In this document: piece by piece, positions 1 to 64,000 of the stretch | Layout: the number at the start of each line of letters is the position of its first letter | Position numbering within the stretch: the first letter of the stretch is position 1 | DNA from: an uncultured Planctomycetia bacterium | Lineage (GTDB): Bacteria > Omnitrophota > Gorgyraeia > Duberdicusellales > 4484-171 | DNA: 64,000 bases | Assembly: GCA_964629655.1 (NCBI GenBank) | Contig: CAZVQU010000002.1 | Coordinates: 396,878 to 460,877, forward strand | Direction of reading: 5' to 3' | The notes under the pieces: model-generated | Told to the model about the DNA's origin: nothing | Database searches by the model: none | The model's input: the letters and a program-made list of their open reading frames with translations, nothing else | Made by a program: the position numbers and the translations under genes

Positions 1-369
1 CACTATCCCCGGGGCATCTCTAAATACAGGATAAGAATCATCCTCTTTAATCTTTCCTTTTCCGTCAATAGGCTGGCAAAAAGTACCGATTATGCGACCA
101 ATAAATTTTTCTCCTACCGGAACATCTAAAACACCTTCTACGCCATAGATAGGGCCTCCAATCTTGAGTTTAGTCTCATCTCCCAAAACTAAAGCTAAGA
201 TTTCGCCTTTGTTGTAGCCGATTACCATCCCATATAATTCCGGCCCCATCTCGATCAATTGTCCGTTCACGCAAGATTCTAAGCCGCTTATCTGGGCTAT
301 TCCTTTCTTGATCTGGCGAATTACTCCGGTATCCCTTATCTCCAATAGTGGTATTTTTGATTCAGCCAT
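1..369 (-). CDS. atpA: F1 ATP synthase alpha subunit, N-terminal fragment; the gene continues past the window start
   Basis: Reverse-strand translation from the ATG at 369 gives MAESKIPLLEIRDTGVIRQIKKGIAQISGLE...VPVGEKFIGRIIGTFCQPIDGKGKI...APGIV. This is the conserved alpha-subunit N-terminal beta-barrel region. It sits immediately downstream of the b/delta gene, as in atp operons. Confidence 0.8.
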   Translation of the reverse strand, partial: MAESKIPLLEIRDTGVIRQIKKGIAQISGLESCVNGQLIEMGPELYGMVIGYNKGEILALVLGDETKLKIGGPIYGVEGVLDVPVGEKFIGRIIGTFCQPIDGKGKIKEDDSYPVFRDAPGIV

Positions 370-384
370 TTTATACTTCCTTTT

Positions 385-1116
385 TCAAACCTTTGATTCT
401 TCTTTCATCGCCGCCAATATCTTTTTCAGCTTATTTTTAATCGATCCATCGATCACAGATCCCTTTAGCTTAACAATTAAGCCGGCGATTATGCCTTCAT
501 CTTTTTTTTCAGCTAACACAACCTCTCTATTTAGCTTTGAATCCAACACCTTTTTTAGTCTTTTCTTCTGTTCACTGGGCAACGAAAAAGCATAAATAAC
601 TTCTGCTTGATTACCGTCGACTTTTATCTTTTCCGTTTCCATCCCCTCTATCCCAGCAATTACCTCATTAATAAGCTGAACGTGCAAATCTTCCTGGCCC
701 TGGTCGGTAAAAATACTTTTAACCATATCCGTAGCCAAATGCACTGCTTTATTCTGCATCTCCAAGGTAAGTTCGACTTTTTTTCTCTGAGCATCTTTCA
801 CCGCTTCATTAATAAGCCTTTTAGACTCTTTTTTCACTCGGATTAAGACCTCTTGACTATTCTTTTCGGCTTCGATGCTGGCTTGCTCCTTTATGTTTTC
901 AGCTTCGCGCTTGCCTCTCTCGATCTCTCCTTCAATCTCTTTCTTAGCCATCTCCAGTTCTTCTTTCAATGCCTTTCTTTTCTCGATGTTTTCCTGGTTG
1001 AGCTTTTGCAATCTTCTTAAAGCGCAGCCTATGTGAGCATGAAGCAAAAGCCGTAAGAACAAAACAATAAGAATAAATGTCACTACCTGTATCGAAATTA
1101 ACTGCCCAATTAACAT
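385..1116 (-). CDS. atpF: ATP synthase subunit b with a C-terminal delta (OSCP)-like domain, i.e. a b/delta fusion (243 aa)
   Basis: One N-terminal TM helix (LISIQVVTFILIVLFLRLL) is followed by a charged coiled-coil typical of subunit b. The C-terminus IIAGLIVKLKGSVIDGSIKNKLKKI matches the conserved delta/OSCP C-terminal motif (G..v.iGd.viDgSv...L). It is 15 nt upstream of atpA. Confidence 0.6.
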   Translation of the reverse strand: MLIGQLISIQVVTFILIVLFLRLLLHAHIGCALRRLQKLNQENIEKRKALKEELEMAKKEIEGEIERGKREAENIKEQASIEAEKNSQEVLIRVKKESKRLINEAVKDAQRKKVELTLEMQNKAVHLATDMVKSIFTDQGQEDLHVQLINEVIAGIEGMETEKIKVDGNQAEVIYAFSLPSEQKKRLKKVLDSKLNREVVLAEKKDEGIIAGLIVKLKGSVIDGSIKNKLKKILAAMKEESKV

Positions 1117-1189
1117 GGTAACTCCTTTTCCTTACTACACGTTAAGTATCAACTATTGCATTAAAAATCTCTTAGGTACGGTGAACTTA

Positions 1190-1966
1190 TCAATTCAATA
1201 AGCTATCAACCCATACCCTTTCCAAACTTTCTAAATCATCAAACTTGTATGCCTCCAGCAAAGCTCTTTCCCATCTCTCTCCGTCCCGCAAACGGCGGCA
1301 AAAAGCAACAAATGTCTTTCTGCCGAATTCCCGCAAAAGAAAGTCTACCATACTGGCTGATTGACTATAAAAAGTATCCGGCGGAACCCCCTGATAATCT
1401 TCTATCTGAGATAATTCCGCTAACCGGATATATTCCCCCGTATTGACCAATTTTCTGGCCGCCTTCAAATATCCCTGCCTGTTCTTTTCCTGTAATATCG
1501 CTACTGCCTCATCTATCCATAAAGGAAGGCTCTTCTCATATCCAACCACTTCTCTAAATATTATATGCCCCATCTCATGAGGCAGGACATAATTAAGTGA
1601 CTCCTCTTTCCCTACGTAAGTAACAATCTCCTTGCTGATTACATGTACTCTTCCCTCTGACCAAGGAAGAGCACCAGTAGTTAAACGATATTGTGCCCGG
1701 TTGGGATAAAGATAAATTTTACAGCGCTCCTCCCAAGTCCAAAAATTAAACCTTCTAAAACCTAAATAATTAGTAATACTCTTATAATAGTGTTCAGCGT
1801 ACCTTTTTACCTTGCTGATGTATCCCCTGGAAGCCTCTTGGTAGTGGACAATGAAATGTTTACTCTTTTCTATCTTCCAATCACTTGTAGTTGCTAGGGT
1901 ACCGGACTGAGCACTCACCACCCCGGTGAATAAAAGAATAAATACAATTAATACTACGTTCCTCAC
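1190..1966 (-). CDS. secreted hypothetical protein with an HExxH zinc-metallopeptidase motif (258 aa), embedded in the atp gene cluster
   Basis: N-terminal signal peptide (MRNVVLIVFILLFTGVVSAQS). HEMGH at LPHEMGHIIFREVVG, with downstream E/D candidates for a third ligand. No TM helices, so it is not ATP synthase subunit a. Confidence 0.5.
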   Translation of the reverse strand: MRNVVLIVFILLFTGVVSAQSGTLATTSDWKIEKSKHFIVHYQEASRGYISKVKRYAEHYYKSITNYLGFRRFNFWTWEERCKIYLYPNRAQYRLTTGALPWSEGRVHVISKEIVTYVGKEESLNYVLPHEMGHIIFREVVGYEKSLPLWIDEAVAILQEKNRQGYLKAARKLVNTGEYIRLAELSQIEDYQGVPPDTFYSQSASMVDFLLREFGRKTFVAFCRRLRDGERWERALLEAYKFDDLESLERVWVDSLLN

Positions 1967-1977
1967 TCGCAGGTTAA

Positions 1978-2190
1978 TTAGGTTCCGAACAGATTGTAGA
2001 CAATCAGAAGTCCGATTATCGCAATCGCTTCGGCGAAAACAAAAGCAAGAATCATCGAAAGCAATATCTTCGGTGCAGCCGAAGGGTTCCTCCCCAAAGC
2101 CCTAACGCTGGAATAACCAACTGAGGCGATAACCGCTGAAGGCCCTAACGTGCTGATTAACATAATTAAAATAATCGTTAAAGTCTTCAT
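1978..2190 (-). CDS. atpE: F0 ATP synthase subunit c (70 aa)
   Basis: Two-helix hairpin proteolipid. It has the GxSxGxS-like helix 1, the polar loop ALGRNPSAAP, and the carboxylate helix AFVFAEAIAIIGLLIVYNLF. Confidence 0.85.
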   Translation of the reverse strand: MKTLTIILIMLISTLGPSAVIASVGYSSVRALGRNPSAAPKILLSMILAFVFAEAIAIIGLLIVYNLFGT

Positions 2191-2254
2191 AATATAAAAT
2201 CCAACCTCTTTACTGGCTCAAACTCAACAAGCTTAACAGACTAAATAAACTAAC

Positions 2255-3151
2255 TTATTTACCCAGCTTACTATCGTAAACGCAAATCCTATCTCTTCCC
2301 AAGGCCTTAGCTCGATAAAGGGCTTTATCGGCTCTACTAATCAACTCACTCTTTTCCTGAGCATTATCGGGAATAGTAGCTAACCCTAAACTAATCGTTA
2401 TTGGGGTTTGGGTTTTAATCGCTTCCAGGAGCCTAATGCCTACCTTTCGTGCATCCTGCTGTATTGTCCTGGGCATAATTATGGTAAACTCTTCTCCTCC
2501 GTATCTAAAAACTATGTCATCCTCTCTTAGGGTATTAACAAACACTTGAGCGGCACCACGGAGTACTTCATCACCCTTGGGATGCCCGTAAGTATCATTG
2601 TATTTCTTGAAATAATCTATATCAATCATAAAAAGGGATAGCGCTTGAGGAAAACGCCTCATGTTATTGATTTGCTGAGTCAGCGTTTCATGAAAATAAC
2701 GGTGATTATAAACACCGGTCAAGCCGTCTATCGAAGACATATCCTGGTAATATTTTCCTCTCCCGGCTTGTATTGCTAAACAGGTATTTTCTACCATTCT
2801 TGTTACAATTAATCTTACCTCTTCTGCATTTAAAGGCTTCAGGAGATATGTGTAGGCACCGGCATTAAGTGCTTTTATGGCTGTGTCAATAAAAGAATAG
2901 ACGGCAAGAACGCTTACGTTAACCTTCCCGGATATTTTTTTAAGCTTTTTGACCAGCTCAATTCCGCTCATATCCGGAACATATACCTCAGAGAGAATGG
3001 CTATAAAATAAACTTGTTTAATTAGCCTCAGCGCTTCTTTGCCAGTAGTTGCTCTCCAAAGCTTATAGCTGCTTTTTTTAAAAACGCCTTCTAGCTCTCT
3101 AAAGCATTTATCATCATTTTCGACCACCAAAATATTGTATTCGCTTCCCAT
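2255..3151 (-). CDS. response-regulator receiver domain fused to a GGDEF diguanylate cyclase (298 aa)
   Basis: N-terminal REC fold (NILVVENDD...VPDMSG). The C-terminal domain has an intact GGEEF (RYGGEEF) preceded by an RxxD I-site (REDD). The position that aligns to the phospho-acceptor Asp appears to be Glu (ILSEVYVPDMSG). Confidence 0.85.
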   Translation of the reverse strand: MGSEYNILVVENDDKCFRELEGVFKKSSYKLWRATTGKEALRLIKQVYFIAILSEVYVPDMSGIELVKKLKKISGKVNVSVLAVYSFIDTAIKALNAGAYTYLLKPLNAEEVRLIVTRMVENTCLAIQAGRGKYYQDMSSIDGLTGVYNHRYFHETLTQQINNMRRFPQALSLFMIDIDYFKKYNDTYGHPKGDEVLRGAAQVFVNTLREDDIVFRYGGEEFTIIMPRTIQQDARKVGIRLLEAIKTQTPITISLGLATIPDNAQEKSELISRADKALYRAKALGRDRICVYDSKLGK

Positions 3152-3444
3152 TCTTCTCCTTGCTTTCTCTCTTCTTCTTTTAGAAAAGACCTGTCACTAT
3201 TTTTATCATAAAACTACCTTATCTTAACACGATTAGTTAATCAATTCAACATAAAAAAGGCAATTCCACCTTTGTCTTTTTTGAAATAAATAAGTCTAAC
3301 CTAAAAGTATCAACTGTAAAGAAAAGGGGAGAAAAAGTATTTGAAGAATGACAAGCACTGATTCATAACTAATTGGAATATAACTAGTTACGGATTAGAA
3401 TACCATTATCTGAAACTATTGGCTTAGAAGAAAAAATGAAAGTA

Positions 3445-4179
3445 TTATTCTTCGTCGTGTGAGGATTCTTTTGTTTTTTGTTCAATGGCGGCAATTCCTG
3501 CCTGGCGCTGCCAAATAATAAAGAAAACCAGTGAAATCAACCCTAAGGCAACAACTACTCCTAAGATCAAAAACCAAGTTGCCCTAACAGTAACTCTTTT
3601 TCCTGCTCCGCCGGCCGAAAGTTGAATTTCTAAACTCATCTTCTCTAATCTGGCCAGGGCACCTTTAATTCCATCCAGAATCTTGACGTTTTCTCTATAT
3701 ACGGCGATATGAGTCTGGGGCAGGGCATCCAGAGCCGCATTCTGCCTCTCTAAGATTTCAGCAGCTTTATCAACAACATATTCTTCCAAGGCAGCAGCTG
3801 CTTCAGCATAGGTAGTCTCTCTTAATGCCTCTACCAGCTTTCGAGCCCTAGCGATTAGACTATCAAGCTCTCGTTCCGCTATCAACCAAATATCCTTAAT
3901 CTCCAACTGACGGCTAACGCTTTCTCCGGGTGCAAGTTCAAACTGCTTATAGACATAGTAAAGGGCTTTAGTAATATCATAGTCAATCTTTAAATCACCC
4001 AGCTCAACCACATCTGCCGGCGTAGCTTCTTTAGGCAGATAGCCCTTAAGCAGAGCGTTTTGGGTTTTTGTCTTGGAAGGATTAACCACCAGAGTCCTCA
4101 AGACAACGCTACATTCTGCCTGGGCAAGCAAAAAACAAAAAACTACCCCTGTTAAGATGAATACTGTGCATCTTCTCAT
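3445..4179 (-). CDS. hypothetical exported protein with an N-terminal signal peptide and a C-terminal TM anchor (244 aa); probably co-transcribed with the giant gene (20-nt gap)
   Basis: MRRCTVFILTGVVFCFLLAQA signal. Helical, Ala/Glu-rich middle. C-terminal hydrophobic helix WFLILGVVVALGLISLVFFIIW followed by a charged tail. The start lies 20 nt after the giant ORF stop. Confidence 0.7.
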   Translation of the reverse strand: MRRCTVFILTGVVFCFLLAQAECSVVLRTLVVNPSKTKTQNALLKGYLPKEATPADVVELGDLKIDYDITKALYYVYKQFELAPGESVSRQLEIKDIWLIAERELDSLIARARKLVEALRETTYAEAAAALEEYVVDKAAEILERQNAALDALPQTHIAVYRENVKILDGIKGALARLEKMSLEIQLSAGGAGKRVTVRATWFLILGVVVALGLISLVFFIIWQRQAGIAAIEQKTKESSHDEE

Positions 4180-4199
4180 TTTCTTATTTTTCTCCTTGA

Positions 4200-7100
4200 T
4201 TATTGTTCAATATACTCTTCTACAACATCTTCAGTAAGGCCCGGTGTGCCGCCTTGGATAATACCGGGTTCTGGCTCCTCGCTTTCAACAGGTTTTGGCG
4301 TGTTTTCAACAGGTTCTTGTTCCAGGGCTTCCCCGCCTTCGCCACCTGCTGATTCCAACCAACTAGTAACTATCGGCTCATCGCTAGTCCTGGTTAATAT
4401 CTCCTGGCTCACATCAACCAAGGCCTTAATCTCCAAAGTCTTATTCTTGATATAATCCACATTCGTAGACTGACCCGTGGACAGCTCATACATCTTCTCT
4501 ATCTTAACACCCTGGCCCTCGTTTATCGCCTTAAGTTTTTGTGAAGTCACCGCTAATTGATCGTAAATAGCCTTCACAGTTGTATCGGTAAGTTCCTTCA
4601 TTTTTGAACTTAATGACGCCAACTCGCCCATACTGCCCATAATCTCGCTGATAATCGAATTGACACGGTCGACGCTATCGGTAAGCGTCTCCATCTTGGA
4701 GGTGTCGATATTAGTCAACTGAGCCATCGTAGAGGTGGCTGTGTTAGCGATAGACTCAAGGTCTGCGGAGATGACCTCAATATTTATACCGTCAAGAGTA
4801 CCATTTGTCTTTTCCTGACAAACAATGGTATGCTCGCCTCTTCCCCAGGCAAATGTCACATCGTATGCATAAATTCCTGTTCCCGAGGAAATCTCAGTCA
4901 TCGCTGCCTCATTTATCCGTGTTGCATTAGCAGCGTCGTAGACGCTGATAACCGGACTAGTACCAGTGTCGGTCTTATACCTGACGCTCAAGGTGCCGTT
5001 AGAACGAATATGACTCTCCTGATTAAGGATGCGCGAGGTGCTGGTCAGAGAAATCCTGGAAGCAATAGTCTCTCCTGAGCTTAAATCTTCTCCGCCGATT
5101 ATGCTAATCGTATCTGCAACCCCTTCGGTTACGGCATCTTCAATCACCTCGGTCTGAGTGGCTACAAGCTCTGCGGTATCGTTCTTTATCGCGGTAACTG
5201 ATTCAATAAGAGATTCCTGAACGTCCTCGGTTCCGCCAGCAACTGCATTCTCTATTGTGGAAACCGAATCTGTTAATTGTGCGGCTGTGTTAGTAAAGAA
5301 CTCATATTGGAGTATCTCTGAACCTACATCTATGTTGGCACTGGAAGCATAACCATTATCTCTATATTCAATCTCTAACACTGCCGGATAAACATAACCG
5401 GCCTCAAATTCAGTATCGGTTAGTGTAAAGTTATACATACCACTGGCAGAGACACTTGCGGTAACGGTATCTCTGACAGTCTCTCCATCGGTTTCATAGA
5501 TTGTCAAGGATGCAGGCCCTAAGTCTGATCTTTGTTCAGCTGTTGTTCCTACAAGCTTTCCTTTTCTCTGCAACGAACCAATAGCTGACAAAGTATCGAC
5601 AGCCGGACTAAAACTATAGGTCAACACCGACTCCCAAGTAACCTGGGCAGAGGCTTGGTTCTCGAGATAACAGGTGACACTATAAGTACCACCACCGTTG
5701 ACCGGTGCAGTCCAGGTAGCGGTGTTATCAATGTACTCGTTAACTGTAAAGTATGTGGTATAAGTGCTGTAGGGATATGCACTGACCCTTTCTATAGGAG
5801 AGACTAACCCCGCAGCTGACCATCCTGTTGAAGACGGTTCACTGGCCCCCACTTCCGTCAAGTTGCCCAGCGTATCATAATCCAAAACCTTAAATTGGAC
5901 CGTGGCATAACTGATGGTAAATGACTCGTCTGTTTCGTCATTTACCGTTGAGTCATTGACATCCGAAATCCGCACCTTAACCGCACTGTCTGCCTTAGGT
6001 GGGTCTACCGCTATCTTAGGATCAGGCAGAGTCCAATTATATGCATTTAGATTAGGCGTAGCAGCTATGACTGGGTTCCACGTATCACCGTCATCTAAGG
6101 TGTATTCTATTTTGACAGTGGTAATAGTTCCTCTTGTTGTCCAGTTAATTGAATGCGGTGATTTTGCTATCCAATCCTCTCCTCCATTGGGAACAAGAAT
6201 CTCGAATCCTCCCTTGATCCTAAAGAAACCGTCAGTGTCATCCGTAACACTAGTATCACCGGCATCGGTAATGCGTATTGCCAGTGTCTGGCCGGTCAAA
6301 GCAGCTTCAGGAATAGTCCAGTCATAAGAACCATCATTATCCTCGCCAGTAGCAATAATTCTCGAGGTAACAAAGCTATCATTGGAATAACTAATCATTA
6401 GATTGCTGATAGACAAACCCATCCAGCTCCAGGTAATCTCTACAGTATCACCCAAGACATACTCCTCGCCCCCTGCCGGAGCAGTTATTAGGATTATCGG
6501 CTCAGGAATAATCGTAAAATTCTCATCTGTGACATCCAAGACATTAGGCCTGCTCCCGTCAACAATCTTGAACCTTATATACGGTGAAGGGTTATCCGGT
6601 ATCTGCCAGATAGATTCTCCATCATTAGCTTCGCCTGAAGCTTCTGCCGGACTTTCCCAGTTGCTACCACCATCAACAGAATAGTAAAATACCAAATCAT
6701 CACTGACAGCGCCAACAGAAGTCCAGTGAACAATAGCAAAATCGTCAACTGCCCATTCTTCTCCTCCATTAGGCTGAGTAATGGTAATTACCGGTAAAGC
6801 AATAGTAAAGACAGCTCCCGAGGCATCAGTGGTCGAGGAACGATTAGCGTCAGTAATACGTACCAGCGTTTGTGCCTTGGCAGTAAGGAATCCGGCATCA
6901 GAAGGAACGGTCCAATCATATGTGCCATCATTGGCTTCACCGGTGGCTATCTCGACCCAGTTATCTCCATTATCTATGCTGTATTCTAGAGTCAAATTAT
7001 TGCTGATTAAGCCACTGTTATCAGTCCAGGTAATCTCATGGTCTGTACCCATAATCCAACTCTCTCCGCCGTTAGGCGCGGTAATGGTAAGTACCGGCGT

Positions 7101-10100
7101 AGGCAAGATCGAGAAGTTGGCCGCTGACTTAATCGTGCTGGCAGTGCGTCCGGTATCGGTAATCCTCAGTCTCACTGTAGTATAAAGATACTCGGGGATA
7201 GTCCAACTAAGAGTTGTCAGCTCATTATTTACATTATCAGCAATGGTGTGGATGTTCTCCTCGGTAAGAAAGTTATCATTAGAATACTCTATGATCAAAT
7301 CATCTGCCAAAGCACCTTCGCTACTCCAGCTAATCCACTCTGAATCTCCTACTGTCCATGTCTCTCCACCGTTAGGTGCAACCAGCGTAAACGTCGGTGC
7401 AGTAATGGCGAATACACCGGGAGAAACATCCTGTGGCGTATCAGCCCGTCCCATATCGGTAATTCTTATCTTGCAGGTTCCGGCAGCTGCACCGGGATCA
7501 GGAACCTCCCAGGGGTAAACACCGTCATTGTCCTCATTCTGAGTAACCATACTCCAGCTTCCGCCGCCATCAGTACTATATTGGATTCTGATATTGTTGG
7601 CAGCGACTGAACCTACTGATGTCCAAGTAATATCATGGTCAGTGCCCATTCTCCATTGCTCCCCACCGACGGGTGAGGTTACAGTAACGGTCGGTGAGGC
7701 AATAGCTAAGACGGCATCGGAAGTATCTGTTGTCGCTATGCGGTCACCGTCATACACCTTCACCTGCACAGTTTCCGAGGTATCATCAGGAATGGTCCAA
7801 GGATAAACACCATCATTAGCCTGATTCTGAGTAATAGTTGTCCAATCTGTGCCATTCTTAGAATACTTCAGCACAAGACTACCATCATGCACAGAGCCAT
7901 TTGTACCTACCGATGTCCAGGTAATATCATGGGCAGTGCCGACAATCCAAGACTCAGCACCATTAGGTGCGGTCAAAGTAAGAGAAGGTTCAACGATATT
8001 GAACACAGCATCGGAAACATCAGTAGTAGTAGGCCTGAGTGGATCGGTAATCCTGATTAAAGCTGCAGCTGTTGCACTATCCTCAACTGTCCAAGTATAG
8101 GTACCTAAAGCAGCAGTTACTCCAGTAGTAATTTCGGTCCAATCTGTGCCGTTATTAAGAGAGTATTCTATAGTCAATGGATCTACTGCGCCTGTCTTTG
8201 TCCAAGTAATTGCATAATCACCAGTAGCATACCAATCCTCTGCTCCATTAGGTGAGGTTAATGTTACCTCCGGTAACTCAATCTGAAAATAATCAGCAGA
8301 TATTCCTATAACATCTTCATATCCGGACTCATTATCGCTAATCCTAATCTTAGCTGTATTAGTAACATCTTCGGGCACATTAAGCCAATTAAACGAACCA
8401 TCATTAACTGTGTCACTAGTAATACTATTCGTATCGTCGACAAAGTCATCCTTAGAATACTCGATCTTTAATCCATCATCGGCAACTTCATCACCGTCAG
8501 TACTCCATTGAATCTCATAAGCATCAGCAACGGTTACCAGTTCTCCACCGTTAGGCTGAATAATATTAATACGTGGCCGAGAAAGAATAGTAAAGTTATT
8601 GTCAGAGTCATCTGTAACAGCATTCCTTTCATTATCAGTAATACGTACCTTAACTGTTGTTGACTCATCATCAGGTATAGTCCAGGTGTAACTATTTACT
8701 GCTTGTTCAGCTGCCGGAGTGCCGGCTGTCGGCTCTGGGTCAATAAACTTACGTCTCTCATAGTGGGCTGTGATTTCATCAGCACTAAGGGCCCGGTTGT
8801 AGACAGTTAGTCCGTCCAATTTTCCTGCCAGATACGTATCCGAATCACTCCTCTTAAAAGAATATAAAGCCTGTGAGGATGTTGCAATTGGGCTACTCCA
8901 AGCTTCACTAGCGACCTCACTGCCATCCTTGTAGATTTTTGCATACGTGCCATCTGTTACCCAAGCTAAATGAACCCATTGATTAGTTCCAATAGGAGTT
9001 GAAGTTTCTGCTCGCTTGGCTGAATTAATCCAAAACTCTAAATACCCATCAGAAGTTATATCACATGCAATCTGATCTTCACTCGCCCATGCATGCAATG
9101 TGCCTACGTTAGTGCTGCTCGGATATGAGGTAATATAAACCCATTGTGTATTAGTGGTATATGTTTCACCTGAAAAAAGATTATTTGCTACAGTCATATA
9201 ATCACTTGTGCCATCAAAAGAAAGTACGCTACCAGTAGAGAATGTGGTAGGATCAGTGTCTGCATCCCAGGTTGCACCGGTGATGGTACCAGTATTTCCC
9301 TGTCTTGAGGAGTCAGCTGCAGTTGTGCCGCTACCCTCATCCAAGTTCCAGACACCAATTAAGCCGTTTCCAATATCATAGTGTTCTCTTATCTTCTCAG
9401 CTGTAAGCACATTGCTATGCAAACGCAATTCATCGATTCTACCACCGCAATAATCATCATTGGCTTCGCCTACTCTAAGAGCGGTGGTATCAACTCCTGA
9501 ACTTGTAGTCACAGCAACATGATTCCAACCAGCAGATAAGTCTTGTGAGCTTGAATCAGCATTAACGTAGATAGTCGGAGAAGTAAATCCGGTTGCGGTA
9601 ATCGCTCCCGAAGCTATTGATATATATATTGTATCATCGACTAATTCTAAAATTCCATCATCGCTATTATCATTATTCACCCAGAATTCCACTGTCTTTG
9701 TATCTGCGCTGATATCGCCGACATCTGTATAGGCATCGGTATCGTTAAAGACTAATGAACCTCCTAATTTGCCGGTTGACCAGTCTGCTCCTGACACAGG
9801 CGAATCTGTTATATGGTGCTGGGTTGCGTCTGAGTCATTGAACGTTCCGTCGTTACCTTGCCCTGAACTATCTGAAATCACAGTCTGGTCAGTTACATCT
9901 GTTTCGTCAAAGCTATAGAGTGCAACCAAGTCGGTTTCATCACTAAATACTCCATTATAATGCTCAGTTACTTCACTACCACTTAAAGCACGAGTGTAGA
10001 TGCGGACTTCGTCAATGGAGCCGGGAAAAGGTATAGATGGCGGGGCTGTAGTCGCATGCGCCCCTATGACAGCTGAATAGGTGTTACCGGTTACGCTTTG

Positions 10101-13100
10101 CAACCCCTCGGAATCGGTCCCTCTTTGAACCCCATCTATGTATAACGTCCTAGTGGCACCGTCTACTACAGCTACTAAGTGATGCCAATTATCATCATTG
10201 TACCCAGCACCAAGTTTATGTGTCAGCCATGTGTGGCTGCCGCCGGCAGGAGGAGATGTTAAAAATCCTAAATAGCCAAGATCATCGTTATTGCCAGCGT
10301 CAGCATTTATGACTAAGCTCAACAGAGTTTCTGGTGCGGCAGCTCTTTTTAAGCTGAGTACGTACCTACTTACAGCAGATGTATATTTTAACCACATAGA
10401 AACCGTTATAGTCTGTAAATTATCTCCTATAAGATCATTTGTGGAGCCTAAGTCTACATAATCATTCACACCATCAAAAATTAAAGCCGAAGGTGTACCA
10501 CTAATGGTTCCATCGTTCCCCTGACCGGAAGAGTCAGCTGCAGTTAGGCCAGAGGCATCATTAAACAGCCATTCTCCTACCATGCCGCTGGTAGAAAGAG
10601 TACCTTCAGGGTATTTGGTCATAGCATCGTCATAGCTTGAACCACTAGTTGCTGTGGAATTATCATAATACATAAAGACATAGCTGGTTCCGGCAGGAAC
10701 CTCGGGTACCTTAACCCAGATCTCTGTATCAGTGGTATCAATGGTATTCGGAACAAGATAGTAGGAACAGAGATTTGCGGTATCATCCTTAAATCGAATA
10801 TCATCACCGTCAGCTTGCATCTTTCCGGCAGCGATTAAAGCTTCGGTATCCAGGGTAAGCTTAAACTGATAGTTATAAGCCATATTACCGGTATTGGTAA
10901 TAGTAACCTTCTTGCCATAACCATATCCTGGCACAAGACCGGTAGTAGGGATAACTCCATCATATATAGTATGAGTATCACTGGCGAATCCATCCTTAGA
11001 ATACTCTAATAATAAATCATTGCTTACTTTTCCTTCCAATGTCCAGGTAATCTGTTCTTCGTCGCTATAGACCCAGACCTCGTCGCCATTAGGCGCAACA
11101 AGAGTAACCGTAGGCGCAGTAATAGAAAATGGATCTGATACGACCTGCCGTACAGTATTGGTATCTCTATTTGCCGGAACAGCTGACTCCACTATCTTGA
11201 CTTTGGCTTGCGCAGTTTGACTATCAGGGGTTAGCCAGCTATATGTACCGTTATTTGTTACATCCGCCTCTACCAGAGTCCATGTTGAGCCGTTATCCGA
11301 AGAATAAGAAATATCCACTGTGTCATAGAGCCTACCGGTCCTATCCCAGGTAATATCGTAAGTATAACCGATCTTACGCTCATCTCCGGACTCTGGAGAA
11401 GTAATCTCCATAATCGGAATGGCGGCAATTGCAAAGTTGGCATCTGAAATATCATAATATTCGATTCCTGCTTCTATTGCCGAAAGGCTGTAGACTTTTA
11501 TCCTTGCTGTAGTAGAAATATCCGAAGATAACTCGAAGCGATGGTTATATGTTTTTGATGCTGTCTGGCCAGTATCAATAGAGTCCCAATTGTCGCCATC
11601 CCAAGGTTCCTCGTCAACAGTAGTATATTTAACTATAATGTCGTCTGAAACTGACTCATCAGATGCCCAGATAATATTATGACTTGTCCAAAGCTCCCAT
11701 TCATCACCGCCATTAGGCTCACTCAAGGTAAGCGGAGAGGCAACTGTAATGGTATTAGAGGTTACATCGTAAGTGCTATCATCAGCATTAATGGTCAGGG
11801 TTTCTACCGTGTTACTCTTAAGATAGACCGTGGCCTGGCCATCGGCTAGGGTATAAGTAGTGGTTTCAGTAACATAAGTATCATCGGTATAGAAAGTGGC
11901 ATTACCGGTATCAGTTAAAGTAAGCTCGGTGCTTGAGTCAGCAGTAACCACGTGATCCATCTCATCATAGGCAGTAACTGTCTCTGACCAACCGACAGCT
12001 ACTTTCTGGGGAGTGGTAGTGGTAATCGTATAATAAGTTATCGGCCTAGCCAGAATACTAAAGTTATTGTTAGAAGGATCATTAAATATCCGGTCAGCCT
12101 CAACACTATCGGTAAAGCTGAACTTTACTTCATTCAAAGTTGGCGTATAACCTCTATTTCCGGTGCCAAGATAGGCCTTATATTTAAGGTAGCGCTTGCT
12201 ATCTAAAGAAACCGGCATGTCTGTACCTGAGGTAGTAAAATAATCAGTGATTGTACCCTCAGCCCCAATAAAGTTATCCCAGCTTGAACCATCATCGCTG
12301 CCGGCAAGTTGGAATTTAACTTCTTGCCCCGTATACAATAAGAGTATTTCATCAGCAGTCAGGGCACGATCGAAGACAGCAACTTCGTCGATGATACCGT
12401 CGAAATATTCATCTACATCTTGTGTTCCTCGCATTGTGCTTTGATAAAAACCTGCGCCCTTGTCACCATCATGTCCAATTACATTACCTGCACCACCAGT
12501 ATTCCAAGTATATGCCCCTGGATTTGTAGCCACTTCAACACCGTTAATATAAAGTGTCATATCCGACGATGATTTTGAACCGGTTAAATGTACCCATTCT
12601 CCTGGTGTAAGTGCTGATGGCGAAGTAACAGACTCAGAGGTACTTCCTTCTCTTGTTACAAACATGACAGTTCCGTCATTCTTTATGCCTAATACTGCAC
12701 CATTCGAGGCACCTCCAAGTTGATAAATTGCCTGCCAGCTATCCACACTGTCTGGCTTAACCCATGCGGTAATTGAAATGGTTTCTTGGTCGGTAGATTG
12801 AGTAAAGAATCCAGAAGAATACCCGATGTCAACATAATCATCGGTGCCATCAAAGCTCAAGGCCCCACTACCTACTCTGTAATCTGAAGTTTCCCATGTT
12901 GCTCCGGTTATTCCACCATCGTCAGTTCCTTTGCTATCCCCGGCTACCGCTCCACCACCTTCGTCAAGATGCCACAACGATACTAAACCACTCATATCTG
13001 TAGAAATTAGGCCTCCTGCTCCTTCTGACTCGGCCGGAATAGTGGCATTCCAATCTAATGTTCCATATTCTTCGGTACCGAGGGTATCAATTGCCCGGGA

Positions 13101-16100
13101 GGTAAAGGTACCTGAAGAAGAATAAACATCTGATTCTACTCCACTACCACTATTGTAAAGTGTTTGGATTTCTGCCAAAGACAAGGCACGGTTATATATA
13201 AGAACCTCATCGATAGAGCCGGTAAAGTATTCCACGAGAGCGTCATCAGACTGCCTCTTTCCAACTCCCATTGTAACCGCCCGAGTGGTATCACTAGTAT
13301 CAGCACTGTATGCAGATATGTCTGTCGCTGAAGCTACAGCTACTGCATCGAGATAGCCCTGTAATTCATCAGATGCCCGATCTACCACTAAGGCATACTG
13401 ATGCCACCCAGTATCGTAATTATCCCCGAGCTTTTTATTCATAACTTCGGTTCCGCCTAGACCTACAATATACCAAATCTCTCCGCTTGACCTTGGCGAA
13501 ATTCCCCAACCATAAGCACCGCTCCCTACGCAATCTCCTTTATTCACAATTCTTCCTGTTGTTTGTGCACTGCTTTTTGCCCATGCCACAACTGTAAAAC
13601 TGCCAGTACCAAAATCCAAACTCGCACCATTTCCAGAATCCACATAATCATTCCCATCAAAACTTAAAGCCGCAGCACCAAGCTTTTCACTAGCTGTATT
13701 CCAGGTGGCTCCAGTGATTGTCCCGTTATTACTCCCAGAGCTATCGGCCGCTGCTGTGCCAGTGCCCTCATTAAAATGCCAAGCACTAACTAAACCTATA
13801 GACACTCCACCAGCATCACCCAACGTCACCCCAGCATCATTACCTGTCCCAGAAACCTCCGTATCAGAATGGGTACCAAGGCCAAACTGGTCAGCACTGG
13901 TATCAATTAATTCCTGATAAAAAGTATCCTGAACCTTTACCTTGGCTGTAGCTGAAGGATCATAGGGCACTGTCCAGGTATAAGAAGTATTTATATCTTC
14001 ACTACCTAAAACACTGGTTACCTCGGCCGGATCAGGAGGTGTAATCACAGAGCTGTCTGAACTCACCGAATCATTTCCGTAATGCATATAGATAGTAGTG
14101 TCTCCAGTTGGTATCGTGGCCAGCTCAACCCAGACGCTGGTAGAATCGGTATCAATCCCGGACTGGAGCCAGTAAGAAAGCTCTTCGCTTGAGACATTAG
14201 TAAAACGAATATCATCGCCGTCAGCCTGCATCTTACCGGCAGCGATTAAAGCTTCGGTATCAAGAGTAATCTGCACTCCGTAGTCATTAAACACCTGACC
14301 GGCTGCATTAGTCAAGGTAGCCGGACGACGATAACTAAATGTGCCATCGGTAAGCGCATAATCTACACCGTAGTGGTCAATAGCAGTAGCTATAGTATTA
14401 GGATAAGTTGCGCCGCTGTCGGTTGAATAATACAAAGCCAAAAGATTAGAAATAGGCCCGCTATAATCCCAGGTAATACTATATTCTTGTTCAGTATCCA
14501 ACTCAATGGCTGCATCAGAAGGAGTAAGCAGGGTTAAGGTCGGAAGAACCATACTGAATACAGCATCGGAAACATCAAAGATTCCGGTGTCATAACTGTC
14601 TTCTACTCTTACCTTGGCTTCATCAATAATATGTCTGGGCACTGTCCAATCAGCATAAGGACTAGAATTAGCTATTGAATCAGCAATAAGTATTTTCTGC
14701 CAGCTGCCGTCACCGGTTGCTGAACCGACAACTAATGTCGGCTCAGGATCAGCCCGGCCAGATGCAATATCAAGAGTGGCAGTTTCTCGATGGGCATCAA
14801 CACTGCCATAATATAGGTAAATGGTAGTCTCAGCAGCTGAACCCGGCAGACTATCGGCCTCAAACCAGATATCAGTAGTAGCGGTGTTAATACCCGAAGC
14901 AATCCAGTAATTAAGTTTTGCGCTAGCGGCATTAGTAAACCGAATATCAGCTCCGTCTTCCTGCATCTTGCCGGCGTTGATTAAAGTCAAGGTATCAAAA
15001 TCATCTACCATAACTGTATAGTCAGTTAAAGTGCTACCGTTGTTAGTAACAGTAATAGGCACACGATATTGCAAAGAATCCGAGCCTACAGTATAAGGAT
15101 CTTCTGAACCGTCATCTATATCAAGATAATGCAGGTTGACATTGGGAATAACGCCGGTAGTGGTAAAGGTAATGTCGTGGTCGCTACTAACAGTCCACTC
15201 TTCTGTTCCATCAGGCGAAGTCATAGTTAAAATAGAAGGAAGAATAGTAAAGTTAGCATTAGATTCATCATAAGTACCGGAGTCGTTAACGTCTTCTATC
15301 CTGACCTTAACCGTAGTAGAGTCAAGATAGGGTATTGTCCAGCTGTAACTATCATCGTTGGCAGTTGAAGCAATAGCAACATTTTCAAAGGTGCTGCCAT
15401 CAATAGCATATAATAGTTTTACATTAACCACCGGGCCCACATGAGTCCAGGTAATATCATGGGCTGAGCGGGTTCTCCAGCTCTCTGTGCCATTGGGGCT
15501 GACTAAAGTAAGTGTGGCTCCCACAGTAAATGAGCGCACAACTGAGGCTTTACTCCACTCAGCTGAACCGGCAGGGTCAATAGCGTAAGCTTTCCAATAA
15601 TAGGTATCATCCCTGGTTAAATTACTCTGAAGAGTATAAAAAGCATGTGTACCTGAAGAAGAGGTAGTAGCATAAGCTGTATTTGAAGCTGCATCCTGTC
15701 CTGACCATCCAGTCTGAGATGAAGTCTGGTCAAAAGTCTGCAAGCCAGTGGTAAAATCAACATCTTCGGCAAGCAATATTTTAAATTGAGCCGGAGCATC
15801 AATTCCGTGGGTAGTATAGAGCTCAAATATCGGCCTGACCGGCTCATAAGCATAAGTATCAGCAGGTAAAACAAGAGTAGGCGGTGTACAAATATAATCA
15901 ATAGATACGGTACCGTCATTACTACCGGTTGCACCGCTGCCATCATAAGCGGTCATTGTCCCAGCAAATGTTGCCGGTGAACCATCTTCAGCAGTAAGCC
16001 TAATCCTGCCGCCGCCGCCCAAGCCGCCTTCACCAGCAGCAGCACCACCCTCGGCAGTAATAATACCAGCACCATCCAAAGAACCAACAGCAGCATAAAT

Positions 16101-19100
16101 ACTACCACCAGAACCGCCGCCGCCGTCATTGGCAGCATCATCGCCATCACTTGATAAAAAACCATCTACAGTTAAAGTATTCAATATTGCTAATACCATA
16201 GCGCCGCCGCCGGCACCACCATCGTCTGAACCGCCACCGGAACCTAAGTCAACCGGAGCAGTATTTGAGCCGTAAGTAGTACCACCTGTGCCGCCATCGG
16301 TAGAGTCCTCACCAGCACCACCATAGCCGCCGCCAGCACCATAGGTCGATGAACCAGTACCGCCGGCGCCGGTACCAAGATCGTGGATACTTCCCTGGCC
16401 ATTAGCGCTAAGAGAAGCTCCGACACCATCTACACCATAGATATTAATATTATCAGCAACAATCGTACCTGAACCTGTAGTTGTTGTGGTAGTTACAAAT
16501 AAACTATCATTCATCGAATAATAAGAAGCTTTTAACCATGCCGCAGAGCGAGGAGTGCTGGAGATACGGACCTCATCGATTGCCCCCAGAAAAGGATTTT
16601 GGTCATTATTCGCTTGATTCCAATACCCGCCAATAGTTACAAGTGCGTCTGTTTGTCTGAGAGTGCCTCCGGTAGCCCTTGAGCCTACCTGACGGCCTCC
16701 GATATAACTAACAAGGGTATCGGTAGCCCCGTTATATACAGCACTCACATAGTGCCATTGATAAGTCACACTACTACGGGCAAGGCCATAGTTCTCTAAC
16801 AGATAGGCAGTACCAGTGGTATTTCTAACATCATTCCGTAACCGACCATCAGTCCTTATATCCATGAAATAAGACCAGTTAGTGTTAGCATTTGGGGCAC
16901 CTTTGGCAACTATTAATCTGTAATCGCTACTATAATTACGAACATAAATCCAGGCTTCCAAAGTGTATTGGTCTCCGACTAAATCCAGACTAGCACTATC
17001 AGGAATGACTATAGCATCACCTGATCCGTCAAAGTCTAAACAATCGCCAATTTTACCGGATATCAAGCCTTTACCGCTGGAAGTCATTAAACCCCTGGCA
17101 GTACCATCATTGTCATTATCGGTAGAATCAATTATTTGTGAGCTGGTTGGGTCTTGATTCATATGCTGAACCATCACATAATTTGCATCATCCCATACAC
17201 CAGTAATATTCTGCTGGTCGCCAGCTGCCGCATTCTCGTAATACATATAAAAGACAGTATCGACACTACTACTTATCGAAGGAATCTCTACGTGGGCAAT
17301 CAACAGCTCATTTCCGGCAGTATCGATATATTTTTCTATCTCATGGTCTAGCTTGGTCTCACCGTCTGATGCCGTAAATAAGATATCATAACCGGTTGAA
17401 AGGGCGGCACCAAAGACGCTAGAGTTAGAAGAATCAAGCCTAACTAAGACCGGAAAGTCAGCTAAAGTCTCATCAATTAAATCACTATTAATAATGAATT
17501 TCTGCGAAGATAGCCAATCGACGTCATACCAGGCCGGAGGGACAGCATCGGCTAAGTCCAGAGATGCACTTCCCTTGATTAAAATCTGAGCAATATCATA
17601 ATTTGCATTCTCTGTGCCGATATTGACATCACCCTCAACACTTAAGGTATAACCACCTGGTATGCCTAATCTAGCATCATTAGCTACATTAACTACATCA
17701 AAGTTAATAGTCGAAGAGGAACTGTCAAAATTATCCTCGGGTAGATGAGTAGTAACATTGACATTAGTAAGCAAATCATTGTTCTTGATTCGCAGCTCAC
17801 CATAAAGATTGCTATCATCAGTATCATCTAAAAAGATAGTGCCGGCTGCACCATATTCGGCACCATATCCCCATCCACCAAGGCTATTAATACCTCCTGT
17901 GGAAGTATTCTCAGCATAATAAATAGCAATCCTTCCACCGGAACCGCCGCCGCCGTCATTGGTTTGATCATTTCCGCCATTTCCGCCATTAGTTGAAATA
18001 GTACCTGATCCGGTTATGGTGTCAGCTATAAGATAAATACTTCCGCCCGAGCCTCCACCAGCACCATACTGGGAACTTGTGCCTCCGTCAGTTTCTCCAG
18101 CTGATGCATTAGCCGTAATGTTGCCACCAACACTTAAGGTACCACCAGCAGTTAGTTTTACTACTCCACCACCTGTGCCTCCGTATCGGTCATTATAATA
18201 AGTACCTCCGCCTCCTGAACCTAGATCAACCGGCTCAGTAATCGAACCATAGACGTTACCTGCAAGACTATTGTAGGAATCGCCTCCCTTACCGCCATGG
18301 CTTGCTCCGCCACCACAGACAGCCCGGGTACCATCATTACCAGCTCCACCACCGGGGCCGTTACCAGTTCCGGGAACTCCCAAGCCGCCGCGATACCCCC
18401 TGTTATCGACATTAATATATCCACCGACGGGTATGGTAATACCTCCGGTTGTTTTCAAAATCAAAGAGTAGACATGCTCAGCATACTGTGAGTAATGACT
18501 TAAGGTTGCTCCGGCGCTAATGCTGACAGAAGAAAAGGTCGGATCAGTAGTAACATCTTTGTGAATATTCCAGTAACATGTGCTTGATGTAATAGCAAGC
18601 GCGGCTGATGATGTAGCCAAGGTAGCAGCTTTTTCCTGGATATATCTACCTCCAGCATCTAAGGTAAAAGTAGTATCCACTGTTAAAGATCCGGCATTAT
18701 TATCTAATACCCCGTTATTATCAATAGTAAGGTTAGTTGAAGTTAGAGTATCTCCTGCGGAAAGCCTAAGCTTGGCCTTTTTATCAATAGTAATATCATC
18801 AAAGGTATAAGTTCCATCTACTAAATGAGTATCTACATCGGAATTCCAATCGTTATTGCCAATGATTAACTCCCCATTGGTCTGAGCCGGCGTCTTCTTG
18901 TAGACTGTGCCGGCAGCTCCATAATATGTTTTATATCCCCGTCCGCCATAAGAATTAAAGGCTATGCTAGAATTATCAGTAGTATAGTAGATAGCAACTC
19001 TTCCGCCGGAACCGCCGCCACCCCACTGGGTGTCAACTGCACCATCGCCACCATTAGCTGAGATATTACCTGTTCCCTCTAAGGTAGGAGCGATAATATA

Positions 19101-22100
19101 AACACTTCCGCCGGAACCGGCGCCTGAAGAAAACCAAGTAGGATTTCCTCCATTAGCAACTCCGTTTCCTCCAGTGGCTGTAATGTCACCATTAACCGTT
19201 AATGTCCCGCCGACAGTTAGTTTTAGTGCTCCACCGCCTGCACCGCCGGCTCGGCTAGTACTATAAGTACCTCCGCCGGATGAACCTAAATCAACCGGGA
19301 CAGTAATTGAACCATAAACAACATTTCCTACTCCGTAGCTACCGCTACCCATTGCGCCATAGCCGCCATAGCTTGCTCCGGAAGCAGATGCATACTGATT
19401 GCTATCCGTGCCTCTTCCACCACCTGACCCATTGCCGTCTCCGGCAGCAACTCCTGAATAGCCATCCCCATTGACAGCAATAGTTCCTGCTGCGTCCACA
19501 GTTACATCTCCGGTAGCCTCTAAAATTAAAGAATAGGTATGGGTATCAGTATTAGCAGAATGTTTTAGGGTTGCTGCTGATGGAATAGTAATCGCTGAAA
19601 AAACTGGTTCAGAAGAAATATCCTCAGGAACATCAAAATATCCTATACCCGATGAAACAGTAAGTGTCGCTGCTGACACATCCAAAGTAGAGCTGGCACC
19701 ATGGATATATCTACCATCATCAGCTAAGGTGAAAGTATTACCGACAGTTATCGAACCGCCACTATGGTCTAAGACAGCATCTTCTTTTACGGTCAGATTA
19801 TCAAAAACAATAGTTCCGGTTGCATAAGGGGTATACAGTCCGACATTGTTATTGTTGTCCATAGTTAAATCGCCATTAGTCTGGCCGTCATCTTTTTCAT
19901 AGATTGTGCCGGCTCCGGCTCTTTCTCCGGTAGTATAGCCTGAACCGCCAGCAGCACTGAGAGTCCCAGCAAAGGTATTCTCGGTAGAATAAATAGCAAT
20001 TCTTCCGCCTCCTCCGCCACCGCCATCCCAGGTGTCATCGGCAGCATTACCACCATTAGCAGAGATAGTGCCTGATCCGGTTATAGTGTCTGCATCTATC
20101 CAGATACTTCCGCCTGAACCGCCGCCTCCGGTATAAAGACTAGCGTTGCCTCCGTCTCTGATTCCAGCTCCTCCGTTAGCAGTTATAGAACCGGCAACTG
20201 TTAAGGTGCCGGTAACAGTCAACTTAACGGCCCCGCCGCCGTCTCCTCCGTATCGATCATTAAGAACAGTACCGCCGCCTCCTGAACCTAAATCTTCAGG
20301 TTCTTTAATAGAGCCATATATACTTCCTCCTGACAACTCATTAGCCTCAGCATTATAACCATCGCCACCGGGGCCGCCATAGCCACCGCCGGAACCACTT
20401 ACGATGGTAAGGCCACCGTTACCACCACCGCCACCTGCGCCGCCATCGCCTCCTTCACCGGTCCCGGGATTGCCAATACCACCAGCAAAACCTTGGGCGT
20501 TAACGTTAATTGCACCGGTGATCAAAGCATCACCGCTTACAGTAATGTCGAGCCAATAAACCTTGGTATCATCATTAGGTGCATGCCCTAAGGAACCACC
20601 GGCTTCAATCTCAAGATAGTCAGTAGTTAAGGCTCCGTTGTAGTTACTGGCATTTTTTACAACAAATTTATCAAAGTCAGCGACTATAGCATCCATTGCT
20701 GCAGCTTGAGTATAAGTGCTATCTGTTCCTCCTGAATCAAGGATTAATTCTCCAACAGTCTGACCATCAGTATCCTTTTTAAAAATCGTACCTACGCCAC
20801 CCCTTTGACCAGTAAGATATCCTGTTCCGCCACCAGCGCTCAAGGCCCCTGTGTGGGTATCAGCAGTAGTATAATAAATAGCAATTCTTCCGCCTCCTCC
20901 GCCACCGCCATCCCAGGTGTCATCCTGAACTCTACCGCCGTTAGCAGTGATGTCACCTGCTCCGGTTATGGTGTCAGCTGTAAGATAAATACTTCCACCG
21001 GAACCGCCGCCACCGGCATACCAGCTACTTGTTCCTCCATTGTAATACCCATTTCCTCCATTGGCAGTAATGTTACCGGTAACAGTTAAGGTATCGGTTA
21101 CGGTTAGCTTTACTGCCCCGCCGCCGGAACCTCCATATCCAGTACCGGAAGGAGTTGCCCCGCCGCCTGAGCCTAAATCAATAGGTGCGGTATAAGAACC
21201 GTATGTAGAAAGTGACGCGATCGCATTACCATAGCCCCGGCCACCATAACCGCCATAATTTCCTCCACAAGCAGATACGTTAACATTGCCATTAGAACCT
21301 CTTCCACCACCATCACCGACGCCGTGGCCAGGAGTACCTACGGGAGCACCAGAAAAGCCCTGTTCATTAACATCAATATCACCGGTAATTACAGCATCGT
21401 CGGTAACAACAATCTCAAGCGAATAAGCCTTGGCTACCTGGCTAACCTGATGCATCTGATGACCAAAGATAGCACCGGCCTGGACATCCAAATCGGCAGT
21501 GGTCAAAAGTCCATTATAGTTGGTAGCCTGTCGCACAATTACATTATCAAAGGATCCAGCCACAGTACCGGTAGCAGCAGCTAATTGATAAGTACTATCT
21601 ACTCCTCCGCCTTGCAGAATTAACTCGCCATCAGTATGGGATGGGCCTTTTTTATAGATTGTACCTGTGCCTCCTCGCTGAGCATTATCAGTTCCTGCTC
21701 CACCATAAGCAGTGGGCTCTATTGAAGAATTATCAGCAGTAGCATAATGAATAGCAATTCTTCCGCCGCCGCCGCCGCCGCCGTCATCTTCGTAATTACG
21801 TCCATCACCACCATTAGCAGTAATAACGCCATCTCCGGCTAATGTGTCGGTTTCAATCCAAATACTTCCACCGGCTCCGCCGCCTGTACCTTCAGCGTAA
21901 CCGCCTCCATTTCTGCCATTGGCGCTAATCGCACCAGTAACAGTTAATGTGTCAGTTACGATAAGTTTTAATTCTCCGCCGCCTGAACCTGTAGAGAGTT
22001 GACCAGAGTTCCATCTATATTCACTGCACCCGCCACCTGAACCTAAATTAGCCGGCTGGATAGCAGAACCGTAAGTACTGCCTCCTGCTACTGAGCTGCT

Positions 22101-25100
22101 CTCGTTACCCCTGCCACCGATGCCGCCATAGCCACCGCCTGAGCCACCTTTGGTTTGAGTGCTATCCCACTCACCAGAGCCGCCGCCGGGTCCAATACCA
22201 GTACCGGGATTTCCAGTACCATGACTGAAACCCTGATAACTAACATTAAGTTCACCGGTAATTACAGCATCATCAGTAACAGTAATCTCCAGTCTGTAGG
22301 TTTCGGTATCCTCACTTAGCTGATGCATTTGATGGCCAAGGACTGCGTCTGCCTGAATATCTAAATCCACAGTATTCAGAGTTCCGTTGTAGTTGGCAGA
22401 ATTTTTCACAATCACATTATCAAAAGCCTGATCAGTATTTTGCACTCCGCCAGCCTGATTATATACAATGCTGCCTGTTCCTTCACCATATAAAGTCAAA
22501 TCTCCGTTAGTCTGGCCATCAGTATCTTTTTCAAAAATTGTACCTACGCTTCCCGTTTGGGCAGTGTTTCCTCCAGAACCGCCATAAGCAGTGGGAACTA
22601 TTGAAGAATTATCAGTAGCATAATAAATAGCAATTCTTCCGCCAGAACCGCCGCCGCCATCCTGATTAGTATCAAACCCATCACCACCATTAGCAGAAAT
22701 GACACCATCTCCGTCTAATATATCGGTTATAATCCAAATACTCCCGCCGGAACCGCCGCCAGTACCTTCATCATTACCGCCTCCGTCTCCACCGTTAGAA
22801 GTAATTGAACCAGCAACAGTTAGGGTGTCAGTAACGTCCAGTTTTACTACTCCACCACCGGATCCAGGAGTATAATTCTGTCTATAAATATCTCCTCCGC
22901 CGGAACCTAAAGTAATAGGCTCGGTAACAGACCCATAAGGACTGCCTCCTAATTCTGTAGAGTTAAAATAACCCCGTCCGCCATAACCAGCATGGCCGGC
23001 GCCATTACCGCCTCTGTCATAACCTTGGGAATAAGCACCTGCTCCAGCGCCGGTACCAACACCATCTCCAGGGTCGCCAGCGCCGGCAGCAAAACCCCTA
23101 TCATTAACATTAATCTCGCCAGTAATCACTGCATCGTCATCAACCTCAACAGTAAGCCAATAGGTCTTATCAACCTCACTAGGCTGATGGAGCTGATGGC
23201 CAAAGACAGCGCCGGATTCAACATCTAAATCCACAGTAGTCAGAAGCCCGTTGTAGCTAACAGTATTTCTGACATTTACATTATCAAAGAGTTGGACAAT
23301 AGCAGTTACGCCAGGAGCCAGACTGTACGCGGCACCGTTGGCTCCACCATCTAAGATTAAATCTCCGTTAGTCTGAACACCGTCATTCTTATAGATTGTA
23401 CCTACGCCGCCTCTTTGGGCATTGGTCCCTCCAGCACCACCATAGGCAGTAAGATCTCCGTCAAAAGTATCAGTAGTATAGTAAATAGCGATTCTTCCAC
23501 CAGAACCGCCGCCGCCGTCATCCTCCCAGTCGCCCCCATCACCGCCATTAGCAGTGATGCTACCTGATCCTTCTATGGTACCAGCCACTATCCAGAGACT
23601 TCCACCTGAACCGCCGCCGCCACATTCATAGTAAGCCACTCCATTGTCTCCGTCAGCGTTAATCGAACCAGCAACAGTTAAAGTGTCAGTTACGGTGAGT
23701 TTTAATTCTCCGCCGCCTGCACCGCCATTGCCAGGGGTAGCGCTTCCTCTGTAAGTAGAGCCTCCGCCGCCTGAACCTAAATTATTTGGCGTAATAACAG
23801 AACCGTAGCCACTGCCTCCTATGCTATTCTGATCGCCTTGACCGCCAATACCACCATAACCGCCGCCAGAGCCGCCTCTGCAATAACAAGCATCATAGCC
23901 CCCATCGCCAGCACCAGTGCCTATACCGTCTCCGGGATTACCATTGCCGCCAGAAAAACCCTGGCCATAGACACCAATATCGCCAGTAATTACGGCATCA
24001 TCTGTAACGGTAATATTAAGAAAATAGGTCTCCTCAATTTCAGAGCGTTGATGAACCTGATGGCCAAGGGATCCGCTGGCCTGAACATCTAAATCCACAG
24101 TAGTCAGGGCTCCATTGTAATTAATATAATTTTTGACAATCACATTATCAAAAGTCTCACTCAACTCACCCACACCAGAAGCCCGTTTGTAAGCAATGCC
24201 TGTTCCTCCACCATCTAAGATTAAATCTCCATTAGCCTGGACACCATTGTCTTTGTAGATAGTGCCTGCACTTCCTCTTTGTGAAAGGCTTCGGCCGGAA
24301 CCGCCATAAGCACCTACCGTCCCTTCAAAACTATCAGTAGTATAATAGATGGCAATCCTTCCACCGCTTCCTCCAGCGCCATCACGATTATCATCACCTC
24401 CGGAGCCACCATCAGCCTTAATATTTCCGGTTCCAATTAATACCCCCGCATCTATCCAAAGACTTCCGCCGGAGCCGCCGCCGCCGGACATATAGCTACT
24501 GTGGCCTCCGTTGATTGAGCCATTTCCTCCACCAGCAGTAATATCACCGGTAACAGTTAAAGTACCACCAACGATAAGTTTTACTACTCCACCACCGTCT
24601 CCTCCCCAGATATTAGGAGAGCGGACTCCGCCACCACCAGAGCCTAAATCAACAGGCTCAGTCACCGAACCGTAGCTTGTGCCTCCTGCGGTTACGTTAG
24701 CAGCATAGTAACCGTTAGATATACCGCCACCGCCGCCATAACCTGCTCCACCTCCACCTTCATCGTAGTCGCCATTGCTACCGTAACCTGCTCCAGTACC
24801 AAATCCTTCACCTGTCTGATTAGCCAACGATCCATTAGTGTCGCCATAACCTCCGCGAAAACCACGACTACTAACATCGATATATGCCCCGTTGTTTATG
24901 ATCAAATCATTGGTTGTTTCCAGGATTAAAGAGTAGGTATGGCTATCGCTAGTGGTATGGTCATAATGAGTTAAGGTTGCCCCCTGTGCTATGCCTCCGG
25001 ACGAAAAAAGAGGTTCGGTTCCAACATCTTTTGAAATGTCCCAGTAGGTTATACCTGAGGTAGCATTAAGGGTAGCTGACGAGCCATCAAAGGTAGCATC

Positions 25101-28100
25101 AGTAGATTGAATGTATCTCCCACCAGCTAAGGTACAAGCAGCATTAATAGTTAAAGTGGCGTCATTATTATCTAAGAGCACATCGGTATCAAGGGCAAGG
25201 TTAGCAGTAGTTATTGTATCACTTGCTGAAAGTATTACCTGAGCGTTGTCTTTTATGTCGAAATCCTTAAAGGTATAGGTTGCATCGGGAATAGGCGTAT
25301 CCGCCGAACTAGCGCTACCGGTATTATTGGCAACAGTTAAATCTCCATCCTGGGCAGCATCCTTTTGATAGATTGTGCCGGCTCCGCCAATTTGTGAGCC
25401 AACAATCCCTGAACCGCCATAAGCAGTGGGCGTTATCGTAGAATCGTCAGTAGTGTAATAAATAGCAATTCTTCCACCGGCTCCGCCGGCTCCATCGTAA
25501 GTATCATCTGCGCCATCGCCGCCATTAGCAGTGACAGCGCCTGCACCTTCTAAAACATCAGCATCTATCCAGATACTTCCACCCGAGCCGCCGCCTGCGG
25601 ATATCTGTGAGCCATAGCCTCCATTCATTTCACCATCTTCTCCATTGGCAGTAATATCACCAGTAACAGTCAAGGTACCTCCGACAGTAAGTTTTATTGC
25701 TCCGCCGCCGTCTCCTCCCCAGCGATTAGTAGCGCGACTTCCGCCGCCGCCTGAGCCTAAATCAACCGGGGCAGTGATAGAGCCATAAGCTATACCGCCA
25801 GCACCCGTATAACCAGAACGACCAGCCGTTATTCCACCTTCACCGCCATAACCTCCTCCGCCGCCGCCGCGCTGATATTCACCGTCAGGGCCGTAACCAC
25901 CGCCAGTACCAAAACCCGAGCCTGTATTGCCGGTCACCGATCCCTCAACGTCACCGTAACCTCCGCTATAACCAAGATTATTAACATTGATATAGGCTGT
26001 GCTGGCTAAGGTAAGGTCTCCGGTTGTCTCAAGAATTAAGGAGTAAAGATGAGTGCCAGTGCTGACATGATCAGAATGAGTCAAGGTTGCTCCGGCTGAA
26101 ATACTGCCGGAAGTAAATATAGGATCACTAGCGACATCCTTAGAGATATCCCAGTAGTTTGTGCCTGAGGTAAAGCTAATGGTAGCTGCTGAGCCATCAA
26201 AGGTAGCATCAGTAGATTGAATATGTCTACTACCCGCCATAGTGTAAGCAGTATTAACAGTTAATGAACCGTCATTATTCTCTACGGTAGCATCGCTAAT
26301 GGTAAAATTGTCAGTAGTTACTGTATCACTTGCCGAAAGTGTTATATGAGCGTCTTCTTGTACAGTAATGCTATCAAAGGTATAAGTACCATCTACAAAA
26401 GGAGTGTCTCTGCCGGAATTATTATTGTTAGAGGTAGTTAGGTCACCGTTAGTCTGTCCATCATCTTTTTTAAAGATTGTGCCGGAGCCTGCCCTTTCAG
26501 CATTGTCTCGGCCTGAACCACCATAAGTACTGAGAGTAGCTAAAGAAGAAGTATCTGCAGTGTAATAAATAGCAATTCTTCCGCCGCCGCCACCGCCGCC
26601 ATCCCAGTTGTCATTTCCACCATCGCCACCATTAGAAATAACCGAACCTGTCCCATCTAAGGCACCGGCATCTATCCAGATACTTCCGCCAGAACCGCCG
26701 CCAGTAGCCCTCTGGCTACTAGCACCTCCATTGTTAGTTCCTGCTACGCCATTGGCAGTAATCGAACCGTTGAGAGTGAAGGTGTCTAAAACTACTATCT
26801 TTAATGAACCGCCACCTGCGCCACCAAGTCGGTTATTACTATAAGTGCCTCCACCACCTGAGCCTAAATCTGTAGGTTCCTTAATAGAACCATAGGGCTT
26901 GCCGTATTCCGGTTCGATGCCACTATAACCCTTGCCACCCTTACCACCATAGCCTCCTCCCGAACCAGAAATAAGAGCTGAGCCATTATTACCTCTTCCT
27001 TCGCCCTCCCCGGGTCCATAACCATTTCCGTTGTCTGTGTCTGAGAAGCCACCGGGATAACCAGTACCATTTGCTGAAATAACTGCACCGGCATCAAGGG
27101 TAAGATTGGTGGCGATAATTGTAATCTGTCCGGCACCACCGGCTTTATTATATGAATCAACAGTTAAAGTAGTTCCGCTAATAGTTAGGTCTCTATAAAC
27201 AGTATCATCGGTTAAAGTAATCGGAGCGCTGATAGTAGTAGAACTTGTATCATCGGTCATGCTAATATTAACATCAGCAGCTACATCGGATAGATACTGT
27301 ACTATATAATCAGAGGCACTATGAATACGAGAACAATTGTACTCTGAACCTTGAGTTTTTGCAGTTCCGTCTACTGATAGTTGAATCATCTTGATGGGGT
27401 CACCATAAGCAGTCTGAACTTGAGGTGTAGAGGCTGATGAAGTAATATAGACCTCATCGATTAGGCCTTCAAAGTTATTGGTACCAGAAGCATCTTTGGC
27501 AGAGAAGAAGATATTAGTGGCTAAACTGGGAGCGGTTAAGGATGCGGTTTCTGAGCCCTGCTCCCGGCCGTCAACATATATTTTATAGACATCATTGGTA
27601 TAATCCCATGTAAGCCTTACATGGTGCCACTCGCTATCATAATAATCACCGGTAGTCTCAATATCGTTATTGCCCTCTAATTCAAAGACCAAGTTACCCT
27701 GGTTATCAAAACTCAAGGCAAGATTGTCATTGTTATAAAAAATATACTGGGCCGCAGGAGAAGAATCACTGCTCTTTAACCAAAGGCTTAAGCTTCCGGT
27801 AGCAGCAACAATATTTGAAGCCGAGGCAACTTGCACATATTCATCGGACGCATCGTTTAGAAAACCATTTCCCACTAAGGCTGAGGCAAATGAACCACTG
27901 CTGGTTACACTGCCAGTACCGGCTCCTGAATACTGTATTCCGCTGCCATCACCATTCCAATATAAGGTTAAATCCGAATGAGGTTTGGCATAGCTACCGG
28001 CAAAATCAGAGTGGTAAGCGCCAAAGGGAAGAATTGCGGCATTATAAATATATATCTCATCAAATATACCTTCGGCATTATCAGTTCCGCTAGTCTTATA

Positions 28101-31100
28101 ATCACCGAAGAAAAAGCTAGTTCCCAGCACAGTCAGTGCTGAAGTAGTATCAGTATGGGTCTGGGTGACATACTGGCCATTGTAGTAGATACGGCAAACA
28201 TCAGTTGCTGTATCATCCCAGGTAAATCTTAAGTGGACCCAGCCATTAGCCTTCCAAAGAGAATCATCAGTCTCGGTAATAGTGACTGAAGACTGATTGC
28301 CTGCTCCTTTGATGCCGAATTCCAAAGTGGCCTCATCTGTATCATCATAGACCCTGGCCCAGATGGCATTGGCTGTACCTGAAGCAGCTGAGCCAAAGAG
28401 ATATTTGGCCTCGGTCTGGGCAGCGGCAAAATCATAATTAGGTCGGTACCAAAATTCGATTGTCCCCTTAGACCAGTCAGACATAATATTAGCTGAAGTT
28501 ATAGCCAAGTTCTCAGCGTCATCCTTAAGGTTAAAGCCGGTGCCGCGCTGGGCAGTTGCAGTAGTGATATTAGTCTCAACTGCTTCTGAAGCTGTAGCAT
28601 CTCTATTAGCTGTACCTTGGGCGTTATCTACTGTTGTGCCAGTTGTCTCATCCAAACGATAATGAGCTAAGATGTGATTTGCCGATGCGCTACTTGGATA
28701 GGCCTCACGAGCCATAAATATTGGTTTATACTTAGTCTGCCCTGAGCCGTCTAAACCAAATAAAAACTTATTATCCTGAGTACGAACCCGGACTTCATAA
28801 GAACCCTCTCCTTCATTAAAACCATCGGCATCGGCATCGCCGCGGGCTGCAGTCTCAACAGTACCAGTAACTATAGATACGGTACCGGGATCCTGATAAT
28901 CAGTGATTTCTCCGGTAGCAGTTGCAATCAGCTCAATAAGCTGAGTATCGTAATAGGTGGCGGTACTTCTTCCTGCCGCCGGAGTTGAAGGATGATACCC
29001 GCTCATGCCGGTAGCCACGTAATCGGTTGCATCATCATCAACGCTACGGGCTTCGGTGCCGGCCAGCAGCTTCTCATATTTTATCCGTTTGATAATCTTA
29101 CCAGTTGAGTAAATAGTCCACTCCTCAGTTACAGTGGCCTCACTGGCAAGAGAAAATTTATTCTCAACCCTGGCCCGGGTAGAATTAGCCTCTAAGAGTT
29201 TTAAGACAGATGACGAATCAACCTGCAGGGCTGAATCCTGGTCTAATTCGGTTAAAAGTTCTGTGGCTGAGCCGTAGTTTGTACTCCAGGCGCTGCCGGT
29301 TCCTTTGTAAAACTCAGAAACACCAGCGTCAGCTTCTTTAAAGACCAGCTTAAAATCTGAAGTGGTTAGCCCGGCGGTTTGAATAGTAATCGTTCCTGAA
29401 GCCTGGGTTGCTGATAAAACCGGATCAATAACGATATCGCCTGCTTTTCCGTCTTCATAGAACCAGACCCGGCAGGTAGAAGCCTTGTGAGGATTGTTTT
29501 CATTAGTGCCGGTTAAGCGCTGAGCCCTGGTTTTTTTCCTTTTTTTGCTTCTTTCGCTCTTCTTAAAATCTTTCCAATCTATTAAGACATTATCAAACTT
29601 TTCTCTGGAAACTTCTCCCTCAACGATTTCTTGTTTCGCGGCGCGTAAGAATCTCTTTACCTTTCTCTTGATCCGACGACGGACATTAGCATTGTCCTTC
29701 TTAATCAAGCCTTTTTTGTTAAAAACCGTATCCCAACGCACACGCTTCTTTGCTGAGCCTAAAGCTTGGTTATCACCTTCAACTGAGAACTTATTGTAGT
29801 ATTTTTCTCCGTCAAAACCTAATTGTGCAGTTACAGTGCCCTGAGACGATTTATTGTAAATGGTAACCGTTCCGTTATCATTTTCGCTATAGGATAATTT
29901 GCCTTTCTTAGGTTCTACATCTTCCCACTGCCAGGGGAACGTACCCATTTTCTGTATATAAAACCAGGAGTTTTTGACCTTTTTCTGGAAACCGTTTCCT
30001 GCATCCTCAAGCAAAGCAATACCCTTTCTAGTAAAGACATATTTCTGGACACCGTTTAATGATTTTAATGAAACCTCGTAACGCCTAGGAGAGACTTCTT
30101 CGAATATATAAGGGACAAATTTTCCTGCCTCGTTTTTAAGATAAAAATCCTCAGGTGCGCTCTGGGAATTATATACAATCACGCCAAAACCCTGAGCTGA
30201 GGCTACTCCCGGCTCAAAATCAGGCTGAGTTACTGATTCTTCAAGAACTCCTTCTTGGCTGACTACATCTTCCGGGCTGATTGCTTCTTGATCTGTGCCC
30301 TCTTCTGTCTCTGCCAGAGCTGCTGCTTGATCTGGTATAGTATTAACAATAAGGATATGCCCGTCTTTAGTGGTTATGCCGCAACGGTTTGTAGCCGTGA
30401 CAAAGATATTTGCGGTTACATCTACATCCTCAGGTATTTTATACTCAACAGCATAAATGTCATCACCGTCGTCATCATACATTGGAGTTACACCCTCGCC
30501 GCCAAAAGGTGCAAAGTTACAGCTAACTGAAACAATATCGGAATTATTATCGCCATCAGCCGAATTATCCCATTTGATTACCATTGAATCTCCGGCTATG
30601 TATACCCCCTGAGTGCCTGTGGCTCCGGAACAATCGACCTTAACCGAGCTCACCTTTGGAGCTATGGAATACTCTAATTTAAGTTCCTCAAGCTTAGGGG
30701 TGGCAGTAGTGTTACCGGTAGAAAGATTGACCCGCAGTGACAATTCTTTACCAACACTAAAATCATCCATCCCGGTATAGGTCATACCACTTTCACAACT
30801 TTCTTTCCAGTTCAATCCTCCGTCTGCTGAGATATCCATACTTATGGCTTGCGACTTACTCGCACTCTTAAGAGTATCACTTGCCAGTTTTATTGTCGGA
30901 GTAATTGCTGTAATATTACAGGCAGTAGAAATAGGCTCAGTGGTATATCTGCCTAATGAGGAATAGGCACCTTCAGTTGCTTTTAATACCACATCTCCAT
31001 TATCGGAAACTATAGTTTCAAAAAACTCTGCTAATCTAATATTTTCTTGATCTGCTGATGAGCTGACATAAGGCTCGGTTTCAACATATTTGCGCACTCT

Positions 31101-32459
31101 TAAGAAATCATAATAAGCAACACTGCCTTCCCCAGCCTCTAAGCCAACATATCCCTGTTTTAATCCGTCTTTGTTGGTGTAACTTATTTCTGCTTCGGAG
31201 ACCGAGGCTTCTGAATATCGTTCAAACTTTAAGTCATCTTCTTTAGCACTGACTTTATAGTTATATACAGTTCTGGCTGAAATAGGCTTAGCTTGGTTTA
31301 CCTTTACAATGCCACCTATTGCCAGACAGTGTTCAGCGCCTTCATAAACTGAGGAATAAGCAACTTGCTCAAGGCCTAGGTCATCGTCTCTGATAATCAG
31401 CTGGTTCTCAAAACCAATCTCGGATTTTGCCTGGTATTCGATTATGCCGTCTTTAAACTGATAGTCTTTAGATCTAATCACTGTTCCGTTCAGCATTAAT
31501 TGGGAATTAAGGAGTTCATAACCTCCGCCTAAGCCTATATCGGCTTGCCAAACTTCCTGGTCCAATTCATCCTGGGAAAAATCATCAAAGAAATCAAAGA
31601 CATCTTTGCCGCTGGATAAACTTTTAGCTACGGAATTGCCATAATACATATATATAGGTAAGCCCTTAACAGGTATCTGGGGAAGCTTTACCCAAAAAGA
31701 AGCTACTTGGTTTGGACTTTTGCCGGTAACGCCCTCTAAAAGATAAGGCAGAATGGTCTCTCCGTCAGCGGCAGTAAAACGAATATCTCCGAAATCAGCC
31801 TTAGCCTCACCTTGACAACCGACCTCGGCTCCGGAAGTATTAGCTGATTGGCCAACTGATATAGGTATTTGATAGTTAAATAATTCTTCTTCTGAAGGAT
31901 TGGTAATACGAAGAAATTTTCTAAATTTAAATCCTGAAAGTTCTGGCTCGCCAAAACTTCCGCCGGCTCCGGATACATCGGTATAGGCAACTTTGATCTC
32001 AAAAAGTTGACTATCCAGACCAAGGGTTACCCGCCATTTAAGTCGCTTCCCGCTCTTGACTAAATCAAAAGGTACTCCATAGACCATTTGGGAATAACTC
32101 TTCCCGTTGTCAGTACTAAGCTCTAAGGTTACTTGGCCCTTAAATTCCCATGTAGCAGTAAGGCTTTTTATCTTGCTAGCAGTCCTAACAGCCTTAATGA
32201 GTTCATGGATACCATCTGCGGAAAGTTCAGGTAAAGAATAATCCCCTTTCCCATCTGTACGCCAAACCAAAGGAGATTTATGAGTAACTACCTCGGTTGT
32301 CTGTTGCTCAGAAGAACTAGCACTGCCAATAGCAAGAGACAAAGAAAGCCCTACTAAAAGAGAAAGAGTAACCAGCAGGGCTACTCTCCTTTTCGTTTTA
32401 CTTTGCTTTCTTTGTTTTGCTTTTTCGTAATTCACTTTACACCTTTTTTTAAACTCCAA
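4200..32459 (-). CDS. giant multidomain secreted or surface protein, 9,419 aa, encoded by a single 28,260-nt ORF. The exact start is uncertain: the track start corresponds to TTG, and an in-frame GTG with an AGGTG-like motif lies about 8 codons in.
   Basis: No stop codon occurs in one frame for 28.26 kb, which is impossible by chance at this AT content. N-terminal basic stretch plus hydrophobic helix (RRVALLVTLSLLVGLSLSLAIGSASS). DUF2341-like, LamG-like, glycine-rich repeat and Ig-like domain signatures recur throughout. Confidence 0.9.
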   Translation of the reverse strand: MEFKKRCKVNYEKAKQRKQSKTKRRVALLVTLSLLVGLSLSLAIGSASSSEQQTTEVVTHKSPLVWRTDGKGDYSLPELSADGIHELIKAVRTASKIKSLTATWEFKGQVTLELSTDNGKSYSQMVYGVPFDLVKSGKRLKWRVTLGLDSQLFEIKVAYTDVSGAGGSFGEPELSGFKFRKFLRITNPSEEELFNYQIPISVGQSANTSGAEVGCQGEAKADFGDIRFTAADGETILPYLLEGVTGKSPNQVASFWVKLPQIPVKGLPIYMYYGNSVAKSLSSGKDVFDFFDDFSQDELDQEVWQADIGLGGGYELLNSQLMLNGTVIRSKDYQFKDGIIEYQAKSEIGFENQLIIRDDDLGLEQVAYSSVYEGAEHCLAIGGIVKVNQAKPISARTVYNYKVSAKEDDLKFERYSEASVSEAEISYTNKDGLKQGYVGLEAGEGSVAYYDFLRVRKYVETEPYVSSSADQENIRLAEFFETIVSDNGDVVLKATEGAYSSLGRYTTEPISTACNITAITPTIKLASDTLKSASKSQAISMDISADGGLNWKESCESGMTYTGMDDFSVGKELSLRVNLSTGNTTATPKLEELKLEYSIAPKVSSVKVDCSGATGTQGVYIAGDSMVIKWDNSADGDNNSDIVSVSCNFAPFGGEGVTPMYDDDGDDIYAVEYKIPEDVDVTANIFVTATNRCGITTKDGHILIVNTIPDQAAALAETEEGTDQEAISPEDVVSQEGVLEESVTQPDFEPGVASAQGFGVIVYNSQSAPEDFYLKNEAGKFVPYIFEEVSPRRYEVSLKSLNGVQKYVFTRKGIALLEDAGNGFQKKVKNSWFYIQKMGTFPWQWEDVEPKKGKLSYSENDNGTVTIYNKSSQGTVTAQLGFDGEKYYNKFSVEGDNQALGSAKKRVRWDTVFNKKGLIKKDNANVRRRIKRKVKRFLRAAKQEIVEGEVSREKFDNVLIDWKDFKKSERSKKRKKTRAQRLTGTNENNPHKASTCRVWFYEDGKAGDIVIDPVLSATQASGTITIQTAGLTTSDFKLVFKEADAGVSEFYKGTGSAWSTNYGSATELLTELDQDSALQVDSSSVLKLLEANSTRARVENKFSLASEATVTEEWTIYSTGKIIKRIKYEKLLAGTEARSVDDDATDYVATGMSGYHPSTPAAGRSTATYYDTQLIELIATATGEITDYQDPGTVSIVTGTVETAARGDADADGFNEGEGSYEVRVRTQDNKFLFGLDGSGQTKYKPIFMAREAYPSSASANHILAHYRLDETTGTTVDNAQGTANRDATASEAVETNITTATAQRGTGFNLKDDAENLAITSANIMSDWSKGTIEFWYRPNYDFAAAQTEAKYLFGSAASGTANAIWARVYDDTDEATLEFGIKGAGNQSSVTITETDDSLWKANGWVHLRFTWDDTATDVCRIYYNGQYVTQTHTDTTSALTVLGTSFFFGDYKTSGTDNAEGIFDEIYIYNAAILPFGAYHSDFAGSYAKPHSDLTLYWNGDGSGIQYSGAGTGSVTSSGSFASALVGNGFLNDASDEYVQVASASNIVAATGSLSLWLKSSDSSPAAQYIFYNNDNLALSFDNQGNLVFELEGNNDIETTGDYYDSEWHHVRLTWDYTNDVYKIYVDGREQGSETASLTAPSLATNIFFSAKDASGTNNFEGLIDEVYITSSASTPQVQTAYGDPIKMIQLSVDGTAKTQGSEYNCSRIHSASDYIVQYLSDVAADVNISMTDDTSSTTISAPITLTDDTVYRDLTISGTTLTVDSYNKAGGAGQITIIATNLTLDAGAVISANGTGYPGGFSDTDNGNGYGPGEGEGRGNNGSALISGSGGGYGGKGGKGYSGIEPEYGKPYGSIKEPTDLGSGGGGTYSNNRLGGAGGGSLKIVVLDTFTLNGSITANGVAGTNNGGASSQRATGGGSGGSIWIDAGALDGTGSVISNGGDGGNDNWDGGGGGGGRIAIYYTADTSSLATLSTYGGSGRDNAERAGSGTIFKKDDGQTNGDLTTSNNNNSGRDTPFVDGTYTFDSITVQEDAHITLSASDTVTTDNFTISDATVENNDGSLTVNTAYTMAGSRHIQSTDATFDGSAATISFTSGTNYWDISKDVASDPIFTSGSISAGATLTHSDHVSTGTHLYSLILETTGDLTLASTAYINVNNLGYSGGYGDVEGSVTGNTGSGFGTGGGYGPDGEYQRGGGGGGYGGEGGITAGRSGYTGAGGIAYGSITAPVDLGSGGGGSRATNRWGGDGGGAIKLTVGGTLTVTGDITANGEDGEMNGGYGSQISAGGGSGGSIWIDADVLEGAGAVTANGGDGADDTYDGAGGAGGRIAIYYTTDDSTITPTAYGGSGIVGSQIGGAGTIYQKDAAQDGDLTVANNTGSASSADTPIPDATYTFKDFDIKDNAQVILSASDTITTANLALDTDVLLDNNDATLTINAACTLAGGRYIQSTDATFDGSSATLNATSGITYWDISKDVGTEPLFSSGGIAQGATLTHYDHTTSDSHTYSLILETTNDLIINNGAYIDVSSRGFRGGYGDTNGSLANQTGEGFGTGAGYGSNGDYDEGGGGAGYGGGGGISNGYYAANVTAGGTSYGSVTEPVDLGSGGGGVRSPNIWGGDGGGVVKLIVGGTLTVTGDITAGGGNGSINGGHSSYMSGGGGSGGSLWIDAGVLIGTGNIKADGGSGGDDNRDGAGGSGGRIAIYYTTDSFEGTVGAYGGSGRSLSQRGSAGTIYKDNGVQANGDLILDGGGTGIAYKRASGVGELSETFDNVIVKNYINYNGALTTVDLDVQASGSLGHQVHQRSEIEETYFLNITVTDDAVITGDIGVYGQGFSGGNGNPGDGIGTGAGDGGYDACYCRGGSGGGYGGIGGQGDQNSIGGSGYGSVITPNNLGSGGGGSTYRGSATPGNGGAGGGELKLTVTDTLTVAGSINADGDNGVAYYECGGGGSGGSLWIVAGTIEGSGSITANGGDGGDWEDDGGGGSGGRIAIYYTTDTFDGDLTAYGGAGGTNAQRGGVGTIYKNDGVQTNGDLILDGGANGAAYSLAPGVTAIVQLFDNVNVRNTVSYNGLLTTVDLDVESGAVFGHQLHQPSEVDKTYWLTVEVDDDAVITGEINVNDRGFAAGAGDPGDGVGTGAGAGAYSQGYDRGGNGAGHAGYGGRGYFNSTELGGSPYGSVTEPITLGSGGGDIYRQNYTPGSGGGVVKLDVTDTLTVAGSITSNGGDGGGNDEGTGGGSGGSIWIITDILDGDGVISANGGDGFDTNQDGGGGSGGRIAIYYATDNSSIVPTAYGGSGGNTAQTGSVGTIFEKDTDGQTNGDLTLYGEGTGSIVYNQAGGVQNTDQAFDNVIVKNSANYNGTLNTVDLDIQADAVLGHQMHQLSEDTETYRLEITVTDDAVITGELNVSYQGFSHGTGNPGTGIGPGGGSGEWDSTQTKGGSGGGYGGIGGRGNESSSVAGGSTYGSAIQPANLGSGGGCSEYRWNSGQLSTGSGGGELKLIVTDTLTVTGAISANGRNGGGYAEGTGGGAGGSIWIETDTLAGDGVITANGGDGRNYEDDGGGGGGGRIAIHYATADNSSIEPTAYGGAGTDNAQRGGTGTIYKKGPSHTDGELILQGGGVDSTYQLAAATGTVAGSFDNVIVRQATNYNGLLTTADLDVQAGAIFGHQMHQVSQVAKAYSLEIVVTDDAVITGDIDVNEQGFSGAPVGTPGHGVGDGGGRGSNGNVNVSACGGNYGGYGGRGYGNAIASLSTYGSYTAPIDLGSGGGATPSGTGYGGSGGGAVKLTVTDTLTVTGNITANGGNGYYNGGTSSWYAGGGGSGGSIYLTADTITGAGDITANGGRVQDDTWDGGGGGGGRIAIYYTTADTHTGALSAGGGTGYLTGQRGGVGTIFKKDTDGQTVGELILDSGGTDSTYTQAAAMDAIVADFDKFVVKNASNYNGALTTDYLEIEAGGSLGHAPNDDTKVYWLDITVSGDALITGAINVNAQGFAGGIGNPGTGEGGDGGAGGGGGNGGLTIVSGSGGGYGGPGGDGYNAEANELSGGSIYGSIKEPEDLGSGGGGTVLNDRYGGDGGGAVKLTVTGTLTVAGSITANGGAGIRDGGNASLYTGGGGSGGSIWIDADTITGSGTISANGGNAADDTWDGGGGGGGRIAIYSTENTFAGTLSAAGGSGYTTGERAGAGTIYEKDDGQTNGDLTMDNNNNVGLYTPYATGTIVFDNLTVKEDAVLDHSGGSITVGNTFTLADDGRYIHGASSTLDVSAATLTVSSGIGYFDVPEDISSEPVFSAITIPSAATLKHSANTDTHTYSLILEATGDVTVDAAGTIAVNGDGYSGVAAGDGNGSGGGRGTDSNQYASASGASYGGYGAMGSGSYGVGNVVYGSITVPVDLGSSGGGTYSTSRAGGAGGGALKLTVGGTLTVNGDITATGGNGVANGGNPTWFSSGAGSGGSVYIIAPTLEGTGNISANGGDGAVDTQWGGGGSGGRVAIYYTTDNSSIAFNSYGGRGYKTYYGAAGTVYKKTPAQTNGELIIGNNDWNSDVDTHLVDGTYTFDDITIDKKAKLRLSAGDTLTSTNLTIDNNGVLDNNAGSLTVDTTFTLDAGGRYIQEKAATLATSSAALAITSSTCYWNIHKDVTTDPTFSSVSISAGATLSHYSQYAEHVYSLILKTTGGITIPVGGYINVDNRGYRGGLGVPGTGNGPGGGAGNDGTRAVCGGGASHGGKGGDSYNSLAGNVYGSITEPVDLGSGGGGTYYNDRYGGTGGGVVKLTAGGTLSVGGNITANASAGETDGGTSSQYGAGGGSGGSIYLIADTITGSGTISTNGGNGGNDQTNDGGGGSGGRIAIYYAENTSTGGINSLGGWGYGAEYGAAGTIFLDDTDDSNLYGELRIKNNDLLTNVNVTTHLPEDNFDSSSSTINFDVVNVANDARLGIPGGYTLSVEGDVNIGTENANYDIAQILIKGSASLDLADAVPPAWYDVDWLSSQKFIINSDLIDETLADFPVLVRLDSSNSSVFGAALSTGYDILFTASDGETKLDHEIEKYIDTAGNELLIAHVEIPSISSSVDTVFYMYYENAAAGDQQNITGVWDDANYVMVQHMNQDPTSSQIIDSTDNDNDGTARGLMTSSGKGLISGKIGDCLDFDGSGDAIVIPDSASLDLVGDQYTLEAWIYVRNYSSDYRLIVAKGAPNANTNWSYFMDIRTDGRLRNDVRNTTGTAYLLENYGLARSSVTYQWHYVSAVYNGATDTLVSYIGGRQVGSRATGGTLRQTDALVTIGGYWNQANNDQNPFLGAIDEVRISSTPRSAAWLKASYYSMNDSLFVTTTTTTGSGTIVADNINIYGVDGVGASLSANGQGSIHDLGTGAGGTGSSTYGAGGGYGGAGEDSTDGGTGGTTYGSNTAPVDLGSGGGSDDGGAGGGAMVLAILNTLTVDGFLSSDGDDAANDGGGGSGGSIYAAVGSLDGAGIITAEGGAAAGEGGLGGGGRIRLTAEDGSPATFAGTMTAYDGSGATGSNDGTVSIDYICTPPTLVLPADTYAYEPVRPIFELYTTHGIDAPAQFKILLAEDVDFTTGLQTFDQTSSQTGWSGQDAASNTAYATTSSSGTHAFYTLQSNLTRDDTYYWKAYAIDPAGSAEWSKASVVRSFTVGATLTLVSPNGTESWRTRSAHDITWTHVGPVVNVKLLYAIDGSTFENVAIASTANDDSYSWTIPYLDSTTVKVRIEDVNDSGTYDESNANFTILPSILTMTSPDGTEEWTVSSDHDITFTTTGVIPNVNLHYLDIDDGSEDPYTVGSDSLQYRVPITVTNNGSTLTDYTVMVDDFDTLTLINAGKMQEDGADIRFTNAASAKLNYWIASGINTATTDIWFEADSLPGSAAETTIYLYYGSVDAHRETATLDIASGRADPEPTLVVGSATGDGSWQKILIADSIANSSPYADWTVPRHIIDEAKVRVEDSYDTGIFDVSDAVFSMVLPTLTLLTPSDAAIELDTEQEYSITWDYSGPISNLLALYYSTDSGATYPNTIATAIDHYGVDYALTDGTFSYRRPATLTNAAGQVFNDYGVQITLDTEALIAAGKMQADGDDIRFTNVSSEELSYWLQSGIDTDSTSVWVELATIPTGDTTIYMHYGNDSVSSDSSVITPPDPAEVTSVLGSEDINTSYTWTVPYDPSATAKVKVQDTFYQELIDTSADQFGLGTHSDTEVSGTGNDAGVTLGDAGGVSIGLVSAWHFNEGTGTAAADSSGSNNGTITGATWNTASEKLGAAALSFDGNDYVDSGNGASLDFGTGSFTVVAWAKSSAQTTGRIVNKGDCVGSGAYGWGISPRSSGEIWYIVGLGGTEVMNKKLGDNYDTGWHQYALVVDRASDELQGYLDAVAVASATDISAYSADTSDTTRAVTMGVGKRQSDDALVEYFTGSIDEVLIYNRALSLAEIQTLYNSGSGVESDVYSSSGTFTSRAIDTLGTEEYGTLDWNATIPAESEGAGGLISTDMSGLVSLWHLDEGGGAVAGDSKGTDDGGITGATWETSDYRVGSGALSFDGTDDYVDIGYSSGFFTQSTDQETISITAWVKPDSVDSWQAIYQLGGASNGAVLGIKNDGTVMFVTREGSTSESVTSPSALTPGEWVHLTGSKSSSDMTLYINGVEVATNPGAYTWNTGGAGNVIGHDGDKGAGFYQSTMRGTQDVDEYFDGIIDEVAVFDRALTADEILLLYTGQEVKFQLAGSDDGSSWDNFIGAEGTITDYFTTSGTDMPVSLDSKRYLKYKAYLGTGNRGYTPTLNEVKFSFTDSVEADRIFNDPSNNNFSILARPITYYTITTTTPQKVAVGWSETVTAYDEMDHVVTADSSTELTLTDTGNATFYTDDTYVTETTTYTLADGQATVYLKSNTVETLTINADDSTYDVTSNTITVASPLTLSEPNGGDEWELWTSHNIIWASDESVSDDIIVKYTTVDEEPWDGDNWDSIDTGQTASKTYNHRFELSSDISTTARIKVYSLSAIEAGIEYYDISDANFAIAAIPIMEITSPESGDERKIGYTYDITWDRTGRLYDTVDISYSSDNGSTWTLVEADVTNNGTYSWLTPDSQTAQAKVKIVESAVPANRDTNTVRQVVSDPFSITAPTVTLVAPNGDEVWVYSDEEQITWTLEGKVSNDLLLEYSKDGFASDTHTIYDGVIPTTGLVPGYGYGKKVTITNTGNMAYNYQFKLTLDTEALIAAGKMQADGDDIRFKDDTANLCSYYLVPNTIDTTDTEIWVKVPEVPAGTSYVFMYYDNSTATSGSSYDDAMTKYPEGTLSTSGMVGEWLFNDASGLTAADSSGQGNDGTISGTPSALIFDGVNDYVDLGSTNDLIGDNLQTITVSMWLKYTSAVSRYVLSLKRAAAPETLLSLVINADAGNNDDLGYLGFLTSPPAGGSHTWLTHKLGAGYNDDNWHHLVAVVDGATRTLYIDGVQRGTDSEGLQSVTGNTYSAVIGAHATTAPPSIPFPGSIDEVRIYTRALSGSEVTEHYNGVFSDETDLVALYSFDETDVTDQTVISDSSGQGNDGTFNDSDATQHHITDSPVSGADWSTGKLGGSLVFNDTDAYTDVGDISADTKTVEFWVNNDNSDDGILELVDDTIYISIASGAITATGFTSPTIYVNADSSSQDLSAGWNHVAVTTSSGVDTTALRVGEANDDYCGGRIDELRLHSNVLTAEKIREHYDIGNGLIGVWNLDEGSGTTAADSSRQGNTGTITGATWDADTDPTTFSTGSVLSFDGTSDYMTVANNLFSGETYTTNTQWVYITSYPSSTNVGTLHAWASEDQIACDITSDGYLEFWINSAKRAETSTPIGTNQWVHLAWVTDGTYAKIYKDGSEVASEAWSSPIATSSQALYSFKRSDSDTYLAGKLDGLTVYNRALSADEITAHYERRKFIDPEPTAGTPAAEQAVNSYTWTIPDDESTTVKVRITDNERNAVTDDSDNNFTILSRPRINIIQPNGGELVTVADAYEIQWSTDGDEVADDGLKIEYSKDDFVDDTNSITSDTVNDGSFNWLNVPEDVTNTAKIRISDNESGYEDVIGISADYFQIELPEVTLTSPNGAEDWYATGDYAITWTKTGAVDPLTIEYSLNNGTDWTEITTGVTAALGTYTWTVEDSATAAALIRITDPLRPTTTDVSDAVFNIVEPSLTLTAPNGAESWIVGTAHDITWTSVGTNGSVHDGSLVLKYSKNGTDWTTITQNQANDGVYPWTIPDDTSETVQVKVYDGDRIATTDTSDAVLAIASPTVTVTSPVGGEQWRMGTDHDITWTSVGSVAANNIRIQYSTDGGGSWSMVTQNEDNDGVYPWEVPDPGAAAGTCKIRITDMGRADTPQDVSPGVFAITAPTFTLVAPNGGETWTVGDSEWISWSSEGALADDLIIEYSNDNFLTEENIHTIADNVNNELTTLSWTIPEYLYTTVRLRITDTGRTASTIKSAANFSILPTPVLTITAPNGGESWIMGTDHEITWTDNSGLISNNLTLEYSIDNGDNWVEIATGEANDGTYDWTVPSDAGFLTAKAQTLVRITDANRSSTTDASGAVFTIALPVITITQPNGGEEWAVDDFAIVHWTSVGAVSDDLVFYYSVDGGSNWESPAEASGEANDGESIWQIPDNPSPYIRFKIVDGSRPNVLDVTDENFTIIPEPIILITAPAGGEEYVLGDTVEITWSWMGLSISNLMISYSNDSFVTSRIIATGEDNDGSYDWTIPEAALTGQTLAIRITDAGDTSVTDDTDGFFRIKGGFEILVPNGGEDWIAKSPHSINWTTRGTITTVKIEYTLDDGDTWNPVIAATPNLNAYNWTLPDPKIAVDPPKADSAVKVRISDVNDSTVNDETDESFTISYATVQFKVLDYDTLGNLTEVGASEPSSTGWSAAGLVSPIERVSAYPYSTYTTYFTVNEYIDNTATWTAPVNGGGTYSVTCYLENQASAQVTWESVLTYSFSPAVDTLSAIGSLQRKGKLVGTTAEQRSDLGPASLTIYETDGETVRDTVTASVSASGMYNFTLTDTEFEAGYVYPAVLEIEYRDNGYASSANIDVGSEILQYEFFTNTAAQLTDSVSTIENAVAGGTEDVQESLIESVTAIKNDTAELVATQTEVIEDAVTEGVADTISIIGGEDLSSGETIASRISLTSTSRILNQESHIRSNGTLSVRYKTDTGTSPVISVYDAANATRINEAAMTEISSGTGIYAYDVTFAWGRGEHTIVCQEKTNGTLDGINIEVISADLESIANTATSTMAQLTNIDTSKMETLTDSVDRVNSIISEIMGSMGELASLSSKMKELTDTTVKAIYDQLAVTSQKLKAINEGQGVKIEKMYELSTGQSTNVDYIKNKTLEIKALVDVSQEILTRTSDEPIVTSWLESAGGEGGEALEQEPVENTPKPVESEEPEPGIIQGGTPGLTEDVVEEYIEQ
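5950..8700 (-). repeat. tandem array of about 12-13 Ig-like beta-sandwich domains of about 90 aa in the giant protein (Kre9/KNH-like or similar; family assignment tentative)
   Basis: Repeated pattern P(N/V)GGE.W..G..H.ITW...G....L.(I/L)(E/Q)YS.DgG..W..I......NDG.Y.WT(I/V)PD.....A.(V/I)RI(T/S)D......D.SD..F.I. Plus-strand shadow ORFs 5914-8100 all show the mirrored QVISWSVPI..SPPLGA periodicity. Confidence 0.7.
8760..10600 (-). repeat. three consecutive LamG/concanavalin-A-like lectin-fold domains of about 200 aa each in the giant protein. Further LamG-like domains lie at about 27400-28600 (x2), 16540-17050 and 12330-13850 (x2).
   Basis: Each unit starts LVxxWxxDEGSGTTAADSSGQGNDGTI.GATW, has a central FDG.DDYV motif, and ends G.IDEV(R/A)(I/V)(Y/F).RALSA.EI..HY. 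This is the classic Laminin_G_3 termination motif. Confidence 0.65.
10790..15050 (-). repeat. region containing three DUF2341-like modules (about 10790-10900, 14180-14300, 14860-15050) interleaved with Ig-like and LamG domains. Additional DUF2341-like modules lie at about 31560-31950 and 17220-17620.
   Basis: Motifs (F/Y)..L.LDTEALIAAGKMQ(A/E)DG(D/A)DIRFT............W...(V/I)P......T.IY(M/L)YYGN. The nucleotide stretches 10800-10862 and 14205-14270 are almost identical (atcatc.ccgtcagc.tgcatctt.ccggcagcgattaaagcttcggtatc), and 14945-15000 is a more diverged third copy. Confidence 0.6.
17650..27150 (-). repeat. array of about 10 glycine-rich repeat units of 290-400 aa within the giant gene (predicted parallel beta-helix-like)
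   Basis: Recurring blocks LGSGGGG...GGDGGGAIKLTVGGTLTVTGDITANG...GGGSGGSIWIDA...ANGGDG..D..DGGGG.GGRIAIYY(T/A)TD...AYGGSG....GTIYKKD..QTNGDL. Five central units carry an HQ(M/L/V)HQ motif spaced 858-872 nt apart (about nt 21450, 22322, 23180, 24045). The outer units are longer. DNA identity between units is only partial. Confidence 0.8.
29520..29800 (-). other. lysine/arginine-rich low-complexity segment of about 90 aa inside the giant protein (about aa 890-980)
   Basis: Translation KKRVRWDTVFNKKGLIKKDNANVRRRIKRKVKRFLRAAKQEIVEGEVSREKFDNVLIDWKDFKKSERSKKRKKTRAQRL. The F/L-rich plus-strand shadow ORF 29545-29799 mirrors it. Confidence 0.7.
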
Positions 32460-32640
32460 ATTGAATCGGATAAAAGCTTTATTTACCTTTACCCTTTTTT
32501 ATCTCTCTCCTCCTATTTTCTACTATAAATATAACCTATATTAGGATTATTGCCTAGATGCAAAACTACTCTATTTCCTTGCACAATCTACTCTATCCCA
32601 ATTTAGCCTCTAGAAAACGCTTATTATGTAAACGTTATCA

Positions 32641-33294
32641 CTAATATTCGTCAATATCTACAAGTTTATGCTTAATAGCGTATTTAATCAGATCGCTGCT
32701 CCGGCGTAGGCTAAGTTTCTTTAACAGGGCACTTTTATAGTTTTCGACTGTCCTGGGACTGATAAACAAGACATCAGCTATCTGTTTAGCTGTTTTCCCC
32801 TCAACCACCAAACGCAAGATTTCCTCCTCCCTGGAAGTCAAAAGGCTTTCTTTAGCCGGCTGTTTGGGCTTACTATCAATTGCTTTATCTACCAGATAGG
32901 AAGAAACAGTCGAACTCAAATAGGTTTCCCCGCGGGCAATTTTGCCAAGGGCCACCAAAAGGTCCTCTCCGGCATTTTCTTTATGGAGATAGCCCTTTGC
33001 CCCAGCTTTAAACGCTTTCATTATATAAGTATGGGCCTTATGCACAGTAATGATTAAAATCTTGGTTTTCGGTGAGATATAGTGAACCTGCTCAATTACT
33101 TCAAGGCCGCTTATTTTAGGCATCGAAATATCTAGAAGAAGGATATCCGGTTTAAGTTTCTTGACCACCGCCACTACCTCTTCTCCGTCTGCAGCTTCTC
33201 CAACTACCTCATAGTCAAGACTGTCACGAAGGATATTTTTTATCCCTTCGCGAATGATATCGTGATCATCGGAAATTACAATCGAAATAGCCAT
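32641..33294 (-). CDS. NarL/FixJ-family response regulator (REC + LuxR-type HTH), 217 aa
   Basis: REC motifs (IVISDDH...DILLLDISMP...) and a C-terminal LuxR HTH (LTSREEEILRLVVEGKTAKQIADVLFISPRTVENYKSALLKKL). It starts 4 nt after the kinase stop. Confidence 0.9.
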   Translation of the reverse strand: MAISIVISDDHDIIREGIKNILRDSLDYEVVGEAADGEEVVAVVKKLKPDILLLDISMPKISGLEVIEQVHYISPKTKILIITVHKAHTYIMKAFKAGAKGYLHKENAGEDLLVALGKIARGETYLSSTVSSYLVDKAIDSKPKQPAKESLLTSREEEILRLVVEGKTAKQIADVLFISPRTVENYKSALLKKLSLRRSSDLIKYAIKHKLVDIDEY

Positions 33295-33297
33295 AAT

Positions 33298-34698
33298 TTA
33301 AAGAATAGAAACATCCCCTTTGTCTTTTACCGGCAGCTTTACGATTAATTTTGTCCCACGACCAGGCGAAGTATCCACAGTCATTTTTCCGCCTAATAAT
33401 TCTGTTCTTTCACGCAAACCCAAAAGGCCCAATTTGAGTTTATCCTCTTTGCGCCGACGGGCAAACGGTTGTCTATAGTCAAACCCTATACCATCATCAG
33501 CAACAGTAAGGCAAACCGTATCGCCCTTTTTCTCTAAGGAAATCTTTGCTTTCTTAGCCTGTGAATGTTTAACGATATTGGTTAAACCCTCCTGAGCTAC
33601 CCGATAAAGAATAAGCGAATATTCACCGGGCAAATTTAAAGGCTTGGCTGGTAAACTTGAACTAAATTTAATCGAAGATATCGGTTTGTATTGAAAAATA
33701 AGACCGGCGATTGTATCGATTAATCCTACTTCTTCTAAGGCCGGCGGACGAAGAAGCTCAGCAATATTGTGACTTTTGTCTATTAAACCGGAGAGAATTT
33801 TTTTGCTTTGAGCAATGTCTTTCTTTGCTTCCTTATTTGAAGGAGTGAGTTTCTTATCAATAATGTCTGCATAAATCATTAAAGCACTTAGATCCTGACC
33901 CATCTGATCATGAACTTGAAAAGAAAGATTCTGGCGCTCTAACTCCTCGGCTCTAATCATCTTCTGAACTAGCTTTTTCCGCCTTTCCTGTCCGCTCTTA
34001 TGGTTACGATAGATGACCCAAGCGGTTTCACCGCCAAGGCCTAAGCCTAAAATTAAAGACCAGATTAAAAGCTTTATTGCCCGTTTCTTAGCCAGCTCGG
34101 CTAAGCGCAACTGCTCTTCCACAGCCTCTAGGTTAGTCTTCTGAATATTGCCGTCAATAAATTCATCGATTTTATACAACTTGTTTTCAAAGACCATCAC
34201 CAACTTATTTATAGTATCTTCTATCTTTTCCCTTTTTGGCCCTTTGGTATTCTCTAGGCGGTCAGCTGAATTAATAATCTTTTCCCCGATACCATACAGC
34301 TCTTGCTCCAGCTTCCTAACCTGTTCAATCCACTGACGCTCAATTGCTGTACGGGCAAAAGAAGTATAGCTAACTAACTGGTGTTGGAAATCAATCCTGG
34401 CAGTACTAATTGCTTCCCGGTTTGCCGCACCTTTGACAGCCCCAAGATATCTGGCGCTACGCCAAAAGATATAATTACGGACACCCCTCGCGTATGAGCT
34501 ATTATCTATACGCATCTCCAAGGCAGCCTTTTGAAGAGGAAAATAGTGCTTTCCTAGATCCTCTACACTTTTACTCAAAAATTGAATTTGAAAAATTCCG
34601 ATACAGCCAATGGCCACCATGAGAAAAAGCAACGCACTAAATCCACCGACTAATCTCCAATCAACTAGGTATCTCTTCATAAAACCTGGGTATAGCAC
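33298..34698 (-). CDS. sensor histidine kinase, HisKA_3/NarX-like, with an extracytoplasmic sensor domain between two TM helices (466 aa)
   Basis: TM1 (GGFSALLFLMVAIGCIGIF), a sensor domain of about 170 aa, and TM2 (LLIWSLILGLGLGG). H-box HDQMGQDLSAL. HATPase_c N/G boxes (LTNIVKHSQA...DDGIGFD...GLLGLRERTELLGG). Confidence 0.85.
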   Translation of the reverse strand: MLYPGFMKRYLVDWRLVGGFSALLFLMVAIGCIGIFQIQFLSKSVEDLGKHYFPLQKAALEMRIDNSSYARGVRNYIFWRSARYLGAVKGAANREAISTARIDFQHQLVSYTSFARTAIERQWIEQVRKLEQELYGIGEKIINSADRLENTKGPKREKIEDTINKLVMVFENKLYKIDEFIDGNIQKTNLEAVEEQLRLAELAKKRAIKLLIWSLILGLGLGGETAWVIYRNHKSGQERRKKLVQKMIRAEELERQNLSFQVHDQMGQDLSALMIYADIIDKKLTPSNKEAKKDIAQSKKILSGLIDKSHNIAELLRPPALEEVGLIDTIAGLIFQYKPISSIKFSSSLPAKPLNLPGEYSLILYRVAQEGLTNIVKHSQAKKAKISLEKKGDTVCLTVADDGIGFDYRQPFARRRKEDKLKLGLLGLRERTELLGGKMTVDTSPGRGTKLIVKLPVKDKGDVSIL

Positions 34699-34755
34699 AA
34701 TAACTGAAAATTAAAATGGTTTTATCTTCTAATGTCAAACGTACAGGGGAAGGCT

Positions 34756-35682
34756 TTATTTAGTTTTACTTTCCCAATCCAATACCTTCCTGGCTTCAAC
34801 AATCCAGTACTCCACTCTCACTGCATCTTTGGCATCGGGACGAACTTCAAGGTAAGCCTGATAATGCTCAATGGCTTTTCTTTTATTAATCAGATGCTCA
34901 TCATAAAGAATAGCCAAGTTATAGTGGACGTCGGCATCGTTCGGCGCCGCCTCTAAGGCCTTTTTGTATTCGATTAATGCCTTTTTGTATTTCAAATCTT
35001 GGTCGTAGGCAAGGGCCTTATTGTAATGATGTTTTAAAGCTTGTTTCCGAAACTTCTCGTCTTCCAAGCTTACCGAATCTAGCTGATCACTTCCCTTGCC
35101 CCCGGCAATCTTGAATTCAACAATTGTCTGGCTGCTTTCATCTAATTTTTCTAGGAGTTCTTTATTCTTTTCTATTGATTCTTCTAACTTTACCTCAGCA
35201 TTCTTCACCTGTTCCTCTAGCGCCTTTTTGTCAATAATAAATTCCACCATTTTTGAGTCGGCTTTTTTCTTAAAATCTTTCTCTCTGGATTCAACTTTAA
35301 GCTCATATAGCTTAATCTGCTTCTGATGTAATTTTTTTATCTCGGCTAAGGCGTCTTCTAAATCTTCTTTTCCGGCGGCTAAGGCCTCTTGCTGCTTCAC
35401 GAGGCTTTCTTTGGTCCGGATAATTTCTGCGATTTGTTCTTTCTGCAAAGCCATCTTGCTATTCAAACTTTCTTTTTCGGTAACAAAAAGAATATTCTTC
35501 TGATTCGCTTCAAGAAGCTCAATCTTTGCATCCTCTAGGCCCCGGCTTTTATCTTTTAGGTCTTGCTCTAAGAGCTTCACTTCGTCTACTAACTTGTTGT
35601 TAGCCATATAGACACTAACAACCAGCCCTGCGCATATTACCACTAATCCAATTCCTATACCTAGCCACTTGTTTTTATTCAT
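34756..35682 (-). CDS. membrane-anchored coiled-coil protein with a C-terminal TPR (308 aa); short paralog of the 2,263-aa protein
   Basis: N-terminal TM (WLGIGIGLVVICAGLVVSVYMA) and a long heptad-rich helical segment. The C-terminal TPR (ALAYDQDLKYKKALIEYKKALEAAPNDADVHYNLAILYDEHLINKRKAIEHYQAYLEVRP) is nearly the same as the C-terminus of the ORF at 38534-45325. It overlaps the secretin stop by 4 nt. Confidence 0.75.
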   Translation of the reverse strand: MNKNKWLGIGIGLVVICAGLVVSVYMANNKLVDEVKLLEQDLKDKSRGLEDAKIELLEANQKNILFVTEKESLNSKMALQKEQIAEIIRTKESLVKQQEALAAGKEDLEDALAEIKKLHQKQIKLYELKVESREKDFKKKADSKMVEFIIDKKALEEQVKNAEVKLEESIEKNKELLEKLDESSQTIVEFKIAGGKGSDQLDSVSLEDEKFRKQALKHHYNKALAYDQDLKYKKALIEYKKALEAAPNDADVHYNLAILYDEHLINKRKAIEHYQAYLEVRPDAKDAVRVEYWIVEARKVLDWESKTK

Positions 35683-37406
35683 TCTTTCTCCGGTTTCCTT
35701 GTTTTTCCATGGTTTTTCAAATAAAGCAGCTCTTCTTTTCCGGTTATAATATGCGGAGTGAGAAATACTACTAATTCCTTCATCTCCTTGGTGTTATATC
35801 TAGATTTAAAAGCGTTTCCCAAAACCGGAATATCGCTTAAAAAAGGTATCCTACTTTCAGAATCACTTATAGATTCCTTAATCATTCCGGCAATAATTAT
35901 CGTCTTCCCGTCTTGGATCAAGACAGTTGTCTCAGCATTAGATGTGTCTACCTCGGGCAGGCTAATTTGTGCTACTCCATCTTCATCCAATATCTCAAAC
36001 CAATCTATTAGTGTGCTAACTTCAGGTTTAATATGCATCTTTACTAAATCATCTTGATAAATCGTAGGCGTAACAGCAAGGGTTACGCCGACATCCACGA
36101 ATTCTGCAGTCCAGGAAGTAGTAGCTGTAGTTTCACTCTGAGAAACTGTGCTGGTAGCATAAGGCTGGCGCGTACCGACCATAATCGTAGCCTCTTCATT
36201 ATTACAAACAGCAATATGAGGAGAAGAAACAATTTTAACCTCACCGACCTCTTTTAAAAAAGTAAGAATCTGTTGAGTCCTGGTAGGGTCTAATCCTCCA
36301 GAATTCCAAGCTTCTGAAGTTGTCCCTTCGCCGGTATAAAATCCCTCTCGCCATTGCCCTACAGAAACCCTGCCATAAGAACTTGTTATCCCCGAAGCCG
36401 GGAAAGCACCTACAAGCTTTATATTCTTATCTGTAGTAGTAAACAGTGACTCCCAATTTACGCCAAAAGAATAATCATCACTTAAGGTTATCTCGACAAT
36501 CTTTGCTTCAATAAATATTTCTTTTGGCGGAGTATCGAAAGTAACAATCATCTCTGTAATCTCTTCAATCTTATTAGGCAAATCATTTACAATTATTTTA
36601 TTTGTCCTCTCATCGGCGCGAGCAGAGCCAAAACCTTCGGTCAAGACTGCAGTTACCTTTATTAGGATATCCGCAGCCTTAGAATACTTTAGCTCAAACA
36701 CTTTGGTAGTCGTAGGCGATGTTTTTTTAATAATACCTTCATCGAGACTAAACGCAGCTTTTTCCATTTCTCTTATCTTCTCCGGCGTATCTATTAAGAT
36801 AAGGCTGCCGGTAGCGTCGTCCATAATAATCTTACCGATAGAACTTTTAATGTTTGTCAAAGCCTCTCCGGCTTTTGTCGGCTTTATATACTTTAACTTC
36901 AAAGTCTTAACTTCTCCCTTGTTGGTATATTTCTCCCCATAGAGCGCTTCATACTCTGCCTCAGTCAATATGGTAATAATGTTTTTCTTTTTTTCACAAG
37001 CCAGTTTATTAGTAAGCAAGATTACATCCAGTGTGTCAGCGATAGTTACATCTTTTAGAAACAGGGTTATCCTTCCAGAAACATTTTTACTGGTAACAAT
37101 ATTCAAACCGCCTTTCAGTGATAAAAACTTAATAGTATCAACTATATCCATACCCCGTAAATCCAGCGATATTTTCTTAGCCAGGCCTTCTTCCATAGTA
37201 AGAGGGACTTTCTCAATATCCGAAGACTTATCGGTTAAGTCTTCTCCGGTGATAAGAGAGGTTTCGAGATCCAAAGACTCCTCAGTAGGTGAAACCGTCT
37301 CTTTAGAAGCAGCTGAAGTAGTCTCCTCAAGAGATTGAGCCTGTCCTGCTCCAGCGACTAAGCCAACAACAACCAATATTAACACTATCCAATTTATCTT
37401 TCTCAT
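35679..37406 (-). CDS. secretin, GspD/PilQ family (575 aa), copy 1
   Basis: Signal peptide, two Secretin_N-like domains (…TNKIIVNDLPNKIEEITEMI…), and a C-terminal secretin domain (VSSPHIAVCNNEEATIMVGTRQPY…GVTLAVTPTI…ETTVLIQDGKTIIIAGMI…IPFLSDIPVLGNAFKS…ELVVFLTPHII). Confidence 0.85.
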   Translation of the reverse strand: MRKINWIVLILVVVGLVAGAGQAQSLEETTSAASKETVSPTEESLDLETSLITGEDLTDKSSDIEKVPLTMEEGLAKKISLDLRGMDIVDTIKFLSLKGGLNIVTSKNVSGRITLFLKDVTIADTLDVILLTNKLACEKKKNIITILTEAEYEALYGEKYTNKGEVKTLKLKYIKPTKAGEALTNIKSSIGKIIMDDATGSLILIDTPEKIREMEKAAFSLDEGIIKKTSPTTTKVFELKYSKAADILIKVTAVLTEGFGSARADERTNKIIVNDLPNKIEEITEMIVTFDTPPKEIFIEAKIVEITLSDDYSFGVNWESLFTTTDKNIKLVGAFPASGITSSYGRVSVGQWREGFYTGEGTTSEAWNSGGLDPTRTQQILTFLKEVGEVKIVSSPHIAVCNNEEATIMVGTRQPYATSTVSQSETTATTSWTAEFVDVGVTLAVTPTIYQDDLVKMHIKPEVSTLIDWFEILDEDGVAQISLPEVDTSNAETTVLIQDGKTIIIAGMIKESISDSESRIPFLSDIPVLGNAFKSRYNTKEMKELVVFLTPHIITGKEELLYLKNHGKTRKPEKE

Positions 37407-38056
37407 ATCAGTTCGATCTCCCCTCCCTCAAAGCTCAAAATAACTCGATCTTTTAAAATATCTTCTATCTTAAACTTATTGATCTTCATACCTTTCTTAA
37501 GAAAGTATGTTTTCTTAGTCTTGCTATCCTCAATCATTGCCACTGGATCTTTGCTCCAAGATATGCCTACTAAGTCTAATTCTCCGATCATTTCCTGCAA
37601 CTGTTTTTTTTTAACTTCCTTATTACTTTTAGTTTCCTTGAGCGCTATCGGACTAAAGATGTTCCTACGGTTAACCATTTCGAAATAATGTAAGAACGGA
37701 CGGGCCTCGGATACCTCCTTCTGCTCAGACTGCCTCCATTTCATCAACCGGCTCTTTTCGTAAACTGCTTTTATATCGGGACGGCCGAAAACAAAAGCCA
37801 CTACTGCATAGCCTAGAAGAACCACCGATAGAACAAAAAAAACTCTGTTTAAAGTCTTCAAGTTAGGGTCTCTCAAACCCTTGATTAATCTTGTCAAGGG
37901 CCGGCTTATGCCTTTGGTCAAAAAACGCCAGAAACCTTTTAGGCCGCTGAAATTTAAAAACAGCTTCTTTTTCTGTCTGAATTTTGCGACTTCGTCGCCT
38001 TTGTCTATCAGCCTTAATAGCTGTTCTTCAGGAGTAAATCCTTGTTTTGCCATCAT
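37403..38056 (-). CDS. hypothetical single-pass membrane protein (217 aa), possibly a secretin-associated inner-membrane component (PilP/GspC-like C-terminal beta domain, tentative)
   Basis: Central TM (VFFVLSVVLLGYAVVAFVF). The C-terminal KKTYFLKKGMKINKFKIEDILKDRVILSFEGGEIELI is beta-rich. 4-nt overlap with the secretin start. It is absent from the paralogous copy-2 module. Confidence 0.5.
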   Translation of the reverse strand: MMAKQGFTPEEQLLRLIDKGDEVAKFRQKKKLFLNFSGLKGFWRFLTKGISRPLTRLIKGLRDPNLKTLNRVFFVLSVVLLGYAVVAFVFGRPDIKAVYEKSRLMKWRQSEQKEVSEARPFLHYFEMVNRRNIFSPIALKETKSNKEVKKKQLQEMIGELDLVGISWSKDPVAMIEDSKTKKTYFLKKGMKINKFKIEDILKDRVILSFEGGEIELI

Positions 38057-38150
38057 AATTTTGCCCTAGAGTTAACGATTTCTCCTATGATTTTTTTATC
38101 CCCAACAGATTCATTTTCCTTATCTAAACCAAAAATCTGATAGTAACCCA

Positions 38151-38378
38151 TCAAATGCCCTCTAACTGTTTTCTAATTAAACGTAAAGGATAACCTTCAT
38201 TCATAAGCCGGGTTATCTTAGCCAACCTTCTTCTGACCTCAGCCTGATTATACATCCGCACATTGCCTTTTTTGGTTGCTATGCGCAAAAGGCCGAAATT
38301 AGTGTAGTGATTAACAGTCTGGTAAGTAATGCGGTACTTTTTTGTAATCTCCTGGGCTGATATTAGCTTACCATCCAT
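38151..38378 (-). CDS. small MerR-like (BldC/excisionase-type) HTH DNA-binding protein, 75 aa, copy 1
   Basis: ISAQEITKKYRITYQTVNHYTNFGLLRI..KKGNVRMYNQAEVRRRLAKITRLMNEGYPLRLIRKQL matches the MerR N-terminal HTH-wing. There is no effector domain. The DNA is 100% identical to the copy at 47268-47495. Confidence 0.7.
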   Translation of the reverse strand: MDGKLISAQEITKKYRITYQTVNHYTNFGLLRIATKKGNVRMYNQAEVRRRLAKITRLMNEGYPLRLIRKQLEGI

Positions 38379-38533
38379 ATTAGCTTTTCCGTACTTTCTT
38401 AGGTATTAATATACTTATGGTAACTACAATAGATATGGTTATCATTGTATATACTACAACCTTCTTATATTACCACAGCCTTTCGCTTATTCTCTCCGTG
38501 GTGTTTATCGCTTAGACCGAATCTAGACAATGA

Positions 38534-41500
38534 TTAATCCCAAGAATCCCACTCTAAGGCTTGGCGGGCCTTAATTATCCAACCAGCCACTTGCGACTCA
38601 TCTTCAGCAACAGGCTTGAGATCAAGGTATTCCTGATAATGCTGGATAGCCTTTCTTTTCTCATTTAGATGGTCATCATAGATAAGAGCTAAATTGTAGT
38701 GGGCATCAGCATCGTTAGGGTTAATTTTCAACACCTCTTCATATTCCATGGCAGCTTCGTGATACCTTTCGTTGTAGTCGAGTTCGAAAGCCTGGTAATA
38801 GTGTTGGCTGAGAAGATTCTCATCTATCTCTTCCTCCTTTTTGAAAACTTTTTCTTTGATCATCCGAGCTTGAGACAAATTCTTCCACTGCCTCGTCTTC
38901 TTTCTCTTCTCAGATAATATTTCCTTCATTTCTTGGTTAGCCCGGGCAGCATCTCGTTCGGCCTTTTCTATTTTGGCAAACTCCTTTTTCCTCTTAGCTT
39001 CCAACACTTCCATCTCAAGTCCCCACTTTTCTTCACCCCAATCACTAAATTTCTTATGCAAAATTGTAAAAGAGGTTTTAAGATTTCCGAATGCTGTGTT
39101 TACTAGAGTCTCCTGATCTTTGATATCTTTAAGGTTTTTCTGTGCAACTTCTAAATCATTCTGGATAGGAATTATCTCTTTTTCAACATCTTCAAGACTT
39201 TTGCGGATCTTCGGCAACTTCACTTGAAGTGATTTTTCTTTTTCGTTAAGTTTTTCTAATCCTGTTTCTTCTTCCTCCAGGGATTTACCCAAATTAATTA
39301 TTCTCTTTTGCGATCCATCAATTTCTGCCTTTTTTTCTGAAATTTCAAATTCCAATTGTTCCTGCTTTCTACCTAATCTTGCTACTTTCGTCTCTTGGTC
39401 TTCAGTCAGTTTATTGAACTCATAGATATCTACCTTAATTACCTCTCTTTCTCTTACAAATTGGTCAGCCTTTCTTTTAAAATCTCTCTTTTGAATCGTA
39501 AGTTCTCCCAACCGGCTGGTAGAACCAGCTAGGCGCACAGCCACCTCTTCTATTTCCTTTTGAATTACCCTCTCATCTTTCTTCAAGTTATCGAGCTCAA
39601 TCTTAAAAGCCTTCTCCTGCCTACCTAGCTGCTCTTCCTGAACCCAGGTTTTATCGATAAGGCGATTTATCATAGTTATTTTTTGTTGGGATCCCCGACG
39701 CCGGGAGGTTATCTCAGAGAGTTTGTTTTCCTGAATCTGTTCATCCTTGTCTAGAAAAATGAGCTTTTCTTCAGCTTCAGCTAAAGAAGCGGTGGCCTCA
39801 ATTATCTGGTTGGCCAAAAACTCTTTTTCAGTATTAAAGCTCTGAAATTCCTTATTGATCCGGGCTTGTTCACGGACAAATCCATCTTGTTTCTTTTTCT
39901 CCTGATCGATCCGGGAGGATATCTGGGAGATGCTCAGATCGAATCCCAGGGTTGCATTCTTGAATTCATCCTTCTGCCGGGATATTTCTTCTTCCCTATT
40001 AAGCTTCTCTTGGGCCAAGTCTTTTTGAAACCGACTTATCTTAACTTGTGACTCTTTCTGGAAAACTAATATCTGATTAAGTTCGGATTTAAGGGCTTGC
40101 TGTTTTTGGATTAGCTCACTAATTTTTACCGTATAACCTTTTAACCCTTTTTCTCCGGCCTCGATAGCGCCTTTTAAATCTTGTTGTTGAGTAGTTAGGG
40201 TTATGATCTCTTCGGTCAAGGCGTTCTTTTCTAAAGATAGTTTATTTTGGAAGGATTTTTCTTGGTTGAAGGAACGAGATGTTTTCTCTATTTCGGCCTG
40301 GATATCTTCTCTGCTTTTTACCACCGAATCCATCTCAGCCTGAAGAAGTTTCTCCTGTCTACTTAGCCGCTCTCCGGCCTGCTTATTCTTTTTTAAACCA
40401 GTGAGCTTTTCTTTAGCTCTAGCTAAAGAAGCGATGGCATCAGTTATCTGTTTGGCCAAAATCTCTTTGTCAGCCTTAAAGCTATTGAATTCCTCATTGA
40501 TTCGGGGCTGTCGGCGGATAAGCTCATCTTGTTTCTTTTTCGCCTGGTTAATCCGGGATGATATCTGAGGAATATCCATACCAATAAGTTCTATATTCTT
40601 TTCTATCCCTGATAGAGTAACGATAAAAGCTTTTTCCCTTTCTAAAGATTGGGATTGCTCTTGCTCTGCCTGCTCTTTTTGAACTAAAAAGTCTTCGCTC
40701 TTGTTTTTAAGAATTTGTAATTCTTTTTGCAATAACTCAAGACGACTGGTCAGCTTTTTCTCTTCGGATACAATCTCAGCTTCCTCAACCTGAGCTTTAT
40801 CGATAAGATCACTTAGCATAATTATCTTTTGTTGGTATTCCTGACTCTGGGAGGCTATCTGGGAAAGTTTATCTTTCTGAACTTGTTGATCCTTTTTAAA
40901 ACCAGTGAGTTTTTCTTTGGCTTTAGCTAAAGAAGCAGTGGCATCAGTTATCTGTTTGGCCAAAATCTTTTTGTCAGCCTTAGAGTTATGAGATTCCTCA
41001 TTGATCCGGGTTTGATTCCTAGTAAGCTCATCTTGTTTCTTTTTCGCCTGGTCGATCCAGGAGGATGTCTGGGAAATATCTATGCCAATAAATTCTATAT
41101 TCTTCTCTATCTCTGATAAGGTAATGACAGAAGCTTTCTCTCTTTCTAAAGATTGGGGTTGCTCTTTTTCAGCCAAGAAGTCTTTATTCCTGTTTTTAAA
41201 AGTTTTTAATTCTTTTTGTAATAACCCAAGCCGCCTGGTCAGCTTTTTCTCTTCGGATACAATCTCAGCTTCCTCAACCTGAGCTTTATCGATAAGATGA
41301 CTTAGCATAACTATTTTTTGTTGGTATTCCTGACTCTGGGAGGCTATCTGGGAAAGTTTATTTTTCCGAGCCTGTTGATCATTCTTTAAAACAGTGAGTC
41401 TTTCTTTAGCTTTAGCTAAAGAAGCAACGCCTTCAGTTATCTGTTTGGCCAAAATCTCTTTGTCAGCCTTAGAGCTATGAAATTCTTCATTGATTCGGTT

Positions 41501-44500
41501 TTGATTCCTAGTAAGCTCATCTTGTTTCTTTTTCGCCTGGTTGAACCGGGAGGATATCTGGGAAATATCTATGCCAATGAGTTCTATGTTCTTTTCTATC
41601 CCTGATAGAGTAACGATAAAAGCTTTTTCTCTTTCTAAAGATTGGGAAGCCTGAATTTTTTTATCATCAATGTCATTAAGGATATCTACTATTTCCCTCT
41701 GTATAGCTTCCCTATCAGTAGTAAGTTTTGTAAGAGCGACTCTTTTATCAACTTCTTTTTCAGGGCTAAGTTTAGAAATTTTATCCTGCATTTTTCGTTC
41801 TTGAATAACAATCTTTCTTTCAGCACTCTTTTTTGTTTTTAAAAGGGAACTCAACCTTTTCATTTCATCCTTGCCTACTTTTCCTAAAATAAGAAGCACC
41901 TCAGCTAGTCCTGCTTCTGAAGTTTCTCTATTGCCAATTAATACCTGCCTTGCATTTCTCTTTTCTTCCAACAGCGCCTTCAATTTTAACAGCTTAATAT
42001 TGTTGTCTTTAATCTCTGACTTTATACTGGAAATTTTTAGCTTAGTAGAATCTTGATACGCAGAAATATCTTTATTAGCAGCTTGATGGATTTTTAATGT
42101 TTTATTCGCTTCGTCGATTTGACTTTTAATATTTTTTTCCGTACGAGTTAATCTTATCTCTTTTATTTTTAAAGAATCTTTAGTAATACTTAACTCACCG
42201 TAGGTATCTTTAGCTTCGGCAAAAAGATCTTTTAGCCTAACGATTTCGGCCTGGATATCTTCTCTGCTTTTTACCACCGAATCCATCTCAGCCTGAAGAA
42301 GTTTCTCCTGTTTACTTAGCCCCTCTCCGACCTGCTTATTCTTTTTTAAAACAGCGAGCTTCTTCTCAGCCTCAGCTATCTGTTTGGCCAAGTCCTCCTT
42401 CTCACCATCGATGTCATAAAGCTCCTCACTAATTCGAGGTTGTCGACGGATAAGCTCATCTTGCTTATTTCTTGCCTGGCTGATCCGAGAGGATATCTGG
42501 GAAATATCCATGCCAATGAGTTCCATATTCTTTTCTATCCCTGATAGAGTAACGATAACAGCTTTTTCTCCTTCTAAAGATTGGGATTGCTCTTGCTCTA
42601 CTTGCTCTTTTTGAACCAAGAAGTCTTTGCTCTTGTTTTTAAGAGTTTGTAATTCTTTTTGGAATAACTCAATCCGGCTAGTCAGCTTTTTCTCTTCGGA
42701 TACAGTCTCGTCTTCCTGAACTTGGGTTTTATGGATAAGGCGCTCTAGCATAGTTACTTTTTGTTGGTGTTCCTGACTCTGGGAGGCTATCTCGGAAAGT
42801 TTATCTTTCTGAACTTGTTGATCCTTTTTAAAAACAGTGAGTTTTTCTTTAGCTTTAGCTAAGGAAGCAGTAGCTTCAATTATCTGGCTGGCTAAAATCT
42901 CTTTATTGGTATTAAAACTATGGAATTCCTCACTAATACGGGGTTGTCTCCGGATAAGCCTATCTTGTTTCTTTTTCGCCTGGTTGAGCCGGGAGGATAT
43001 CTGGGAGACGTCCATATCAATGATTTCTATATTCTTCTCTATCCCCGATAAGGTAACGATAACAGCTTTTTCTCCTTCTAAAGATTGGGATTGCTCTTGC
43101 TCTACTTGCTCTTTTTGAACCAAGAAGTCTTTGCTCTTGTTTTTAAGAGTTTGTAATTCTTTTTGCAATAACTCAAGCCGGCTGGCCAGCTTCTTCTCTT
43201 CAGATACAATCCTAGACTCCCGAACCTGGGTTTTATAGATAAGGCGGTCTAGCATAGTTACTTTTTGTTGGGATTCCTGGCTCCGGGAGGTTACCTGGGA
43301 AAGTTTATCTTTCTGAACCTGTTGATCATTTTTTAAAACAGTGAGTTTTTCTTTGGCCTCGGCTAAAAAGGTAGTACCCTCAATTATCTGGTTGGTCAAA
43401 TCCTTTTTCTCAGCATCGATGTCATAAAGCTCCTCGTCAATCCGGGTTTGTTGCCGAGTAAGCTCAGCCTGTTTCTTTTTCTCCTGGTTGAGCAGGGAGG
43501 ATATCGGAGAGATGCTCAGATCGAATTCCAGGGTTGCATTCTTAAAATGCTCATCCTGCCAGGATATTTCTTTTTCCTTATTAAACTTCTCTTGGACCAA
43601 GTCATCTTGAAACCGTCTTATCTTAGCTTGTGATTCTTTCTGAAAAGTTAATATATGCTTCAGGCCGGATTCAAGGGATTTTTTCTTTTCCTTAATTAAA
43701 ATATTTCCTTTAGCTTGCTCTTTAGCTAAAACATTTATCTCTTCCTTTATCTCACCTATTCGCAGCTTGATATTTTCCTTTTCCTGTCCAAGAGAAACAA
43801 GGACTTCCTGAGTATTTTTATAGCCTTTAGAAATATTTTCTAGATGTGACTCCTCATCCTCTAACAAATCTTCTTGTTCTAATATCTCGCTTTTTAAAGC
43901 AGCTTTTTTACTGTCCACTATTGAAAGCTCGGCTAAAACCTCTCTTTGTTCTTTTAAAACCTTTTCTTTTTCCTGATTTTTTCCACTTATGTCGCTTTTT
44001 AGACTCTCTATCTCTTTCTGGATAATTCTTTCCTTTGAAAATATTTTTAGAGACACATGGCCTTTTTTTTCTTTGGTTTTAAGGATATTTTGTTGTTTAT
44101 CAAAAAATTCATTTTCAAGAAGCTTGACTGTTTTCTTAATATCTCTTATTCGTTTTCCTAAATCTGCAATTTCAGAATTAACCCTTAAAAGCTCTAACCC
44201 TGCTGGCTTTGCTCTTTCCTCCAACCTTGTCAAGAGTTGCCTTTCTTTTTCTAAGGAATTCTTAACATTCAATATGTTGGTTTCTGTATTTCTCTGCTCA
44301 GTAATATTTTTCGATATCTCTGCTACTGTTTCACTTTCTTGCCACAAGAGGTTTTGCTTAACTTTTTCTTTCTCGCCTAAAGCAGAATAAATATCTTCAA
44401 CCACGTCTCCAGCTAATTCTTTATCTCTCTCAATACCCATTAATTGTAGTGTCAGTTCTTTCTCCTGTTCATCCAATTCTTTTTCCTTCAAAGACCCTTC

Positions 44501-45325
44501 TGCTAAAAGTTGGTCTAATCTCTCAATTTTTGTTTGGAAACCCTCTGGCTTAGAAGAACTAAATTTCCCAACCTTAGCTCTAACTTCAGCTACTTCTCGT
44601 TCAACTTGTACCTCGATTTTTCTTTGTATTCTCTTGTGGAATTTTTCATCTTTTTTAGCTTCTTTCGCGGCTCGAGCTTCTATTTTTTGGGCACCTAGTT
44701 CAATTGCTTTTTCCTCCTTCTTGTGGATTTTTTCAGCTTTCCTAGCTTCCTTCGCAGCTAGAGCTTCTATTCTTTGGGCGCCTAGTTCAATTGCTTTTTC
44801 CTCCTTCTTCCGGATTTTTTCAGCTCTCCTAGCTTCCTTTTCAGCCTGAGCTACTTCTCGCTTAACTTGCACCTCGACTTCTCTTTGTATTTGCTTGCGG
44901 ATTTTTTCAGCTTTCTTAGCTTCCTTCGCGGCTAGAGCTTTTTTTCTTTGAGCAGCTAGTTCAGCTGCCCTCTGTTCCTTTTTGCGGAGTTTTTCAGCTT
45001 TCTTAGCTTCCTTCGCGGCTTTAGCCTTCTCTCTTTGAGCAGCTAGTATAGCTGCCCTTTGTTCCTTTTTGCGGAGCTTTTCAGCTTTCTTAGCTTCCTT
45101 CGCGGCTTTAGCCTTCTCTCTTTGAGTAGCTAGTTCAGCTGCCCTTTGTTCCTGCTTATTGAGTTCTTCAACTTGTTTATCCTTTTCATTTTCAGAGTCA
45201 ATAAGAAGAATCTCTTTAGAGTATTCTTCTAAATCGCTGTCCTTTGCTGATGCTACAAAGTCATTTACAAAAAAGACAGTTAAAAGCAGGGCCAATATAG
45301 GGATGTAATTTTTCTTTAACATCAT
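38534..45325 (-). CDS. giant secreted coiled-coil protein with internal tandem repeats and a C-terminal TPR (2,263 aa)
   Basis: Signal peptide MMLKKNYIPILALLLTVFFVNDFVASA. About 6 K/A/E-rich repeats of 25-28 aa (KEQRAAELAAQREKAKAAKEAKKAEKLRKK). About 7 copies of a roughly 160-aa unit (SLE(G/R)EKA.IVTLSGIEKNIE.IG.DISQISSR.NQAKKKQDEL.R.Q.RI.EE…). C-terminal TPR (YNERYHEAAMEYEEVLKINPNDADAHYNLALIYDDHLNEKRKAIQHYQEYLDLKP). Confidence 0.85.
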   Translation of the reverse strand: MMLKKNYIPILALLLTVFFVNDFVASAKDSDLEEYSKEILLIDSENEKDKQVEELNKQEQRAAELATQREKAKAAKEAKKAEKLRKKEQRAAILAAQREKAKAAKEAKKAEKLRKKEQRAAELAAQRKKALAAKEAKKAEKIRKQIQREVEVQVKREVAQAEKEARRAEKIRKKEEKAIELGAQRIEALAAKEARKAEKIHKKEEKAIELGAQKIEARAAKEAKKDEKFHKRIQRKIEVQVEREVAEVRAKVGKFSSSKPEGFQTKIERLDQLLAEGSLKEKELDEQEKELTLQLMGIERDKELAGDVVEDIYSALGEKEKVKQNLLWQESETVAEISKNITEQRNTETNILNVKNSLEKERQLLTRLEERAKPAGLELLRVNSEIADLGKRIRDIKKTVKLLENEFFDKQQNILKTKEKKGHVSLKIFSKERIIQKEIESLKSDISGKNQEKEKVLKEQREVLAELSIVDSKKAALKSEILEQEDLLEDEESHLENISKGYKNTQEVLVSLGQEKENIKLRIGEIKEEINVLAKEQAKGNILIKEKKKSLESGLKHILTFQKESQAKIRRFQDDLVQEKFNKEKEISWQDEHFKNATLEFDLSISPISSLLNQEKKKQAELTRQQTRIDEELYDIDAEKKDLTNQIIEGTTFLAEAKEKLTVLKNDQQVQKDKLSQVTSRSQESQQKVTMLDRLIYKTQVRESRIVSEEKKLASRLELLQKELQTLKNKSKDFLVQKEQVEQEQSQSLEGEKAVIVTLSGIEKNIEIIDMDVSQISSRLNQAKKKQDRLIRRQPRISEEFHSFNTNKEILASQIIEATASLAKAKEKLTVFKKDQQVQKDKLSEIASQSQEHQQKVTMLERLIHKTQVQEDETVSEEKKLTSRIELFQKELQTLKNKSKDFLVQKEQVEQEQSQSLEGEKAVIVTLSGIEKNMELIGMDISQISSRISQARNKQDELIRRQPRISEELYDIDGEKEDLAKQIAEAEKKLAVLKKNKQVGEGLSKQEKLLQAEMDSVVKSREDIQAEIVRLKDLFAEAKDTYGELSITKDSLKIKEIRLTRTEKNIKSQIDEANKTLKIHQAANKDISAYQDSTKLKISSIKSEIKDNNIKLLKLKALLEEKRNARQVLIGNRETSEAGLAEVLLILGKVGKDEMKRLSSLLKTKKSAERKIVIQERKMQDKISKLSPEKEVDKRVALTKLTTDREAIQREIVDILNDIDDKKIQASQSLEREKAFIVTLSGIEKNIELIGIDISQISSRFNQAKKKQDELTRNQNRINEEFHSSKADKEILAKQITEGVASLAKAKERLTVLKNDQQARKNKLSQIASQSQEYQQKIVMLSHLIDKAQVEEAEIVSEEKKLTRRLGLLQKELKTFKNRNKDFLAEKEQPQSLEREKASVITLSEIEKNIEFIGIDISQTSSWIDQAKKKQDELTRNQTRINEESHNSKADKKILAKQITDATASLAKAKEKLTGFKKDQQVQKDKLSQIASQSQEYQQKIIMLSDLIDKAQVEEAEIVSEEKKLTSRLELLQKELQILKNKSEDFLVQKEQAEQEQSQSLEREKAFIVTLSGIEKNIELIGMDIPQISSRINQAKKKQDELIRRQPRINEEFNSFKADKEILAKQITDAIASLARAKEKLTGLKKNKQAGERLSRQEKLLQAEMDSVVKSREDIQAEIEKTSRSFNQEKSFQNKLSLEKNALTEEIITLTTQQQDLKGAIEAGEKGLKGYTVKISELIQKQQALKSELNQILVFQKESQVKISRFQKDLAQEKLNREEEISRQKDEFKNATLGFDLSISQISSRIDQEKKKQDGFVREQARINKEFQSFNTEKEFLANQIIEATASLAEAEEKLIFLDKDEQIQENKLSEITSRRRGSQQKITMINRLIDKTWVQEEQLGRQEKAFKIELDNLKKDERVIQKEIEEVAVRLAGSTSRLGELTIQKRDFKRKADQFVREREVIKVDIYEFNKLTEDQETKVARLGRKQEQLEFEISEKKAEIDGSQKRIINLGKSLEEEETGLEKLNEKEKSLQVKLPKIRKSLEDVEKEIIPIQNDLEVAQKNLKDIKDQETLVNTAFGNLKTSFTILHKKFSDWGEEKWGLEMEVLEAKRKKEFAKIEKAERDAARANQEMKEILSEKRKKTRQWKNLSQARMIKEKVFKKEEEIDENLLSQHYYQAFELDYNERYHEAAMEYEEVLKINPNDADAHYNLALIYDDHLNEKRKAIQHYQEYLDLKPVAEDESQVAGWIIKARQALEWDSWD
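39600..43700 (-). repeat. tandem units of about 480-660 nt inside the coiled-coil gene (about 7 copies at 70-90% nucleotide identity)
   Basis: The recurring nucleotide block ggaaagtttatctttctgaac(t/c)tgttgatc…agtgagtttttctttggctttagctaaagaagcagtggcatcagttatctgtttggccaaaatc has copies near 39720, 40380, 40860, 41343, 42340, 42797 and 43299. Confidence 0.8.
44620..45150 (-). repeat. short tandem repeats of about 80-110 nt encoding the K/A/E-rich N-terminal repeat region of the coiled-coil protein
   Basis: Repeated tttttcagctttcttagcttccttcgcggct(a/t)gagc…ttgagcagctagttcagctgccc(t/c)ttgttcctttttgcgga. The shadow ORF 44634-44849 shows the periodic FWAPSSIAFSSF. Confidence 0.75.
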
Positions 45326-45335
45326 TTTTTTATTC

Positions 45336-47198
45336 CTATAATGCTTCTGTGCGAATTTTGCGCCTTGGCGGCTTCCGCCGCTTTTTTCCTTCCCTATAGT
45401 ATTTTGAATTTTTCTTTGTTTTATCTATCTGCTCCACGTATAAAATATCTTTATCCCCGGATATAATACGTGGAGTGAGAAATATTACTAATTCCTTCAT
45501 CTCCTTGGTATTATAGGTAGACTTGAACATTTTTCCCAAAAAAGGAATATCGCCTAGAAAGGGAGTCTTTTTTTCGGATTCAGTCATGGTTTCCCTAATC
45601 ATCCCGGCAATAATCACAGTTTTCCCGTCTTGAATCAAAGCAGTTGTCTCAGCATTAGATGTATCTACCTCCGGCAGGAGAATTTGGCTTGTTCCGGCTT
45701 CATCCTGTATCTCAAACCAATCTATCAACGTACTCACTTCGGGCTTAATATGCATCTTTACAAAATCCCCTTGATAAATCGTAGGGGTAACCGTAAGGGT
45801 TACGCCGACATCTACGAATTCTGCGCTCCAGGAGGTAGAAGATGCAGTATCGGTGTTAGAAATTGTGCTGGTAGCATAAGGCTGACGCGTACCGACCATA
45901 ATCTTAGCCTCTTCATTGTTGCAAACAACAATATGAGGAGAAGAAACAATTTTAACTTTACCCACTTCGTTTAAGAAGGTAAGAATCTGCTGCGCTTGGG
46001 TAGGGTCTAATCCTCCGGGATTCCAAGCTTCTGAAGTTGTCCCCTCGCCGGTATAAAATCCCTCTCGCCATCGTCCTAGAGAAATCCGGCCGTAAGAACT
46101 TGTTATCCCCGAAGCCGGGAAGTCACCTGTAATCCTTATATTCTTCCTTGATGAAGCCTTGAACATTGTCTCCCAGTCCACGCCAAAAGAAAAATCATCA
46201 CTTAAAGTTATCTCAACAATCTTTGCTTCAATAAATATTTCTTTTGACTGGGTATCAAAAGTAGCAATCATCTCTGTAATCTCTTCAATCTTATTAGGCA
46301 AATCATTTACAATTATTTTATTTGTCCTCTCATCGGCGCGAGCAGAGCCAAAACCTTCGGTCAAAGCCTCAGTCACCTTTAGTACAAGATCTTCAGCTTG
46401 GGAATACTTTAACTCAAACACTTTGGTAATCGTCGGCGGCATCTTTTCGATAATACCTTCATCAAGCCGTAGCGCAGAGCTTTCCATTTCTCTTATCTTC
46501 TCCGGTGTATCTATTAAGATAAGACTGCCGGTAGCATCATCCATAATAATCTTACCAATAGAACTTTTAATGCTTGCTAAAGCCTCTCCGGCTTTTGTGG
46601 ACTGAATATACTTTAGCTTCAAAGTTTTAATTTCTCTTTTTTCGGTGTATTTCTCTCCATAGAGCGCTTCATACTCTACCTCAGTCAATATGGTAATAAT
46701 GTTTTTCTTTTTTTCACAAGCCAGTTTATTAGTAAGCAAGATTACATCCAGTGTGTCAGCGATAGTTACATCTTTTAGAAACAGGGTTATCCTTCCAGAA
46801 ACATTTTTACTGGTAACAATATTCAAACCGCCTTTCAGTGATAAAAACTTAATAGTATCAACTATATCCATACCCCGTAAATCCAGCGATATTTTCTTAG
46901 CCAGGCCTTCTTCCATAGTAAGAGGGACTTTCTCAATATCCGAAGATTCATCGGCAGACGAAGCCGTTTCTTTAGAGGCAGCTGCATCAATCTCTTCAAG
47001 TAACTGAACCTGCCCTATCGCATCAGTTAAGTCTTCTTCGGTGATAAGAGAGGTTTCGAGATCCAAAGATTCCTCAGTAGGCGAAACCGTCTCTTTAGAG
47101 ACAGCTGAGGTAGTCTCCTCAAGAGATTTAGCCTGTTCTGCTCCAGCGACTAAACCAACAACAACCAATATTAACACTATCCAATTTATCTTTCTCAT
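45336..47198 (-). CDS. secretin, GspD/PilQ family (620 aa), copy 2; paralog of 35679-37406 with a 45-aa N-terminal insertion
   Basis: Same N-terminus (MRKINWIVLILVVVGLVAGA) and same secretin C-domain. 276 nt (46681-46956) and about 100 nt (46271-46374) are identical to copy 1. The extra segment ITEEDLTDAIGQVQLLEEIDAAASKETASSADESSD is itself an internal duplication. Confidence 0.85.
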   Translation of the reverse strand: MRKINWIVLILVVVGLVAGAEQAKSLEETTSAVSKETVSPTEESLDLETSLITEEDLTDAIGQVQLLEEIDAAASKETASSADESSDIEKVPLTMEEGLAKKISLDLRGMDIVDTIKFLSLKGGLNIVTSKNVSGRITLFLKDVTIADTLDVILLTNKLACEKKKNIITILTEVEYEALYGEKYTEKREIKTLKLKYIQSTKAGEALASIKSSIGKIIMDDATGSLILIDTPEKIREMESSALRLDEGIIEKMPPTITKVFELKYSQAEDLVLKVTEALTEGFGSARADERTNKIIVNDLPNKIEEITEMIATFDTQSKEIFIEAKIVEITLSDDFSFGVDWETMFKASSRKNIRITGDFPASGITSSYGRISLGRWREGFYTGEGTTSEAWNPGGLDPTQAQQILTFLNEVGKVKIVSSPHIVVCNNEEAKIMVGTRQPYATSTISNTDTASSTSWSAEFVDVGVTLTVTPTIYQGDFVKMHIKPEVSTLIDWFEIQDEAGTSQILLPEVDTSNAETTALIQDGKTVIIAGMIRETMTESEKKTPFLGDIPFLGKMFKSTYNTKEMKELVIFLTPRIISGDKDILYVEQIDKTKKNSKYYREGKKRRKPPRRKIRTEAL

Positions 47199-47267
47199 AT
47201 CAGTTCAATCTTCTTCGTCATCAACCGACCTTTTCCTTATCTAAACCAAAAATCTGATAGTAACCCA

Positions 47268-47495
47268 TCAAATGCCCTCTAACTGTTTTCTAATTAAACG
47301 TAAAGGATAACCTTCATTCATAAGCCGGGTTATCTTAGCCAACCTTCTTCTGACCTCAGCCTGATTATACATCCGCACATTGCCTTTTTTGGTTGCTATG
47401 CGCAAAAGGCCGAAATTAGTGTAGTGATTAACAGTCTGGTAAGTAATGCGGTACTTTTTTGTAATCTCCTGGGCTGATATTAGCTTACCATCCAT
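47268..47495 (-). CDS. small MerR-like HTH DNA-binding protein, copy 2. The track ORF extends to 47522 through an alternative upstream ATG, but the copy-1 homology starts at MDGKL.
   Basis: The coding sequence and about 50 nt of 3' flank are nucleotide-identical to 38100-38392. The two copies diverge 12 nt upstream of the ATG. Confidence 0.65.
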   Translation of the reverse strand: MDGKLISAQEITKKYRITYQTVNHYTNFGLLRIATKKGNVRMYNQAEVRRRLAKITRLMNEGYPLRLIRKQLEGI

Positions 47496-47796
47496 ATTAG
47501 CTTTTCCGTTTACTGCCGCCATTTGTATAGTACCTTAATACTCCACTGTGATCTAGACATTAATTAGTCAACTTATGATACCTACCATAAGTATGACTCT
47601 TATTGAACCTATCATAAAAAGACTTTGTTGCCAAGAAACATCTAAAGATGACAATCCGTACAATTGATATCAAGTTATTGTGGTAAATACAATAACTATA
47701 GTTATTATTGAATTTATCACAAAACCAATAACTTGTCAATATTTTGTTAAATATTATAAAAATGAGGAGCCGGAGCTGAATATATTAGCAAAAATG

Positions 47797-48555
47797 CTAA
47801 TAAATCACCTTATATAGGTATAGCCCTGAGGCCGGAGCGGATTCATTAGTATATTTGATTCTTTTAGATAAAATTAATGAGATATTTTTAAAAGCTAGGT
47901 CTTTTCTACCTATTTTCACTAAAAAGGAAACTATATTCCGTACCATAGAACGCAAGAATCCATTTGCTTCTATATCAATATATATAAAAGAACTCTTCCT
48001 TTTAATTGATATGACTCCTACATCTCTTATGCAATCTTTGTAGTTCTTGGCTTTTTTGGCAAAAACAGAAAAATCTCTTTTGCCTTTAATCTTTCTAGAA
48101 GCCTTCTCCATTAACTCTATATCCAAATTTCCATCTACATGCCAGGCTAAATTATGCCAAAATACAGAAGGTTCTTTTGTGTTTAAAATTACGTAGCGGT
48201 ATATCTTGGATTTTGCTGAAAACCGGGCATGAAAATTATCGGAGACTTTTTTTACTTTCTTTACTCTTAAATCAGAAGGTAATAAATTGTTTAAGGCTGA
48301 TTTTATATTTTCAAAAGGTATTTTCGTATCAACTTTAAAATTTATCACTTGAGCCCTAGCATGGGCTCCCCTATCGGTTCTGCCAGAAGCTATTACTCTT
48401 ATTTTCTCCCTGAAGAGCTTAGCCAGAGTTTCCTCTAAGGCCCCCTGGATAGTAGCTTGATTCCTCCCCTGGGATTTTTGAGTTTGGAAACCAAAATAGT
48501 TACTCCCAATGTACTCTAATTCTAGGAGAATATTATTGGCATTGATACTCATCAA
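47797..48555 (-). CDS. truA: tRNA pseudouridine(38-40) synthase
   Basis: TruA family. Catalytic region IASGRTDRGAHARAQVINF. Typical 250-aa length. Confidence 0.85.
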   Translation of the reverse strand: MMSINANNILLELEYIGSNYFGFQTQKSQGRNQATIQGALEETLAKLFREKIRVIASGRTDRGAHARAQVINFKVDTKIPFENIKSALNNLLPSDLRVKKVKKVSDNFHARFSAKSKIYRYVILNTKEPSVFWHNLAWHVDGNLDIELMEKASRKIKGKRDFSVFAKKAKNYKDCIRDVGVISIKRKSSFIYIDIEANGFLRSMVRNIVSFLVKIGRKDLAFKNISLILSKRIKYTNESAPASGLYLYKVIY

Positions 48556-48657
48556 TTAAGCACTGTTTTTTACGCCGACAACAGTCAAAAGCAAGTAACT
48601 GGAACTAATAGGTTTATTTAGGAAATGTGACGGATATGAGCAGACCAAAAGCAGTAT

Positions 48658-49677
48658 TTATGAAATTAGCTCTTCAGCTATCTGGATAGCGTTTAAGGCT
48701 GCTCCCTTCCTTAAGTTATCAGAAACACACCATAGCCAGAAAGAATTCTCGCAAGTTGTATCAGCGCGCAGACGACTCACAAAAACCTCATTCTTACCTT
48801 CAGCATCAACAGGCAAGCTTAGATCTTTAGGTTGATACTCTACGCCCGGTGTTTTTTTCAAAACCTCTTCTAGCTCAACGACAGTAGCTTTATTTCTGGT
48901 AGTAAAGTAAATCGCTTCACTATGAGAGGTAAAAACAGGTACCCTAACGCAAGTAGCTGAAATTTTTATTGAATCATCCCCGAAGATCTTACGAGATTCA
49001 TGGACTACCTTCATCTCTTCGCTGGTATAGCCAGCATCGTTGAAACCGCCAATCTCGGGAATAACATTAAAAGCAATCTGACGGCTAAAACACTCCGGCT
49101 TTTGTTTTATCCTCTTATCAAGATTATCAAAATCTTTATTCTTATTATTCTCAACTAAGGCCTTAGTCTCATTCCAAAGGCTAACTGCTGAGGCCTTACC
49201 TGCTCCAGAAGTTGCCTGAAAACTAGTGAGAATAAACTGGCTTAAACCAAACTTTTTAAAAATACCGCCTAAAGCAGTAACCGCCTGGATAGTAGTACAA
49301 TTAGGATTAGCGATTATTCCCTTGTGGGTAGAAACCTTATCTTTGTTTACTTCGGGAACCACCAAGGGTACGTCATCGTTTAAACGAAAATCATTGCCAT
49401 TATCAACTACTACCGCGCCTTTTTCTATAAACTTCTCGGCATAAAGAGCACTTGCTCCTTTACTGCCTTCAGTTCCGGCAAAGAGAGCAATATCAATACC
49501 GGAAAAATCACTATTTTCTATAGCTTCAACATTATAAGGCAGACCATCTACCTTTATTTCCCTTGCTGTCCTAGCAAATACTCTCAAACTATTAATCGGA
49601 AAATTTCTCTGCCTTAAAGTTCTGAGAATCTCCGAGCCTACTGCCCCTACTCCAATTACAGCTACATTTCTCTTCAT
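48658..49677 (-). CDS. asd: aspartate-semialdehyde dehydrogenase
   Basis: N-terminal NAD fold VAVIGVGAVGSE. Active-site region IIANPNCTTI. C-terminal CVRVPVFTSHSE motif. Confidence 0.85.
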   Translation of the reverse strand: MKRNVAVIGVGAVGSEILRTLRQRNFPINSLRVFARTAREIKVDGLPYNVEAIENSDFSGIDIALFAGTEGSKGASALYAEKFIEKGAVVVDNGNDFRLNDDVPLVVPEVNKDKVSTHKGIIANPNCTTIQAVTALGGIFKKFGLSQFILTSFQATSGAGKASAVSLWNETKALVENNKNKDFDNLDKRIKQKPECFSRQIAFNVIPEIGGFNDAGYTSEEMKVVHESRKIFGDDSIKISATCVRVPVFTSHSEAIYFTTRNKATVVELEEVLKKTPGVEYQPKDLSLPVDAEGKNEVFVSRLRADTTCENSFWLWCVSDNLRKGAALNAIQIAEELIS

Positions 49678-49700
49678 TTCTTCCCCTTAAACTTATCTAT

Positions 49701-50759
49701 TTAACTAATATTTTTAACTACTAGATCACCCACCTCGGTAGTGGAATAACCCATCTTCCCGGCACCAAGGCTCTTTAGCTTATCTCTAGCTACCTTAATA
49801 GCTGAATTCTCTACTGCCTGGGCAGCTTCACTCTCGCCTAATTGCTCAAGCATCATAGCTAGAGCACAAATTGCCGCTAAGGGATTTATTACATTCTTGC
49901 CTGTGTACTTAGGCGCGCTTCCGCCAATCGGCTCAAACATTGAAACTCCGCTGGGGTTAATATTACCTCCGGCGGCAATGCCCATGCCTCCCTGAATCAT
50001 TGCTCCTAAGTCAGTAATAATATCACCAAACATATTATCAGTAACTATTACATCAAACCACTCGGGATTCTTAACCATCCACATACAAGTGGCATCAACA
50101 TGGGCATAATCAGTCTTTATATCGGGATAGTCTTTAGCTACCTGATAAAAAGTCCTCTCCCATAGATCAAAAGCATAAGTTAAAACATTGGTCTTACCGC
50201 AAAGAGTAAGAGTTTTTTTCTTATTTCTCTTGCCGGTATACTCAAAAGCATAGCGTAGACAACGTTCAATACCTTCGCGGGTATTATAAGAAGTCTGGAT
50301 AGCTACTTCATCTGGAGTCCCTTTATCCTTAAACTCACCTAACCCTTTATAAAGGCCTTCGGTATTTTCCCTAACTACTACGAAATCTACATCCTCAGGC
50401 TTCTTTTCCTTCAAGGGGCAGAACCGGCTATCATAGAGCTTCACCGGTCTTAAATTTATATACTGCTCAAAAGAAAAACGTAGAGTTAATAATATTCCTT
50501 TCTCTAAAATACCGGGTTTAACATCAGGATGGCCAATTGCGCCCAAGTAAATGCTATCAAAATTAGCTAACTCTTTTATTACCGAAGGAGGTAAGACCTC
50601 ACCGGTCTTTAGATACCTATCGCCACCCAAATCATAATTAGTGCTTTCATATTTAAAATTATACTTAGAAGCTACTGTTTCTAACACCTTTAACCCTTCT
50701 CTTACTACTTCTGGACCTGTACCATCACCGGGAATTACTGCGATTTTATAACTATTCAT
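49701..50759 (-). CDS. leuB: 3-isopropylmalate dehydrogenase. The start is chosen at [18 protein letters not shown], which forms an ATGA overlap with the leuD stop; the track gives an alternative start at 50783.
   Basis: IPMDH/IDH family motifs ([29 protein letters not shown]-like [19 protein letters not shown]). Confidence 0.85.
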
Positions 50760-51247
50760 CTCCGCTCCTTTTTCTTCAACCACTTTATCAACCCCCCGGC
50801 TTTAATAATACCCTGCATAAAAGGAGGAAAAGCCTCAGAGGTAAATTCCTTGTTTAGATTTATATCTCTTATTATACCTTTATTTAAAATAACTTCTAAT
50901 TTATCGTCAGCTTTGATTTTCTTTGCCTGCTTGCAAATTAAAATCGGTAGCCCGACATTTATAGCGTTACGATAAAAAATACGGGCAAAACTCTCAGCAA
51001 TGACCAGGGAAATTCCACATCCTTTAATAGCCCAGGGAGCATGCTCCCGGCTGGAACCGCACCCAAAATTTTTACCGGCAACTATTATATCACTTTTTTT
51101 CACCCTTTGTGAAAATCCTCGATCTATATTCTCCATACATTTTGAGCCCAAGAAAACCTCATCGTAAGAATCAAGGTATTTAGCAGCAATAATATCGTCG
51201 GTATTTATATTACTTCCTAATCTATGCACTTTACCCTTAATAATCAT
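50756..51247 (-). CDS. leuD: 3-isopropylmalate dehydratase small subunit (short LeuD type)
   Basis: Aconitase swivel-domain motifs ([16 protein letters not shown]). It pairs with the upstream large subunit. Confidence 0.85.
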
Positions 51248-51248
51248 C

Positions 51249-52511
51249 TTATACCACTTCAGTTGGGTTAGTAATCCTGCCGGTAATCGAACTTGCTGCT
51301 GCTACTGCCGGCGATGAGAGATAAACAAAACTCTTGGGATGCCCCATCCTACCAATAAAATTCCTGTTAGTAGTAGCCAAGGCGACTTCACCTTGATCTA
51401 GGATTCCAGTATGCCCGCCCAGACAAGGCCCACAAGTAGGCGATGAAACTATAAACCCAGCCTTATGAAAAATCTCTAAATACTTTCTTCTTTCAGCCTC
51501 CTGATAAATCTTAGGGGTAGCCGGAATAACAATTGCTCTCAAACCCTTTTTCACTCTCTTACCTTTTAATATCTTAGCCGAAACTTCTAAATCACTTATT
51601 CTGCCATTGGTGCAGGAACCAATTACGATTTGATCTATCTTAACCTTCCTACACTTATCTACACTGCTTACATTACTGGGAAGATGCGGGCAAGCAACCT
51701 GAGGCTTTAACTTACTGATATCAATATCAATAATCTTGCTATACCTAGCATCAGGATCGCTTTTTTCAATCTTTATATTCCTCAGCTTAGGATTAGCTTT
51801 TCTTGCGTAATCAAAGGTCTTTTTATCCGGCTCAATAACTCCGCCCTTGCCCCCGGCCTCAATGGCCATATTGCACATTGCAAACCGGTCGTCAATCTTT
51901 AAATTTCTAATTGCCGGTCCGGAAAACTCCATGACCTTATATAAAGCTCCATCTACCCCGATCTTACCAATAGTATGCAGCATAAGGTCTTTACCGCCTA
52001 CCCAGGCTGGAAATTTCCCATGGTAAATAAATTTTATGGTCTCAGGAACCTTAAACCAACACTTACCGGTAGCAATAGCTGCAGCTAAATCAGTTGAGCC
52101 AACACCAAAGCTTGCTGCTCCCAAAGCACCGTAAGTGCAAGTATGAGAATCTGCTCCAATTACTAAATCCATCGGCTTCACTAAACCAGTCTCAGGTAAA
52201 AAAGCATGTTCTACCCCACACTTATCAATATCATAGAAGTGCTTTATCTTAAAAGTTTGAGCAAATTTTCTTAAACCCTTTACGTTATTGGCAGCTTTTA
52301 AGTCTCGGGCTGGAGTAAAGTGGTCACAGATAAGCCCAATCTTTGATCTGTCAAATACCTTTTTAAAACCAGCCCGCCTAAACTCCTTAACTGCCAAGGG
52401 CGCAGTTATATCATTGCCGAAGCAGAAATCTACCTTAGCATAGATAAAGTCTTCCAGCTTACCGGATAAAGAGTGCTTAAGAAGAATTTTTTCAATTAAA
52501 GTTAAACCCAT
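51249..52511 (-). CDS. leuC: 3-isopropylmalate dehydratase large subunit (short, 420-aa type)
   Basis: Aconitase-family Fe-S cysteine ligands (…GSCTNGR…, …SPTCGPCLG…). Confidence 0.85.
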   Translation of the reverse strand: MGLTLIEKILLKHSLSGKLEDFIYAKVDFCFGNDITAPLAVKEFRRAGFKKVFDRSKIGLICDHFTPARDLKAANNVKGLRKFAQTFKIKHFYDIDKCGVEHAFLPETGLVKPMDLVIGADSHTCTYGALGAASFGVGSTDLAAAIATGKCWFKVPETIKFIYHGKFPAWVGGKDLMLHTIGKIGVDGALYKVMEFSGPAIRNLKIDDRFAMCNMAIEAGGKGGVIEPDKKTFDYARKANPKLRNIKIEKSDPDARYSKIIDIDISKLKPQVACPHLPSNVSSVDKCRKVKIDQIVIGSCTNGRISDLEVSAKILKGKRVKKGLRAIVIPATPKIYQEAERRKYLEIFHKAGFIVSSPTCGPCLGGHTGILDQGEVALATTNRNFIGRMGHPKSFVYLSSPAVAAASSITGRITNPTEVV

Positions 52512-52543
52512 ATTTAAATAGTTGCAATTGGAAAATTTATAAC

Positions 52544-53779
52544 TTACTTGAGTTTTTTTACCAAGAGAGTGGCGTTATGACCTCCGAACCCTAAAGAATT
52601 AGACATGACGACTTTTACATCTTCGGCCTTAGCTTCGTTAGGTGTATAATTCAAATCACATTCAGGATCAGGATTTTCATAATTTATTGTAGGAGGAATA
52701 ATCTTATTTTTAAGAGCTAAACAACAAGCAATAAATTCAATGGCACCGGCAGCACCTAAGGTATGGCCAGTCATTGATTTTGTAGAACTGATTAAGACTT
52801 CTTTAGCATAAGAACCAAAGGTGCTCTTTACAGCTTTGGTTTCCATGACATCATTTAACTTTGTACTGGTTCCATGAGCATTGAGATAAATTTTCTGATC
52901 CTTTGATACACCAGCCTCATCCAAGGCAAGGGACATTGCTTTTGAAGCTGCGCCACCTTCAGGATCAGGCGCTGTTATATGAAAAGCATCACAAGTTGCT
53001 CCGTATCCGGATAATTCTCCATAGATAAAAGCACCTCTGGCCTTAGCATGCTCTAATTCCTCAAGAACAACAACTCCTGCTCCCTCAGCCATAACAAACC
53101 CATTTCTCTCTAGGTCAAAAGGCCGACTTGCTCTTTGCGGCTCATCATTGCGCTTGGAGAGTGCTTTTAAGGCACAAAAACCGCCTACCCCTAAAGAGCA
53201 TACACAAGCCTCTGTTCCTCCACAGACCATAAGAGTAGCTTTGCCTCCCTTTATTGCCCGATAGCCCTCACCAATAGCATGAGCCCCAGAAGCACAAGCA
53301 GTAACCGTGCAGAAATTAACACCCTTGAGTTTAAACCGTATAGCTATATGCCCGGCAGCTTCATTGGTAATTAACATCGGAATCATAAACGGAGAAAGCC
53401 TTTTTGGCCCTTTCTCAAGAAGAGTTTTATGCTCTCTCTCGATTGTCTCCAAGCTTCCCACACCTGACCCGATAATTACGCCTATTTGATAGGGGTCAAC
53501 TCCCTCTAAATTTAGGCCACAGTCTTCCATAGCTTCTTCTGCAGCTTTAAGAGCAAATTGGACAAAACGCGGGGTTTTTCTCTCGTCTTTGGAAGAAAAA
53601 TTAGAGGGAAGTATGAAATCTTTTACCTCTCCGGCAATTCTAGAATCAAACTCTGTTGCATCGAACTGAGTAATGTCTCCTACACCGCTTTTACCATTAG
53701 TCAAGGAATCCCAAAAAGAATCCTTTCGGTTCCCAACGGGAGAAATAACACCACACCCGGTTACAACTACTCGTTTCAT
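52544..53779 (-). CDS. fabF: beta-ketoacyl-ACP synthase II
   Basis: KAS II fold. Active-site Cys in CTVTACASGAHAIG. HGTST and GHTLGAAG motifs. Confidence 0.9.
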   Translation of the reverse strand: MKRVVVTGCGVISPVGNRKDSFWDSLTNGKSGVGDITQFDATEFDSRIAGEVKDFILPSNFSSKDERKTPRFVQFALKAAEEAMEDCGLNLEGVDPYQIGVIIGSGVGSLETIEREHKTLLEKGPKRLSPFMIPMLITNEAAGHIAIRFKLKGVNFCTVTACASGAHAIGEGYRAIKGGKATLMVCGGTEACVCSLGVGGFCALKALSKRNDEPQRASRPFDLERNGFVMAEGAGVVVLEELEHAKARGAFIYGELSGYGATCDAFHITAPDPEGGAASKAMSLALDEAGVSKDQKIYLNAHGTSTKLNDVMETKAVKSTFGSYAKEVLISSTKSMTGHTLGAAGAIEFIACCLALKNKIIPPTINYENPDPECDLNYTPNEAKAEDVKVVMSNSLGFGGHNATLLVKKLK

Positions 53780-53791
53780 CTTTTCAAAAAA

Positions 53792-54037
53792 CTAGGCTTC
53801 TTTCTTATTAATCTTTTCGTCGATATACTTAACCGCATCACCAACAGTAGTAATCTTTTCAGCATCTTCATCAGGAATCTCTATTCCGAATTCCTCTTCT
53901 AAAGCCATAACCACTTCTACTGTATCTAGAGAATCTGCTCCTAGATCATCAATAAAGGAACTCTCTGGCTTAATTTCTTCTTTTTTTACTCCTAGCTGTT
54001 CGGAAATAATGCCCTTTACCTTTTCGTCAACACTCAT
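53792..54037 (-). CDS. acpP: acyl carrier protein
   Basis: [21 protein letters not shown] phosphopantetheine-attachment motif. 81 aa. Confidence 0.9.
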
Positions 54038-54061
54038 CTTTAAACCTCCTTTTGAATTTGC

Positions 54062-54796
54062 TTAAATCATTCCGCCATCAACTACCAAGACTTGACCAGT
54101 TATATAGTCAGTCTCCTCTGAGGCTAAAAACAATACTGCCCTAGCTACATCATCTGGTGTACCAAATCTATTTAAAGGTATTCTCTTTAACATCTCCTCT
54201 TTGACCTTATCCGATAAAACATCGGTCATCTTGGTCTGGATATAGCCCGGGGCAACAGCATTAACGCAAATATTCCTTGAACCCAGCTCCTTAGCAAAAG
54301 TCTTGGTTAACCCGATTAGACCAGCCTTGGATGCTGAATAATTTGCCTGCCCAGGATTACCAATTATCCCGATAATTGAAGAGATATTAATTATCTTGCC
54401 CTGGCGCTGTCTTACCATATATTTTGCGCAGAGCTTGGAGCACAAAAATGCCCCCTTTAAATTCACTGTAATTACCTTATCCCAATCACTTTCAGAGAGC
54501 CTCAGGGCCAAATTATCCCTGGTTATGCCTGCATTGTTAATTAATATATCAATCTTTGAGGAGTTGTCAATAATTTTGTTTAAGGCTTCCTCAACTCCTT
54601 TGCTATCAGCGACATTGACAACATAATATAAGCACTCACTATGGCTGGAAAGCTCCTTTTGGGCTTGTTTTAGGGTTTCCTCAACCAGGTCTAAAATCAC
54701 TACCTTAGCCTTAAGCTTAGCAAAATTTAGGGCAATCTGCCGGCCTATGCCCTGGGCAGCTCCGGTAACTACAACAACTTTGCCTTCAAAATTCAT
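54062..54796 (-). CDS. fabG: 3-oxoacyl-ACP reductase
   Basis: SDR motifs: TGAAQGIGRQIA near the N-terminus and the YSASKAG catalytic tetrad. Confidence 0.9.
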   Translation of the reverse strand: MNFEGKVVVVTGAAQGIGRQIALNFAKLKAKVVILDLVEETLKQAQKELSSHSECLYYVVNVADSKGVEEALNKIIDNSSKIDILINNAGITRDNLALRLSESDWDKVITVNLKGAFLCSKLCAKYMVRQRQGKIINISSIIGIIGNPGQANYSASKAGLIGLTKTFAKELGSRNICVNAVAPGYIQTKMTDVLSDKVKEEMLKRIPLNRFGTPDDVARAVLFLASEETDYITGQVLVVDGGMI

Positions 54797-54814
54797 ATAT
54801 CCTCCTTAAAAGTT

Positions 54815-55720
54815 CTAGCCCAGGGACAAACTCTCTAAATCCTGGCTTTCTCCGAGGTTAACAACCTTAACCTGGCGGTCTATCTTTCTGATTAGACCAC
54901 GTAAGACCTTTGACGGACCAATCTCGAAAAATAGATCTACTCCGGCTTTTACCATAAAGCCTACGCAATCATTCCATAAAACCGGTGATGTTAATTGTTC
55001 TAAGAGATTTTTCTTAATTTCTTCGGCATTAGTATGGCCTTTAGCTGTAAAATTACTAACAATAGGAACTTCAGCGTCAGAAAACTTCATCTGGGAGATA
55101 ACGCTTGCTAAATGCTCCTTGGCCGAACTCATAAACGGTGAATGAAAACCGCCACTGACTACTAACTCGATAACTCTTGCTCCAGCAGCTTCTAAAACTT
55201 TTAATATCTCATCTTTCCTTGATTTTTCTAAAGAAATGACTATCTGCTGAGGTGAATTTATGTTAGCGATATAAAAATTTTCTTTTTTCGCTATATCCTC
55301 TGCTGTCTCTCTCTCAAGGCCGATAACTGCAAACATAGTAGAGGGGTTGGCTATGGCTGAGTTATGCATTGCCCCAGCTCGCTCGCGCACTAAGATTACT
55401 AAGTCTTCTAAGCTTAAAACTCCAGCGGCATATAAACAGCTATACTCACCTAAACTTAATCCTGATAAATAATCTACTTTTGACTCTTTTTGCTTAAAGA
55501 CCTCAAAAGCGGATAAACTAACTGCTAAAATAGCCAACTGCTGGGTTGATGTTTCTTTAAGTTCAGATTCTTGGCCATGGAAACACTTCTTAGATAAAGA
55601 AAACCCTAAAATCCTGTCTATCGAGGAAAAAATACTCTTAGCTTGAGAAAAATTCTCACAGAGACTCCTGCCCATTCCTACATATTGAGCGCCTTGACCA
55701 GGAAAGATTACTGCTTGCAT
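54815..55720 (-). CDS. fabD: malonyl-CoA:ACP transacylase. The start is chosen at MQAVIFPGQGAQ; the track ORF extends to 55738.
   Basis: FPGQGAQ and GLSLGEYS active-site serine motif. Confidence 0.85.
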   Translation of the reverse strand: MQAVIFPGQGAQYVGMGRSLCENFSQAKSIFSSIDRILGFSLSKKCFHGQESELKETSTQQLAILAVSLSAFEVFKQKESKVDYLSGLSLGEYSCLYAAGVLSLEDLVILVRERAGAMHNSAIANPSTMFAVIGLERETAEDIAKKENFYIANINSPQQIVISLEKSRKDEILKVLEAAGARVIELVVSGGFHSPFMSSAKEHLASVISQMKFSDAEVPIVSNFTAKGHTNAEEIKKNLLEQLTSPVLWNDCVGFMVKAGVDLFFEIGPSKVLRGLIRKIDRQVKVVNLGESQDLESLSLG

Positions 55721-55728
55721 CTTTTTGT

Positions 55729-56709
55729 TTAAACCCACCTAATTACGCAACTACCCCAGACTAGCCCCCCGCCAAAAGCATCCAAAACTACGATATCATT
55801 CTTGTTAATCTTTTTCTCTTCCCAGGCCTCGCATAAAGCTACGGCACTGGAAGCAGAAGACATGTTTCCGTAACGGGCAATATTTAAATAAATCTTATCT
55901 TGAGGAATATGAAGGCGTTGTGCTACCGCAGTTATTATTCTCTCATTAGCTTGGTGAGGGATAAACAGATCTACATCACTCTTGTTTAAATCAGCCTGGG
56001 CTAAAGCCTTATCTGCTGCGTGAACCATTATTCTAACAGCAAACCGAAAAAGCTCATTACCTTTCATCTTCATGTAATGAAGCCTTTTTTCTATAATTTC
56101 AGAAGAAATTGGATTACGCGAACCTCCTCCAGGCATATTTAAAATTTCGGCCTGAGAACCATCTGAGCCTAAGTAAGCGCTTAGAAAACCCTCACTTTCA
56201 CTTTCAGTTAGGACTGCAGCTCCGGCTCCGTCTCCGAATAAAACGCAAGTAGAACGATCTTCCCAATCAGTTATTGTAGAAAGAACTTCGCTTCCGACTA
56301 CCAAGGCATTCCTGTATAAACCACCCTTTATAAACTGCCAGGCGCTGGCTAAACCATATACAAAACCGGCACAAGCAGCAGAGACATCAAAACAAGCAGC
56401 TTTCTTAGCCTTTAAATGGTTTTGGAGATGACAAGCAGTAGAAGGAAATTGAGTGTCAGGAGTAATTGTAGCAACAATAATTAGATCCAAATCTTTAGGA
56501 TCTATCCCTGCACGCTCTAAAGCAATTTTTGAAGCTTGGTGAGCTAGGCCAGAAGCCCCTATCCCTTTTTCGGCAATTCTCCTCTCCTTTATACCAGTGC
56601 GAGTAGTAATCCACTGATCAGAGGTATCAACCATCTTCTCTAAATCGGAATTGAGCAGACGTTTAGGCGGCAAGTACTTGCCTAATCCCACTATCTTGGC
56701 AGACTTCAT
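55729..56709 (-). CDS. fabH: beta-ketoacyl-ACP synthase III
   Basis: Catalytic Cys at FDVSAACAGFVYGL. His/Asn region HQAN…, GNMSSAS. Confidence 0.85.
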   Translation of the reverse strand: MKSAKIVGLGKYLPPKRLLNSDLEKMVDTSDQWITTRTGIKERRIAEKGIGASGLAHQASKIALERAGIDPKDLDLIIVATITPDTQFPSTACHLQNHLKAKKAACFDVSAACAGFVYGLASAWQFIKGGLYRNALVVGSEVLSTITDWEDRSTCVLFGDGAGAAVLTESESEGFLSAYLGSDGSQAEILNMPGGGSRNPISSEIIEKRLHYMKMKGNELFRFAVRIMVHAADKALAQADLNKSDVDLFIPHQANERIITAVAQRLHIPQDKIYLNIARYGNMSSASSAVALCEAWEEKKINKNDIVVLDAFGGGLVWGSCVIRWV

Positions 56710-57694
56710 TAATTCTCCTATTAATCGTTGCAGTTAAATCTTGGGATAGCTCGCGAACAGCCGCTTTAATAGCATTCTTAACTGCTAAACTATTAGAACG
56801 GCCGTGGCCGATGATTACGATTCCATCTACCCCTAAAAGAGGCGCTCCTCCATGTTCAGCATAATCAATGGTGCTCTTAAATTCTTGGAGGCTCTTCTTG
56901 GCTAATAAAAGACTGATTTTACCTAGAATTCCTTTTTTCATAGCTTTAACGAGAAGTCTACCTACGGTCTCAACGCTTCCCTCAGCAACCTTTAGGGCAA
57001 TATTGCCCACAAAACCATCACAGACTATGCAATCGCACTTGCCAGAAAAGATTTCGCGGGCTTCCATATTCCCGGTAAAATTTAAAGGTGAAAGTGAGAG
57101 AAGTCTATGTACCTGCTTTAGGATACCTAATCCCTTTGAAGCTTCTTCGCCAATATTAAGTAATCCTACACTAGGATTTTCCTTATTTAGTACTAGATCA
57201 TAGTAGACTGACGCCATTATCCCATATTGCAAGAGATGAAGGGGCTTGCAATCAATATTAGCACCGACATCAATGATTAAAGATACACCTTTTTTTGTAG
57301 GAAGGGTTAAGGCAATACCCGGACGCTCCACTCCTTTGATTAAACCTAATCTTAAGGTAGAAGCACAGACTACTGCTCCGGTATTTCCGCAGGAGACAAA
57401 AGCATCTATTTTTTTATCTTTAAGAAGGCTAGTGCCGATTACAATTGATGAATTCTTCTTTTTACGTATCGAACTAACCGGCGGTTCAGCCATTCCAATC
57501 TTCTCCGGTGCATCGACAATCATAAAACCATCGGCGCAAGCTTTGTTGAGCGCTAGCTGTTCTCTGATCTCTTTCTCATCGCCGATTAAAACAATATCCT
57601 CAACTAGCTCTTTTTTAGCTAGCAAAGCTCCTTTGATGATTTCTCCCGGTGCAGAATCTCCGCCAGATATATCTATACCGATTTTATAACTCAT
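56663..57694 (-). CDS. plsX: phosphate acyltransferase PlsX
   Basis: PlsX family: KIGIDISGGDSAPGEIIKGALLA and conserved downstream blocks. Synteny: rpmF-plsX-fabH. Confidence 0.85.
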   Translation of the reverse strand: MSYKIGIDISGGDSAPGEIIKGALLAKKELVEDIVLIGDEKEIREQLALNKACADGFMIVDAPEKIGMAEPPVSSIRKKKNSSIVIGTSLLKDKKIDAFVSCGNTGAVVCASTLRLGLIKGVERPGIALTLPTKKGVSLIIDVGANIDCKPLHLLQYGIMASVYYDLVLNKENPSVGLLNIGEEASKGLGILKQVHRLLSLSPLNFTGNMEAREIFSGKCDCIVCDGFVGNIALKVAEGSVETVGRLLVKAMKKGILGKISLLLAKKSLQEFKSTIDYAEHGGAPLLGVDGIVIIGHGRSNSLAVKNAIKAAVRELSQDLTATINRRINEVCQDSGIRQVLAA

Positions 57695-57897
57695 CTACCT
57701 TTCTTTTTCTTCTTTTCTTTTTTCTCAACTTTAATAATTTCTCTATTAGCATAGTACCCACAAAAAGGACAGATCATGTGGGCTGGTTTAGGCTGCCGAC
57801 ATTGTTTGCAATCCACTAATGAAGGAGAAGATAATTTCTGGTGGGTTCTTCTTTTCCCTCTTCGAGAAGAAGAGTGCTTTCTTTTAGGATGTGCCAT
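57691..57897 (-). CDS. rpmF: 50S ribosomal protein L32 (zinc-ribbon form)
   Basis: MAHPKRKHSSSRRGKRRTHQKL N-terminus. C..C…CPFCG zinc ribbon. Confidence 0.85.
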   Translation of the reverse strand: MAHPKRKHSSSRRGKRRTHQKLSSPSLVDCKQCRQPKPAHMICPFCGYYANREIIKVEKKEKKKKKGR

Positions 57898-57954
57898 TTA
57901 TTTACCTCCTTTAAGGCGATGTATCTTAAATCTCATTTTCTATATCTTTATCTA

Positions 57955-58362
57955 TTACTGACAATTACACTCTTGGTGATTTAGATCTAACCCACAGCGA
58001 GAGCATACCCCTTTGCAATCCCCGCTGCATAAAGCTTGCATCGGGAAATTAAGCAGTATATCCTCCCGGATATCTTCATTAATCTCAAGGCACTCTCCAA
58101 CTTCACTATCCTTGTAGGCTTTAGTAAAGCTCTGCTCTACGGCCTGACGGGTTTTTTGCAAGCAGCGTGCACAAACAACATCCCTATGGGTAGTTACCAA
58201 AGTCTCGGCTACTATCTCATCCCCAACTCTAAAGAATTTACATTTAAGGTGGATAGAATCTACAAAGGCAATATCAGAAGAGTCTAGCTCCCAGGAAGAA
58301 GCTGGTATCTCCTCCTCTATCTCGATTGCTTTATCTCTTATTTTTTCTACTTTTATCTTCAT
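57955..58362 (-). CDS. yceD: YceD/DUF177 family protein (large-subunit rRNA accumulation protein)
   Basis: Conserved position directly upstream of rpmF. C-terminal CARC…C..C cysteine cluster. Confidence 0.7.
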   Translation of the reverse strand: MKIKVEKIRDKAIEIEEEIPASSWELDSSDIAFVDSIHLKCKFFRVGDEIVAETLVTTHRDVVCARCLQKTRQAVEQSFTKAYKDSEVGECLEINEDIREDILLNFPMQALCSGDCKGVCSRCGLDLNHQECNCQ

Positions 58363-58834
58363 TTAACTTATTTTTTAAAGCCTTTACTACTACCGGAGGT
58401 AAAAACTTTTTCAAATCAGCTCCCAAGCAAGCCGCCTCTTTTATAAGACGCGAAGAAATAAAGGAGTACTCGGGATGCGGCATAAGAAAGATCGTCTCTA
58501 CTCCCGGAGCAAGGTTACGATTGGTCAAGGCCATCTGAAACTCGTACTCAAAGTCCGAGATCATCCTTAGCCCTCTTACTATGACCTTAGCCTTTCTCTT
58601 GTTAGCAAAATCTACTACTAGCCCGTTAAAACCCTCTACTTTAACGCCTTTTATCTTTTCTGTTGCTTCTTTAACTAGCTTAATCCTCTCACTAACAGAG
58701 AATAAAGCATCTTTCGAAGATACCTTTACTACCGAGATTAATACCTCGCCAAAGATAGAGACAGCTCTTTGAATAATATCAATATGCCCATTAGTAATTG
58801 GGTCAAATGTTCCAGGGTAAATAGCTCTATTCAT
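58331..58834 (-). CDS. coaD: phosphopantetheine adenylyltransferase
   Basis: AIYPGTFDPITNGHIDII nucleotidyltransferase H/T-x-G-H motif. 167 aa. Confidence 0.85.
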   Translation of the reverse strand: MNRAIYPGTFDPITNGHIDIIQRAVSIFGEVLISVVKVSSKDALFSVSERIKLVKEATEKIKGVKVEGFNGLVVDFANKRKAKVIVRGLRMISDFEYEFQMALTNRNLAPGVETIFLMPHPEYSFISSRLIKEAACLGADLKKFLPPVVVKALKNKLNEDKSRKNKR

Positions 58835-59375
58835 CTCGCCTATATATCAAGAAAAGGGTCTGGCCGTATTTTTTCTCCACAATAAGAGAAAATCCTCTCC
58901 TAGCCTGAACAAAATCGTTCTTTGTATAGCAAAAAGTTACTATATAACCAGAAGGAGCTACTATATCATAGTCCTCTAGCAGTTGCAAGGTTTTTGTCAA
59001 TAAACCACTATGATAAGGCGGGTCTAAGAAAATAATATCAAAACTCTCCTTGTAGGTAAAAAAATCCTTAATCCCTGAGGCTACGTCCTTTAGGACTACC
59101 TTTTGCTGAGGGTTCAAGCCTAAAGAGGTAAGATTCTTCCTTATGGCATATACGCAACGCCGGTCTGAATCGAGAAATATAGCTTCTCCTGCCCCTTGAG
59201 ACAGGGCTTCTATGCCTAAAGAGCCTGAACCGCCAAAGAGATCCAGGACTCTCTTGCCTTGGATTTCTCCTCTTAAGATGTCGAAACAAGACTTCTTGAC
59301 CCTTAAAGCCACCGGCCGGATGCCCAAAGGAGCAGCTATGTTTCTTCCTTTAAATTTTCCGCCTAAAATCTTCAT
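58827..59375 (-). CDS. rsmD: 16S rRNA (guanine966-N2)-methyltransferase RsmD
   Basis: DLFGGSGSLGIEALSQGA SAM-binding motif. FLDPPY substrate motif. Confidence 0.8.
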   Translation of the reverse strand: MKILGGKFKGRNIAAPLGIRPVALRVKKSCFDILRGEIQGKRVLDLFGGSGSLGIEALSQGAGEAIFLDSDRRCVYAIRKNLTSLGLNPQQKVVLKDVASGIKDFFTYKESFDIIFLDPPYHSGLLTKTLQLLEDYDIVAPSGYIVTFCYTKNDFVQARRGFSLIVEKKYGQTLFLIYRRDE

Positions 59376-59401
59376 TTAATCTATTCCCTCCTAAAAATAG
59401 C

Positions 59402-61492
59402 TCATTTTTCATAAAATAAGCTAAAATCAATATGTCCTCTAAGACAACGGTGACGCGGCTGACTTAGTTGAGGATCTTTCTTTATCACCCTATAAGCCCA
59501 AAAACGGGCTTCTTTTAATACCTCTAAATCCTCTATGGGGTTAGCTACTTTTAAATCCGGTAAACCATGTTGTAAATTGCCAAAGAAATCTCCCGGGCCT
59601 CTCAATCTAAGATCTTCCTCGGCGATTTTGAATCCTGAAGGCTCCTTAGAAATTATCTCAAGACGTCGATGAGCCTCTGGGCTAAGTTTGTCTCTGCTAA
59701 TAAGAATAAAGTAAGGTTGATATTGGGAACGCTGTATTCTGCCACGAAGCTGATGCAGTTGAGCTAAGCCAAACCTTTCGGGATTCTCAACTAGCATAGT
59801 AGTAGCGTTTTCTATATTTAAACCTACCTCAACTACAGTAGTAGAAACTAAGATGTCTGCTTTCTTGTTCTTGAAAGCCTCTATCGTCCTTATTTTTTCT
59901 TCTGCCTTCATCCGGCCATGGAAAATCTTAGCTTTAAATTCAGGAAATTCTTCAACTATTTTCTTATACATTATCTTTAAAGACTTTAAATCTTCATCGC
60001 CGCTTTCTTCAATAACCGGATAAATAATATAAACCTGGCGGCCTTGGTTCAATATTTTTCTCAAAAATCCATAGACCTCCATCCTGCTTTTTTCTTTTAC
60101 CCAACGGGTCACGGCAACCTTCCGGCCTTTAGGCATCTGATTTATCACTGAAGAATCAAGATCACCATATAGGGAAAGCGCTAAGCTTCTTGGAATCGGA
60201 GTAGCGCTCATGACCAAGCAATGAGGGGCAATCTCTCCTTTCTTAGAAAGAAGTGCCCTTTGGGCAACTCCAAATCTATGTTGCTCATCGATTACAACTA
60301 AACCTAATTTCTTAAACTTCACTTTTTTCTGGATAAGAGAATGGGTACCAACGATTACCTTAATTGTTCCGTTTTTTAATCCCTTGTAGATATCCTCTAT
60401 TTCGCTCTTGCTAAGAGATGAAGAGATAACTTTAATTGCTTGGTTTGGGTCGATTTTGGCGAGAAATTTCAATCCCTTCAGGCTCTTAGCTAAAGTCTCT
60501 CTATGCTGAAAGGCTAAGACCTCAGTGGGGACCATGAGAGCAGCCTGAAAACCACAATCAGCACAAATGCCAATAACAAATGTAGCTATTGCGGTCTTGC
60601 CACAGCCGACATCCCCTTGCAAAATTCGATGCATCGGGAAAGGTTTTTCTAAGTCACCTAAAATTTGGGTTAAGGATTTTTCCTGAGACGCGGTTAATTT
60701 AAAACCTAAGTTTTTTCTTATTGTCTCTAATGTAGTCTTTGAAATCTTAAATTTAGCTCCTTGCTGAAAAACCCTCTTAGCTTTGCGAAGATAGACTAAG
60801 ATTTGAGAAAAGAATAGCTCTTCAAAGATAAACCGCTCCCGGACAGCCTGGGCTTGCTCCCAAGAAGCAGGAGAATGCATCTCTTCTAAACTCTTGGCTA
60901 TGTTAGGGATATTTTTCCTTCTTCTTAAATAATAAGGCAAGGGGTCAGAATATTTAGGCAGGTAATTTCTTAGGGCAGAAGAAACTGCTTTTCTCATAAA
61001 CTTCTGGGTAAACCCAGATGGCAATCTATAGATACCGATTATCTTTCCGATTCCTAAAGCTTCCTCATCTTCTTCAACTGCATATTCAGGGGCGATAATT
61101 TGACGGCCGCTGGAGCCAACTCTTAGTTTTCCATAGATAACCAAACCAACACCGGCTTTAATTGTTTCGGATAAATAAGCTTGGTTAAACCAAGTGCAAC
61201 GAATGCTTCCAGTCTCATCCTCGAGAATTGCCTCAAATACACTCCTTATGTTTTTAAGTTTTGGGCGCAAAAAATAAGGGAATTTCTTTAAATTGGTGGT
61301 ACGGACATTCCCCTTAATGCTTGAGAATTCATCAATTTTAAGGCCTTCTATTTTTTTAAAGTTTCTCCTGTCTTGATAACGAAAAGGAAAATAATAAAGG
61401 AGGTCTTTAATACTCCTTACCCCTAAATTATTAAAGAGAACTTCCCGGCGGGGGCCAATGCCCTTAAGGTAACGTAAAGGAGTCTGATTCAT
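59402..61492 (-). CDS. recG: ATP-dependent DNA helicase RecG
   Basis: Wedge/OB N-terminal region. Walker A GDVGCGKTAIA. DEQHRFG (DEAH-type). Motif VI QLHQLRGRIQR. 696 aa. Confidence 0.85.
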   Translation of the reverse strand: MNQTPLRYLKGIGPRREVLFNNLGVRSIKDLLYYFPFRYQDRRNFKKIEGLKIDEFSSIKGNVRTTNLKKFPYFLRPKLKNIRSVFEAILEDETGSIRCTWFNQAYLSETIKAGVGLVIYGKLRVGSSGRQIIAPEYAVEEDEEALGIGKIIGIYRLPSGFTQKFMRKAVSSALRNYLPKYSDPLPYYLRRRKNIPNIAKSLEEMHSPASWEQAQAVRERFIFEELFFSQILVYLRKAKRVFQQGAKFKISKTTLETIRKNLGFKLTASQEKSLTQILGDLEKPFPMHRILQGDVGCGKTAIATFVIGICADCGFQAALMVPTEVLAFQHRETLAKSLKGLKFLAKIDPNQAIKVISSSLSKSEIEDIYKGLKNGTIKVIVGTHSLIQKKVKFKKLGLVVIDEQHRFGVAQRALLSKKGEIAPHCLVMSATPIPRSLALSLYGDLDSSVINQMPKGRKVAVTRWVKEKSRMEVYGFLRKILNQGRQVYIIYPVIEESGDEDLKSLKIMYKKIVEEFPEFKAKIFHGRMKAEEKIRTIEAFKNKKADILVSTTVVEVGLNIENATTMLVENPERFGLAQLHQLRGRIQRSQYQPYFILISRDKLSPEAHRRLEIISKEPSGFKIAEEDLRLRGPGDFFGNLQHGLPDLKVANPIEDLEVLKEARFWAYRVIKKDPQLSQPRHRCLRGHIDFSLFYEK

Positions 61493-62431
61493 TTACTTTG
61501 TCTTGGATTGAATATAATCTTCTATCACCTTTCGGTGGTCAAAAGCTATTTTCCCCGGCAAGGAATCTAATCTAAAAACTCCTGAGTCCTTAGCATCAGA
61601 ATCTGCTCTTAGGTTCCCCTTACCTTCACCGATAAACACAACTGAAGTAGTATGAAAACGCGGGTCCCTATCACCTTGGGAGTAAACTTTAAACTGTTTG
61701 AAATTTTCAAAATTAAGGCTAGTCTCTTCCTTAACCTCTCTGGCTACTGCCGCCTCGACGCTCTCGCCATAGTCAACGAACCCTCCCGGTAAAGCCCAGC
61801 CTAGGGGAGGATTACTGCGCTCAATCATTACAATTCCTCCTCTGTATTCAACTATCCCATCTACGGTAAGAAAAGGACCGGCACTTATCTTCTTACTTAT
61901 ATATTCAAGATAGCTAATTACATTCTTCTCGAAAACCTTAAAGGATTTATCCGAATTTAAAACAAATATTATTTTCTCTAAAGTCGGCTCCTTAACCTGC
62001 CAAAGATATCTAAATACTTCTTGAGCCATTATCTTTGAAGCAGCCTGGAGACTAAACCTTCCCGTTCCACAACCTAAGGCACAGAAAGCAATTGAGCTAA
62101 GCTTATTTTCTTGAGCGCAGATTAAGGACGAATAAGTAGCTCGGCGTATAATCTCCTCGTCAGTCTTAAAATCCATCTTCATTGTGGCAGCATGGACTAC
62201 ATATTTAGCTTTTAAACTCCCGGCTGAGGTTATAATTGCTTGCCCAAGGTTAACCGGACCCTTTTTCATAGCTTCTTGTTCAATTATTCTTCCGCCGGCT
62301 GCCTTTATTGCTCCAGCCACACCTCCGCCCATACGAAATTCATTGTTGGCAGCATTTACTACTGCCTCAGTAGAGCTTTCAGTAATGTCACCCTTAACTA
62401 TCAGAATCTCGGTATTGTTTAATTTCATCAA
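61493..62431 (-). CDS. macro domain (ADP-ribose binding/processing) fused to a NUDIX hydrolase (312 aa)
   Basis: N-terminal macro motifs (ILIVKGDITESSTEAVVNAANNEFRMGGGVAGAI). C-terminal Nudix box (LPGGFVDYGESVEAAVAREVKEETSL). Confidence 0.75.
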   Translation of the reverse strand: MMKLNNTEILIVKGDITESSTEAVVNAANNEFRMGGGVAGAIKAAGGRIIEQEAMKKGPVNLGQAIITSAGSLKAKYVVHAATMKMDFKTDEEIIRRATYSSLICAQENKLSSIAFCALGCGTGRFSLQAASKIMAQEVFRYLWQVKEPTLEKIIFVLNSDKSFKVFEKNVISYLEYISKKISAGPFLTVDGIVEYRGGIVMIERSNPPLGWALPGGFVDYGESVEAAVAREVKEETSLNFENFKQFKVYSQGDRDPRFHTTSVVFIGEGKGNLRADSDAKDSGVFRLDSLPGKIAFDHRKVIEDYIQSKTK

Positions 62432-62442
62432 TGATTCTTCCC

Positions 62443-63873
62443 TTATCCGGCTTTGCTTATAATCTCTCTTGCTCTCTTTAAGGCCTCTTGTTTTGTGGAA
62501 ATCTTGCCTAAAACCTGTTCTTCTTTTACTTTTTGCAAAATTACTCCGACCAAAAGGCCGGATGGAATTTTAAACTTCCTCATAATATTATGCCCATCTA
62601 TTAACCTCGGTAAAGGTTTCTTTTTCTTATCCCCAAAGTACTTATCTACTAAATCCAGCATGATTTCCTCATGCCTTTTCCTCTTTTTGGCATCAGTAAG
62701 AGGCCCCCGGGTTGCCCGCCAATCTGAGAGCGAAAGAATTATTACAGCCGGCCCTTGCTCTTGGGTATCTCGGAAAAACCGGTAAATTGCCCGCTGGGAA
62801 GGATTAACCTGATCAGCTAAATAGCCCGGCCGAAGATGCCAGAAGATTAACTTCATCAGGAGACTCTTCTCTCTTAAAGATAAACGTAAGTTATCAGCTA
62901 TTTTTCCAGCCAGATCCCGGCCTATTTTTTCATGGGCATAAAAAATGGTTTTCTTATTTAGCCTCTTTTTAGCCTTAGGTTTACCGATATCATGCAGGAG
63001 ACAAGCTAATTTTATAATTTGGATTCTTCTTCTCTGGCTGGCTAACTCCTGATTAAGATAAGCTGCTATTTCTTCATTCTTTGCTAACCTCTTAGAAAAG
63101 AAAAGCTCAAATTGTCGTAGAGCCTCCAGAGAGTGCTTCCAGACATCAAGGTGATGGTATGCTCCCTGACCAACACCGCGCATCTTTACAATTTCAGGGA
63201 TAAACTCATCGATTATCTTTAACTTATCGATTACCTTAATAACCTCATAAGAGTTATTGGAAGCAAGTATTTTGAATAGCTCTTGGTTTATTCTCTCTTT
63301 TGAGACCTTTTTGATTAAGCTCTTATGCTTAACCATTAATTTTAAAGTCTTAGCATTAATTCGAAAACCATAATTAGCAACAAATGAAAAACCCCTTAAA
63401 ATCCTTAAAGGATCTCCAGCTATAACTTCATCTTTTACCACCTTGATTACCTTGGCTCCTATATCCTTGCGGGCCTGGAAGTAATCGATAAGTTCTGGCC
63501 TCTTCGCCGATAAAGAGATCGCTAAGGTATTGATGGCGAAATCCCTTAAAGCTAAATCTTCTTTTATGGTTTCACCACGCATAGCGGTAAAATCATAAGT
63601 ATAGATTTTACCTCTCTTCTTTAAAACTACCCGGAAAGACTCCTGAGTCTTATCAAGAGTAATGAATTTAGAAGAGACACTCTTAGCAAATTCCTTTACA
63701 AGGGCTAAGGTTTCTTTCTCAACACAGAAATCAAAATCTACCAACTCTTTCTTTATTCTAAGGTAAGTGTCGCGTAAGACTCCTCCTACCAACCAGATAC
63801 TTAGATTGCGACCTCGGGCAATACGAGAAATTACGGAAAGGTAAGGAATGTTTTTTAAAAGGGAGGAAAACAA
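62443..63873 (-). CDS. cca: CCA tRNA nucleotidyltransferase / poly(A) polymerase-family protein with an HD domain
   Basis: Pol-beta head motif (GGVLRD…DFDF), RNA-binding neck, and an HD domain (LHDIGKP…, H…D). Confidence 0.8.
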   Translation of the reverse strand: MFSSLLKNIPYLSVISRIARGRNLSIWLVGGVLRDTYLRIKKELVDFDFCVEKETLALVKEFAKSVSSKFITLDKTQESFRVVLKKRGKIYTYDFTAMRGETIKEDLALRDFAINTLAISLSAKRPELIDYFQARKDIGAKVIKVVKDEVIAGDPLRILRGFSFVANYGFRINAKTLKLMVKHKSLIKKVSKERINQELFKILASNNSYEVIKVIDKLKIIDEFIPEIVKMRGVGQGAYHHLDVWKHSLEALRQFELFFSKRLAKNEEIAAYLNQELASQRRRIQIIKLACLLHDIGKPKAKKRLNKKTIFYAHEKIGRDLAGKIADNLRLSLREKSLLMKLIFWHLRPGYLADQVNPSQRAIYRFFRDTQEQGPAVIILSLSDWRATRGPLTDAKKRKRHEEIMLDLVDKYFGDKKKKPLPRLIDGHNIMRKFKIPSGLLVGVILQKVKEEQVLGKISTKQEALKRAREIISKAG

Positions 63874-63888
63874 TTTTTCTTTTAACTC

Positions 63889-64000
63889 CTAAGATAATTT
63901 TTCTAAGACTTGCTCTTCTACGAAGATAGGAGATTTACTCCTTACAGCTAGTGCGATGCTGTCTGAAGGACGGGCATCAACCACTTTAGGTTTTTTTTCG
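63889..64000 (-). CDS. 3' end of an unidentified ORF that continues past the window end
   Basis: The reverse frame reads …[36 protein letters not shown] with its stop at 63889-63891. No recognisable motif in the 37 visible residues. Confidence 0.3.

Follow-up and report, generated by a model that had tools for sequence, protein, structure and literature searches.

On balance, we read the region as the upstream two-thirds of a conserved Omnitrophota supra-operon, which would encode a T2SS-like machine (a type IV filament system) and, in a "cargo slot", a large adhesin. A functional linkage of secretin module, giant protein, anchor and engine is supported, at the level of sequence, by the conserved gene order in relatives, by a giant-less relative in which the two halves of the machine are contiguous, and by gene fusions. 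Omnitrophota are widespread, uncultured bacteria of ultrasmall size that presumably live on other cells, and their attachment has so far been inferred from gene content only. New here is that giant ORFs, T2SS/T4P-like genes and a non-canonical F-type ATPase follow one conserved order, in which the giant has its own defined place; in the literature, as far as its accessible text goes, these three traits appear separately or as mere loose neighbours.

Secretin modules and the engine beyond the window edge

The analysed stretch of DNA, here called the window, is 64,000 nt long. A first-pass annotation had listed a sensor kinase with a regulator, a 9,419-aa protein, an anchored partner, a cyclase and two secretins with TPR/coiled-coil and MerR-like proteins. 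All of these are real genes, found at the coordinates given below and on the minus strand throughout; a GspC/PilP-like gene at 37403–38056 had been overlooked.

The secretin module is present twice. The distal copy is headed by a MerR-like HTH protein (84 aa, 47268–47522; Pfam MerR_1 E = 4e-9), followed by a secretin of 620 aa (45336–47198; Pfam Secretin E = 2e-47, Secretin_N E = 2.5e-18) and an exported coiled-coil protein of 2,263 aa with a C-terminal TPR domain (38534–45325; TPR_11/17/16 at aa 2182–2238). The other copy comprises a MerR-like HTH protein at its head (75 aa, 38151–38378; MerR_1 E = 3e-9), the GspC/PilP-like bitopic protein (217 aa), a secretin of 575 aa (35679–37406; Secretin E = 3e-48) and TPR308, a TM-anchored coiled-coil-TPR protein of 308 aa with TPR matches (34756–35682), a putative pilotin-like secretin partner. 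Both MerR genes lie in a 279-bp exact repeat (47231–47509 and 38114–38392) and share an identical 75-aa core; in 18 of 23 relatives, the module likewise begins with a MerR_1 gene. The two secretins are paralogs (79% identical), and the tandem duplication is present in the relative L001, too. Neither module copy in the window contains an AAA_22 (GspA/MshM-like) gene, whereas 23 of 24 relatives among 37 GTDB species loci possess it.

The 620-aa secretin consists of a signal peptide, an acidic linker, an STN/N0-like domain, two Secretin_N domains and the secretin domain. In NCBIfam scans, the 575- and 620-aa proteins reach 258 and 257 bits with PilQ (cut-off 284) and 242 and 236 bits with GspD (TIGR02517, cut-off 351), and the nearest solved structures of the 575-aa secretin are PilQ and GspD, about equally. 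No AMIN domain was found in either secretin using Pfam and NCBIfam. The 575-aa protein has more than 900 homologs, and those named by taxon are mostly from Omnitrophota.

A GspC-type adaptor is the usual link between a secretin and the inner-membrane platform. The 217-aa protein has a cytoplasmic N-terminus, one TM helix and a periplasmic HR-type domain predicted to bind the secretin, but no PDZ domain. A profile of 18 orthologs matched 3oss_C, the HR domain of GspC in its crystal structure with GspD N0–N1, with E = 8e-6 (PilP 3jc8: E = 0.11), while the single sequence scored below cut-off (Pfam T2SSC E = 1.6e-4; NCBIfam GspC_delta E = 4e-5). Its gene is located immediately 5′ of the secretin gene in 27 of 27 relatives of the 37-locus set. 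On the other side of the secretin, a TPR gene follows in 28 of 30; in the window, TPR308 overlaps the secretin stop by 4 nt and shows weak similarity to Tgl/PilW (NCBIfam, E = 3e-8 and 3.5e-7). Secretin C-terminus and TPR protein are even fused in P0051–54, P0065 and P0037. The 2,263-aa protein is an expanded TPR308 paralog (C-terminal 90 aa 50% identical) with about seven K/E/L/Q-rich repeats of ~170 aa (60–82% identity); in L001, its ortholog of 1,057 aa is encoded at the same position.

The gene set does not end at position 2255 but runs on into an F-type ATPase operon and then into a T2SS-type engine outside the window, the two being interleaved. Inside the window, the operon starts with the c subunit (70 aa, 1978–2190), followed by a secreted MA-clan zinc metallopeptidase (1190–1966), a b/delta fusion subunit (385–1116; Pfam OSCP and ATP-synt_B) and the 5′ part of the alpha subunit (1–369), the rest of which is seen in L050. 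This assembly, the second one from the same genome, matches window positions 1–11116 at 100% identity (0 mismatches) and runs 9,616 bp further, in the order atpE, peptidase, atpF/H, atpA, atpG, atpD, gspE(MshEN), atpC, gspF, gspG, gspI-like, gspJ-like, gspK, pilM/N. The engine genes, coding for GspE, F, G, I-, J- and K-like proteins and PilM/N, lie 3.4–9.6 kb past window position 1. Most of their products are sub-threshold for NCBIfam equivalog cut-offs: GspE and GspF are the best-scoring families for their proteins (TIGR02533, 557 bits, cut-off 630, PilB 534; TIGR02120, 357 bits, cut-off 424), and the minor pseudopilins reach 102 (GspK, cut-off 130), 26 (GspI-like) and 35 bits (GspJ-like), all below cut-off. 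GspG exceeds its cut-off (TIGR01710, 112 bits, cut-off 88.85), as does the MshE-type c-di-GMP domain of the GspE (NF053729, 59.9 bits, cut-off 38), which carries the tandem MshEN motif RLGEILVQKKLITTQQLEAGLKEQ. A PilM/PilN fusion of 498 aa, running off the locus end, occupies the place of GspL/M. No GspH, prepilin peptidase or PilT gene was detected within the 9.6 kb beyond the window, and no PilO or PilA in the sequence covered, where the pilin-like genes score best as GspG/I/J/K. F-type ATPase and type IV filament genes were found within 10 kb on one contig in L050 and in 15 of the 16 relatives with enough sequence.

These results do not support two statements of the first-pass annotation, namely that the locus is not a complete T2SS or T4P and that it is not a described secretion-system type. 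Both arose because the window edge cut off the engine genes; a T2SS-type engine is present in the same genome, and in the giant-less locus L034 it is contiguous with the secretin module. A new secretion type that needs nothing but secretins, TPR proteins and MerR regulators, and no T2SS/T4P inner-membrane components, would fit the lack of GspE, GspF and pilin genes inside the window, but we regard it as highly improbable: it is contradicted by the engine past the edge and by the contiguity in L034, and a GspC-type adaptor is present. That these secretins might belong to ordinary T2SS/T4P operons had been named as a finding that would speak against a dedicated apparatus; owing to the engine in the same genome and to L034, this is largely the case, yet machine and giant form one conserved locus.

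The giant protein, its putative anchor and the regulatory genes

The giant exported protein is encoded by an unbroken ORF of 9,419 codons (4200–32459) and has an estimated mass of ~1 MDa. The lectin-like and Ig-like modules ascribed to it earlier were recovered in Pfam as four DUF2341 and seven Laminin_G_3 stretches and Ig-like repeats, with no other families. A Sec-type signal/anchor helix at aa 22–45 is its single hydrophobic helix. There follows a conserved, lectin-like N-module (aa ~46–600, window ~30660–32324), which adopts ConA-like/CBM66/legume-lectin folds in its AF2 model (pLDDT 87.8) and is 38–44% identical to stand-alone DUF2341 proteins of ~830 aa in relatives; lectin head and giant body are one ORF in the window, and relatives have separate head proteins. 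The middle part contains LamG pairs, about 11 tandem repeats of ~290–370 aa (aa 1700–4940) and further LamG/DUF2341 units, the distal part about 10 Ig-like repeats of ~97 aa (aa 7920–8850). A conserved C-module (aa ~8800–9370, window ~4350–6062), for which no Pfam or PDB family was matched, precedes an acidic tail and is found at the extreme end of the big ORFs preceding u244 in ~40 loci. Pfam and NCBIfam showed, in the giant and in its neighbouring genes, no domains of a T1SS of the RTX/LapA type (C-terminal signal with RTX repeats, ABC/MFP/TolC genes) or of an autotransporter/TPS-type T5SS (C-terminal beta-barrel or TpsB partner), and the giant has no sorting-tag domain in these databases.

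The adjacent u244 (244 aa, 3445–4179) combines a signal peptide, a small beta-sandwich, a three-helix bundle and a C-terminal TM anchor (AF2 pLDDT 84.6). A comparison of the model with solved structures gave nothing with E < 1e-3, and the named members of the family come from Omnitrophota only so far. In 27 of 30 evaluable loci u244 follows the big ORF, and in the remaining three (L085, L086, L096) it is fused to the C-terminus of the big ORF, which would place the giant's C-terminus at the inner membrane and not on a pilus. Since the machine also occurs without a giant (in L034, which keeps u244, and in 5 of 20 secretin loci), u244 may be a part of the machine instead of the giant's anchor. 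N-module, C-module and the u244 anchor are three newly defined conserved pieces.

The fusions also bear on whether the giant could be a filament-associated adhesin like PilY1 or MshQ, borne on the tip or shaft of a (pseudo)pilus via the GspI/J/K-like minor pilin complex, and not a free or tethered secretion substrate. Its LamG domains, which are typical in pilus-associated adhesins, point in this direction, as do the prepilin-motif genes directly 5′ of the secretin module in L008, L015, L017 and L040 and the MSHA-like content of these loci (MshL-like secretin, the relatives' MshM-like AAA_22, MshN-like TPR protein, MshEN-type ATPase). However, the giant matches neither the MshQ nor the PilY1 family in Pfam or NCBIfam, its N-terminus has an ordinary Sec signal instead of a prepilin motif, and fusion to the TM-anchored u244 in three relatives would locate the C-terminus at the inner membrane. 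We therefore consider a filament-borne giant improbable.

Between the secretin module and the giant lie a sensor histidine kinase (HisKA_3/HATPase_c, 33298–34698) whose two TM helices enclose a periplasmic loop of ~180 aa, and a NarL/LuxR-type response regulator (32641–33294; Response_reg E = 7e-29, GerE E = 1e-17). Kinase orthologs (44–65% identical) occupy the same position in the clade with secretins at least 58% identical, and those of the regulator are syntenic and 62–74% identical. Downstream of u244, a REC-GGDEF diguanylate cyclase (2255–3151; GGDEF E = 2e-43) possesses an intact GGEEF motif and RxxD I-site (RxxD-5-GGEEF at aa 209–222); an RR-GGDEF gene is located ≤3 kb downstream of u244 in 13 of 29 loci. 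Together with the MshEN-GspE, this cyclase defines a plausible c-di-GMP switch, and c-di-GMP binding by GspE is predicted. The MA-clan peptidase (Pfam Peptidase_MA_2 E = 5.5e-10, above cut-off; HEMGH motif; signal peptide) follows u244 in at least 16 of 29 loci.

Gene order in relatives and competing readings

As had been anticipated, the components are linked across related genomes. The order MerR, (AAA_22 ATPase), GspC-like, secretin, TPR, (HK, RR), DUF2341 protein/big ORF is shared by 37 species-level Omnitrophota loci, and the order big ORF, u244, (peptidase), (RR-GGDEF), ATPase/GspE by ~30 further metagenome loci; overall, ~100 related Omnitrophota loci have the secretin module, big ORF, small anchor protein and ATPase plus engine in this order. 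On the secretin strand of the 37 GTDB species loci, a big ORF or DUF2341 protein lies downstream in 15 of 20 cases and upstream in 3 of 16; no big ORF is present in 5 of the 20 loci with at least 6 kb downstream. On the u244 side, the big ORF is adjacent or fused in 30 of 30, ATPase genes follow downstream in 26 of 29, and GspE is found within 10 kb in 15 of 16. Three examples carry the whole arrangement on one contig: the window, ZHAN22-2 scaffold_5 (L004 and L047) and Ga0302250_1000002, whose giant has 12,503 aa. In L034, secretin-TPR is contiguous with u244-GGDEF-ATPase-GspE.

Part of this evidence would also fit separate jobs, i.e., secretin module and engine forming an ordinary type IVa-like pilus, as in the "symbiotic F-ATPase/T4aP locus" of Seymour et al., while the giant with u244 would be a separate envelope or coat protein, exported by Sec and anchored in the membrane; the genes would be neighbours only through a shared role in host attachment and co-regulation. 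The machine occurs without the giant in L034 and 5 of 20 loci, the secretin is equally close to PilQ and GspD, and the stretch between secretin module and giant often contains TA modules and Y1 transposases, suggesting a loosely coupled, exchangeable insert. Further, the accessible part of Seymour et al. (2023) reports a TXSScan-based T4aP class co-located with F-type ATPase genes. On the other hand, the giant lies between two halves of one machine in all three fully spanned contigs, and conserved N-/C-modules and u244 flank it in ~30 loci across secretin identities of 47–100%. GspG above its equivalog cut-off, together with GspI/J/K-like genes, is accompanied by no PilA-type pilin, and neither PilT nor an AMIN domain was seen in the sequence covered. 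Finally, if a fibre is fixed by its C-terminus in the inner membrane and carries its lectin domains at the far end, it must have some way through the outer membrane. We judge separate jobs to be possible, though somewhat unlikely.

If, as we infer from the gene content, the giant passes through the secretin, the supra-operon reading suggests the following course of events. The HK/RR pair and the MerR proteins would exert transcriptional control, c-di-GMP made by the cyclase would activate the MshEN-GspE ATPase, and Sec would export the giant, whose C-module would dock on the inner-membrane anchor u244 (covalently joined in some relatives). The pseudopilus engine would then drive the lectin-headed fibre out via the secretin, the emerged fibre would bind glycans on a host or prey cell, and processing or release of the giant may be the task of the secreted MA-clan peptidase. 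Predicted interfaces are C-module/u244, GspC-like protein/secretin N0 and TPR/secretin C-terminus. In its strongest form, this would be an undescribed, tethered-cargo type II secretion: a u244-held megadalton lectin-headed fibre threaded through a dedicated secretin by a c-di-GMP-triggered T2SS-type engine, itself linked in the genome, and perhaps also in its energy supply, to an F-type ATPase of its own, with release by the metallopeptidase, as a contact apparatus for host-cell grip by ultrasmall Omnitrophota. We offer this version tentatively and consider it unlikely in full; if the giant is a tethered T2SS cargo, the range of known secretin transport would be widened.

Relation to known systems

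The locus resembles a T2SS in its secretin, GspC-type HR-domain adaptor, GspE/F/G, GspI/J/K-like minor pseudopilins and a putative cargo with Sec signal, and, more specifically, a T2SS with c-di-GMP-responsive GspE/MshE, given the N-terminal MshEN on the ATPase and a diguanylate cyclase in the locus. It differs in that a 28-kb gene parts the other genes into two blocks, that an F-type ATPase operon is interleaved with them, that the PilM/PilN fusion replaces GspL/M, that GspH and prepilin peptidase were not seen in the 9.6 kb, that a TM-coiled-coil-TPR secretin partner stands in for a GspS-type pilotin, that the secretin module is duplicated, and that the putative cargo of ~1 MDa has a membrane-anchored partner. 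To our knowledge, there is no precedent for a T2SS cargo of ~1 MDa or one that is membrane-tethered.

This kind of arrangement has largely been published already, for giant genes next to T2SS-like loci as well as for F-ATPase/T4aP loci, and it fits published ideas on host-cell attachment by tiny Omnitrophota. According to the accessible part of Seymour et al. (2023, Nat Microbiol, PMC10066038), F-type ATPase genes are co-located with T4aP genes in every Omnitrophota class, such loci are classed with TXSScan as T4aP and not T2SS, and giant ORFs with Laminin_G_3 domains occur in class Omnitrophia. ATPase genes beside type IV filament genes are common to those loci and ours, where they are interleaved; in that part of the paper, giant ORFs and ATPase/T4aP loci are handled as separate traits, without the secretin-GspC-like-TPR module, u244, the GGDEF gene or a giant between secretin module and engine. 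In contrast to the T4aP class, family scans here favour T2SS-type pseudopilins over T4a pilins.

The first-pass comparison with giant-gene neighbourhoods of Omnitrophota was apt, as giant genes there adjoin T2SS-like gspD/E/F-like and c-di-GMP-related genes (West-Roberts et al. 2023, bioRxiv 10.1101/2023.11.21.568195; confirmed in 10.64898/2026.06.07.730766), with prey/host adhesion as the proposed role (10.1101/2023.11.21.568195). Those giants have ≥25–147 kaa, many TM helices and SecA-like plus enzyme domains ("Archaeovorins", dockerin type), in a system of >10 genes including rcpC and a rotamase before and pilZ genes and sugar importers after the giant. Ours has 9.4 kaa, one N-terminal hydrophobic helix and lectin/Ig-type modules only; Pfam and TM prediction revealed none of the numerous TM regions, SecA_DEAD or multi-enzyme/dockerin content of those types. 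Conversely, DUF2341, Laminin_G and an F-ATPase operon beside the giant gene are absent from both reports (10.1101/2023.11.21.568195 and 10.64898/2026.06.07.730766).

Similarities to MSHA include 187 bits of the secretin on the MshL model (cut-off 250), the TPR protein beside it, the MshEN-type ATPase, the relatives' AAA_22 ExeA/MshM-like ATPase (TIGR03015, E = 1e-51) and a large LamG-containing protein in the locus. Among MshL, MshM, MshN, MshE(MshEN) and MshQ, the MshEN domain alone was confirmed; there is no MshQ match and no AAA_22 gene in the window, the gene order is different, the pseudopilins are Gsp-like and MshI/J/K were not assigned.

The Lap system comprises the giant adhesin LapA, the c-di-GMP receptor LapD and the periplasmic protease LapG. 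LapA, which has RTX repeats and a C-terminal signal, is secreted via a T1SS and kept in a TolC-like pore. Here, by contrast, a Sec signal is combined with a secretin and a T2SS-type engine, and the protease is an MA-clan metallopeptidase as opposed to the LapG-type cysteine protease. Nevertheless, the locus here likewise groups genes for a giant adhesin with repeats, for c-di-GMP signalling and for a protease that is exported, and this purely functional analogy suggests regulated retention and release of the giant.

Gene layout and the duplicated secretin module

Nearly all long ORFs of the window, which is part of a 598,929-bp contig, lie on the minus strand. Upstream of the MerR/secretin modules there are housekeeping genes such as leu, fab, plsX and recG, and truA (47797–48555) precedes the series in the direction of transcription. 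There follow a MerR_1 gene (copy 2; 47268–47522), a secretin of 620 aa (45336–47198) and an exported coiled-coil protein of 2,263 aa with TPR repeats at its end (38534–45325), then a further MerR_1 gene (copy 1; 38151–38378), a bitopic protein of 217 aa (37403–38056), a secretin of 575 aa (35679–37406) and a TM-coiled-coil-TPR protein of 308 aa (34756–35682). A HisKA_3 kinase (33298–34698) and a NarL/LuxR regulator (32641–33294) lead to the giant gene, an unbroken ORF of 9,419 codons (4200–32459), and to u244 (3445–4179), whose 244 residues include a signal peptide and, at the C-terminus, a TM helix. Downstream are a REC-GGDEF protein with an intact GGEEF motif and RxxD I-site (2255–3151) and an F-type ATPase operon, starting with the c subunit (1978–2190) and continuing with a secreted HEMGH peptidase (1190–1966), the b/delta subunit (385–1116) and the 5′ end of alpha (1–369). 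This annotation bore out the gene inventory of the first-pass annotation, whose sole omission was the 217-aa gene. An Rfam scan of the entire window yielded no family at gathering score and, hence, no c-di-GMP riboswitch. Promoter and terminator scans at the module borders gave counts equal to the shuffled expectation and were uninformative.

The two secretins share 79% protein and 88–94% DNA identity; between the 308-aa and the 2,263-aa protein, identity at the TPR ends is 50%. Both MerR-like genes are borne by a 279-bp exact direct repeat (38114–38392 and 47231–47509, 9.1 kb apart); this exactness, compared to the diverged secretin DNA, points to a recent gene conversion event or to selection that keeps the regulators identical. 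The same tandem duplication, with a long coiled-coil TPR paralog of 1,057 aa, is present in L001, the locus of the closest relative with enough sequence. The duplication is therefore genuine and predates this genome, and an assembly artefact is ruled out, as L001 is independent. The 2,263-aa protein is rich in K, E, L and Q and combines about seven repeats of approx. 170 aa (60–82% identical) with the TPR end of a secretin partner; as one continuous coiled coil it would far exceed the width of the periplasm. Its paralogs in other loci have 746–839 aa.

PilQ and GspD models score about equally against the secretins, both under their curated cut-offs, and no AMIN domain was found in the window secretins. 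For the 217-aa protein, a profile built from 18 orthologs matched the GspC HR domain 3oss_C, which was crystallised with GspD N0-N1 (E = 8e-6), and more weakly PilP; judged by this profile, the protein is a GspC/PilP-type adaptor. The 308-aa TPR protein has weak similarity to Tgl and PilW, which are TPR pilotins; its gene overlaps the stop codon of the secretin gene. Since the TPR protein is joined to the secretin C-terminus as a fusion in several relatives, the two very likely act together. Relatives also carry a gene for a 287-aa AAA_22 ATPase between the MerR and GspC-like genes, overlapping the latter by approx. 40 nt (window 37403–38378 compared with L002, L004, L006 and L007). Its best match, below cut-off, is TIGR03015 (E = 1e-51), a family related to GspA/ExeA and MshM. 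This gene is missing in both window copies of the module and in L001, L009, L014 and L016.

Species-representative genomes were scanned with an alignment of the secretin family, resulting in 38 loci whose ORFs were labelled with the window proteins. The following counts exclude one outgroup of 32% identity and refer to loci with enough sequence. The GspC-like gene lies directly upstream of the secretin in 27/27 loci, the TPR gene directly downstream in 28/30, a MerR gene upstream in 18/23, and the AAA_22 gene occurs in 23 of 24. HK and RR genes are present in 12 of 28 loci, forming a clade with at least 58% identical secretins. A DUF2341 protein or an ORF of at least 1,000 aa follows downstream on the same strand in 15/20 loci and is found upstream, on either strand, in 3/16. 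Two to four prepilin-motif genes lie directly upstream of the secretin module in L008, L015, L017 and L040. In a clade with 46–50% identical secretins (L007:15028-16627, L114:16114-17656), three genes for small signal-peptide proteins (about 140, 175 and 190–225 aa; no family matches) always precede the giant gene.

The engine beyond the window edge

The first-pass annotation had regarded the locus as not being a complete T2SS or T4P. In the contexts of three u244 homologs, a big ORF and u244 are followed by a peptidase and/or RR-GGDEF gene and then by the F-ATPase operon, with an MshEN-T2SSE ATPase interleaved; after this block come T2SSF, in two of these contexts, and, in one, a T2SSG pseudopilin accompanied by an N_methyl gene. 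A look-up with the window's own b/delta subunit led to L050, a second assembly of the same genome, whose first 11,116 bases equal window positions 11116–1 with zero mismatches and which extends for another 9,616 bases. Outside the window it encodes atpA, atpG, atpD, GspE, atpC, GspF, GspG, two minor pseudopilins, GspK and a fused PilM/PilN protein; we call the T2SS-type part of this block the engine. Above cut-off are GspG (TIGR01710, 112 bits, cut-off 88.85) and the MshE-type c-di-GMP domain of GspE (NF053729, 59.9 bits, cut-off 38); the tandem MshEN motif lies at the GspE N-terminus. GspE itself (TIGR02533, 557 bits, cut-off 630), GspF (TIGR02120, 357 bits, cut-off 424) and GspK (NF037980, 102 bits, cut-off 130) stay below the NCBIfam thresholds, and the GspI- and GspJ-like proteins match weakly. 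These engine genes contradict the earlier claim; the apparently core-less locus is an effect of the window end. A new system built on secretins only appears extremely improbable to us.

Within the ATPase operon (window 1–2190 and L050:8927-16506), gspE separates the beta gene from the epsilon gene, the gene of the secreted HEMGH metallopeptidase lies between those of c and b/delta, and no a-subunit gene is visible. Co-location of ATPase and type IV filament genes is described in the available part of Seymour et al. (2023; PMC10066038), where no mention of a HEMGH-type peptidase or of the exact ATPase/gspE interleaving was found.

In metagenomes, a u244 alignment retrieved 62 loci. Thirty of these have 3 kb or more upstream of u244, and in each of the 30 an ORF of at least 1,000 aa either ends within approx. 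450 bp of u244 or, in 3 loci, is fused to it. ATPase genes lie downstream of u244 in 26/29 loci, and GspE is within 10 kb in 15/16. Three contigs cover the complete layout: the window, ZHAN22-2 scaffold_5, which encodes proteins of 843 aa (DUF2341) and 3,457 aa, and Ga0302250_1000002, in which a 12,503-aa ORF fills the gap between secretin module and u244. In L034, which is without a giant gene, secretin-TPR is directly followed by u244, RR-GGDEF, ATPase genes and GspE. Given this contiguity, secretin module and engine are two halves of one operon-like unit, with the giant gene in a variable slot between them. The slot in relatives often also carries toxin-antitoxin pairs (NTP_transf_2/HepT), AbiEii and Y1 (IS200-like) transposases; with such sites between secretin module and giant gene in L004:12756-13441, L007:14033-15031, L008:15000-20532 and L114:15167-16117, it looks like an insertion hot spot.

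The giant protein and u244

The giant protein is rich in Gly, Thr, Ser and Asp and starts with a basic stretch and a hydrophobic helix (aa 22–45 in the AF2 model), i.e., an ordinary Sec-type signal; a prepilin-type N-terminus is not present. Its N-module (aa ~46–600) is a separate DUF2341 protein of approx. 700–1,000 aa in most relatives (38–57% identity) and is modelled (AF2, pLDDT 87.8) as ConA-like beta-sandwiches, with CBM66, legume lectins and GH16 as best domain-level matches. Pfam and a chunked self-search revealed LamG pairs, then approx. 11 tandem repeats of about 290–370 aa (45–65% identity, aa 1700–4940), further LamG/DUF2341 units and approx. 10 Ig-like repeats of about 97 aa. The repeat core (window ~17600–27400) has a G+C content of 0.49–0.50 compared to approx. 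0.40 in its flanks, which would be consistent with the amino acid composition rather than with foreign origin. The match to haloarchaeal TafC is a sub-threshold one at LamG level (E = 1e-28, 100 bits, cut-off 410). Membership in MSHA/MshQ was dropped, as the giant has no MshQ-family match, although a partial resemblance is kept.

The C-module (last ~570 aa) matches the extreme C-terminus of big ORFs before u244 in approx. 40 loci (E down to 1e-136), and in three fused relatives the u244 module follows directly in the same polypeptide. Searches of the C-module against PDB and Pfam gave no family, only apolipoprotein-like helical low-complexity matches. u244 is modelled (AF2, pLDDT 84.6) as a small beta-sandwich, a three-helix bundle and a long TM helix, and no solved structure matched this fold at E < 1e-3. 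Depending on the genome, head, body and anchor come as a single polypeptide or are divided among two or three, which is gene-fusion evidence for a joint function.

Proposed export of the giant protein and distribution of the locus

Gene content, conserved order, domain identities, fusions and c-di-GMP motifs are observed directly. We lean, if only somewhat, toward the giant being cargo exported by the T2SS-like machine. c-di-GMP from the REC-GGDEF protein would activate the MshEN-GspE, u244 may tether the giant, and the MA-clan peptidase might process it. The main alternative is an ordinary type IVa-like pilus as the machine, with the giant as an envelope protein that acts independently of it and is its neighbour for the sake of co-regulation. 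In accordance with such separate jobs, the machine persists without the giant (L034; 5/20 secretin loci), and neither a megadalton nor a tethered T2SS cargo is known to us. However, the insertion point of the giant between the two machine halves is constant, its terminal modules are conserved, and an outer-membrane conduit is needed on topological grounds; we regard separate jobs as rather unlikely. That the giant is a pilus-tip adhesin seems clearly less probable still.

Thus, the earlier interpretation holds as far as a regulated, conserved Omnitrophota locus linking secretins with a giant lectin-rich protein is concerned. Its key novelty claim fails, as the machine is T2SS-like and of a kind already noted in Omnitrophota. 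Giant genes of this phylum are usually flanked by T2SS/T4P-like genes (West-Roberts et al., 2023, bioRxiv 10.1101/2023.11.21.568195; 2026 preprint, 10.64898/2026.06.07.730766), and giant ORFs with Laminin_G_3 domains are reported separately in the available text of Seymour et al. (2023; PMC10066038). DUF2341/LamG giants between secretin module and ATPase/engine block are unmentioned in the accessible portions of these three sources. New here are the unified gene order with its slot for the putative cargo, three families (N-module, C-module and u244) together with the fusions among them, the make-up of the secretin module (GspC-like, TPR, MerR) and the explicit c-di-GMP link.

Homologs of secretin, N-module and u244 with a taxon name are mostly from Omnitrophota. 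Several contigs with an Omnitrophota-type locus bear the record label “Methanosarcinales archaeon” or “uncultured Planctomycetia” (L034 on JAIWAR010000001.1, L009–L011, L015, L017 and others), probably due to mis-binning or coarse taxonomy. As an alternative to mis-binning, the Methanosarcinales label could reflect physical association with a host.

Follow-up and report, generated by a model that had tools for sequence, protein, structure and literature searches.

The giant protein encoded in the window (the whole 64-kb stretch of DNA that was analysed) most likely serves as a fibre for attachment at the cell surface. The explanation that in our view accounts best for the data as a whole, with a probability of roughly 0.6, is an adhesive surface fibre that is exported by Sec and probably displayed via an adjacent T2SS-like system. 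Omnitrophota are abundant, uncultured and ultra-small bacteria that are thought to live by predation or parasitism. Their giant genes have been catalogued, yet these are mostly domain-poor and hard to interpret. The present protein is unusually readable, in that nearly every residue falls in a module. The most informative evidence, which the sequence-only reading of this DNA had missed, lies in its conserved termini and in the secretin/T2SS-like, two-component and c-di-GMP genes that surround it.

The giant reading frame has a single terminal stop and is otherwise unbroken at exactly the coordinates given in Table 1. The calculated probability that a frame of about 9,400 codons stays open by chance is (61/64)^9419, or approximately e^-450, and the initial judgement that this is no chance frame was right: the gene is genuine and belongs to the chromosome of an Omnitrophota bacterium. 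The organism was placed in this phylum because the best matches of its RecG are from Omnitrophota and because the gene order at the giant locus agrees with that in Omnitrophota MAGs, which also makes the early comparison with Omnitrophota giants an apt one. The start of the gene is ambiguous, since the furthest upstream codon, a TTG, yields 9,419 aa, and a GTG at codon 9, the start picked by gene callers in independent assemblies, yields 9,411 aa. The protein has a mass of 981 kDa and a pI of 4.2, and consists of 13.9% Gly, 10.9% Thr, 9.2% Ser and 8.3% Asp, with 0.3% Cys. A promoter scan upstream of the gene performed no better than on shuffled sequence and gave no convincing candidate, no terminator was seen in a scan between the giant gene and the following gene for a 244-aa protein, and the 64-kb window contains no tRNA or Rfam elements.

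Table 1. Features of the giant protein and its gene neighbourhood (coordinates refer to the window)
Feature	Residues (aa)	Position	Strand	Remarks
Giant ORF		4200..32459	minus	28,260 nt, 9,419 aa from TTG
N-terminal signal	1-50	32310..32459	minus	basic n-region, then 20 hydrophobic residues; putative Sec signal (peptide or anchor)
N-module	55-724	30288..32297	minus	small beta domain, DUF2341 #1 at aa 170-300, more beta domains
Unique region	725-1263	28671..30287	minus	acidic linker ~700-760, strongly basic patch ~900-990; no Pfam match
Two LamG (Laminin_G_3)	1264-1692	27384..28670	minus	Pfam, in-house profile
Ten glycine-rich units	1705-4888	17796..27347	minus	predicted right-handed parallel beta-helix
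Mosaic region	4976-7870	8850..17534	minus	DUF2341 #2-#5, six LamG (one degenerate)
Ten tandem Ig-like domains (Kre9_KNH-type)	7871-8850	5910..8849	minus	~95-100 aa each
C-module	8851-9419	4203..5909	minus	no Pfam match
244-aa protein		3445..4179	minus	signal peptide, helical ectodomain, C-terminal TM anchor; starts 20 nt after the giant's stop
Response-regulator-GGDEF diguanylate cyclase		2255..3151	minus	conserved downstream partner; 53% identity in L024
LuxR-type response regulator		32641-33294	minus	immediately upstream
HisKA_3 histidine kinase		33298-34698	minus	upstream, next to LuxR-type regulator
Secretin module #2		34756..38056	minus	GspC-like 217-aa protein 37403-38056; secretin 35679-37406; TPR protein 34756-35682
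Secretin module #1		38534..47198	minus	secretin 45336-47198; 2,263-aa protein 38534-45325

For the domain map, the protein was split into ten overlapping tiles for Pfam and NCBIfam searches, and DUF2341, LamG, Ig-like and beta-helix units were counted with in-house profiles. Recognisable domains were found by the HMM scan: Laminin_G_3 scored 70-161 bits in six tiles (Pfam cut-off 27.6) and DUF2341 76-86 bits (cut-off 23.4). The in-house totals are five DUF2341 and eight LamG domains, one of the latter degenerate. Both families had been assigned to the middle and C-terminal regions, where they do occur, but they are also present near the N-terminus, within the N-module and directly before the glycine-rich units. 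The same profiles gave 13 complete Ig-like domains, including the tandem array, and about five partial or split matches, so that the earlier figure of over 20 was an overcount. The mosaic region additionally holds a degenerate beta-helix unit (aa 5253-5523) and scattered Ig-like domains (aa 5650, 6910 and 7017), and the sole relative of the unique region is a partial Ca. Makaraimicrobium protein with 60% identity. The C-module appears to be built from two beta-sandwiches, a 77-residue helix, a further beta-sandwich, about 130 aa of long helices and an acidic disordered tail.

Beyond these families, the searches returned little. NCBIfam on the ten tiles gave AgmC_N and TafC only, at scores so far below threshold that no membership is claimed, and Pfam at E<=10 gave nothing credible for the C-module, aa 700-1290 or the 244-aa protein. 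A PDB sequence search with both halves of the protein yielded, apart from a LamG match to 4qvs, nothing but a weak one to 5hon; an N-module profile had no PDB match at E<=1, and a C-module profile matched designed coiled coils only. The domain order had struck the sequence-only reading as unusual. For this lineage, however, the repertoire is nothing unusual: the LamG, beta-helix unit, DUF2341 and Ig blocks recur in separate giants that are encoded in related Omnitrophota loci.

The ten glycine-rich units are 286-371 aa long and share 40-62% identity with a reference unit; the degenerate unit of the mosaic region is an eleventh. No Pfam model detects them. Structural modelling predicts a right-handed parallel beta-helix whose closest solved folds are secreted fibre adhesins, in line with the early suggestion that these repeats may form such a helix. 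The predicted shaft of about 3,200 aa makes up only a third of the protein. The repeat itself is very widespread and unannotated, occurring in more than 12,000 representative proteins, and deserves its own family model.

With respect to export, a simple Kyte-Doolittle scan showed only one TM-like segment, at aa ~24-48, which follows a very basic n-region; the 20-residue hydrophobic core is followed by small residues (AIGSASS). This single hydrophobic segment may be a Sec signal peptide or the signal-anchor proposed before. No lipobox and no prepilin motif of the type G-F-T-L-x-E was found in the giant's N-terminus. The Tat route, which was considered for the 'KRRV' at aa 23-26, was rejected, because the Arg pair varies among relatives and the residues around it fit the motif poorly.

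The two ends of the protein are conserved in a manner that its middle is not. The N-module was found with 29-58% identity in 25 genome loci, by a scan that was built on nine closer sequences because an alignment of 28 sequences lacked a sufficiently conserved block. Full-length N-modules occur only in Omnitrophota, either as a separate protein of 613-1,005 aa or fused into longer ones, and the C-module, with 36-64% identity in 12 proteins, is likewise restricted to this phylum. The conserved N- and C-modules define an Omnitrophota-specific family. Both modules and the downstream genes are present in locus L024, and split forms occur in L028 and L033; in all three loci, the gene for the 244-aa protein directly follows the gene that bears the C-module. 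An orthologue of 2,103 aa has nothing but the two termini in common with the giant protein, which argues that the middle is an exchangeable cassette: it comprises about 1,000 aa, unrelated in sequence, in L024, as compared to about 8,350 aa here. Proteins of 7,443 aa and more than 5,000 aa in relatives are built from the same blocks. The giant protein shows every feature of the family, i.e., both modules, the 244-aa protein after it, and the secretin, TPR, kinase and regulator genes before it. The N-module, the C-module and the 244-aa partner together provide a sequence signature by which the family can be found in metagenomes.

The surroundings of the gene are conserved as well. Across the phylum, a gene order recurs that consists of a GspC-like protein, secretin, TPR protein, kinase, regulator, N-module, C-module, 244-aa membrane protein and GGDEF regulator, and the LuxR-type regulator and HisKA_3 kinase keep this place in no fewer than 11 of the 30 loci that were compared (L005-L034). 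The giant gene is flanked on one side by the outer-membrane half of a T2SS-like system (a GspC-like protein, two secretins and TPR proteins) and on the other by its motor and pseudopilin half, with MshEN-GspE, GspF, GspG, I/J/K-like pseudopilins and PilM/N downstream. The genes expected for a T2SS (GspC, D, E, F, G, minor pseudopilins and L/M-like) are all represented; GspG scores 112 bits (cut-off 88.9) and several others fall below their family cut-offs. The TPR protein of secretin module #2 combines a TM segment, a coiled-coil and TPRs, and the 2,263-aa protein of module #1 has a signal peptide, a coiled-coil and the same C-terminal TPR domain.

These observations can be assembled into a working model. 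The giant protein would be exported by Sec via its one N-terminal hydrophobic signal, and the secretin/T2SS-like apparatus would help to display it on, or to release it from, the cell surface. The conserved termini, and probably also the co-transcribed 244-aa membrane protein, may act in docking or anchoring. Glycans on the surface of a host or prey cell may be the ligands of the variable LamG/DUF2341 modules, which the shaft of beta-helix and Ig domains would hold away from the producing cell. Judged roughly from the domain counts, such a fibre would be about 150-250 nm long. Expression of the giant gene could be set by the HisKA_3/LuxR pair, and secretion could be gated by c-di-GMP, with the GGDEF regulator as its source and the MshEN domain of the ATPase as its sensor. 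The cell-surface fibre or adhesin of the sequence-only reading is borne out as regards an extracytoplasmic, fibre-like multidomain protein with LamG/DUF2341, beta-helix and Ig domains; its adhesin function we only infer. A more far-reaching idea, which we put forward as a rather improbable speculation, is that the termini, the 244-aa protein, the duplicated secretin/GspC-like/TPR set and the c-di-GMP-sensing GspE constitute an uncharacterised display pathway, in which a T2SS-like machine would thread or mount megadalton fibres with a freely exchangeable middle, and a long scaffold or ruler to match would be supplied by the 2,263-aa coiled-coil/TPR paralogue. If true, giant proteins would have a novel export route in diderm bacteria, and Omnitrophota would have a general way of recognising hosts or prey. 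Orthologues with the same termini but different middles, together with the conserved cluster, yield testable hypotheses on docking, target binding and the control of display.

Among other explanations, the one that survives best is a pilus or pseudopilus tip adhesin, which would not be a free T2SS cargo but would be carried at the tip of a GspG-type (pseudo)pilus, docked on GspI/J/K-like minor pilins, and pushed out and pulled back through the secretin to catch a host cell. PilY1 and MshQ-type proteins are borne at the tips of type IV pili. Genes for DUF2341 proteins lie in type IV pilus loci, and a role as tip adhesins has been suggested for their products (PMC4858521); in the epd pilus locus of Methanococcus a DUF2341 gene is needed for transformation (PMC10133366). 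The MshE-type N-domain of the ATPase and the minor pseudopilins I/J/K encoded nearby would also suit this idea, as would the weak resemblance of the module #2 TPR protein to the secretin-associated TPR lipoproteins Tgl and PilW, and these loci are named T4aP by Seymour et al. 2023 (PMC10066038). We nevertheless consider it unlikely. The C-terminal propeller of PilY1/PilC is absent by Pfam and NCBIfam, and the model of the C-module consists of sandwiches and helices. Prepilin signals (G-F/M-T/S-L-x-E) were found neither in the six frames of the window nor in the downstream locus L001, which ends before the pilin genes of L089; the giant protein, lacking such a motif, is not a pilin-like protein. 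Furthermore, the major pilin types as GspG rather than PilA, and the ~10 kb that were examined beyond the downstream end of the window (L089) showed no PilT-type retraction ATPase. Finally, we know of no precedent for a pilus tip protein of 981 kDa.

We regard it as still less probable that the protein is a structural envelope or 'coat' protein, part of an S-layer-like surface layer or matrix rather than a specific adhesin. One LamG region does match 4qvs_A, an 'S-layer domain-containing protein' (E 1e-11), a low pI and an abundance of Thr, Ser and Gly, as seen here, typify surface-layer proteins, and the giant protein of Velamenicoccus archaeovorus has been proposed to form a coat (PMC10066038). 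However, no SLH or other cell-wall-anchoring domain was detected with Pfam or NCBIfam, an elongated beta-helix with tandem Ig domains is the architecture of a stalk and not of lattice units, and the wholesale swapping of the middle among relatives suits variable ligand binding better than a lattice. Very improbable, too, is an enzyme fibre, in which beta-helix units resembling the lyases or depolymerases of phage tailspikes would digest a prey envelope and the LamG domains would act as CBMs.

As to the assembly itself, Logan contigs from at least six runs are 100% identical to window positions 26193-36525 and 1-14179, and short-read contigs from several sequencing runs match aa 1-2,089 and aa 4,148-9,419 at 100%; according to the gene tables, the 3' contigs reach 5,271 aa into the gene. 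The contigs break at two exact repeats, the only ones of at least 31 nt within the gene (a 32-nt pair at gene nt 6238/7348 and a 52-nt pair at 11536/12421), on which the contig ends fall exactly and whose copies are, in each pair, exactly one unit apart and in frame. Since independent contigs leave aa ~2,090-4,148 uncovered, the count of beta-helix units could be off by one, in frame. A repeat-driven misassembly, or a pseudogene that is not expressed as one polypeptide, might be suspected from this gap, from short-read assemblies that end within the repeat region, and from the non-ATG start and unconvincing promoter scan, but is highly improbable, as the two repeats are shorter than typical reads (100-150 nt), the internal repeats are only 62-74% identical at the DNA level, the flanks agree across runs, a misjoin would have had to keep the frame over 28 kb, and relatives' large proteins are built from the same blocks.

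How, then, does the attachment fibre that we favour compare with known systems? Giant RTX adhesins such as LapA, SiiE and MpIBP are exported by type I secretion. The giant protein instead carries a putative N-terminal Sec-type signal; it has no HemolysinCabind match and ends in a sandwich/helical module with an acidic tail in place of a T1SS signal, and no ABC/MFP/TolC genes are found in the window. A type V autotransporter domain is likewise absent by Pfam, with no barrel in the C-terminal model. The TpsA fibre adhesins (FHA/FhaB, HMW1, EtpA, HxuA) share the right-handed parallel beta-helix shaft predicted here, but sequence identity to them is only 10-16% and the shaft is just a third of the giant; moreover, no TPS (Haemagg_act) domain was matched in aa 1-1000 and no TpsB/ShlB/Omp85-type gene occurs among the 26 neighbouring ORFs.

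The archaeal DUF2341 proteins of T4P loci, for which an analogy to PilY1 has been drawn (Makarova et al. 2016), resemble the giant in combining DUF2341 with a type IV filament cluster. These proteins and the large FhaB/DUF2341 proteins of Patescibacteria come from ultra-small episymbiotic lineages and have filament-family machinery adjacent, as is the case here. However, they are far shorter or of other architectures, whereas the giant has Omnitrophota-specific N- and C-modules and no PilY1 propeller.

Closer at hand are the giants of the phylum itself. The Archaeovorin- and Dockerin-type proteins of West-Roberts et al. 2023 (10.1101/2023.11.21.568195), for which prey adhesion was proposed, have more than 30,000 aa (genes of more than 90 kb in the Archaeovorin type), many TM helices, SecA_DEAD, and enzyme domains or dockerin/TSP3 repeats. 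The present giant shares with them the phylum, adjacent T2SS/T4P-like genes, nearby c-di-GMP components and beta-helix segments, though theirs are described as antiparallel and the model here is right-handed parallel. With 9,419 aa, one hydrophobic window, no Pfam match to dockerin or TSP3, and no Pfam or NCBIfam match in the ten tiles to SecA_DEAD, SecA preprotein-binding, GT, GH, methyltransferase, peptidase or NUDIX domains, it is neither Archaeovorin-type nor Dockerin-type.

The giants of Seymour et al. 2023 (PMC10066038) have in common with it an Omnitrophota genome, an ORF of more than 20 kb, Laminin_G_3 adhesion-type domains, a place beside an F-type ATPase/type-4-pilus-like 'symbiosis' locus, and a proposed part in cell-cell adhesion; the accessible part of that paper does not describe the N- and C-modules or the secretin/TPR/kinase/regulator synteny. 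Of the Omnitrophia giants reported there, most contain several TM helices and hardly any annotated domains. The protein described here is a further example of this already reported giant-gene class, and differs from most of its members in having a single N-terminal hydrophobic segment and modules that are resolved almost end to end.

The giant gene is real. The single ORF that the sequence-only reading had claimed at 4200-32459 was recovered at those coordinates in the ORF listing of the window, on the minus strand, with 9,419 aa, a TTG start and no stop in its translation other than the terminal one, and chance cannot account for so long an open frame. Ahead of the hydrophobic segment, just one other start is possible besides this TTG, the GTG of codon 9, which was picked by the gene callers in independent assemblies and gives 9,411 aa. 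All 27 window ORFs of at least 150 aa lie on the minus strand. The G+C content of the giant gene (42-50% vs ~40% in the flanks) fits the Gly/Ala/Asp-rich composition of the protein, which has a mass of 981 kDa, a pI of 4.2 and 0.3% Cys.

Exact look-ups of the neighbouring proteins led to Logan short-read contigs, drawn from six or more sequencing runs. On the 5′ side they match the window at 100% identity over 26193-36525, on the 3′ side over 1-14179, and according to gene tables the 3′ contigs reach 5,271 aa into the giant gene. Within it, contigs end at nt ~6,267 and ~12,444. The gene contains only two exact repeats of at least 31 nt, a 32-mer (nt 6,238/7,348) and a 52-mer (nt 11,536/12,421), with the copies of each pair separated, in frame, by exactly one repeat unit; its other internal repeats share just 62-74% DNA identity. 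Since the contig ends coincide with these exact repeats, they represent breaks in the k-mer graph and not chimeric joins. The independent contigs skip aa ~2,090-4,148, so that the number of glycine-rich units could be off by one, with the frame unchanged. Outside this stretch, contig coverage across 4.2-32.5 kb, for which a misassembly check had been proposed, revealed no chimeric join, and an artefact is among the less likely explanations of the giant.

The anatomy of the protein was mapped by Pfam on ten overlapping tiles, self-comparison, motif anchors and in-house profiles.

Coordinates of the giant's segments and of neighbouring features
Feature	Giant aa	Window position	Strand	Remarks
Giant gene	1-9419	4200-32459	minus
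Very basic n-region and 20-residue hydrophobic core	1-50			sole TM-like segment in the protein
N-module (conserved)	55-724			includes first DUF2341 (aa 170-300)
Unique region	725-1263			acidic linker, strongly basic patch
Two LamG	1264-1692
Ten glycine-rich units	1705-4888	17796-27347		286-371 aa each
Mosaic	4976-7870			four more DUF2341, six more LamG (one degenerate), degenerate eleventh glycine-rich unit, three Ig-like
Split Ig-like halves	5744-6194	~13878-15230		within mosaic
Split Ig-like halves	7118-7289	~10593-11108		within mosaic
Ten tandem Ig-like domains	7871-8850			Kre9_KNH-type
C-module (conserved)	8851-9419
244-aa membrane protein		3445-4179	minus	starts 20 nt after giant's stop
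308-aa TM/coiled-coil/TPR protein		34756-35682
Secretin modules		35679-38392; 45336-47509
279-nt identical stretch		38114-38392; 47231-47509		upstream of each secretin module
2,263-aa coiled-coil protein		38534-45325	minus
F-type ATPase operon		385-1966		continues at L089:8927-20732

Recognisable domains were found on the Pfam tiles (DUF2341, LamG), as had been anticipated, and the "over 20" Ig-like domains of the sequence-only reading came down to 13 complete units and about five partial matches with an in-house profile. For aa 725-1263, no family match was obtained. The giant has a probable Sec-type N-terminus and no further membrane segment, and it is built from fibre modules (beta-helix, Ig) and carbohydrate-binding-type modules (LamG, DUF2341). 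At two places in the mosaic, Ig-like matches are split into halves that flank or overlap a DUF2341, which suggests either nested domains or an edge of DUF2341 that resembles an Ig-like unit. The glycine-rich units, with recurring motifs that include GGGSGGSIWI, ANGGDG and GGGGxGGRIAIYY, were detected in the giant by no Pfam model. This predicted beta-helix unit is a large unannotated repeat family: 12,568 representative proteins from several phyla match it, 3,527 of them at E<=1e-30 (P0090-P0239).

The window is ordinary chromosome, with genes for a CCA/poly(A) polymerase-family nucleotidyltransferase, RecG, RsmD-like and CoaD-like proteins, PlsX, FabH/D/G/F, LeuC/D/B, Asd and TruA; tRNA and Rfam elements were sought in it and none was found. 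Among the best 120 matches, the named RecG relatives are all Omnitrophota/Omnitrophica bar one label, probably mis-binned, and for the N-terminus of the giant the best relative is in Ca. Makaraimicrobium thalassicum (Omnitrophota). In the direction of transcription, the giant gene is preceded by a first secretin, the 2,263-aa protein, which ends in a TPR domain, a GspC-like 217-aa protein, a second secretin, the 308-aa protein, and a HisKA_3 kinase with a LuxR-type regulator. It is followed by the gene for the 244-aa protein (signal peptide, helical ectodomain and C-terminal TM anchor, but no family match) and then by those for a response-regulator-GGDEF protein, a Peptidase_MA_2 protein and the ATP synthase b/delta subunit. 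Contigs that reach beyond the left end of the window carry the F-type ATPase operon; MshEN-GspE, GspF, GspG, two N-methyl pseudopilins (GspI- and GspJ-like), GspK and PilM/N are encoded within and after it. The insertions in this operon are unusual: Peptidase_MA_2 sits between subunits c and b/delta, and the MshEN-GspE ATPase between beta and epsilon (L089, the locus past the edge). GspG scores above its NCBIfam cut-off, and the MshE-type c-di-GMP-binding motif of the ATPase is above cut-off too; for GspE, F, I, J, K and C the named family is the best-scoring one for each protein, yet below cut-off, and the secretins may be of PilQ or GspD type. This arrangement matches the "symbiotic F-type ATPase/T4aP locus" of Omnitrophota described by Seymour et al. 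2023 (PMC10066038).

The secretin module is duplicated, and the two secretin genes share 79-94% DNA identity over the repeat segments found. The 279-nt stretch, 100% identical between its copies, encodes a MerR-like ORF of ~85 aa, and MerR-family genes hold the same position in two related loci (L006, L008). The 2,263-aa protein has a signal peptide followed by a coiled coil of ~2,100 aa that is rich in K/E/L/Q, and its gene contains internal repeats (~500-nt units at 39.6-43.5 kb and 6 x 87 nt at 44633-45199). Its terminal TPR domain is that of the 308-aa secretin-associated protein, and the 2,263-aa protein resembles a greatly lengthened paralogue of a TPR protein of the Tgl/PilW-like kind.

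The giant belongs to an Omnitrophota family whose gene neighbourhood, with T2SS-like, two-component and c-di-GMP parts, is conserved. Its N-terminal 1,290 aa retrieved 77 proteins. The partial Makaraimicrobium protein, at 47% identity, is the only one that aligns over the entire query; the majority of the rest are 830-1,000 aa long and correspond to aa ~1-700. In the genome scan, the full-length N-module occurred only in Omnitrophota MAGs, some few of which bear an automatic Planctomycetia label. The DUF2341 core and the next ~170 aa (giant aa ~170-470) recur in many Patescibacteria and DPANN archaea (L035-L088), which are other ultra-small episymbiotic lineages; carriers include Aenigmatarchaeota, Woesearchaeota, Micrarchaeota and Minisyncoccus archaeiphilus.

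Window proteins were compared with every ORF of 30 related loci. The order GspC-like, secretin, TPR, (kinase, regulator), N-module protein is kept in L006/L007/L021, L008, L012, L014, L016, L026, L028, L029, L030, L033 and L034, and rearranged in L020 and L023. Among the closest relatives (N-module identity 49-58% in L010-L012, L014 and L016, 43% in L015 and L017), the N-module ORF is cut off by the contig end at 1,322-2,210+ aa, which implies long proteins there too. More distant relatives encode the N-module as a protein of its own (613-1,005 aa), in several loci adjoined by a separate giant (3,457+, 5,018+ and 7,443 aa); those of L020, L022, L023 and L029 share the LamG, beta-helix unit, DUF2341 and Ig blocks of the giant in the window. 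Toxin-antitoxin pairs lie beside the N-module gene in some relatives, one nucleotidyltransferase/HEPN-like, one a RelB-like antitoxin with a HicA toxin: in L006 (12657-13342) after this gene and before the separate giant, in L008 (7802-8888) between regulator and N-module gene. This suggests that the junctions of the N-module gene are insertion hot spots.

Counterparts of the giant's C-terminal ~350 aa close the 7,443-aa protein of CP070797.1 and, in both L028 and L033, a pair of 800-860-aa proteins; L024 has one as well. In L024, L028 and L033, a homologue of the 244-aa protein directly follows the C-module-bearing genes. A 2,103-aa protein of L024 shares aa 3-724 (52%) and aa 9,081-9,382 (51%) with the giant and nothing between the two termini, and its gene is followed by the 244-aa and GGDEF genes, as at the giant.

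We propose that the giant would be exported by Sec and then displayed or released as a fibre via the secretin system dedicated to it. Docking or anchoring may fall to the conserved termini and to the 244-aa protein, which is a candidate C-module anchor or chaperone, and the variable middle may bind surface glycans of a host or prey cell. Transcription would be set by the HisKA_3/LuxR pair, and c-di-GMP made by the GGDEF regulator would gate the MshEN-GspE motor. The main weakness of this proposal is that we know of no T2SS substrate near 1 MDa. To a further reading, in which dedicated secretins form a display pathway for megadalton fibres, we give a probability of roughly 15%. The principal rival holds that the giant is either tethered or carried at the tip of a pseudopilus, in keeping with the literature that ties DUF2341 proteins to type IV pilus loci. 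A coat protein or an enzymatic fibre is less likely. From domain counts, the extended giant would roughly measure ~150-250 nm, similar to the size of ultra-small Omnitrophota cells as reported by Seymour et al. 2023 (PMC10066038).

With respect to known systems, the giant resembles TpsA adhesins in fold only, having neither TPS domain nor TpsB partner, and T1SS RTX adhesins in overall design only, lacking RTX repeats and T1SS genes; an autotransporter was rejected. It shares no defining feature with the Archaeovorin-type or Dockerin-type giants, whose >30,000 aa, many TM helices, SecA_DEAD and enzyme/dockerin domains have no counterpart here. Giant ORFs >20 kb, some with Laminin_G_3, are common in Omnitrophota according to Seymour et al. 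2023 (PMC10066038), and T2SS/T4P-like loci adjoining giant genes of the phylum were already reported (bioRxiv 10.1101/2023.11.21.568195). Compared with these published giants, as had been suggested, ours belongs to the >20-kb group in its loose definition by ORF size, adhesion domains and adjoining T2SS/T4P-like locus. The sequence-only reading of a surface fibre or adhesin was largely right but incomplete: it missed the neighbourhood and the conserved termini. The giant is a well-resolved putative adhesin of the Omnitrophota giant group, and what it adds to that group is a family with conserved termini, a cassette-like middle and a conserved regulatory and secretion neighbourhood.

Follow-up and report, generated by a model that had tools for sequence, protein, structure and literature searches.

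What the long glycine-rich repeat region inside an exceptionally large gene is for is the question raised by the 64,000-nucleotide stretch of DNA analyzed here, referred to as the window. This region, whose limits are given in Table 1 together with those of all other features discussed, was previously described in a sequence-only reading as a PATR-like parallel beta-helix. Our reading, which we hold to be fairly probable, is that the region encodes the stalk at the centre of a giant adhesin-like fibre protein that is exported.

Architecture of the giant protein

The start codon of the giant ORF is uncertain, namely, either the TTG at position 32459 or the GTG at codon 9, the latter having a Shine-Dalgarno-like AAGGTG site just before it. 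Near the N-terminus, a long basic stretch precedes a hydrophobic segment which, judging by its sequence, would serve as a signal peptide or as a signal anchor. In a Pfam scan of all 9,419 residues, the only matches were to LamG, DUF2341 and, weakly, Ig-like or Sialidase-type domains; the C-terminal piece of 4,719 aa accounts for five LamG and three DUF2341 domains. Dockerin and TSP3 domains were not seen in the giant protein. A pair of LamG domains directly adjoins the array on its N-terminal side, and the array itself (3,149 aa) is 23.8% glycine, with runs of up to seven glycines.

Table 1. Features of the window; all lie on the minus strand.
Feature	Position	Strand	Basis or remark
Giant ORF, 9,419 aa	4200..32459	-	uninterrupted; encloses the repeat array
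N-terminal hydrophobic segment, aa 26-46, VALLVTLSLLVGLSLSLAIGS	32322..32384	-	read directly from the sequence
First DUF2341 domain, aa 222-306	31542..31796	-	Pfam PF10102, E = 5e-20
Two LamG (Laminin_G_3) domains, aa ~1300-1690	27390..28562	-	Pfam; internal repeat offset 204-224 aa
Gly-rich array (predicted beta-solenoid), 10 tandem units, aa 1738-4886	17802..27248	-	motifs, self-comparison, MAFFT
U1, aa 1738-2004, 267 aa, own short cap-like spacer	26448..27248	-	MAFFT
U2 and U3, long class, 367 and 372 aa	24231..26447	-	MAFFT
U4-U8, short class, 288, 287, 292, 292 and 293 aa	19875..24230	-	MAFFT, motifs, autocorrelation
U9 and U10, long class, 333 and 358 aa	17802..19874	-	MAFFT
DUF2341 and LamG pair, aa ~4990-5320, between U10 and U11	16500..17492 (approximate)	-	Pfam and sequence
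U11, degenerate core-only copy, aa 5340-5525	15885..16442	-	self-comparison, MAFFT
C-terminal half: repeated ~98-aa Ig-like domains, LamG, DUF2341	5910..15872	-	Pfam, self-comparison
Secretin gene (Secretin and Secretin_N), upstream of the giant gene	35679..37406	-	domain match
T2SS protein C-like gene (weak match)	37403..38056	-	Pfam PF11356, E = 1.6e-4, under the curated cutoff
Second secretin gene (P0276), paralogue about 79% identical to the first	45336..47198	-	domain match, relatives
Response regulator with GGDEF diguanylate cyclase domain, downstream of the giant gene	2255..3151	-	domain match

Anatomy, period and age of the repeat units

Fragments taken from aa ~1740-4890 each match eight to nine other sites in the giant protein at 40-68% identity, and the motifs RIAIYY, DLGSGGG and GGSGGS each occur 10-11 times. 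Alignment with MAFFT resolves the region into ten units, U1 to U10, in agreement with the earlier count of about ten units sharing a skeleton. Each unit consists of a conserved Gly-rich core of ~215 aa preceded by a variable beta-strand spacer. The core opens with a Gly-rich block of ~85 aa, followed by three homologous coils of ~35 aa with the pattern GGGxGG - long strand - G.G.I.A.GG.G, a sub-repeat detected by hhalign with a probability of 92-96% (E = 4e-9 to 7e-7). The two subclasses of units proposed before are borne out, and it is the spacer that defines both: its length is about 75 aa in the short class and 120-155 aa in the long class, with amino acid identities of 41-64% inside a class and about 20% between classes. 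The five middle units, expected at about 288 aa, are indeed U4-U8, of 287-293 aa. The flanking units are shorter than the ~400 aa first given, at 367, 372, 333 and 358 aa, and 267 aa for U1. The extra segment attributed to them, TYTFD...ITV, which lies within the ~150-aa spacer of U2 and U3, is intact in U2, U3 and U10, whereas U9 reads TIVFD and carries a 21-residue deletion.

In the DNA, the autocorrelation computed for U4-U8 has a maximum at a lag of 864 nt (z = 8.5), which a control stretch of the same ORF does not have; there is also a peak at 105 nt. The period is not as strict as the 865 nt originally proposed, since the middle RIAIYY-to-RIAIYY spacings are 864, 858, 876, 873 and 885 nt, that is, with a mode of 864 nt (288 codons) and a drift of 858-885 nt. 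Likewise, the HQxHQ motif, said to recur every 858-872 nt in all five middle units, has four copies only (U4-U7), with spacings of 864, 864 and 873 nt, and is replaced by GHAPND in U8.

All copies are old. DNA identity between the cores of every pair of units is 56-67%, the moderate level anticipated from the sequence, and the cores have a mean pS of 0.59, near saturation, and a pN of 0.32; these values uphold an ancient array against a recent expansion. Amino acid identity among units is 45-65%, that is, they are diverged rather than perfect repeats, and TRF, for which 500 nt was the longest testable period, found no long-period DNA repeat. A pN well below pS points to a constrained fold. The interior units probably go back to old duplications inside the protein's own lineage, and the protein fold would have been kept while synonymous sites became saturated. 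U1 is about as close to the external protein P0008 (50% identity) as to its nearest internal unit (48%). In the external protein P0078, a module placed after a LamG domain shares 55% identity with U11. The degenerate U11 was absent from the earlier description of the array.

Predicted fold of the array

To AlphaFold2, both the single unit U4 (pLDDT 90.5, pTM 0.91) and a pair of adjacent long and short units of 660 aa (pLDDT 90.2, pTM 0.91) are beta-solenoids, predicted with confidence in either case, and in the model of U3 the strands follow one another regularly, each coil taking about 20-28 aa. The high pTM of the two-unit model indicates that the geometry between units is fixed. The weak PDB neighbours of these models, among them EtpA, HxuA, pertactin, Ag43, tailspikes and PL6 lyases, are all single-chain beta-helices, with non-significant matches (E ≥ 0.08, TM ≤ 0.27). 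The parallel beta-helix rod postulated from the sequence is therefore supported by the one-unit and two-unit models and by the kind of neighbours they find. Its length would have to be revised: DSSP strings give a count of roughly 100-120 coils in the array, which at 0.48 nm per coil would make one continuous rigid rod of ~50-60 nm, instead of the ~100 nm suggested before.

The best structural neighbour is A0A7S6NY19 in BFVD (E = 9.6e-9, TM 0.60, rmsd 3.7 Å over 253 columns, 27% identity), a 'PA14 domain-containing protein' from the prasinovirus Bathycoccus sp. RCC716 virus 1, which probably contains the same module. This sole structural relative is itself a prediction, and no solved structure resembles our model. 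The solenoid could be an artefact of AlphaFold2, which over-predicts beta-solenoids for repeats and can assign high confidence to unrealistic ones (PMC11795689). In that case, the Gly-rich region would be flexible, disordered or differently packed, for instance as polyglycine-II bundles, as proposed for PE_PGRS proteins or as found in ALK-type glycine-rich domains; the glycine content and runs of the array, and an ~85-aa Gly block almost without DSSP strands in the models, point in this direction. However, the units are far from identical to each other, and the 36 distant homologues in the alignment used for U4 (34-44% identity to U4) keep the hydrophobic pattern of the strands and the turn glycines. 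The pN and pS values, moreover, speak for a constrained fold. The array contains no run of at least four collagen G-X-Y triplets, 'collagen-like' matches in BFVD have rmsd values above 12 Å, and at E ≤ 10 neither the ALK/LTK-type Gly_rich model of Pfam matches any unit nor does a PDB sequence search return a relevant match. We consider an artefact unlikely on these grounds.

A solenoid with Thr ladders, such as KLTVTDTLTVTG, could also bind ice or another flat surface, as the ice adhesin MpIBP does, and the strands are indeed Thr-rich, with the ice-binding proteins FfIBP and 5uyt among the weak Foldseek matches. Those matches, at E of 3 to 6, are not significant, and beta-helices often have strands rich in Thr. 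Moreover, the lineages that carry the module come from groundwater, soil and fen or are gut-associated, and show no preference for cold habitats; we find this explanation hardly credible.

Relationship to known repeat families

The predicted solenoid is compared here with three groups of repeats. First, the stalks of bacterial adhesins of the autotransporter-passenger type (pertactin, Ag43, Hbp, Fap2) and of two-partner-secretion (TPS) exoproteins (EtpA, HxuA, FHA) are single-chain, right-handed parallel beta-helices. They are likewise elongated solenoids of tandem coils and belong, as the array would, to very large exported proteins with adhesin-like domains. Nevertheless, the PATR assignment does not hold, as PF12951 and TIGR02601 match none of the ten units at E ≤ 10 (Pfam-A and NCBIfam), nor anything in the whole 9,419-aa protein at E ≤ 0.01, and the full-protein Pfam scan contains no autotransporter, TPS or ShlB domain. 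The giant protein thus differs from these systems in having neither PATR nor TPS domains nor an autotransporter barrel, and in lacking any significant sequence or structure match to them. Moreover, their coils are of ~19-25 aa, whereas those of the module core are of ~35 aa with two poly-Gly corners, and the ~85-aa Gly-rich block has no counterpart in them. The pectate-lyase-fold models fared no better, for Beta_helix, Pectate_lyase_3, NosD and related models match no unit at E ≤ 10.

Second, RTX beta-rolls and PE_PGRS repeats also alternate Gly-rich turns with short strands. Many giant adhesins, such as those of the RTX and LapA families, fold in a Ca2+-dependent manner. The Asp-rich loops of the array (GGDGxDDxxDGGGG) had been put forward as Ca2+ sites, and a rod of this type would bind Ca2+ through them and fold only outside the cell. 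Within its own lineage, the giant protein does share with the RTX beta-roll an acidic loop with GGxGxD-like strings: Asp is found at four positions of the aligned loop in 6-9 of the ten units, and GGxGxD occurs 11 times in the array versus 3.2 ± 1.8 in shuffles. However, only 3-6 of the 36 homologues have Asp at these columns, and the Asp-rich part of the loop, often shortened, is missing in about half of them. Complete RTX nonapeptides (GGxGx[DN]xUx) are at chance level, with two in 3,149 aa versus 1.4 ± 1.3 in shuffles. HemolysinCabind/RTX models (PF00353) match no unit at E ≤ 10, and the coil is of ~35 rather than 18 aa. The module, therefore, shows no nonapeptide periodicity, HMM match or family-wide acidic residues that would place it with RTX or PE_PGRS repeats. 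A Ca2+-dependent rod is in our view unlikely, and Ca2+ binding does not stand as a general feature, although a Ca2+ site confined to the protein's own lineage is conceivable; from the alignment, the Asp-rich loop appears particular to the protein's own lineage.

Third, the sole curated model that detects the module is NF047640 (gliding_AgmC_N), which describes the N-terminal domain of the Myxococcus adventurous gliding motility protein AgmC. It matches nine of the ten units, the best at E = 2e-6; in every case the match lies on the Gly-rich core and covers only profile positions ~230-400 of 412. For U4, the score is 17.6 bits (E = 0.0014) versus a curated cutoff of 275 bits. NF047640 is of the equivalog-domain type and was made for a single myxobacterial protein, not for the repeat. 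The sub-threshold match to it is the only named link of the module.

Distribution of the module and conserved residues

A profile search found 18,838 cluster representatives at E ≤ 1e-3, 6,738 of them at E ≤ 1e-30. The module is thus very common in uncultured microbes, yet it has neither a Pfam entry nor a solved structure. The best 150 matches have 4-11 copies each (median 6), usually in arrays that sit inside large surface proteins. Within the family, modules are most often spaced 260-280 aa apart, and the distribution extends past 400 aa; both unit lengths found here are therefore normal. In the giant protein and four relatives, the partner domains are solely extracellular scaffold or lectin-like ones, namely, LamG, DUF2341, fn3, Big, CarboxypepD_reg, SdrD_B, SpaA and TSP3.

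Among 46 sequences, the invariant positions other than glycine are R246, P148 and S153, with H57 and Y142 near-invariant. These residues could form a ligand or catalytic site instead of being purely structural. Thus, it may be proposed that each unit is a catalytic or carbohydrate-binding beta-helix, as in polysaccharide lyases or hydrolases, and the array a multivalent enzyme directed against the walls of prey or host. Pectate lyases, PL6 alginate lyases and tailspike depolymerases are among the weak fold matches, and cell-wall degradation has been proposed for giant proteins of Omnitrophota (bioRxiv 10.1101/2023.11.21.568195). Nonetheless, those fold matches are all non-significant, and HMMs of lyases and hydrolases give no match. 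Glycines make up nearly all of the invariant positions, whereas the family as a whole conserves no acidic or metal-binding residue, and an array of 4-11 copies is what one expects of a scaffold rather than of an enzyme. We deem an enzymatic array distinctly improbable.

Genomic context and proposed role

In the stalk reading, successive units would join end to end in a single rigid beta-solenoid, formed by one chain without interruption and roughly 50 nm in length. Its job would be mechanical: the LamG, DUF2341 and Ig-like domains on either side would be kept at a constant distance from the cell, where they could bind a surface or another cell. As for export, the two secretins encoded upstream may translocate the giant protein, with a GGDEF regulator encoded downstream. 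The named relatives of the first secretin, at 46-67% identity, all belong to Candidatus Omnitrophota/Omnitrophica or to an allied candidate taxon, so that the giant protein probably comes from this phylum as well. The annotated ORFs of the window include no GspE, GspF or pilin genes, and neither a PilZ gene nor known sorting signals were seen in it.

In part, this layout fits the T2SS-like locus type reported for long genes of Omnitrophota (West-Roberts et al. 2023, bioRxiv 10.1101/2023.11.21.568195). Such loci have GspD, GspE, GspF and pilin-like genes ahead of the long gene and c-di-GMP signalling genes (PilZ or GGDEF) downstream, whereas the window shows two secretins (GspD-like) and a weak T2SS protein C-like gene upstream, and the GGDEF regulator downstream. 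Studies of long Omnitrophota proteins (10.1101/2023.11.21.568195; 10.64898/2026.06.07.730766) classify them by Pfam content and do not describe the module; the word 'glycine' is absent from both, and 'solenoid' from the latter. The headline giants of this phylum are far longer than the 9.4 kaa protein. Like the latter, the very long 'tandem-repeat scaffold' proteins of Omnitrophota have many LamG copies and repeats that are old instead of recently expanded.

Organization of the glycine-rich array

The giant ORF is intact, with no internal stop codons. The interval singled out by the sequence-only reading, an earlier description made by a model, corresponds to about residues 1770-4936 of the giant protein. 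Fragment-versus-protein BLAST showed that each 200-aa fragment from about residue 1740 to about residue 4890 has 8-9 other matches in this protein, at 40-68% identity, and that a weaker copy is present near residues 5340-5520. RIAIYY-like strands occur ten times, at spacings of 369, 371, 288, 286, 292, 291, 295, 334 and 356 aa, and DLGSGGG occurs 11 times. The array is real and well above chance, though its earlier description was idealised. Unit boundaries were set by MAFFT alignment, giving ten tandem units (U1-U10) and one degenerate copy (U11).

Features of the giant gene and its neighbourhood (residue i of the giant protein corresponds to window base 32459-3(i-1))
Feature	Window	Strand	Residues (aa)	Length	Remark
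Giant ORF	4200-32459	-		9,419 aa	
U1			1738-2004	267 aa	own short cap-like spacer
U2			2005-2371	367 aa	long class
U3			2372-2743	372 aa	long class
U4			2744-3031	288 aa	short class
U5			3032-3318	287 aa	short class
U6			3319-3610	292 aa	short class
U7			3611-3902	292 aa	short class
U8			3903-4195	293 aa	short class
U9			4196-4528	333 aa	long class
U10			4529-4886	358 aa	long class
U11			5340-5525	186 aa	degenerate, core only; after DUF2341 + LamG insertion
DUF2341 + LamG pair + U11	15885-17492	-	~4990-5525		pair inserted between U10 and U11
Ig-like repeat series	5910-15872	-	~5530-8850	~98 aa each	
First secretin gene	35679-37406	-			paralogue of second, about 79% identical
Second secretin gene	45336-47198	-			
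Small MerR-family HTH gene	38151-38378	-			short way upstream of first secretin
Small MerR-family HTH gene	47268-47522	-			short way upstream of second secretin
Second giant gene	38534-45325	-		2,263 aa	between the two secretin genes
244-aa ORF	3445-4179	-		244 aa	immediately downstream of giant gene
ATP synthase ORF	385-1116	-		243 aa	matches subunit b and delta/OSCP subunit

In each unit a conserved glycine-rich core of ~215 aa comes after a spacer that is variable and beta-strand-like; overall, Gly makes up 23.8% of the array. The core has two parts. First, a Gly block of ~85 aa (U4 residues 87-168), with the pattern GFSGG..GPG.G.G.GGG...GGSGGGYGG.GG...YGS...P.DLGSGGG. Second, three mutually homologous coils of ~35 aa, namely, GGGxGG - long strand - G.G.I.A.GG.G, whose homology was recovered by hhalign with probabilities of 92-96% and E = 4e-9 to 7e-7. 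No relationship of the Gly block to these coils could be detected. The two unit subclasses proposed from sequence are true, and the spacer is what defines them: mutual identity is 47-64% among short-class spacers and 41-57% among long-class spacers, versus only about 20% between classes, while cores share 45-65% identity in all pairs, whatever the class. The flanking units, put at ~400 aa in the earlier description, actually measure 333-372 aa.

Tandem Repeats Finder, with a maximum period of 500 nt and copies only ~60% identical, found no long-period DNA repeat; since it is blind to this array, the period was measured by autocorrelation. Across U4-U8 the DNA autocorrelation is highest at 864 nt (z = 8.5), flanked by side peaks between 858 and 876 nt and accompanied by others near double that lag, and a further peak at 105 nt corresponds to the 35-aa coil; a control stretch within the giant ORF gave no such peaks. 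The strict 865-nt period claimed previously does not quite hold: the main peak is at 864 nt, and single spacings go from 858 to 885 nt. Similarly, the HQxHQ motif assigned to all five middle units is found in U4-U7 and is missing from U8; among 36 homologues conservation is limited to its first His, found as [LIV]-T-H in 28, the remaining motif being local.

Absence of the module from catalogued families

Searches of all units against Pfam-A at E <= 10 returned no matches save one of chance level to GldM, and no unit matched the PATR, Beta_helix, pectate lyase, HemolysinCabind or Gly_rich models at this threshold. Membership in PATR, the likeness originally suggested, was rejected on these negative HMM searches, and an ALK-type glycine-rich domain on the lack of a Gly_rich match; a collagen-like triple helix was also considered for the array and rejected. 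The only recurrent NCBIfam match, over the Gly-rich core of nine of the ten units, is NF047640, the N-terminal domain of the Myxococcus gliding motility protein AgmC. With a best unit E of 2e-6, and 17.6 bits for U4 versus a cutoff of 275, this link is a remote sequence lead rather than membership. A profile of the units found nothing relevant among PDB sequences at E <= 10, and literature on AgmC, on DUF2341/LamG/glycine-rich beta-helices and on bacterial polyglycine II yielded nothing concerning the family-wide equivalent of the unit, referred to here as the module. The module is missing from Pfam, PDB and NCBIfam, bar the sub-threshold AgmC link.

A Ca2+-dependent RTX-like roll might be suspected from the GGDGxDDxxDGGGG loops, whose Asp cluster is present in 6-9 of the ten local units. 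However, such a roll is unlikely, and the RTX beta-roll proper was rejected, with no HemolysinCabind match and nonapeptides at chance level. Nor are the Ca2+ sites initially proposed for these loops supported as a family-wide feature, because the Asp cluster is retained in only 3-6 of the 36 homologues and that part of the loop is absent from about half of them; a site confined to this lineage may exist.

Predicted fold

The structure of U4 was predicted with AlphaFold2 from 46 aligned sequences, namely, the ten local units and 36 single-copy homologues with 34-44% identity to U4. Many glycines, together with P148, S153 and R246 (in GGRIA), are invariant in all 46, and Y142 and H57 nearly so. 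The model (mean pLDDT 90.5, pTM 0.91) shows the spacer as a regular set of strands, then a confidently modelled Gly block in which DSSP strands are almost absent, and beyond it paired strands (175-191, 211-226 and 246-261) and one lone strand (278-282), spaced in agreement with the ~35-aa coil period. An AlphaFold2 artefact, or polyglycine-II packing, might come to mind from the near absence of strands in the Gly block, yet either is unlikely. A 660-aa model of U3 plus U4 was equally confident (pLDDT 90.2, pTM 0.91), with about six coils of 20-28 aa each in the long spacer. Because pTM reaches 0.91 across two units, the models argue for adjacent units sharing one fixed geometry, as in a continuous rod.

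The parallel beta-helix rod anticipated from sequence therefore stands, by prediction, as a beta-solenoid, whereas the length of ~100 nm attached to it does not. Counting from DSSP strings gives about 13-14 coils for each long unit and 9-11 for each short one, summing to roughly 100-120; taking 0.48 nm per coil, the rod would be about 50-60 nm long, roughly half of the earlier figure.

Foldseek found nothing significant in the PDB: the best E values were 1.5 with a single unit and 0.08 with two, and TM was <= 0.27. Every one of the weak matches is a beta-solenoid, including adhesins (the EtpA and HxuA TPS domains, pertactin, Ag43, Hbp and Fap2), tailspikes, PL6 and pectate lyases, LpxA/GlmU and ice-binding proteins. 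Ice binding by the array, which the last of these could bring to mind, is unlikely, none of the matches being significant. Among viral predicted structures, the sole real neighbour is a 'PA14 domain-containing protein' of Bathycoccus sp. RCC716 virus 1 (BFVD A0A7S6NY19_2; E = 9.6e-9, TM 0.60, rmsd 3.7 A, 27% identity), the remaining matches being Gly-rich 'collagen-like' proteins with rmsd > 12 A. This structural neighbour implies that the module probably occurs in marine-algal giant viruses too.

Age and distribution of the module

In codon alignments, all core pairs share 56-67% DNA identity, with a mean proportion of synonymous differences of 0.59, which is near saturation, versus a non-synonymous mean of 0.32. 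These values, together with the negative Tandem Repeats Finder search, support the earlier suggestion of an old array maintained by selection; a recent tandem expansion was rejected, given synonymous differences so close to saturation. For U2-U10 the closest relative is always within the giant protein (48-62% identity, versus 36-45% for the best external domain), while for U1 and U11 domains of other organisms are equally close or closer (50% between U1 and the external protein P0008; 55% between U11 and P0078). So, judging from these identities, the interior of the array expanded inside this lineage and the terminal copies are older.

With U4 as query, a word-indexed search recovered 192 relatives, mostly fragments bearing 2-3 partial copies themselves, with no Pfam domain over the module region in any of them. 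When 1.84 billion cluster representatives were searched exhaustively with a profile, 18,838 proteins passed E <= 1e-3, of which 12,488 also passed E <= 1e-10 and 6,738 passed E <= 1e-30; the resulting family size of about 18,800 counts clusters at 50% identity. The best 150 of the 18,838 are 1,400-7,100 aa long and carry 4-11 module copies (median 6). Start-to-start spacing in these 150 is most often 260-280 aa, with a tail past 400 aa, which places both local unit lengths inside the family's normal range. Named genomes with the module include many Verrucomicrobiota and many Planctomycetota, as well as Patescibacteria/CPR, Nanoarchaeota, Woesearchaeota, Bdellovibrionota, Elusimicrobiota, Armatimonadota, Chloroflexota, Bacteroidota, Nitrospiraceae and several Proteobacteria.

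Pfam partner domains in four relatives (fn3, Big/Ig-like, CarboxypepD_reg, SdrD_B, SpaA, TSP3, LamG, CARDB and He_PIG) are all extracellular scaffold or adhesion domains, none catalytic. Tandem catalytic beta-helices, for which the lyases among the weak structural matches would be the precedent, are unlikely. DUF2341 was found in 3 of the 150 relatives by single-sequence phmmer, too insensitive a search; by eye, the external relative P0125 (4,952 aa) combines a module array with DUF2341-like and LamG-like regions, as in the giant protein.

The remaining giant protein and its locus

At the N-terminus of the giant protein, a basic stretch is followed by a hydrophobic segment of 20 residues, which from its sequence could be either a signal peptide or a signal anchor. 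The start codon of the giant ORF (window 32400-32640, minus strand) is ambiguous between a TTG at 32459, with no nearby Shine-Dalgarno, and a GTG at codon 9, 4 nt past AAGGTG; both retain the hydrophobic segment. DUF2341, about 1,000 unannotated residues and two LamG domains precede the array. After it come the DUF2341 and LamG pair, U11, about 3,300 aa of Ig-like repeats among which four more LamG and three more DUF2341 domains are scattered, and a C-terminal region ending in an acidic tail. The LamG-to-module junction recurs in P0078, a 'LamG domain-containing protein' of a Hyphomicrobiaceae MAG, at 55% identity, and is therefore an old, conserved arrangement. About ten Ig-like repeats are consecutive at residues 7930-8790; mutual identity is 30-46%, Pfam matches are weak only (Kre9_KNH, CHB_HEX_C, Reelin subrepeat B), and DUF2341-LamG cassettes recur among them at offsets of about 1,140 and 1,380 aa.

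All flanking genes lie on the same strand. Upstream are a LuxR-type response regulator, a histidine kinase, a TPR protein, a secretin, a weak T2SS-C-like gene and a MerR-like gene, and farther upstream a 2,263-aa secreted coiled-coil/TPR protein, a second secretin and a second MerR-like gene. Downstream are a 244-aa membrane-anchored ORF, a response-regulator-GGDEF gene and a Peptidase_MA_2 gene. The secretin's named relatives are all Candidatus Omnitrophota (46-67% identity), which makes the source organism probably a member of that phylum. GspE, GspF and pilin genes are absent from the window. The locus resembles the setting reported for very long Omnitrophota genes, near T2SS-like loci and genes for c-di-GMP signalling (bioRxiv 10.1101/2023.11.21.568195). 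A 2026 preprint sorts such long proteins by Pfam content, defers the Pfam-negative fraction and makes no mention of this Gly-rich module (10.64898/2026.06.07.730766).

Proposed role and wider significance

Purifying constraint on the diverged array, a confident solenoid prediction continuous across units, partner domains that are all extracellular and non-catalytic, secretin neighbours and a signal-like N-terminus are the observations behind the proposed stalk. The array would form a rigid stalk of about 50 nm, setting the LamG (lectin-like), DUF2341 and Ig-like domains apart from the cell in an adhesin-like fibre, which may be exported with help of the adjacent secretins and regulated via c-di-GMP. 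Short and long spacers would simply set segment length and, speculatively, the invariant Arg and His may clamp side-chain-free Gly segments. At this locus, the array would be an old, ordinary-looking structural stalk in an adhesin-like giant protein; the beta-solenoid stalk of a giant tandem-repeat surface protein is a kind already known, and the specific module is uncatalogued.

In uncultured bacteria and archaea, giant surface proteins are for the most part "dark matter", since no catalogued family matches their repeats. One such repeat is now defined by its boundaries, consensus, 35-aa sub-repeat and invariant residues. With a curated module model, annotation would reach thousands of large proteins now called hypothetical in Verrucomicrobiota, Planctomycetota, CPR bacteria, DPANN archaea and Omnitrophota, and an experimental structure would add a beta-solenoid type currently without a solved relative. 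A further, doubtful reading would see here the founding example of a large uncatalogued family (~18,800 clusters), with a new Gly-packed fold, serving as a fibre block of episymbionts and predators. Besides bacteria and DPANN archaea, such a family would take in at least one giant virus of algae. The family's fold, without a solved relative, would comprise 35-aa coils with poly-Gly corners and the ~85-aa Gly block, which, strand-poor and confidently modelled, could be a new glycine-packed (polyglycine-II-like) solenoid element. In episymbiotic and predatory microbes, the family may then be a common component of the long fibres that attach one cell to another.

Other observations at the locus

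A MerR-family gene lies directly upstream of the second secretin and one gene further upstream of the first; because each paralogous secretin has one shortly upstream, these pairs suggest a duplicated secretin module. The 2,263-aa protein has an N-terminal signal peptide, K/E/L/Q-rich coiled-coil-like sequence and C-terminal TPR, with internal repeats of ~300 aa (e.g. SLEGEKAVIVTLSGIEKNIE..ISQISSR.NQAKKKQD, about six times), and its gene produces the strong AT skew at 38-46 kb. The product of the 244-aa ORF matches nothing in Pfam; it carries a signal peptide at its N-terminus and a transmembrane helix at its C-terminus, and could serve as an anchor or as an accessory partner. Lastly, the ATP synthase ORF appears to be a b-delta fusion, since its single product matches both subunits.
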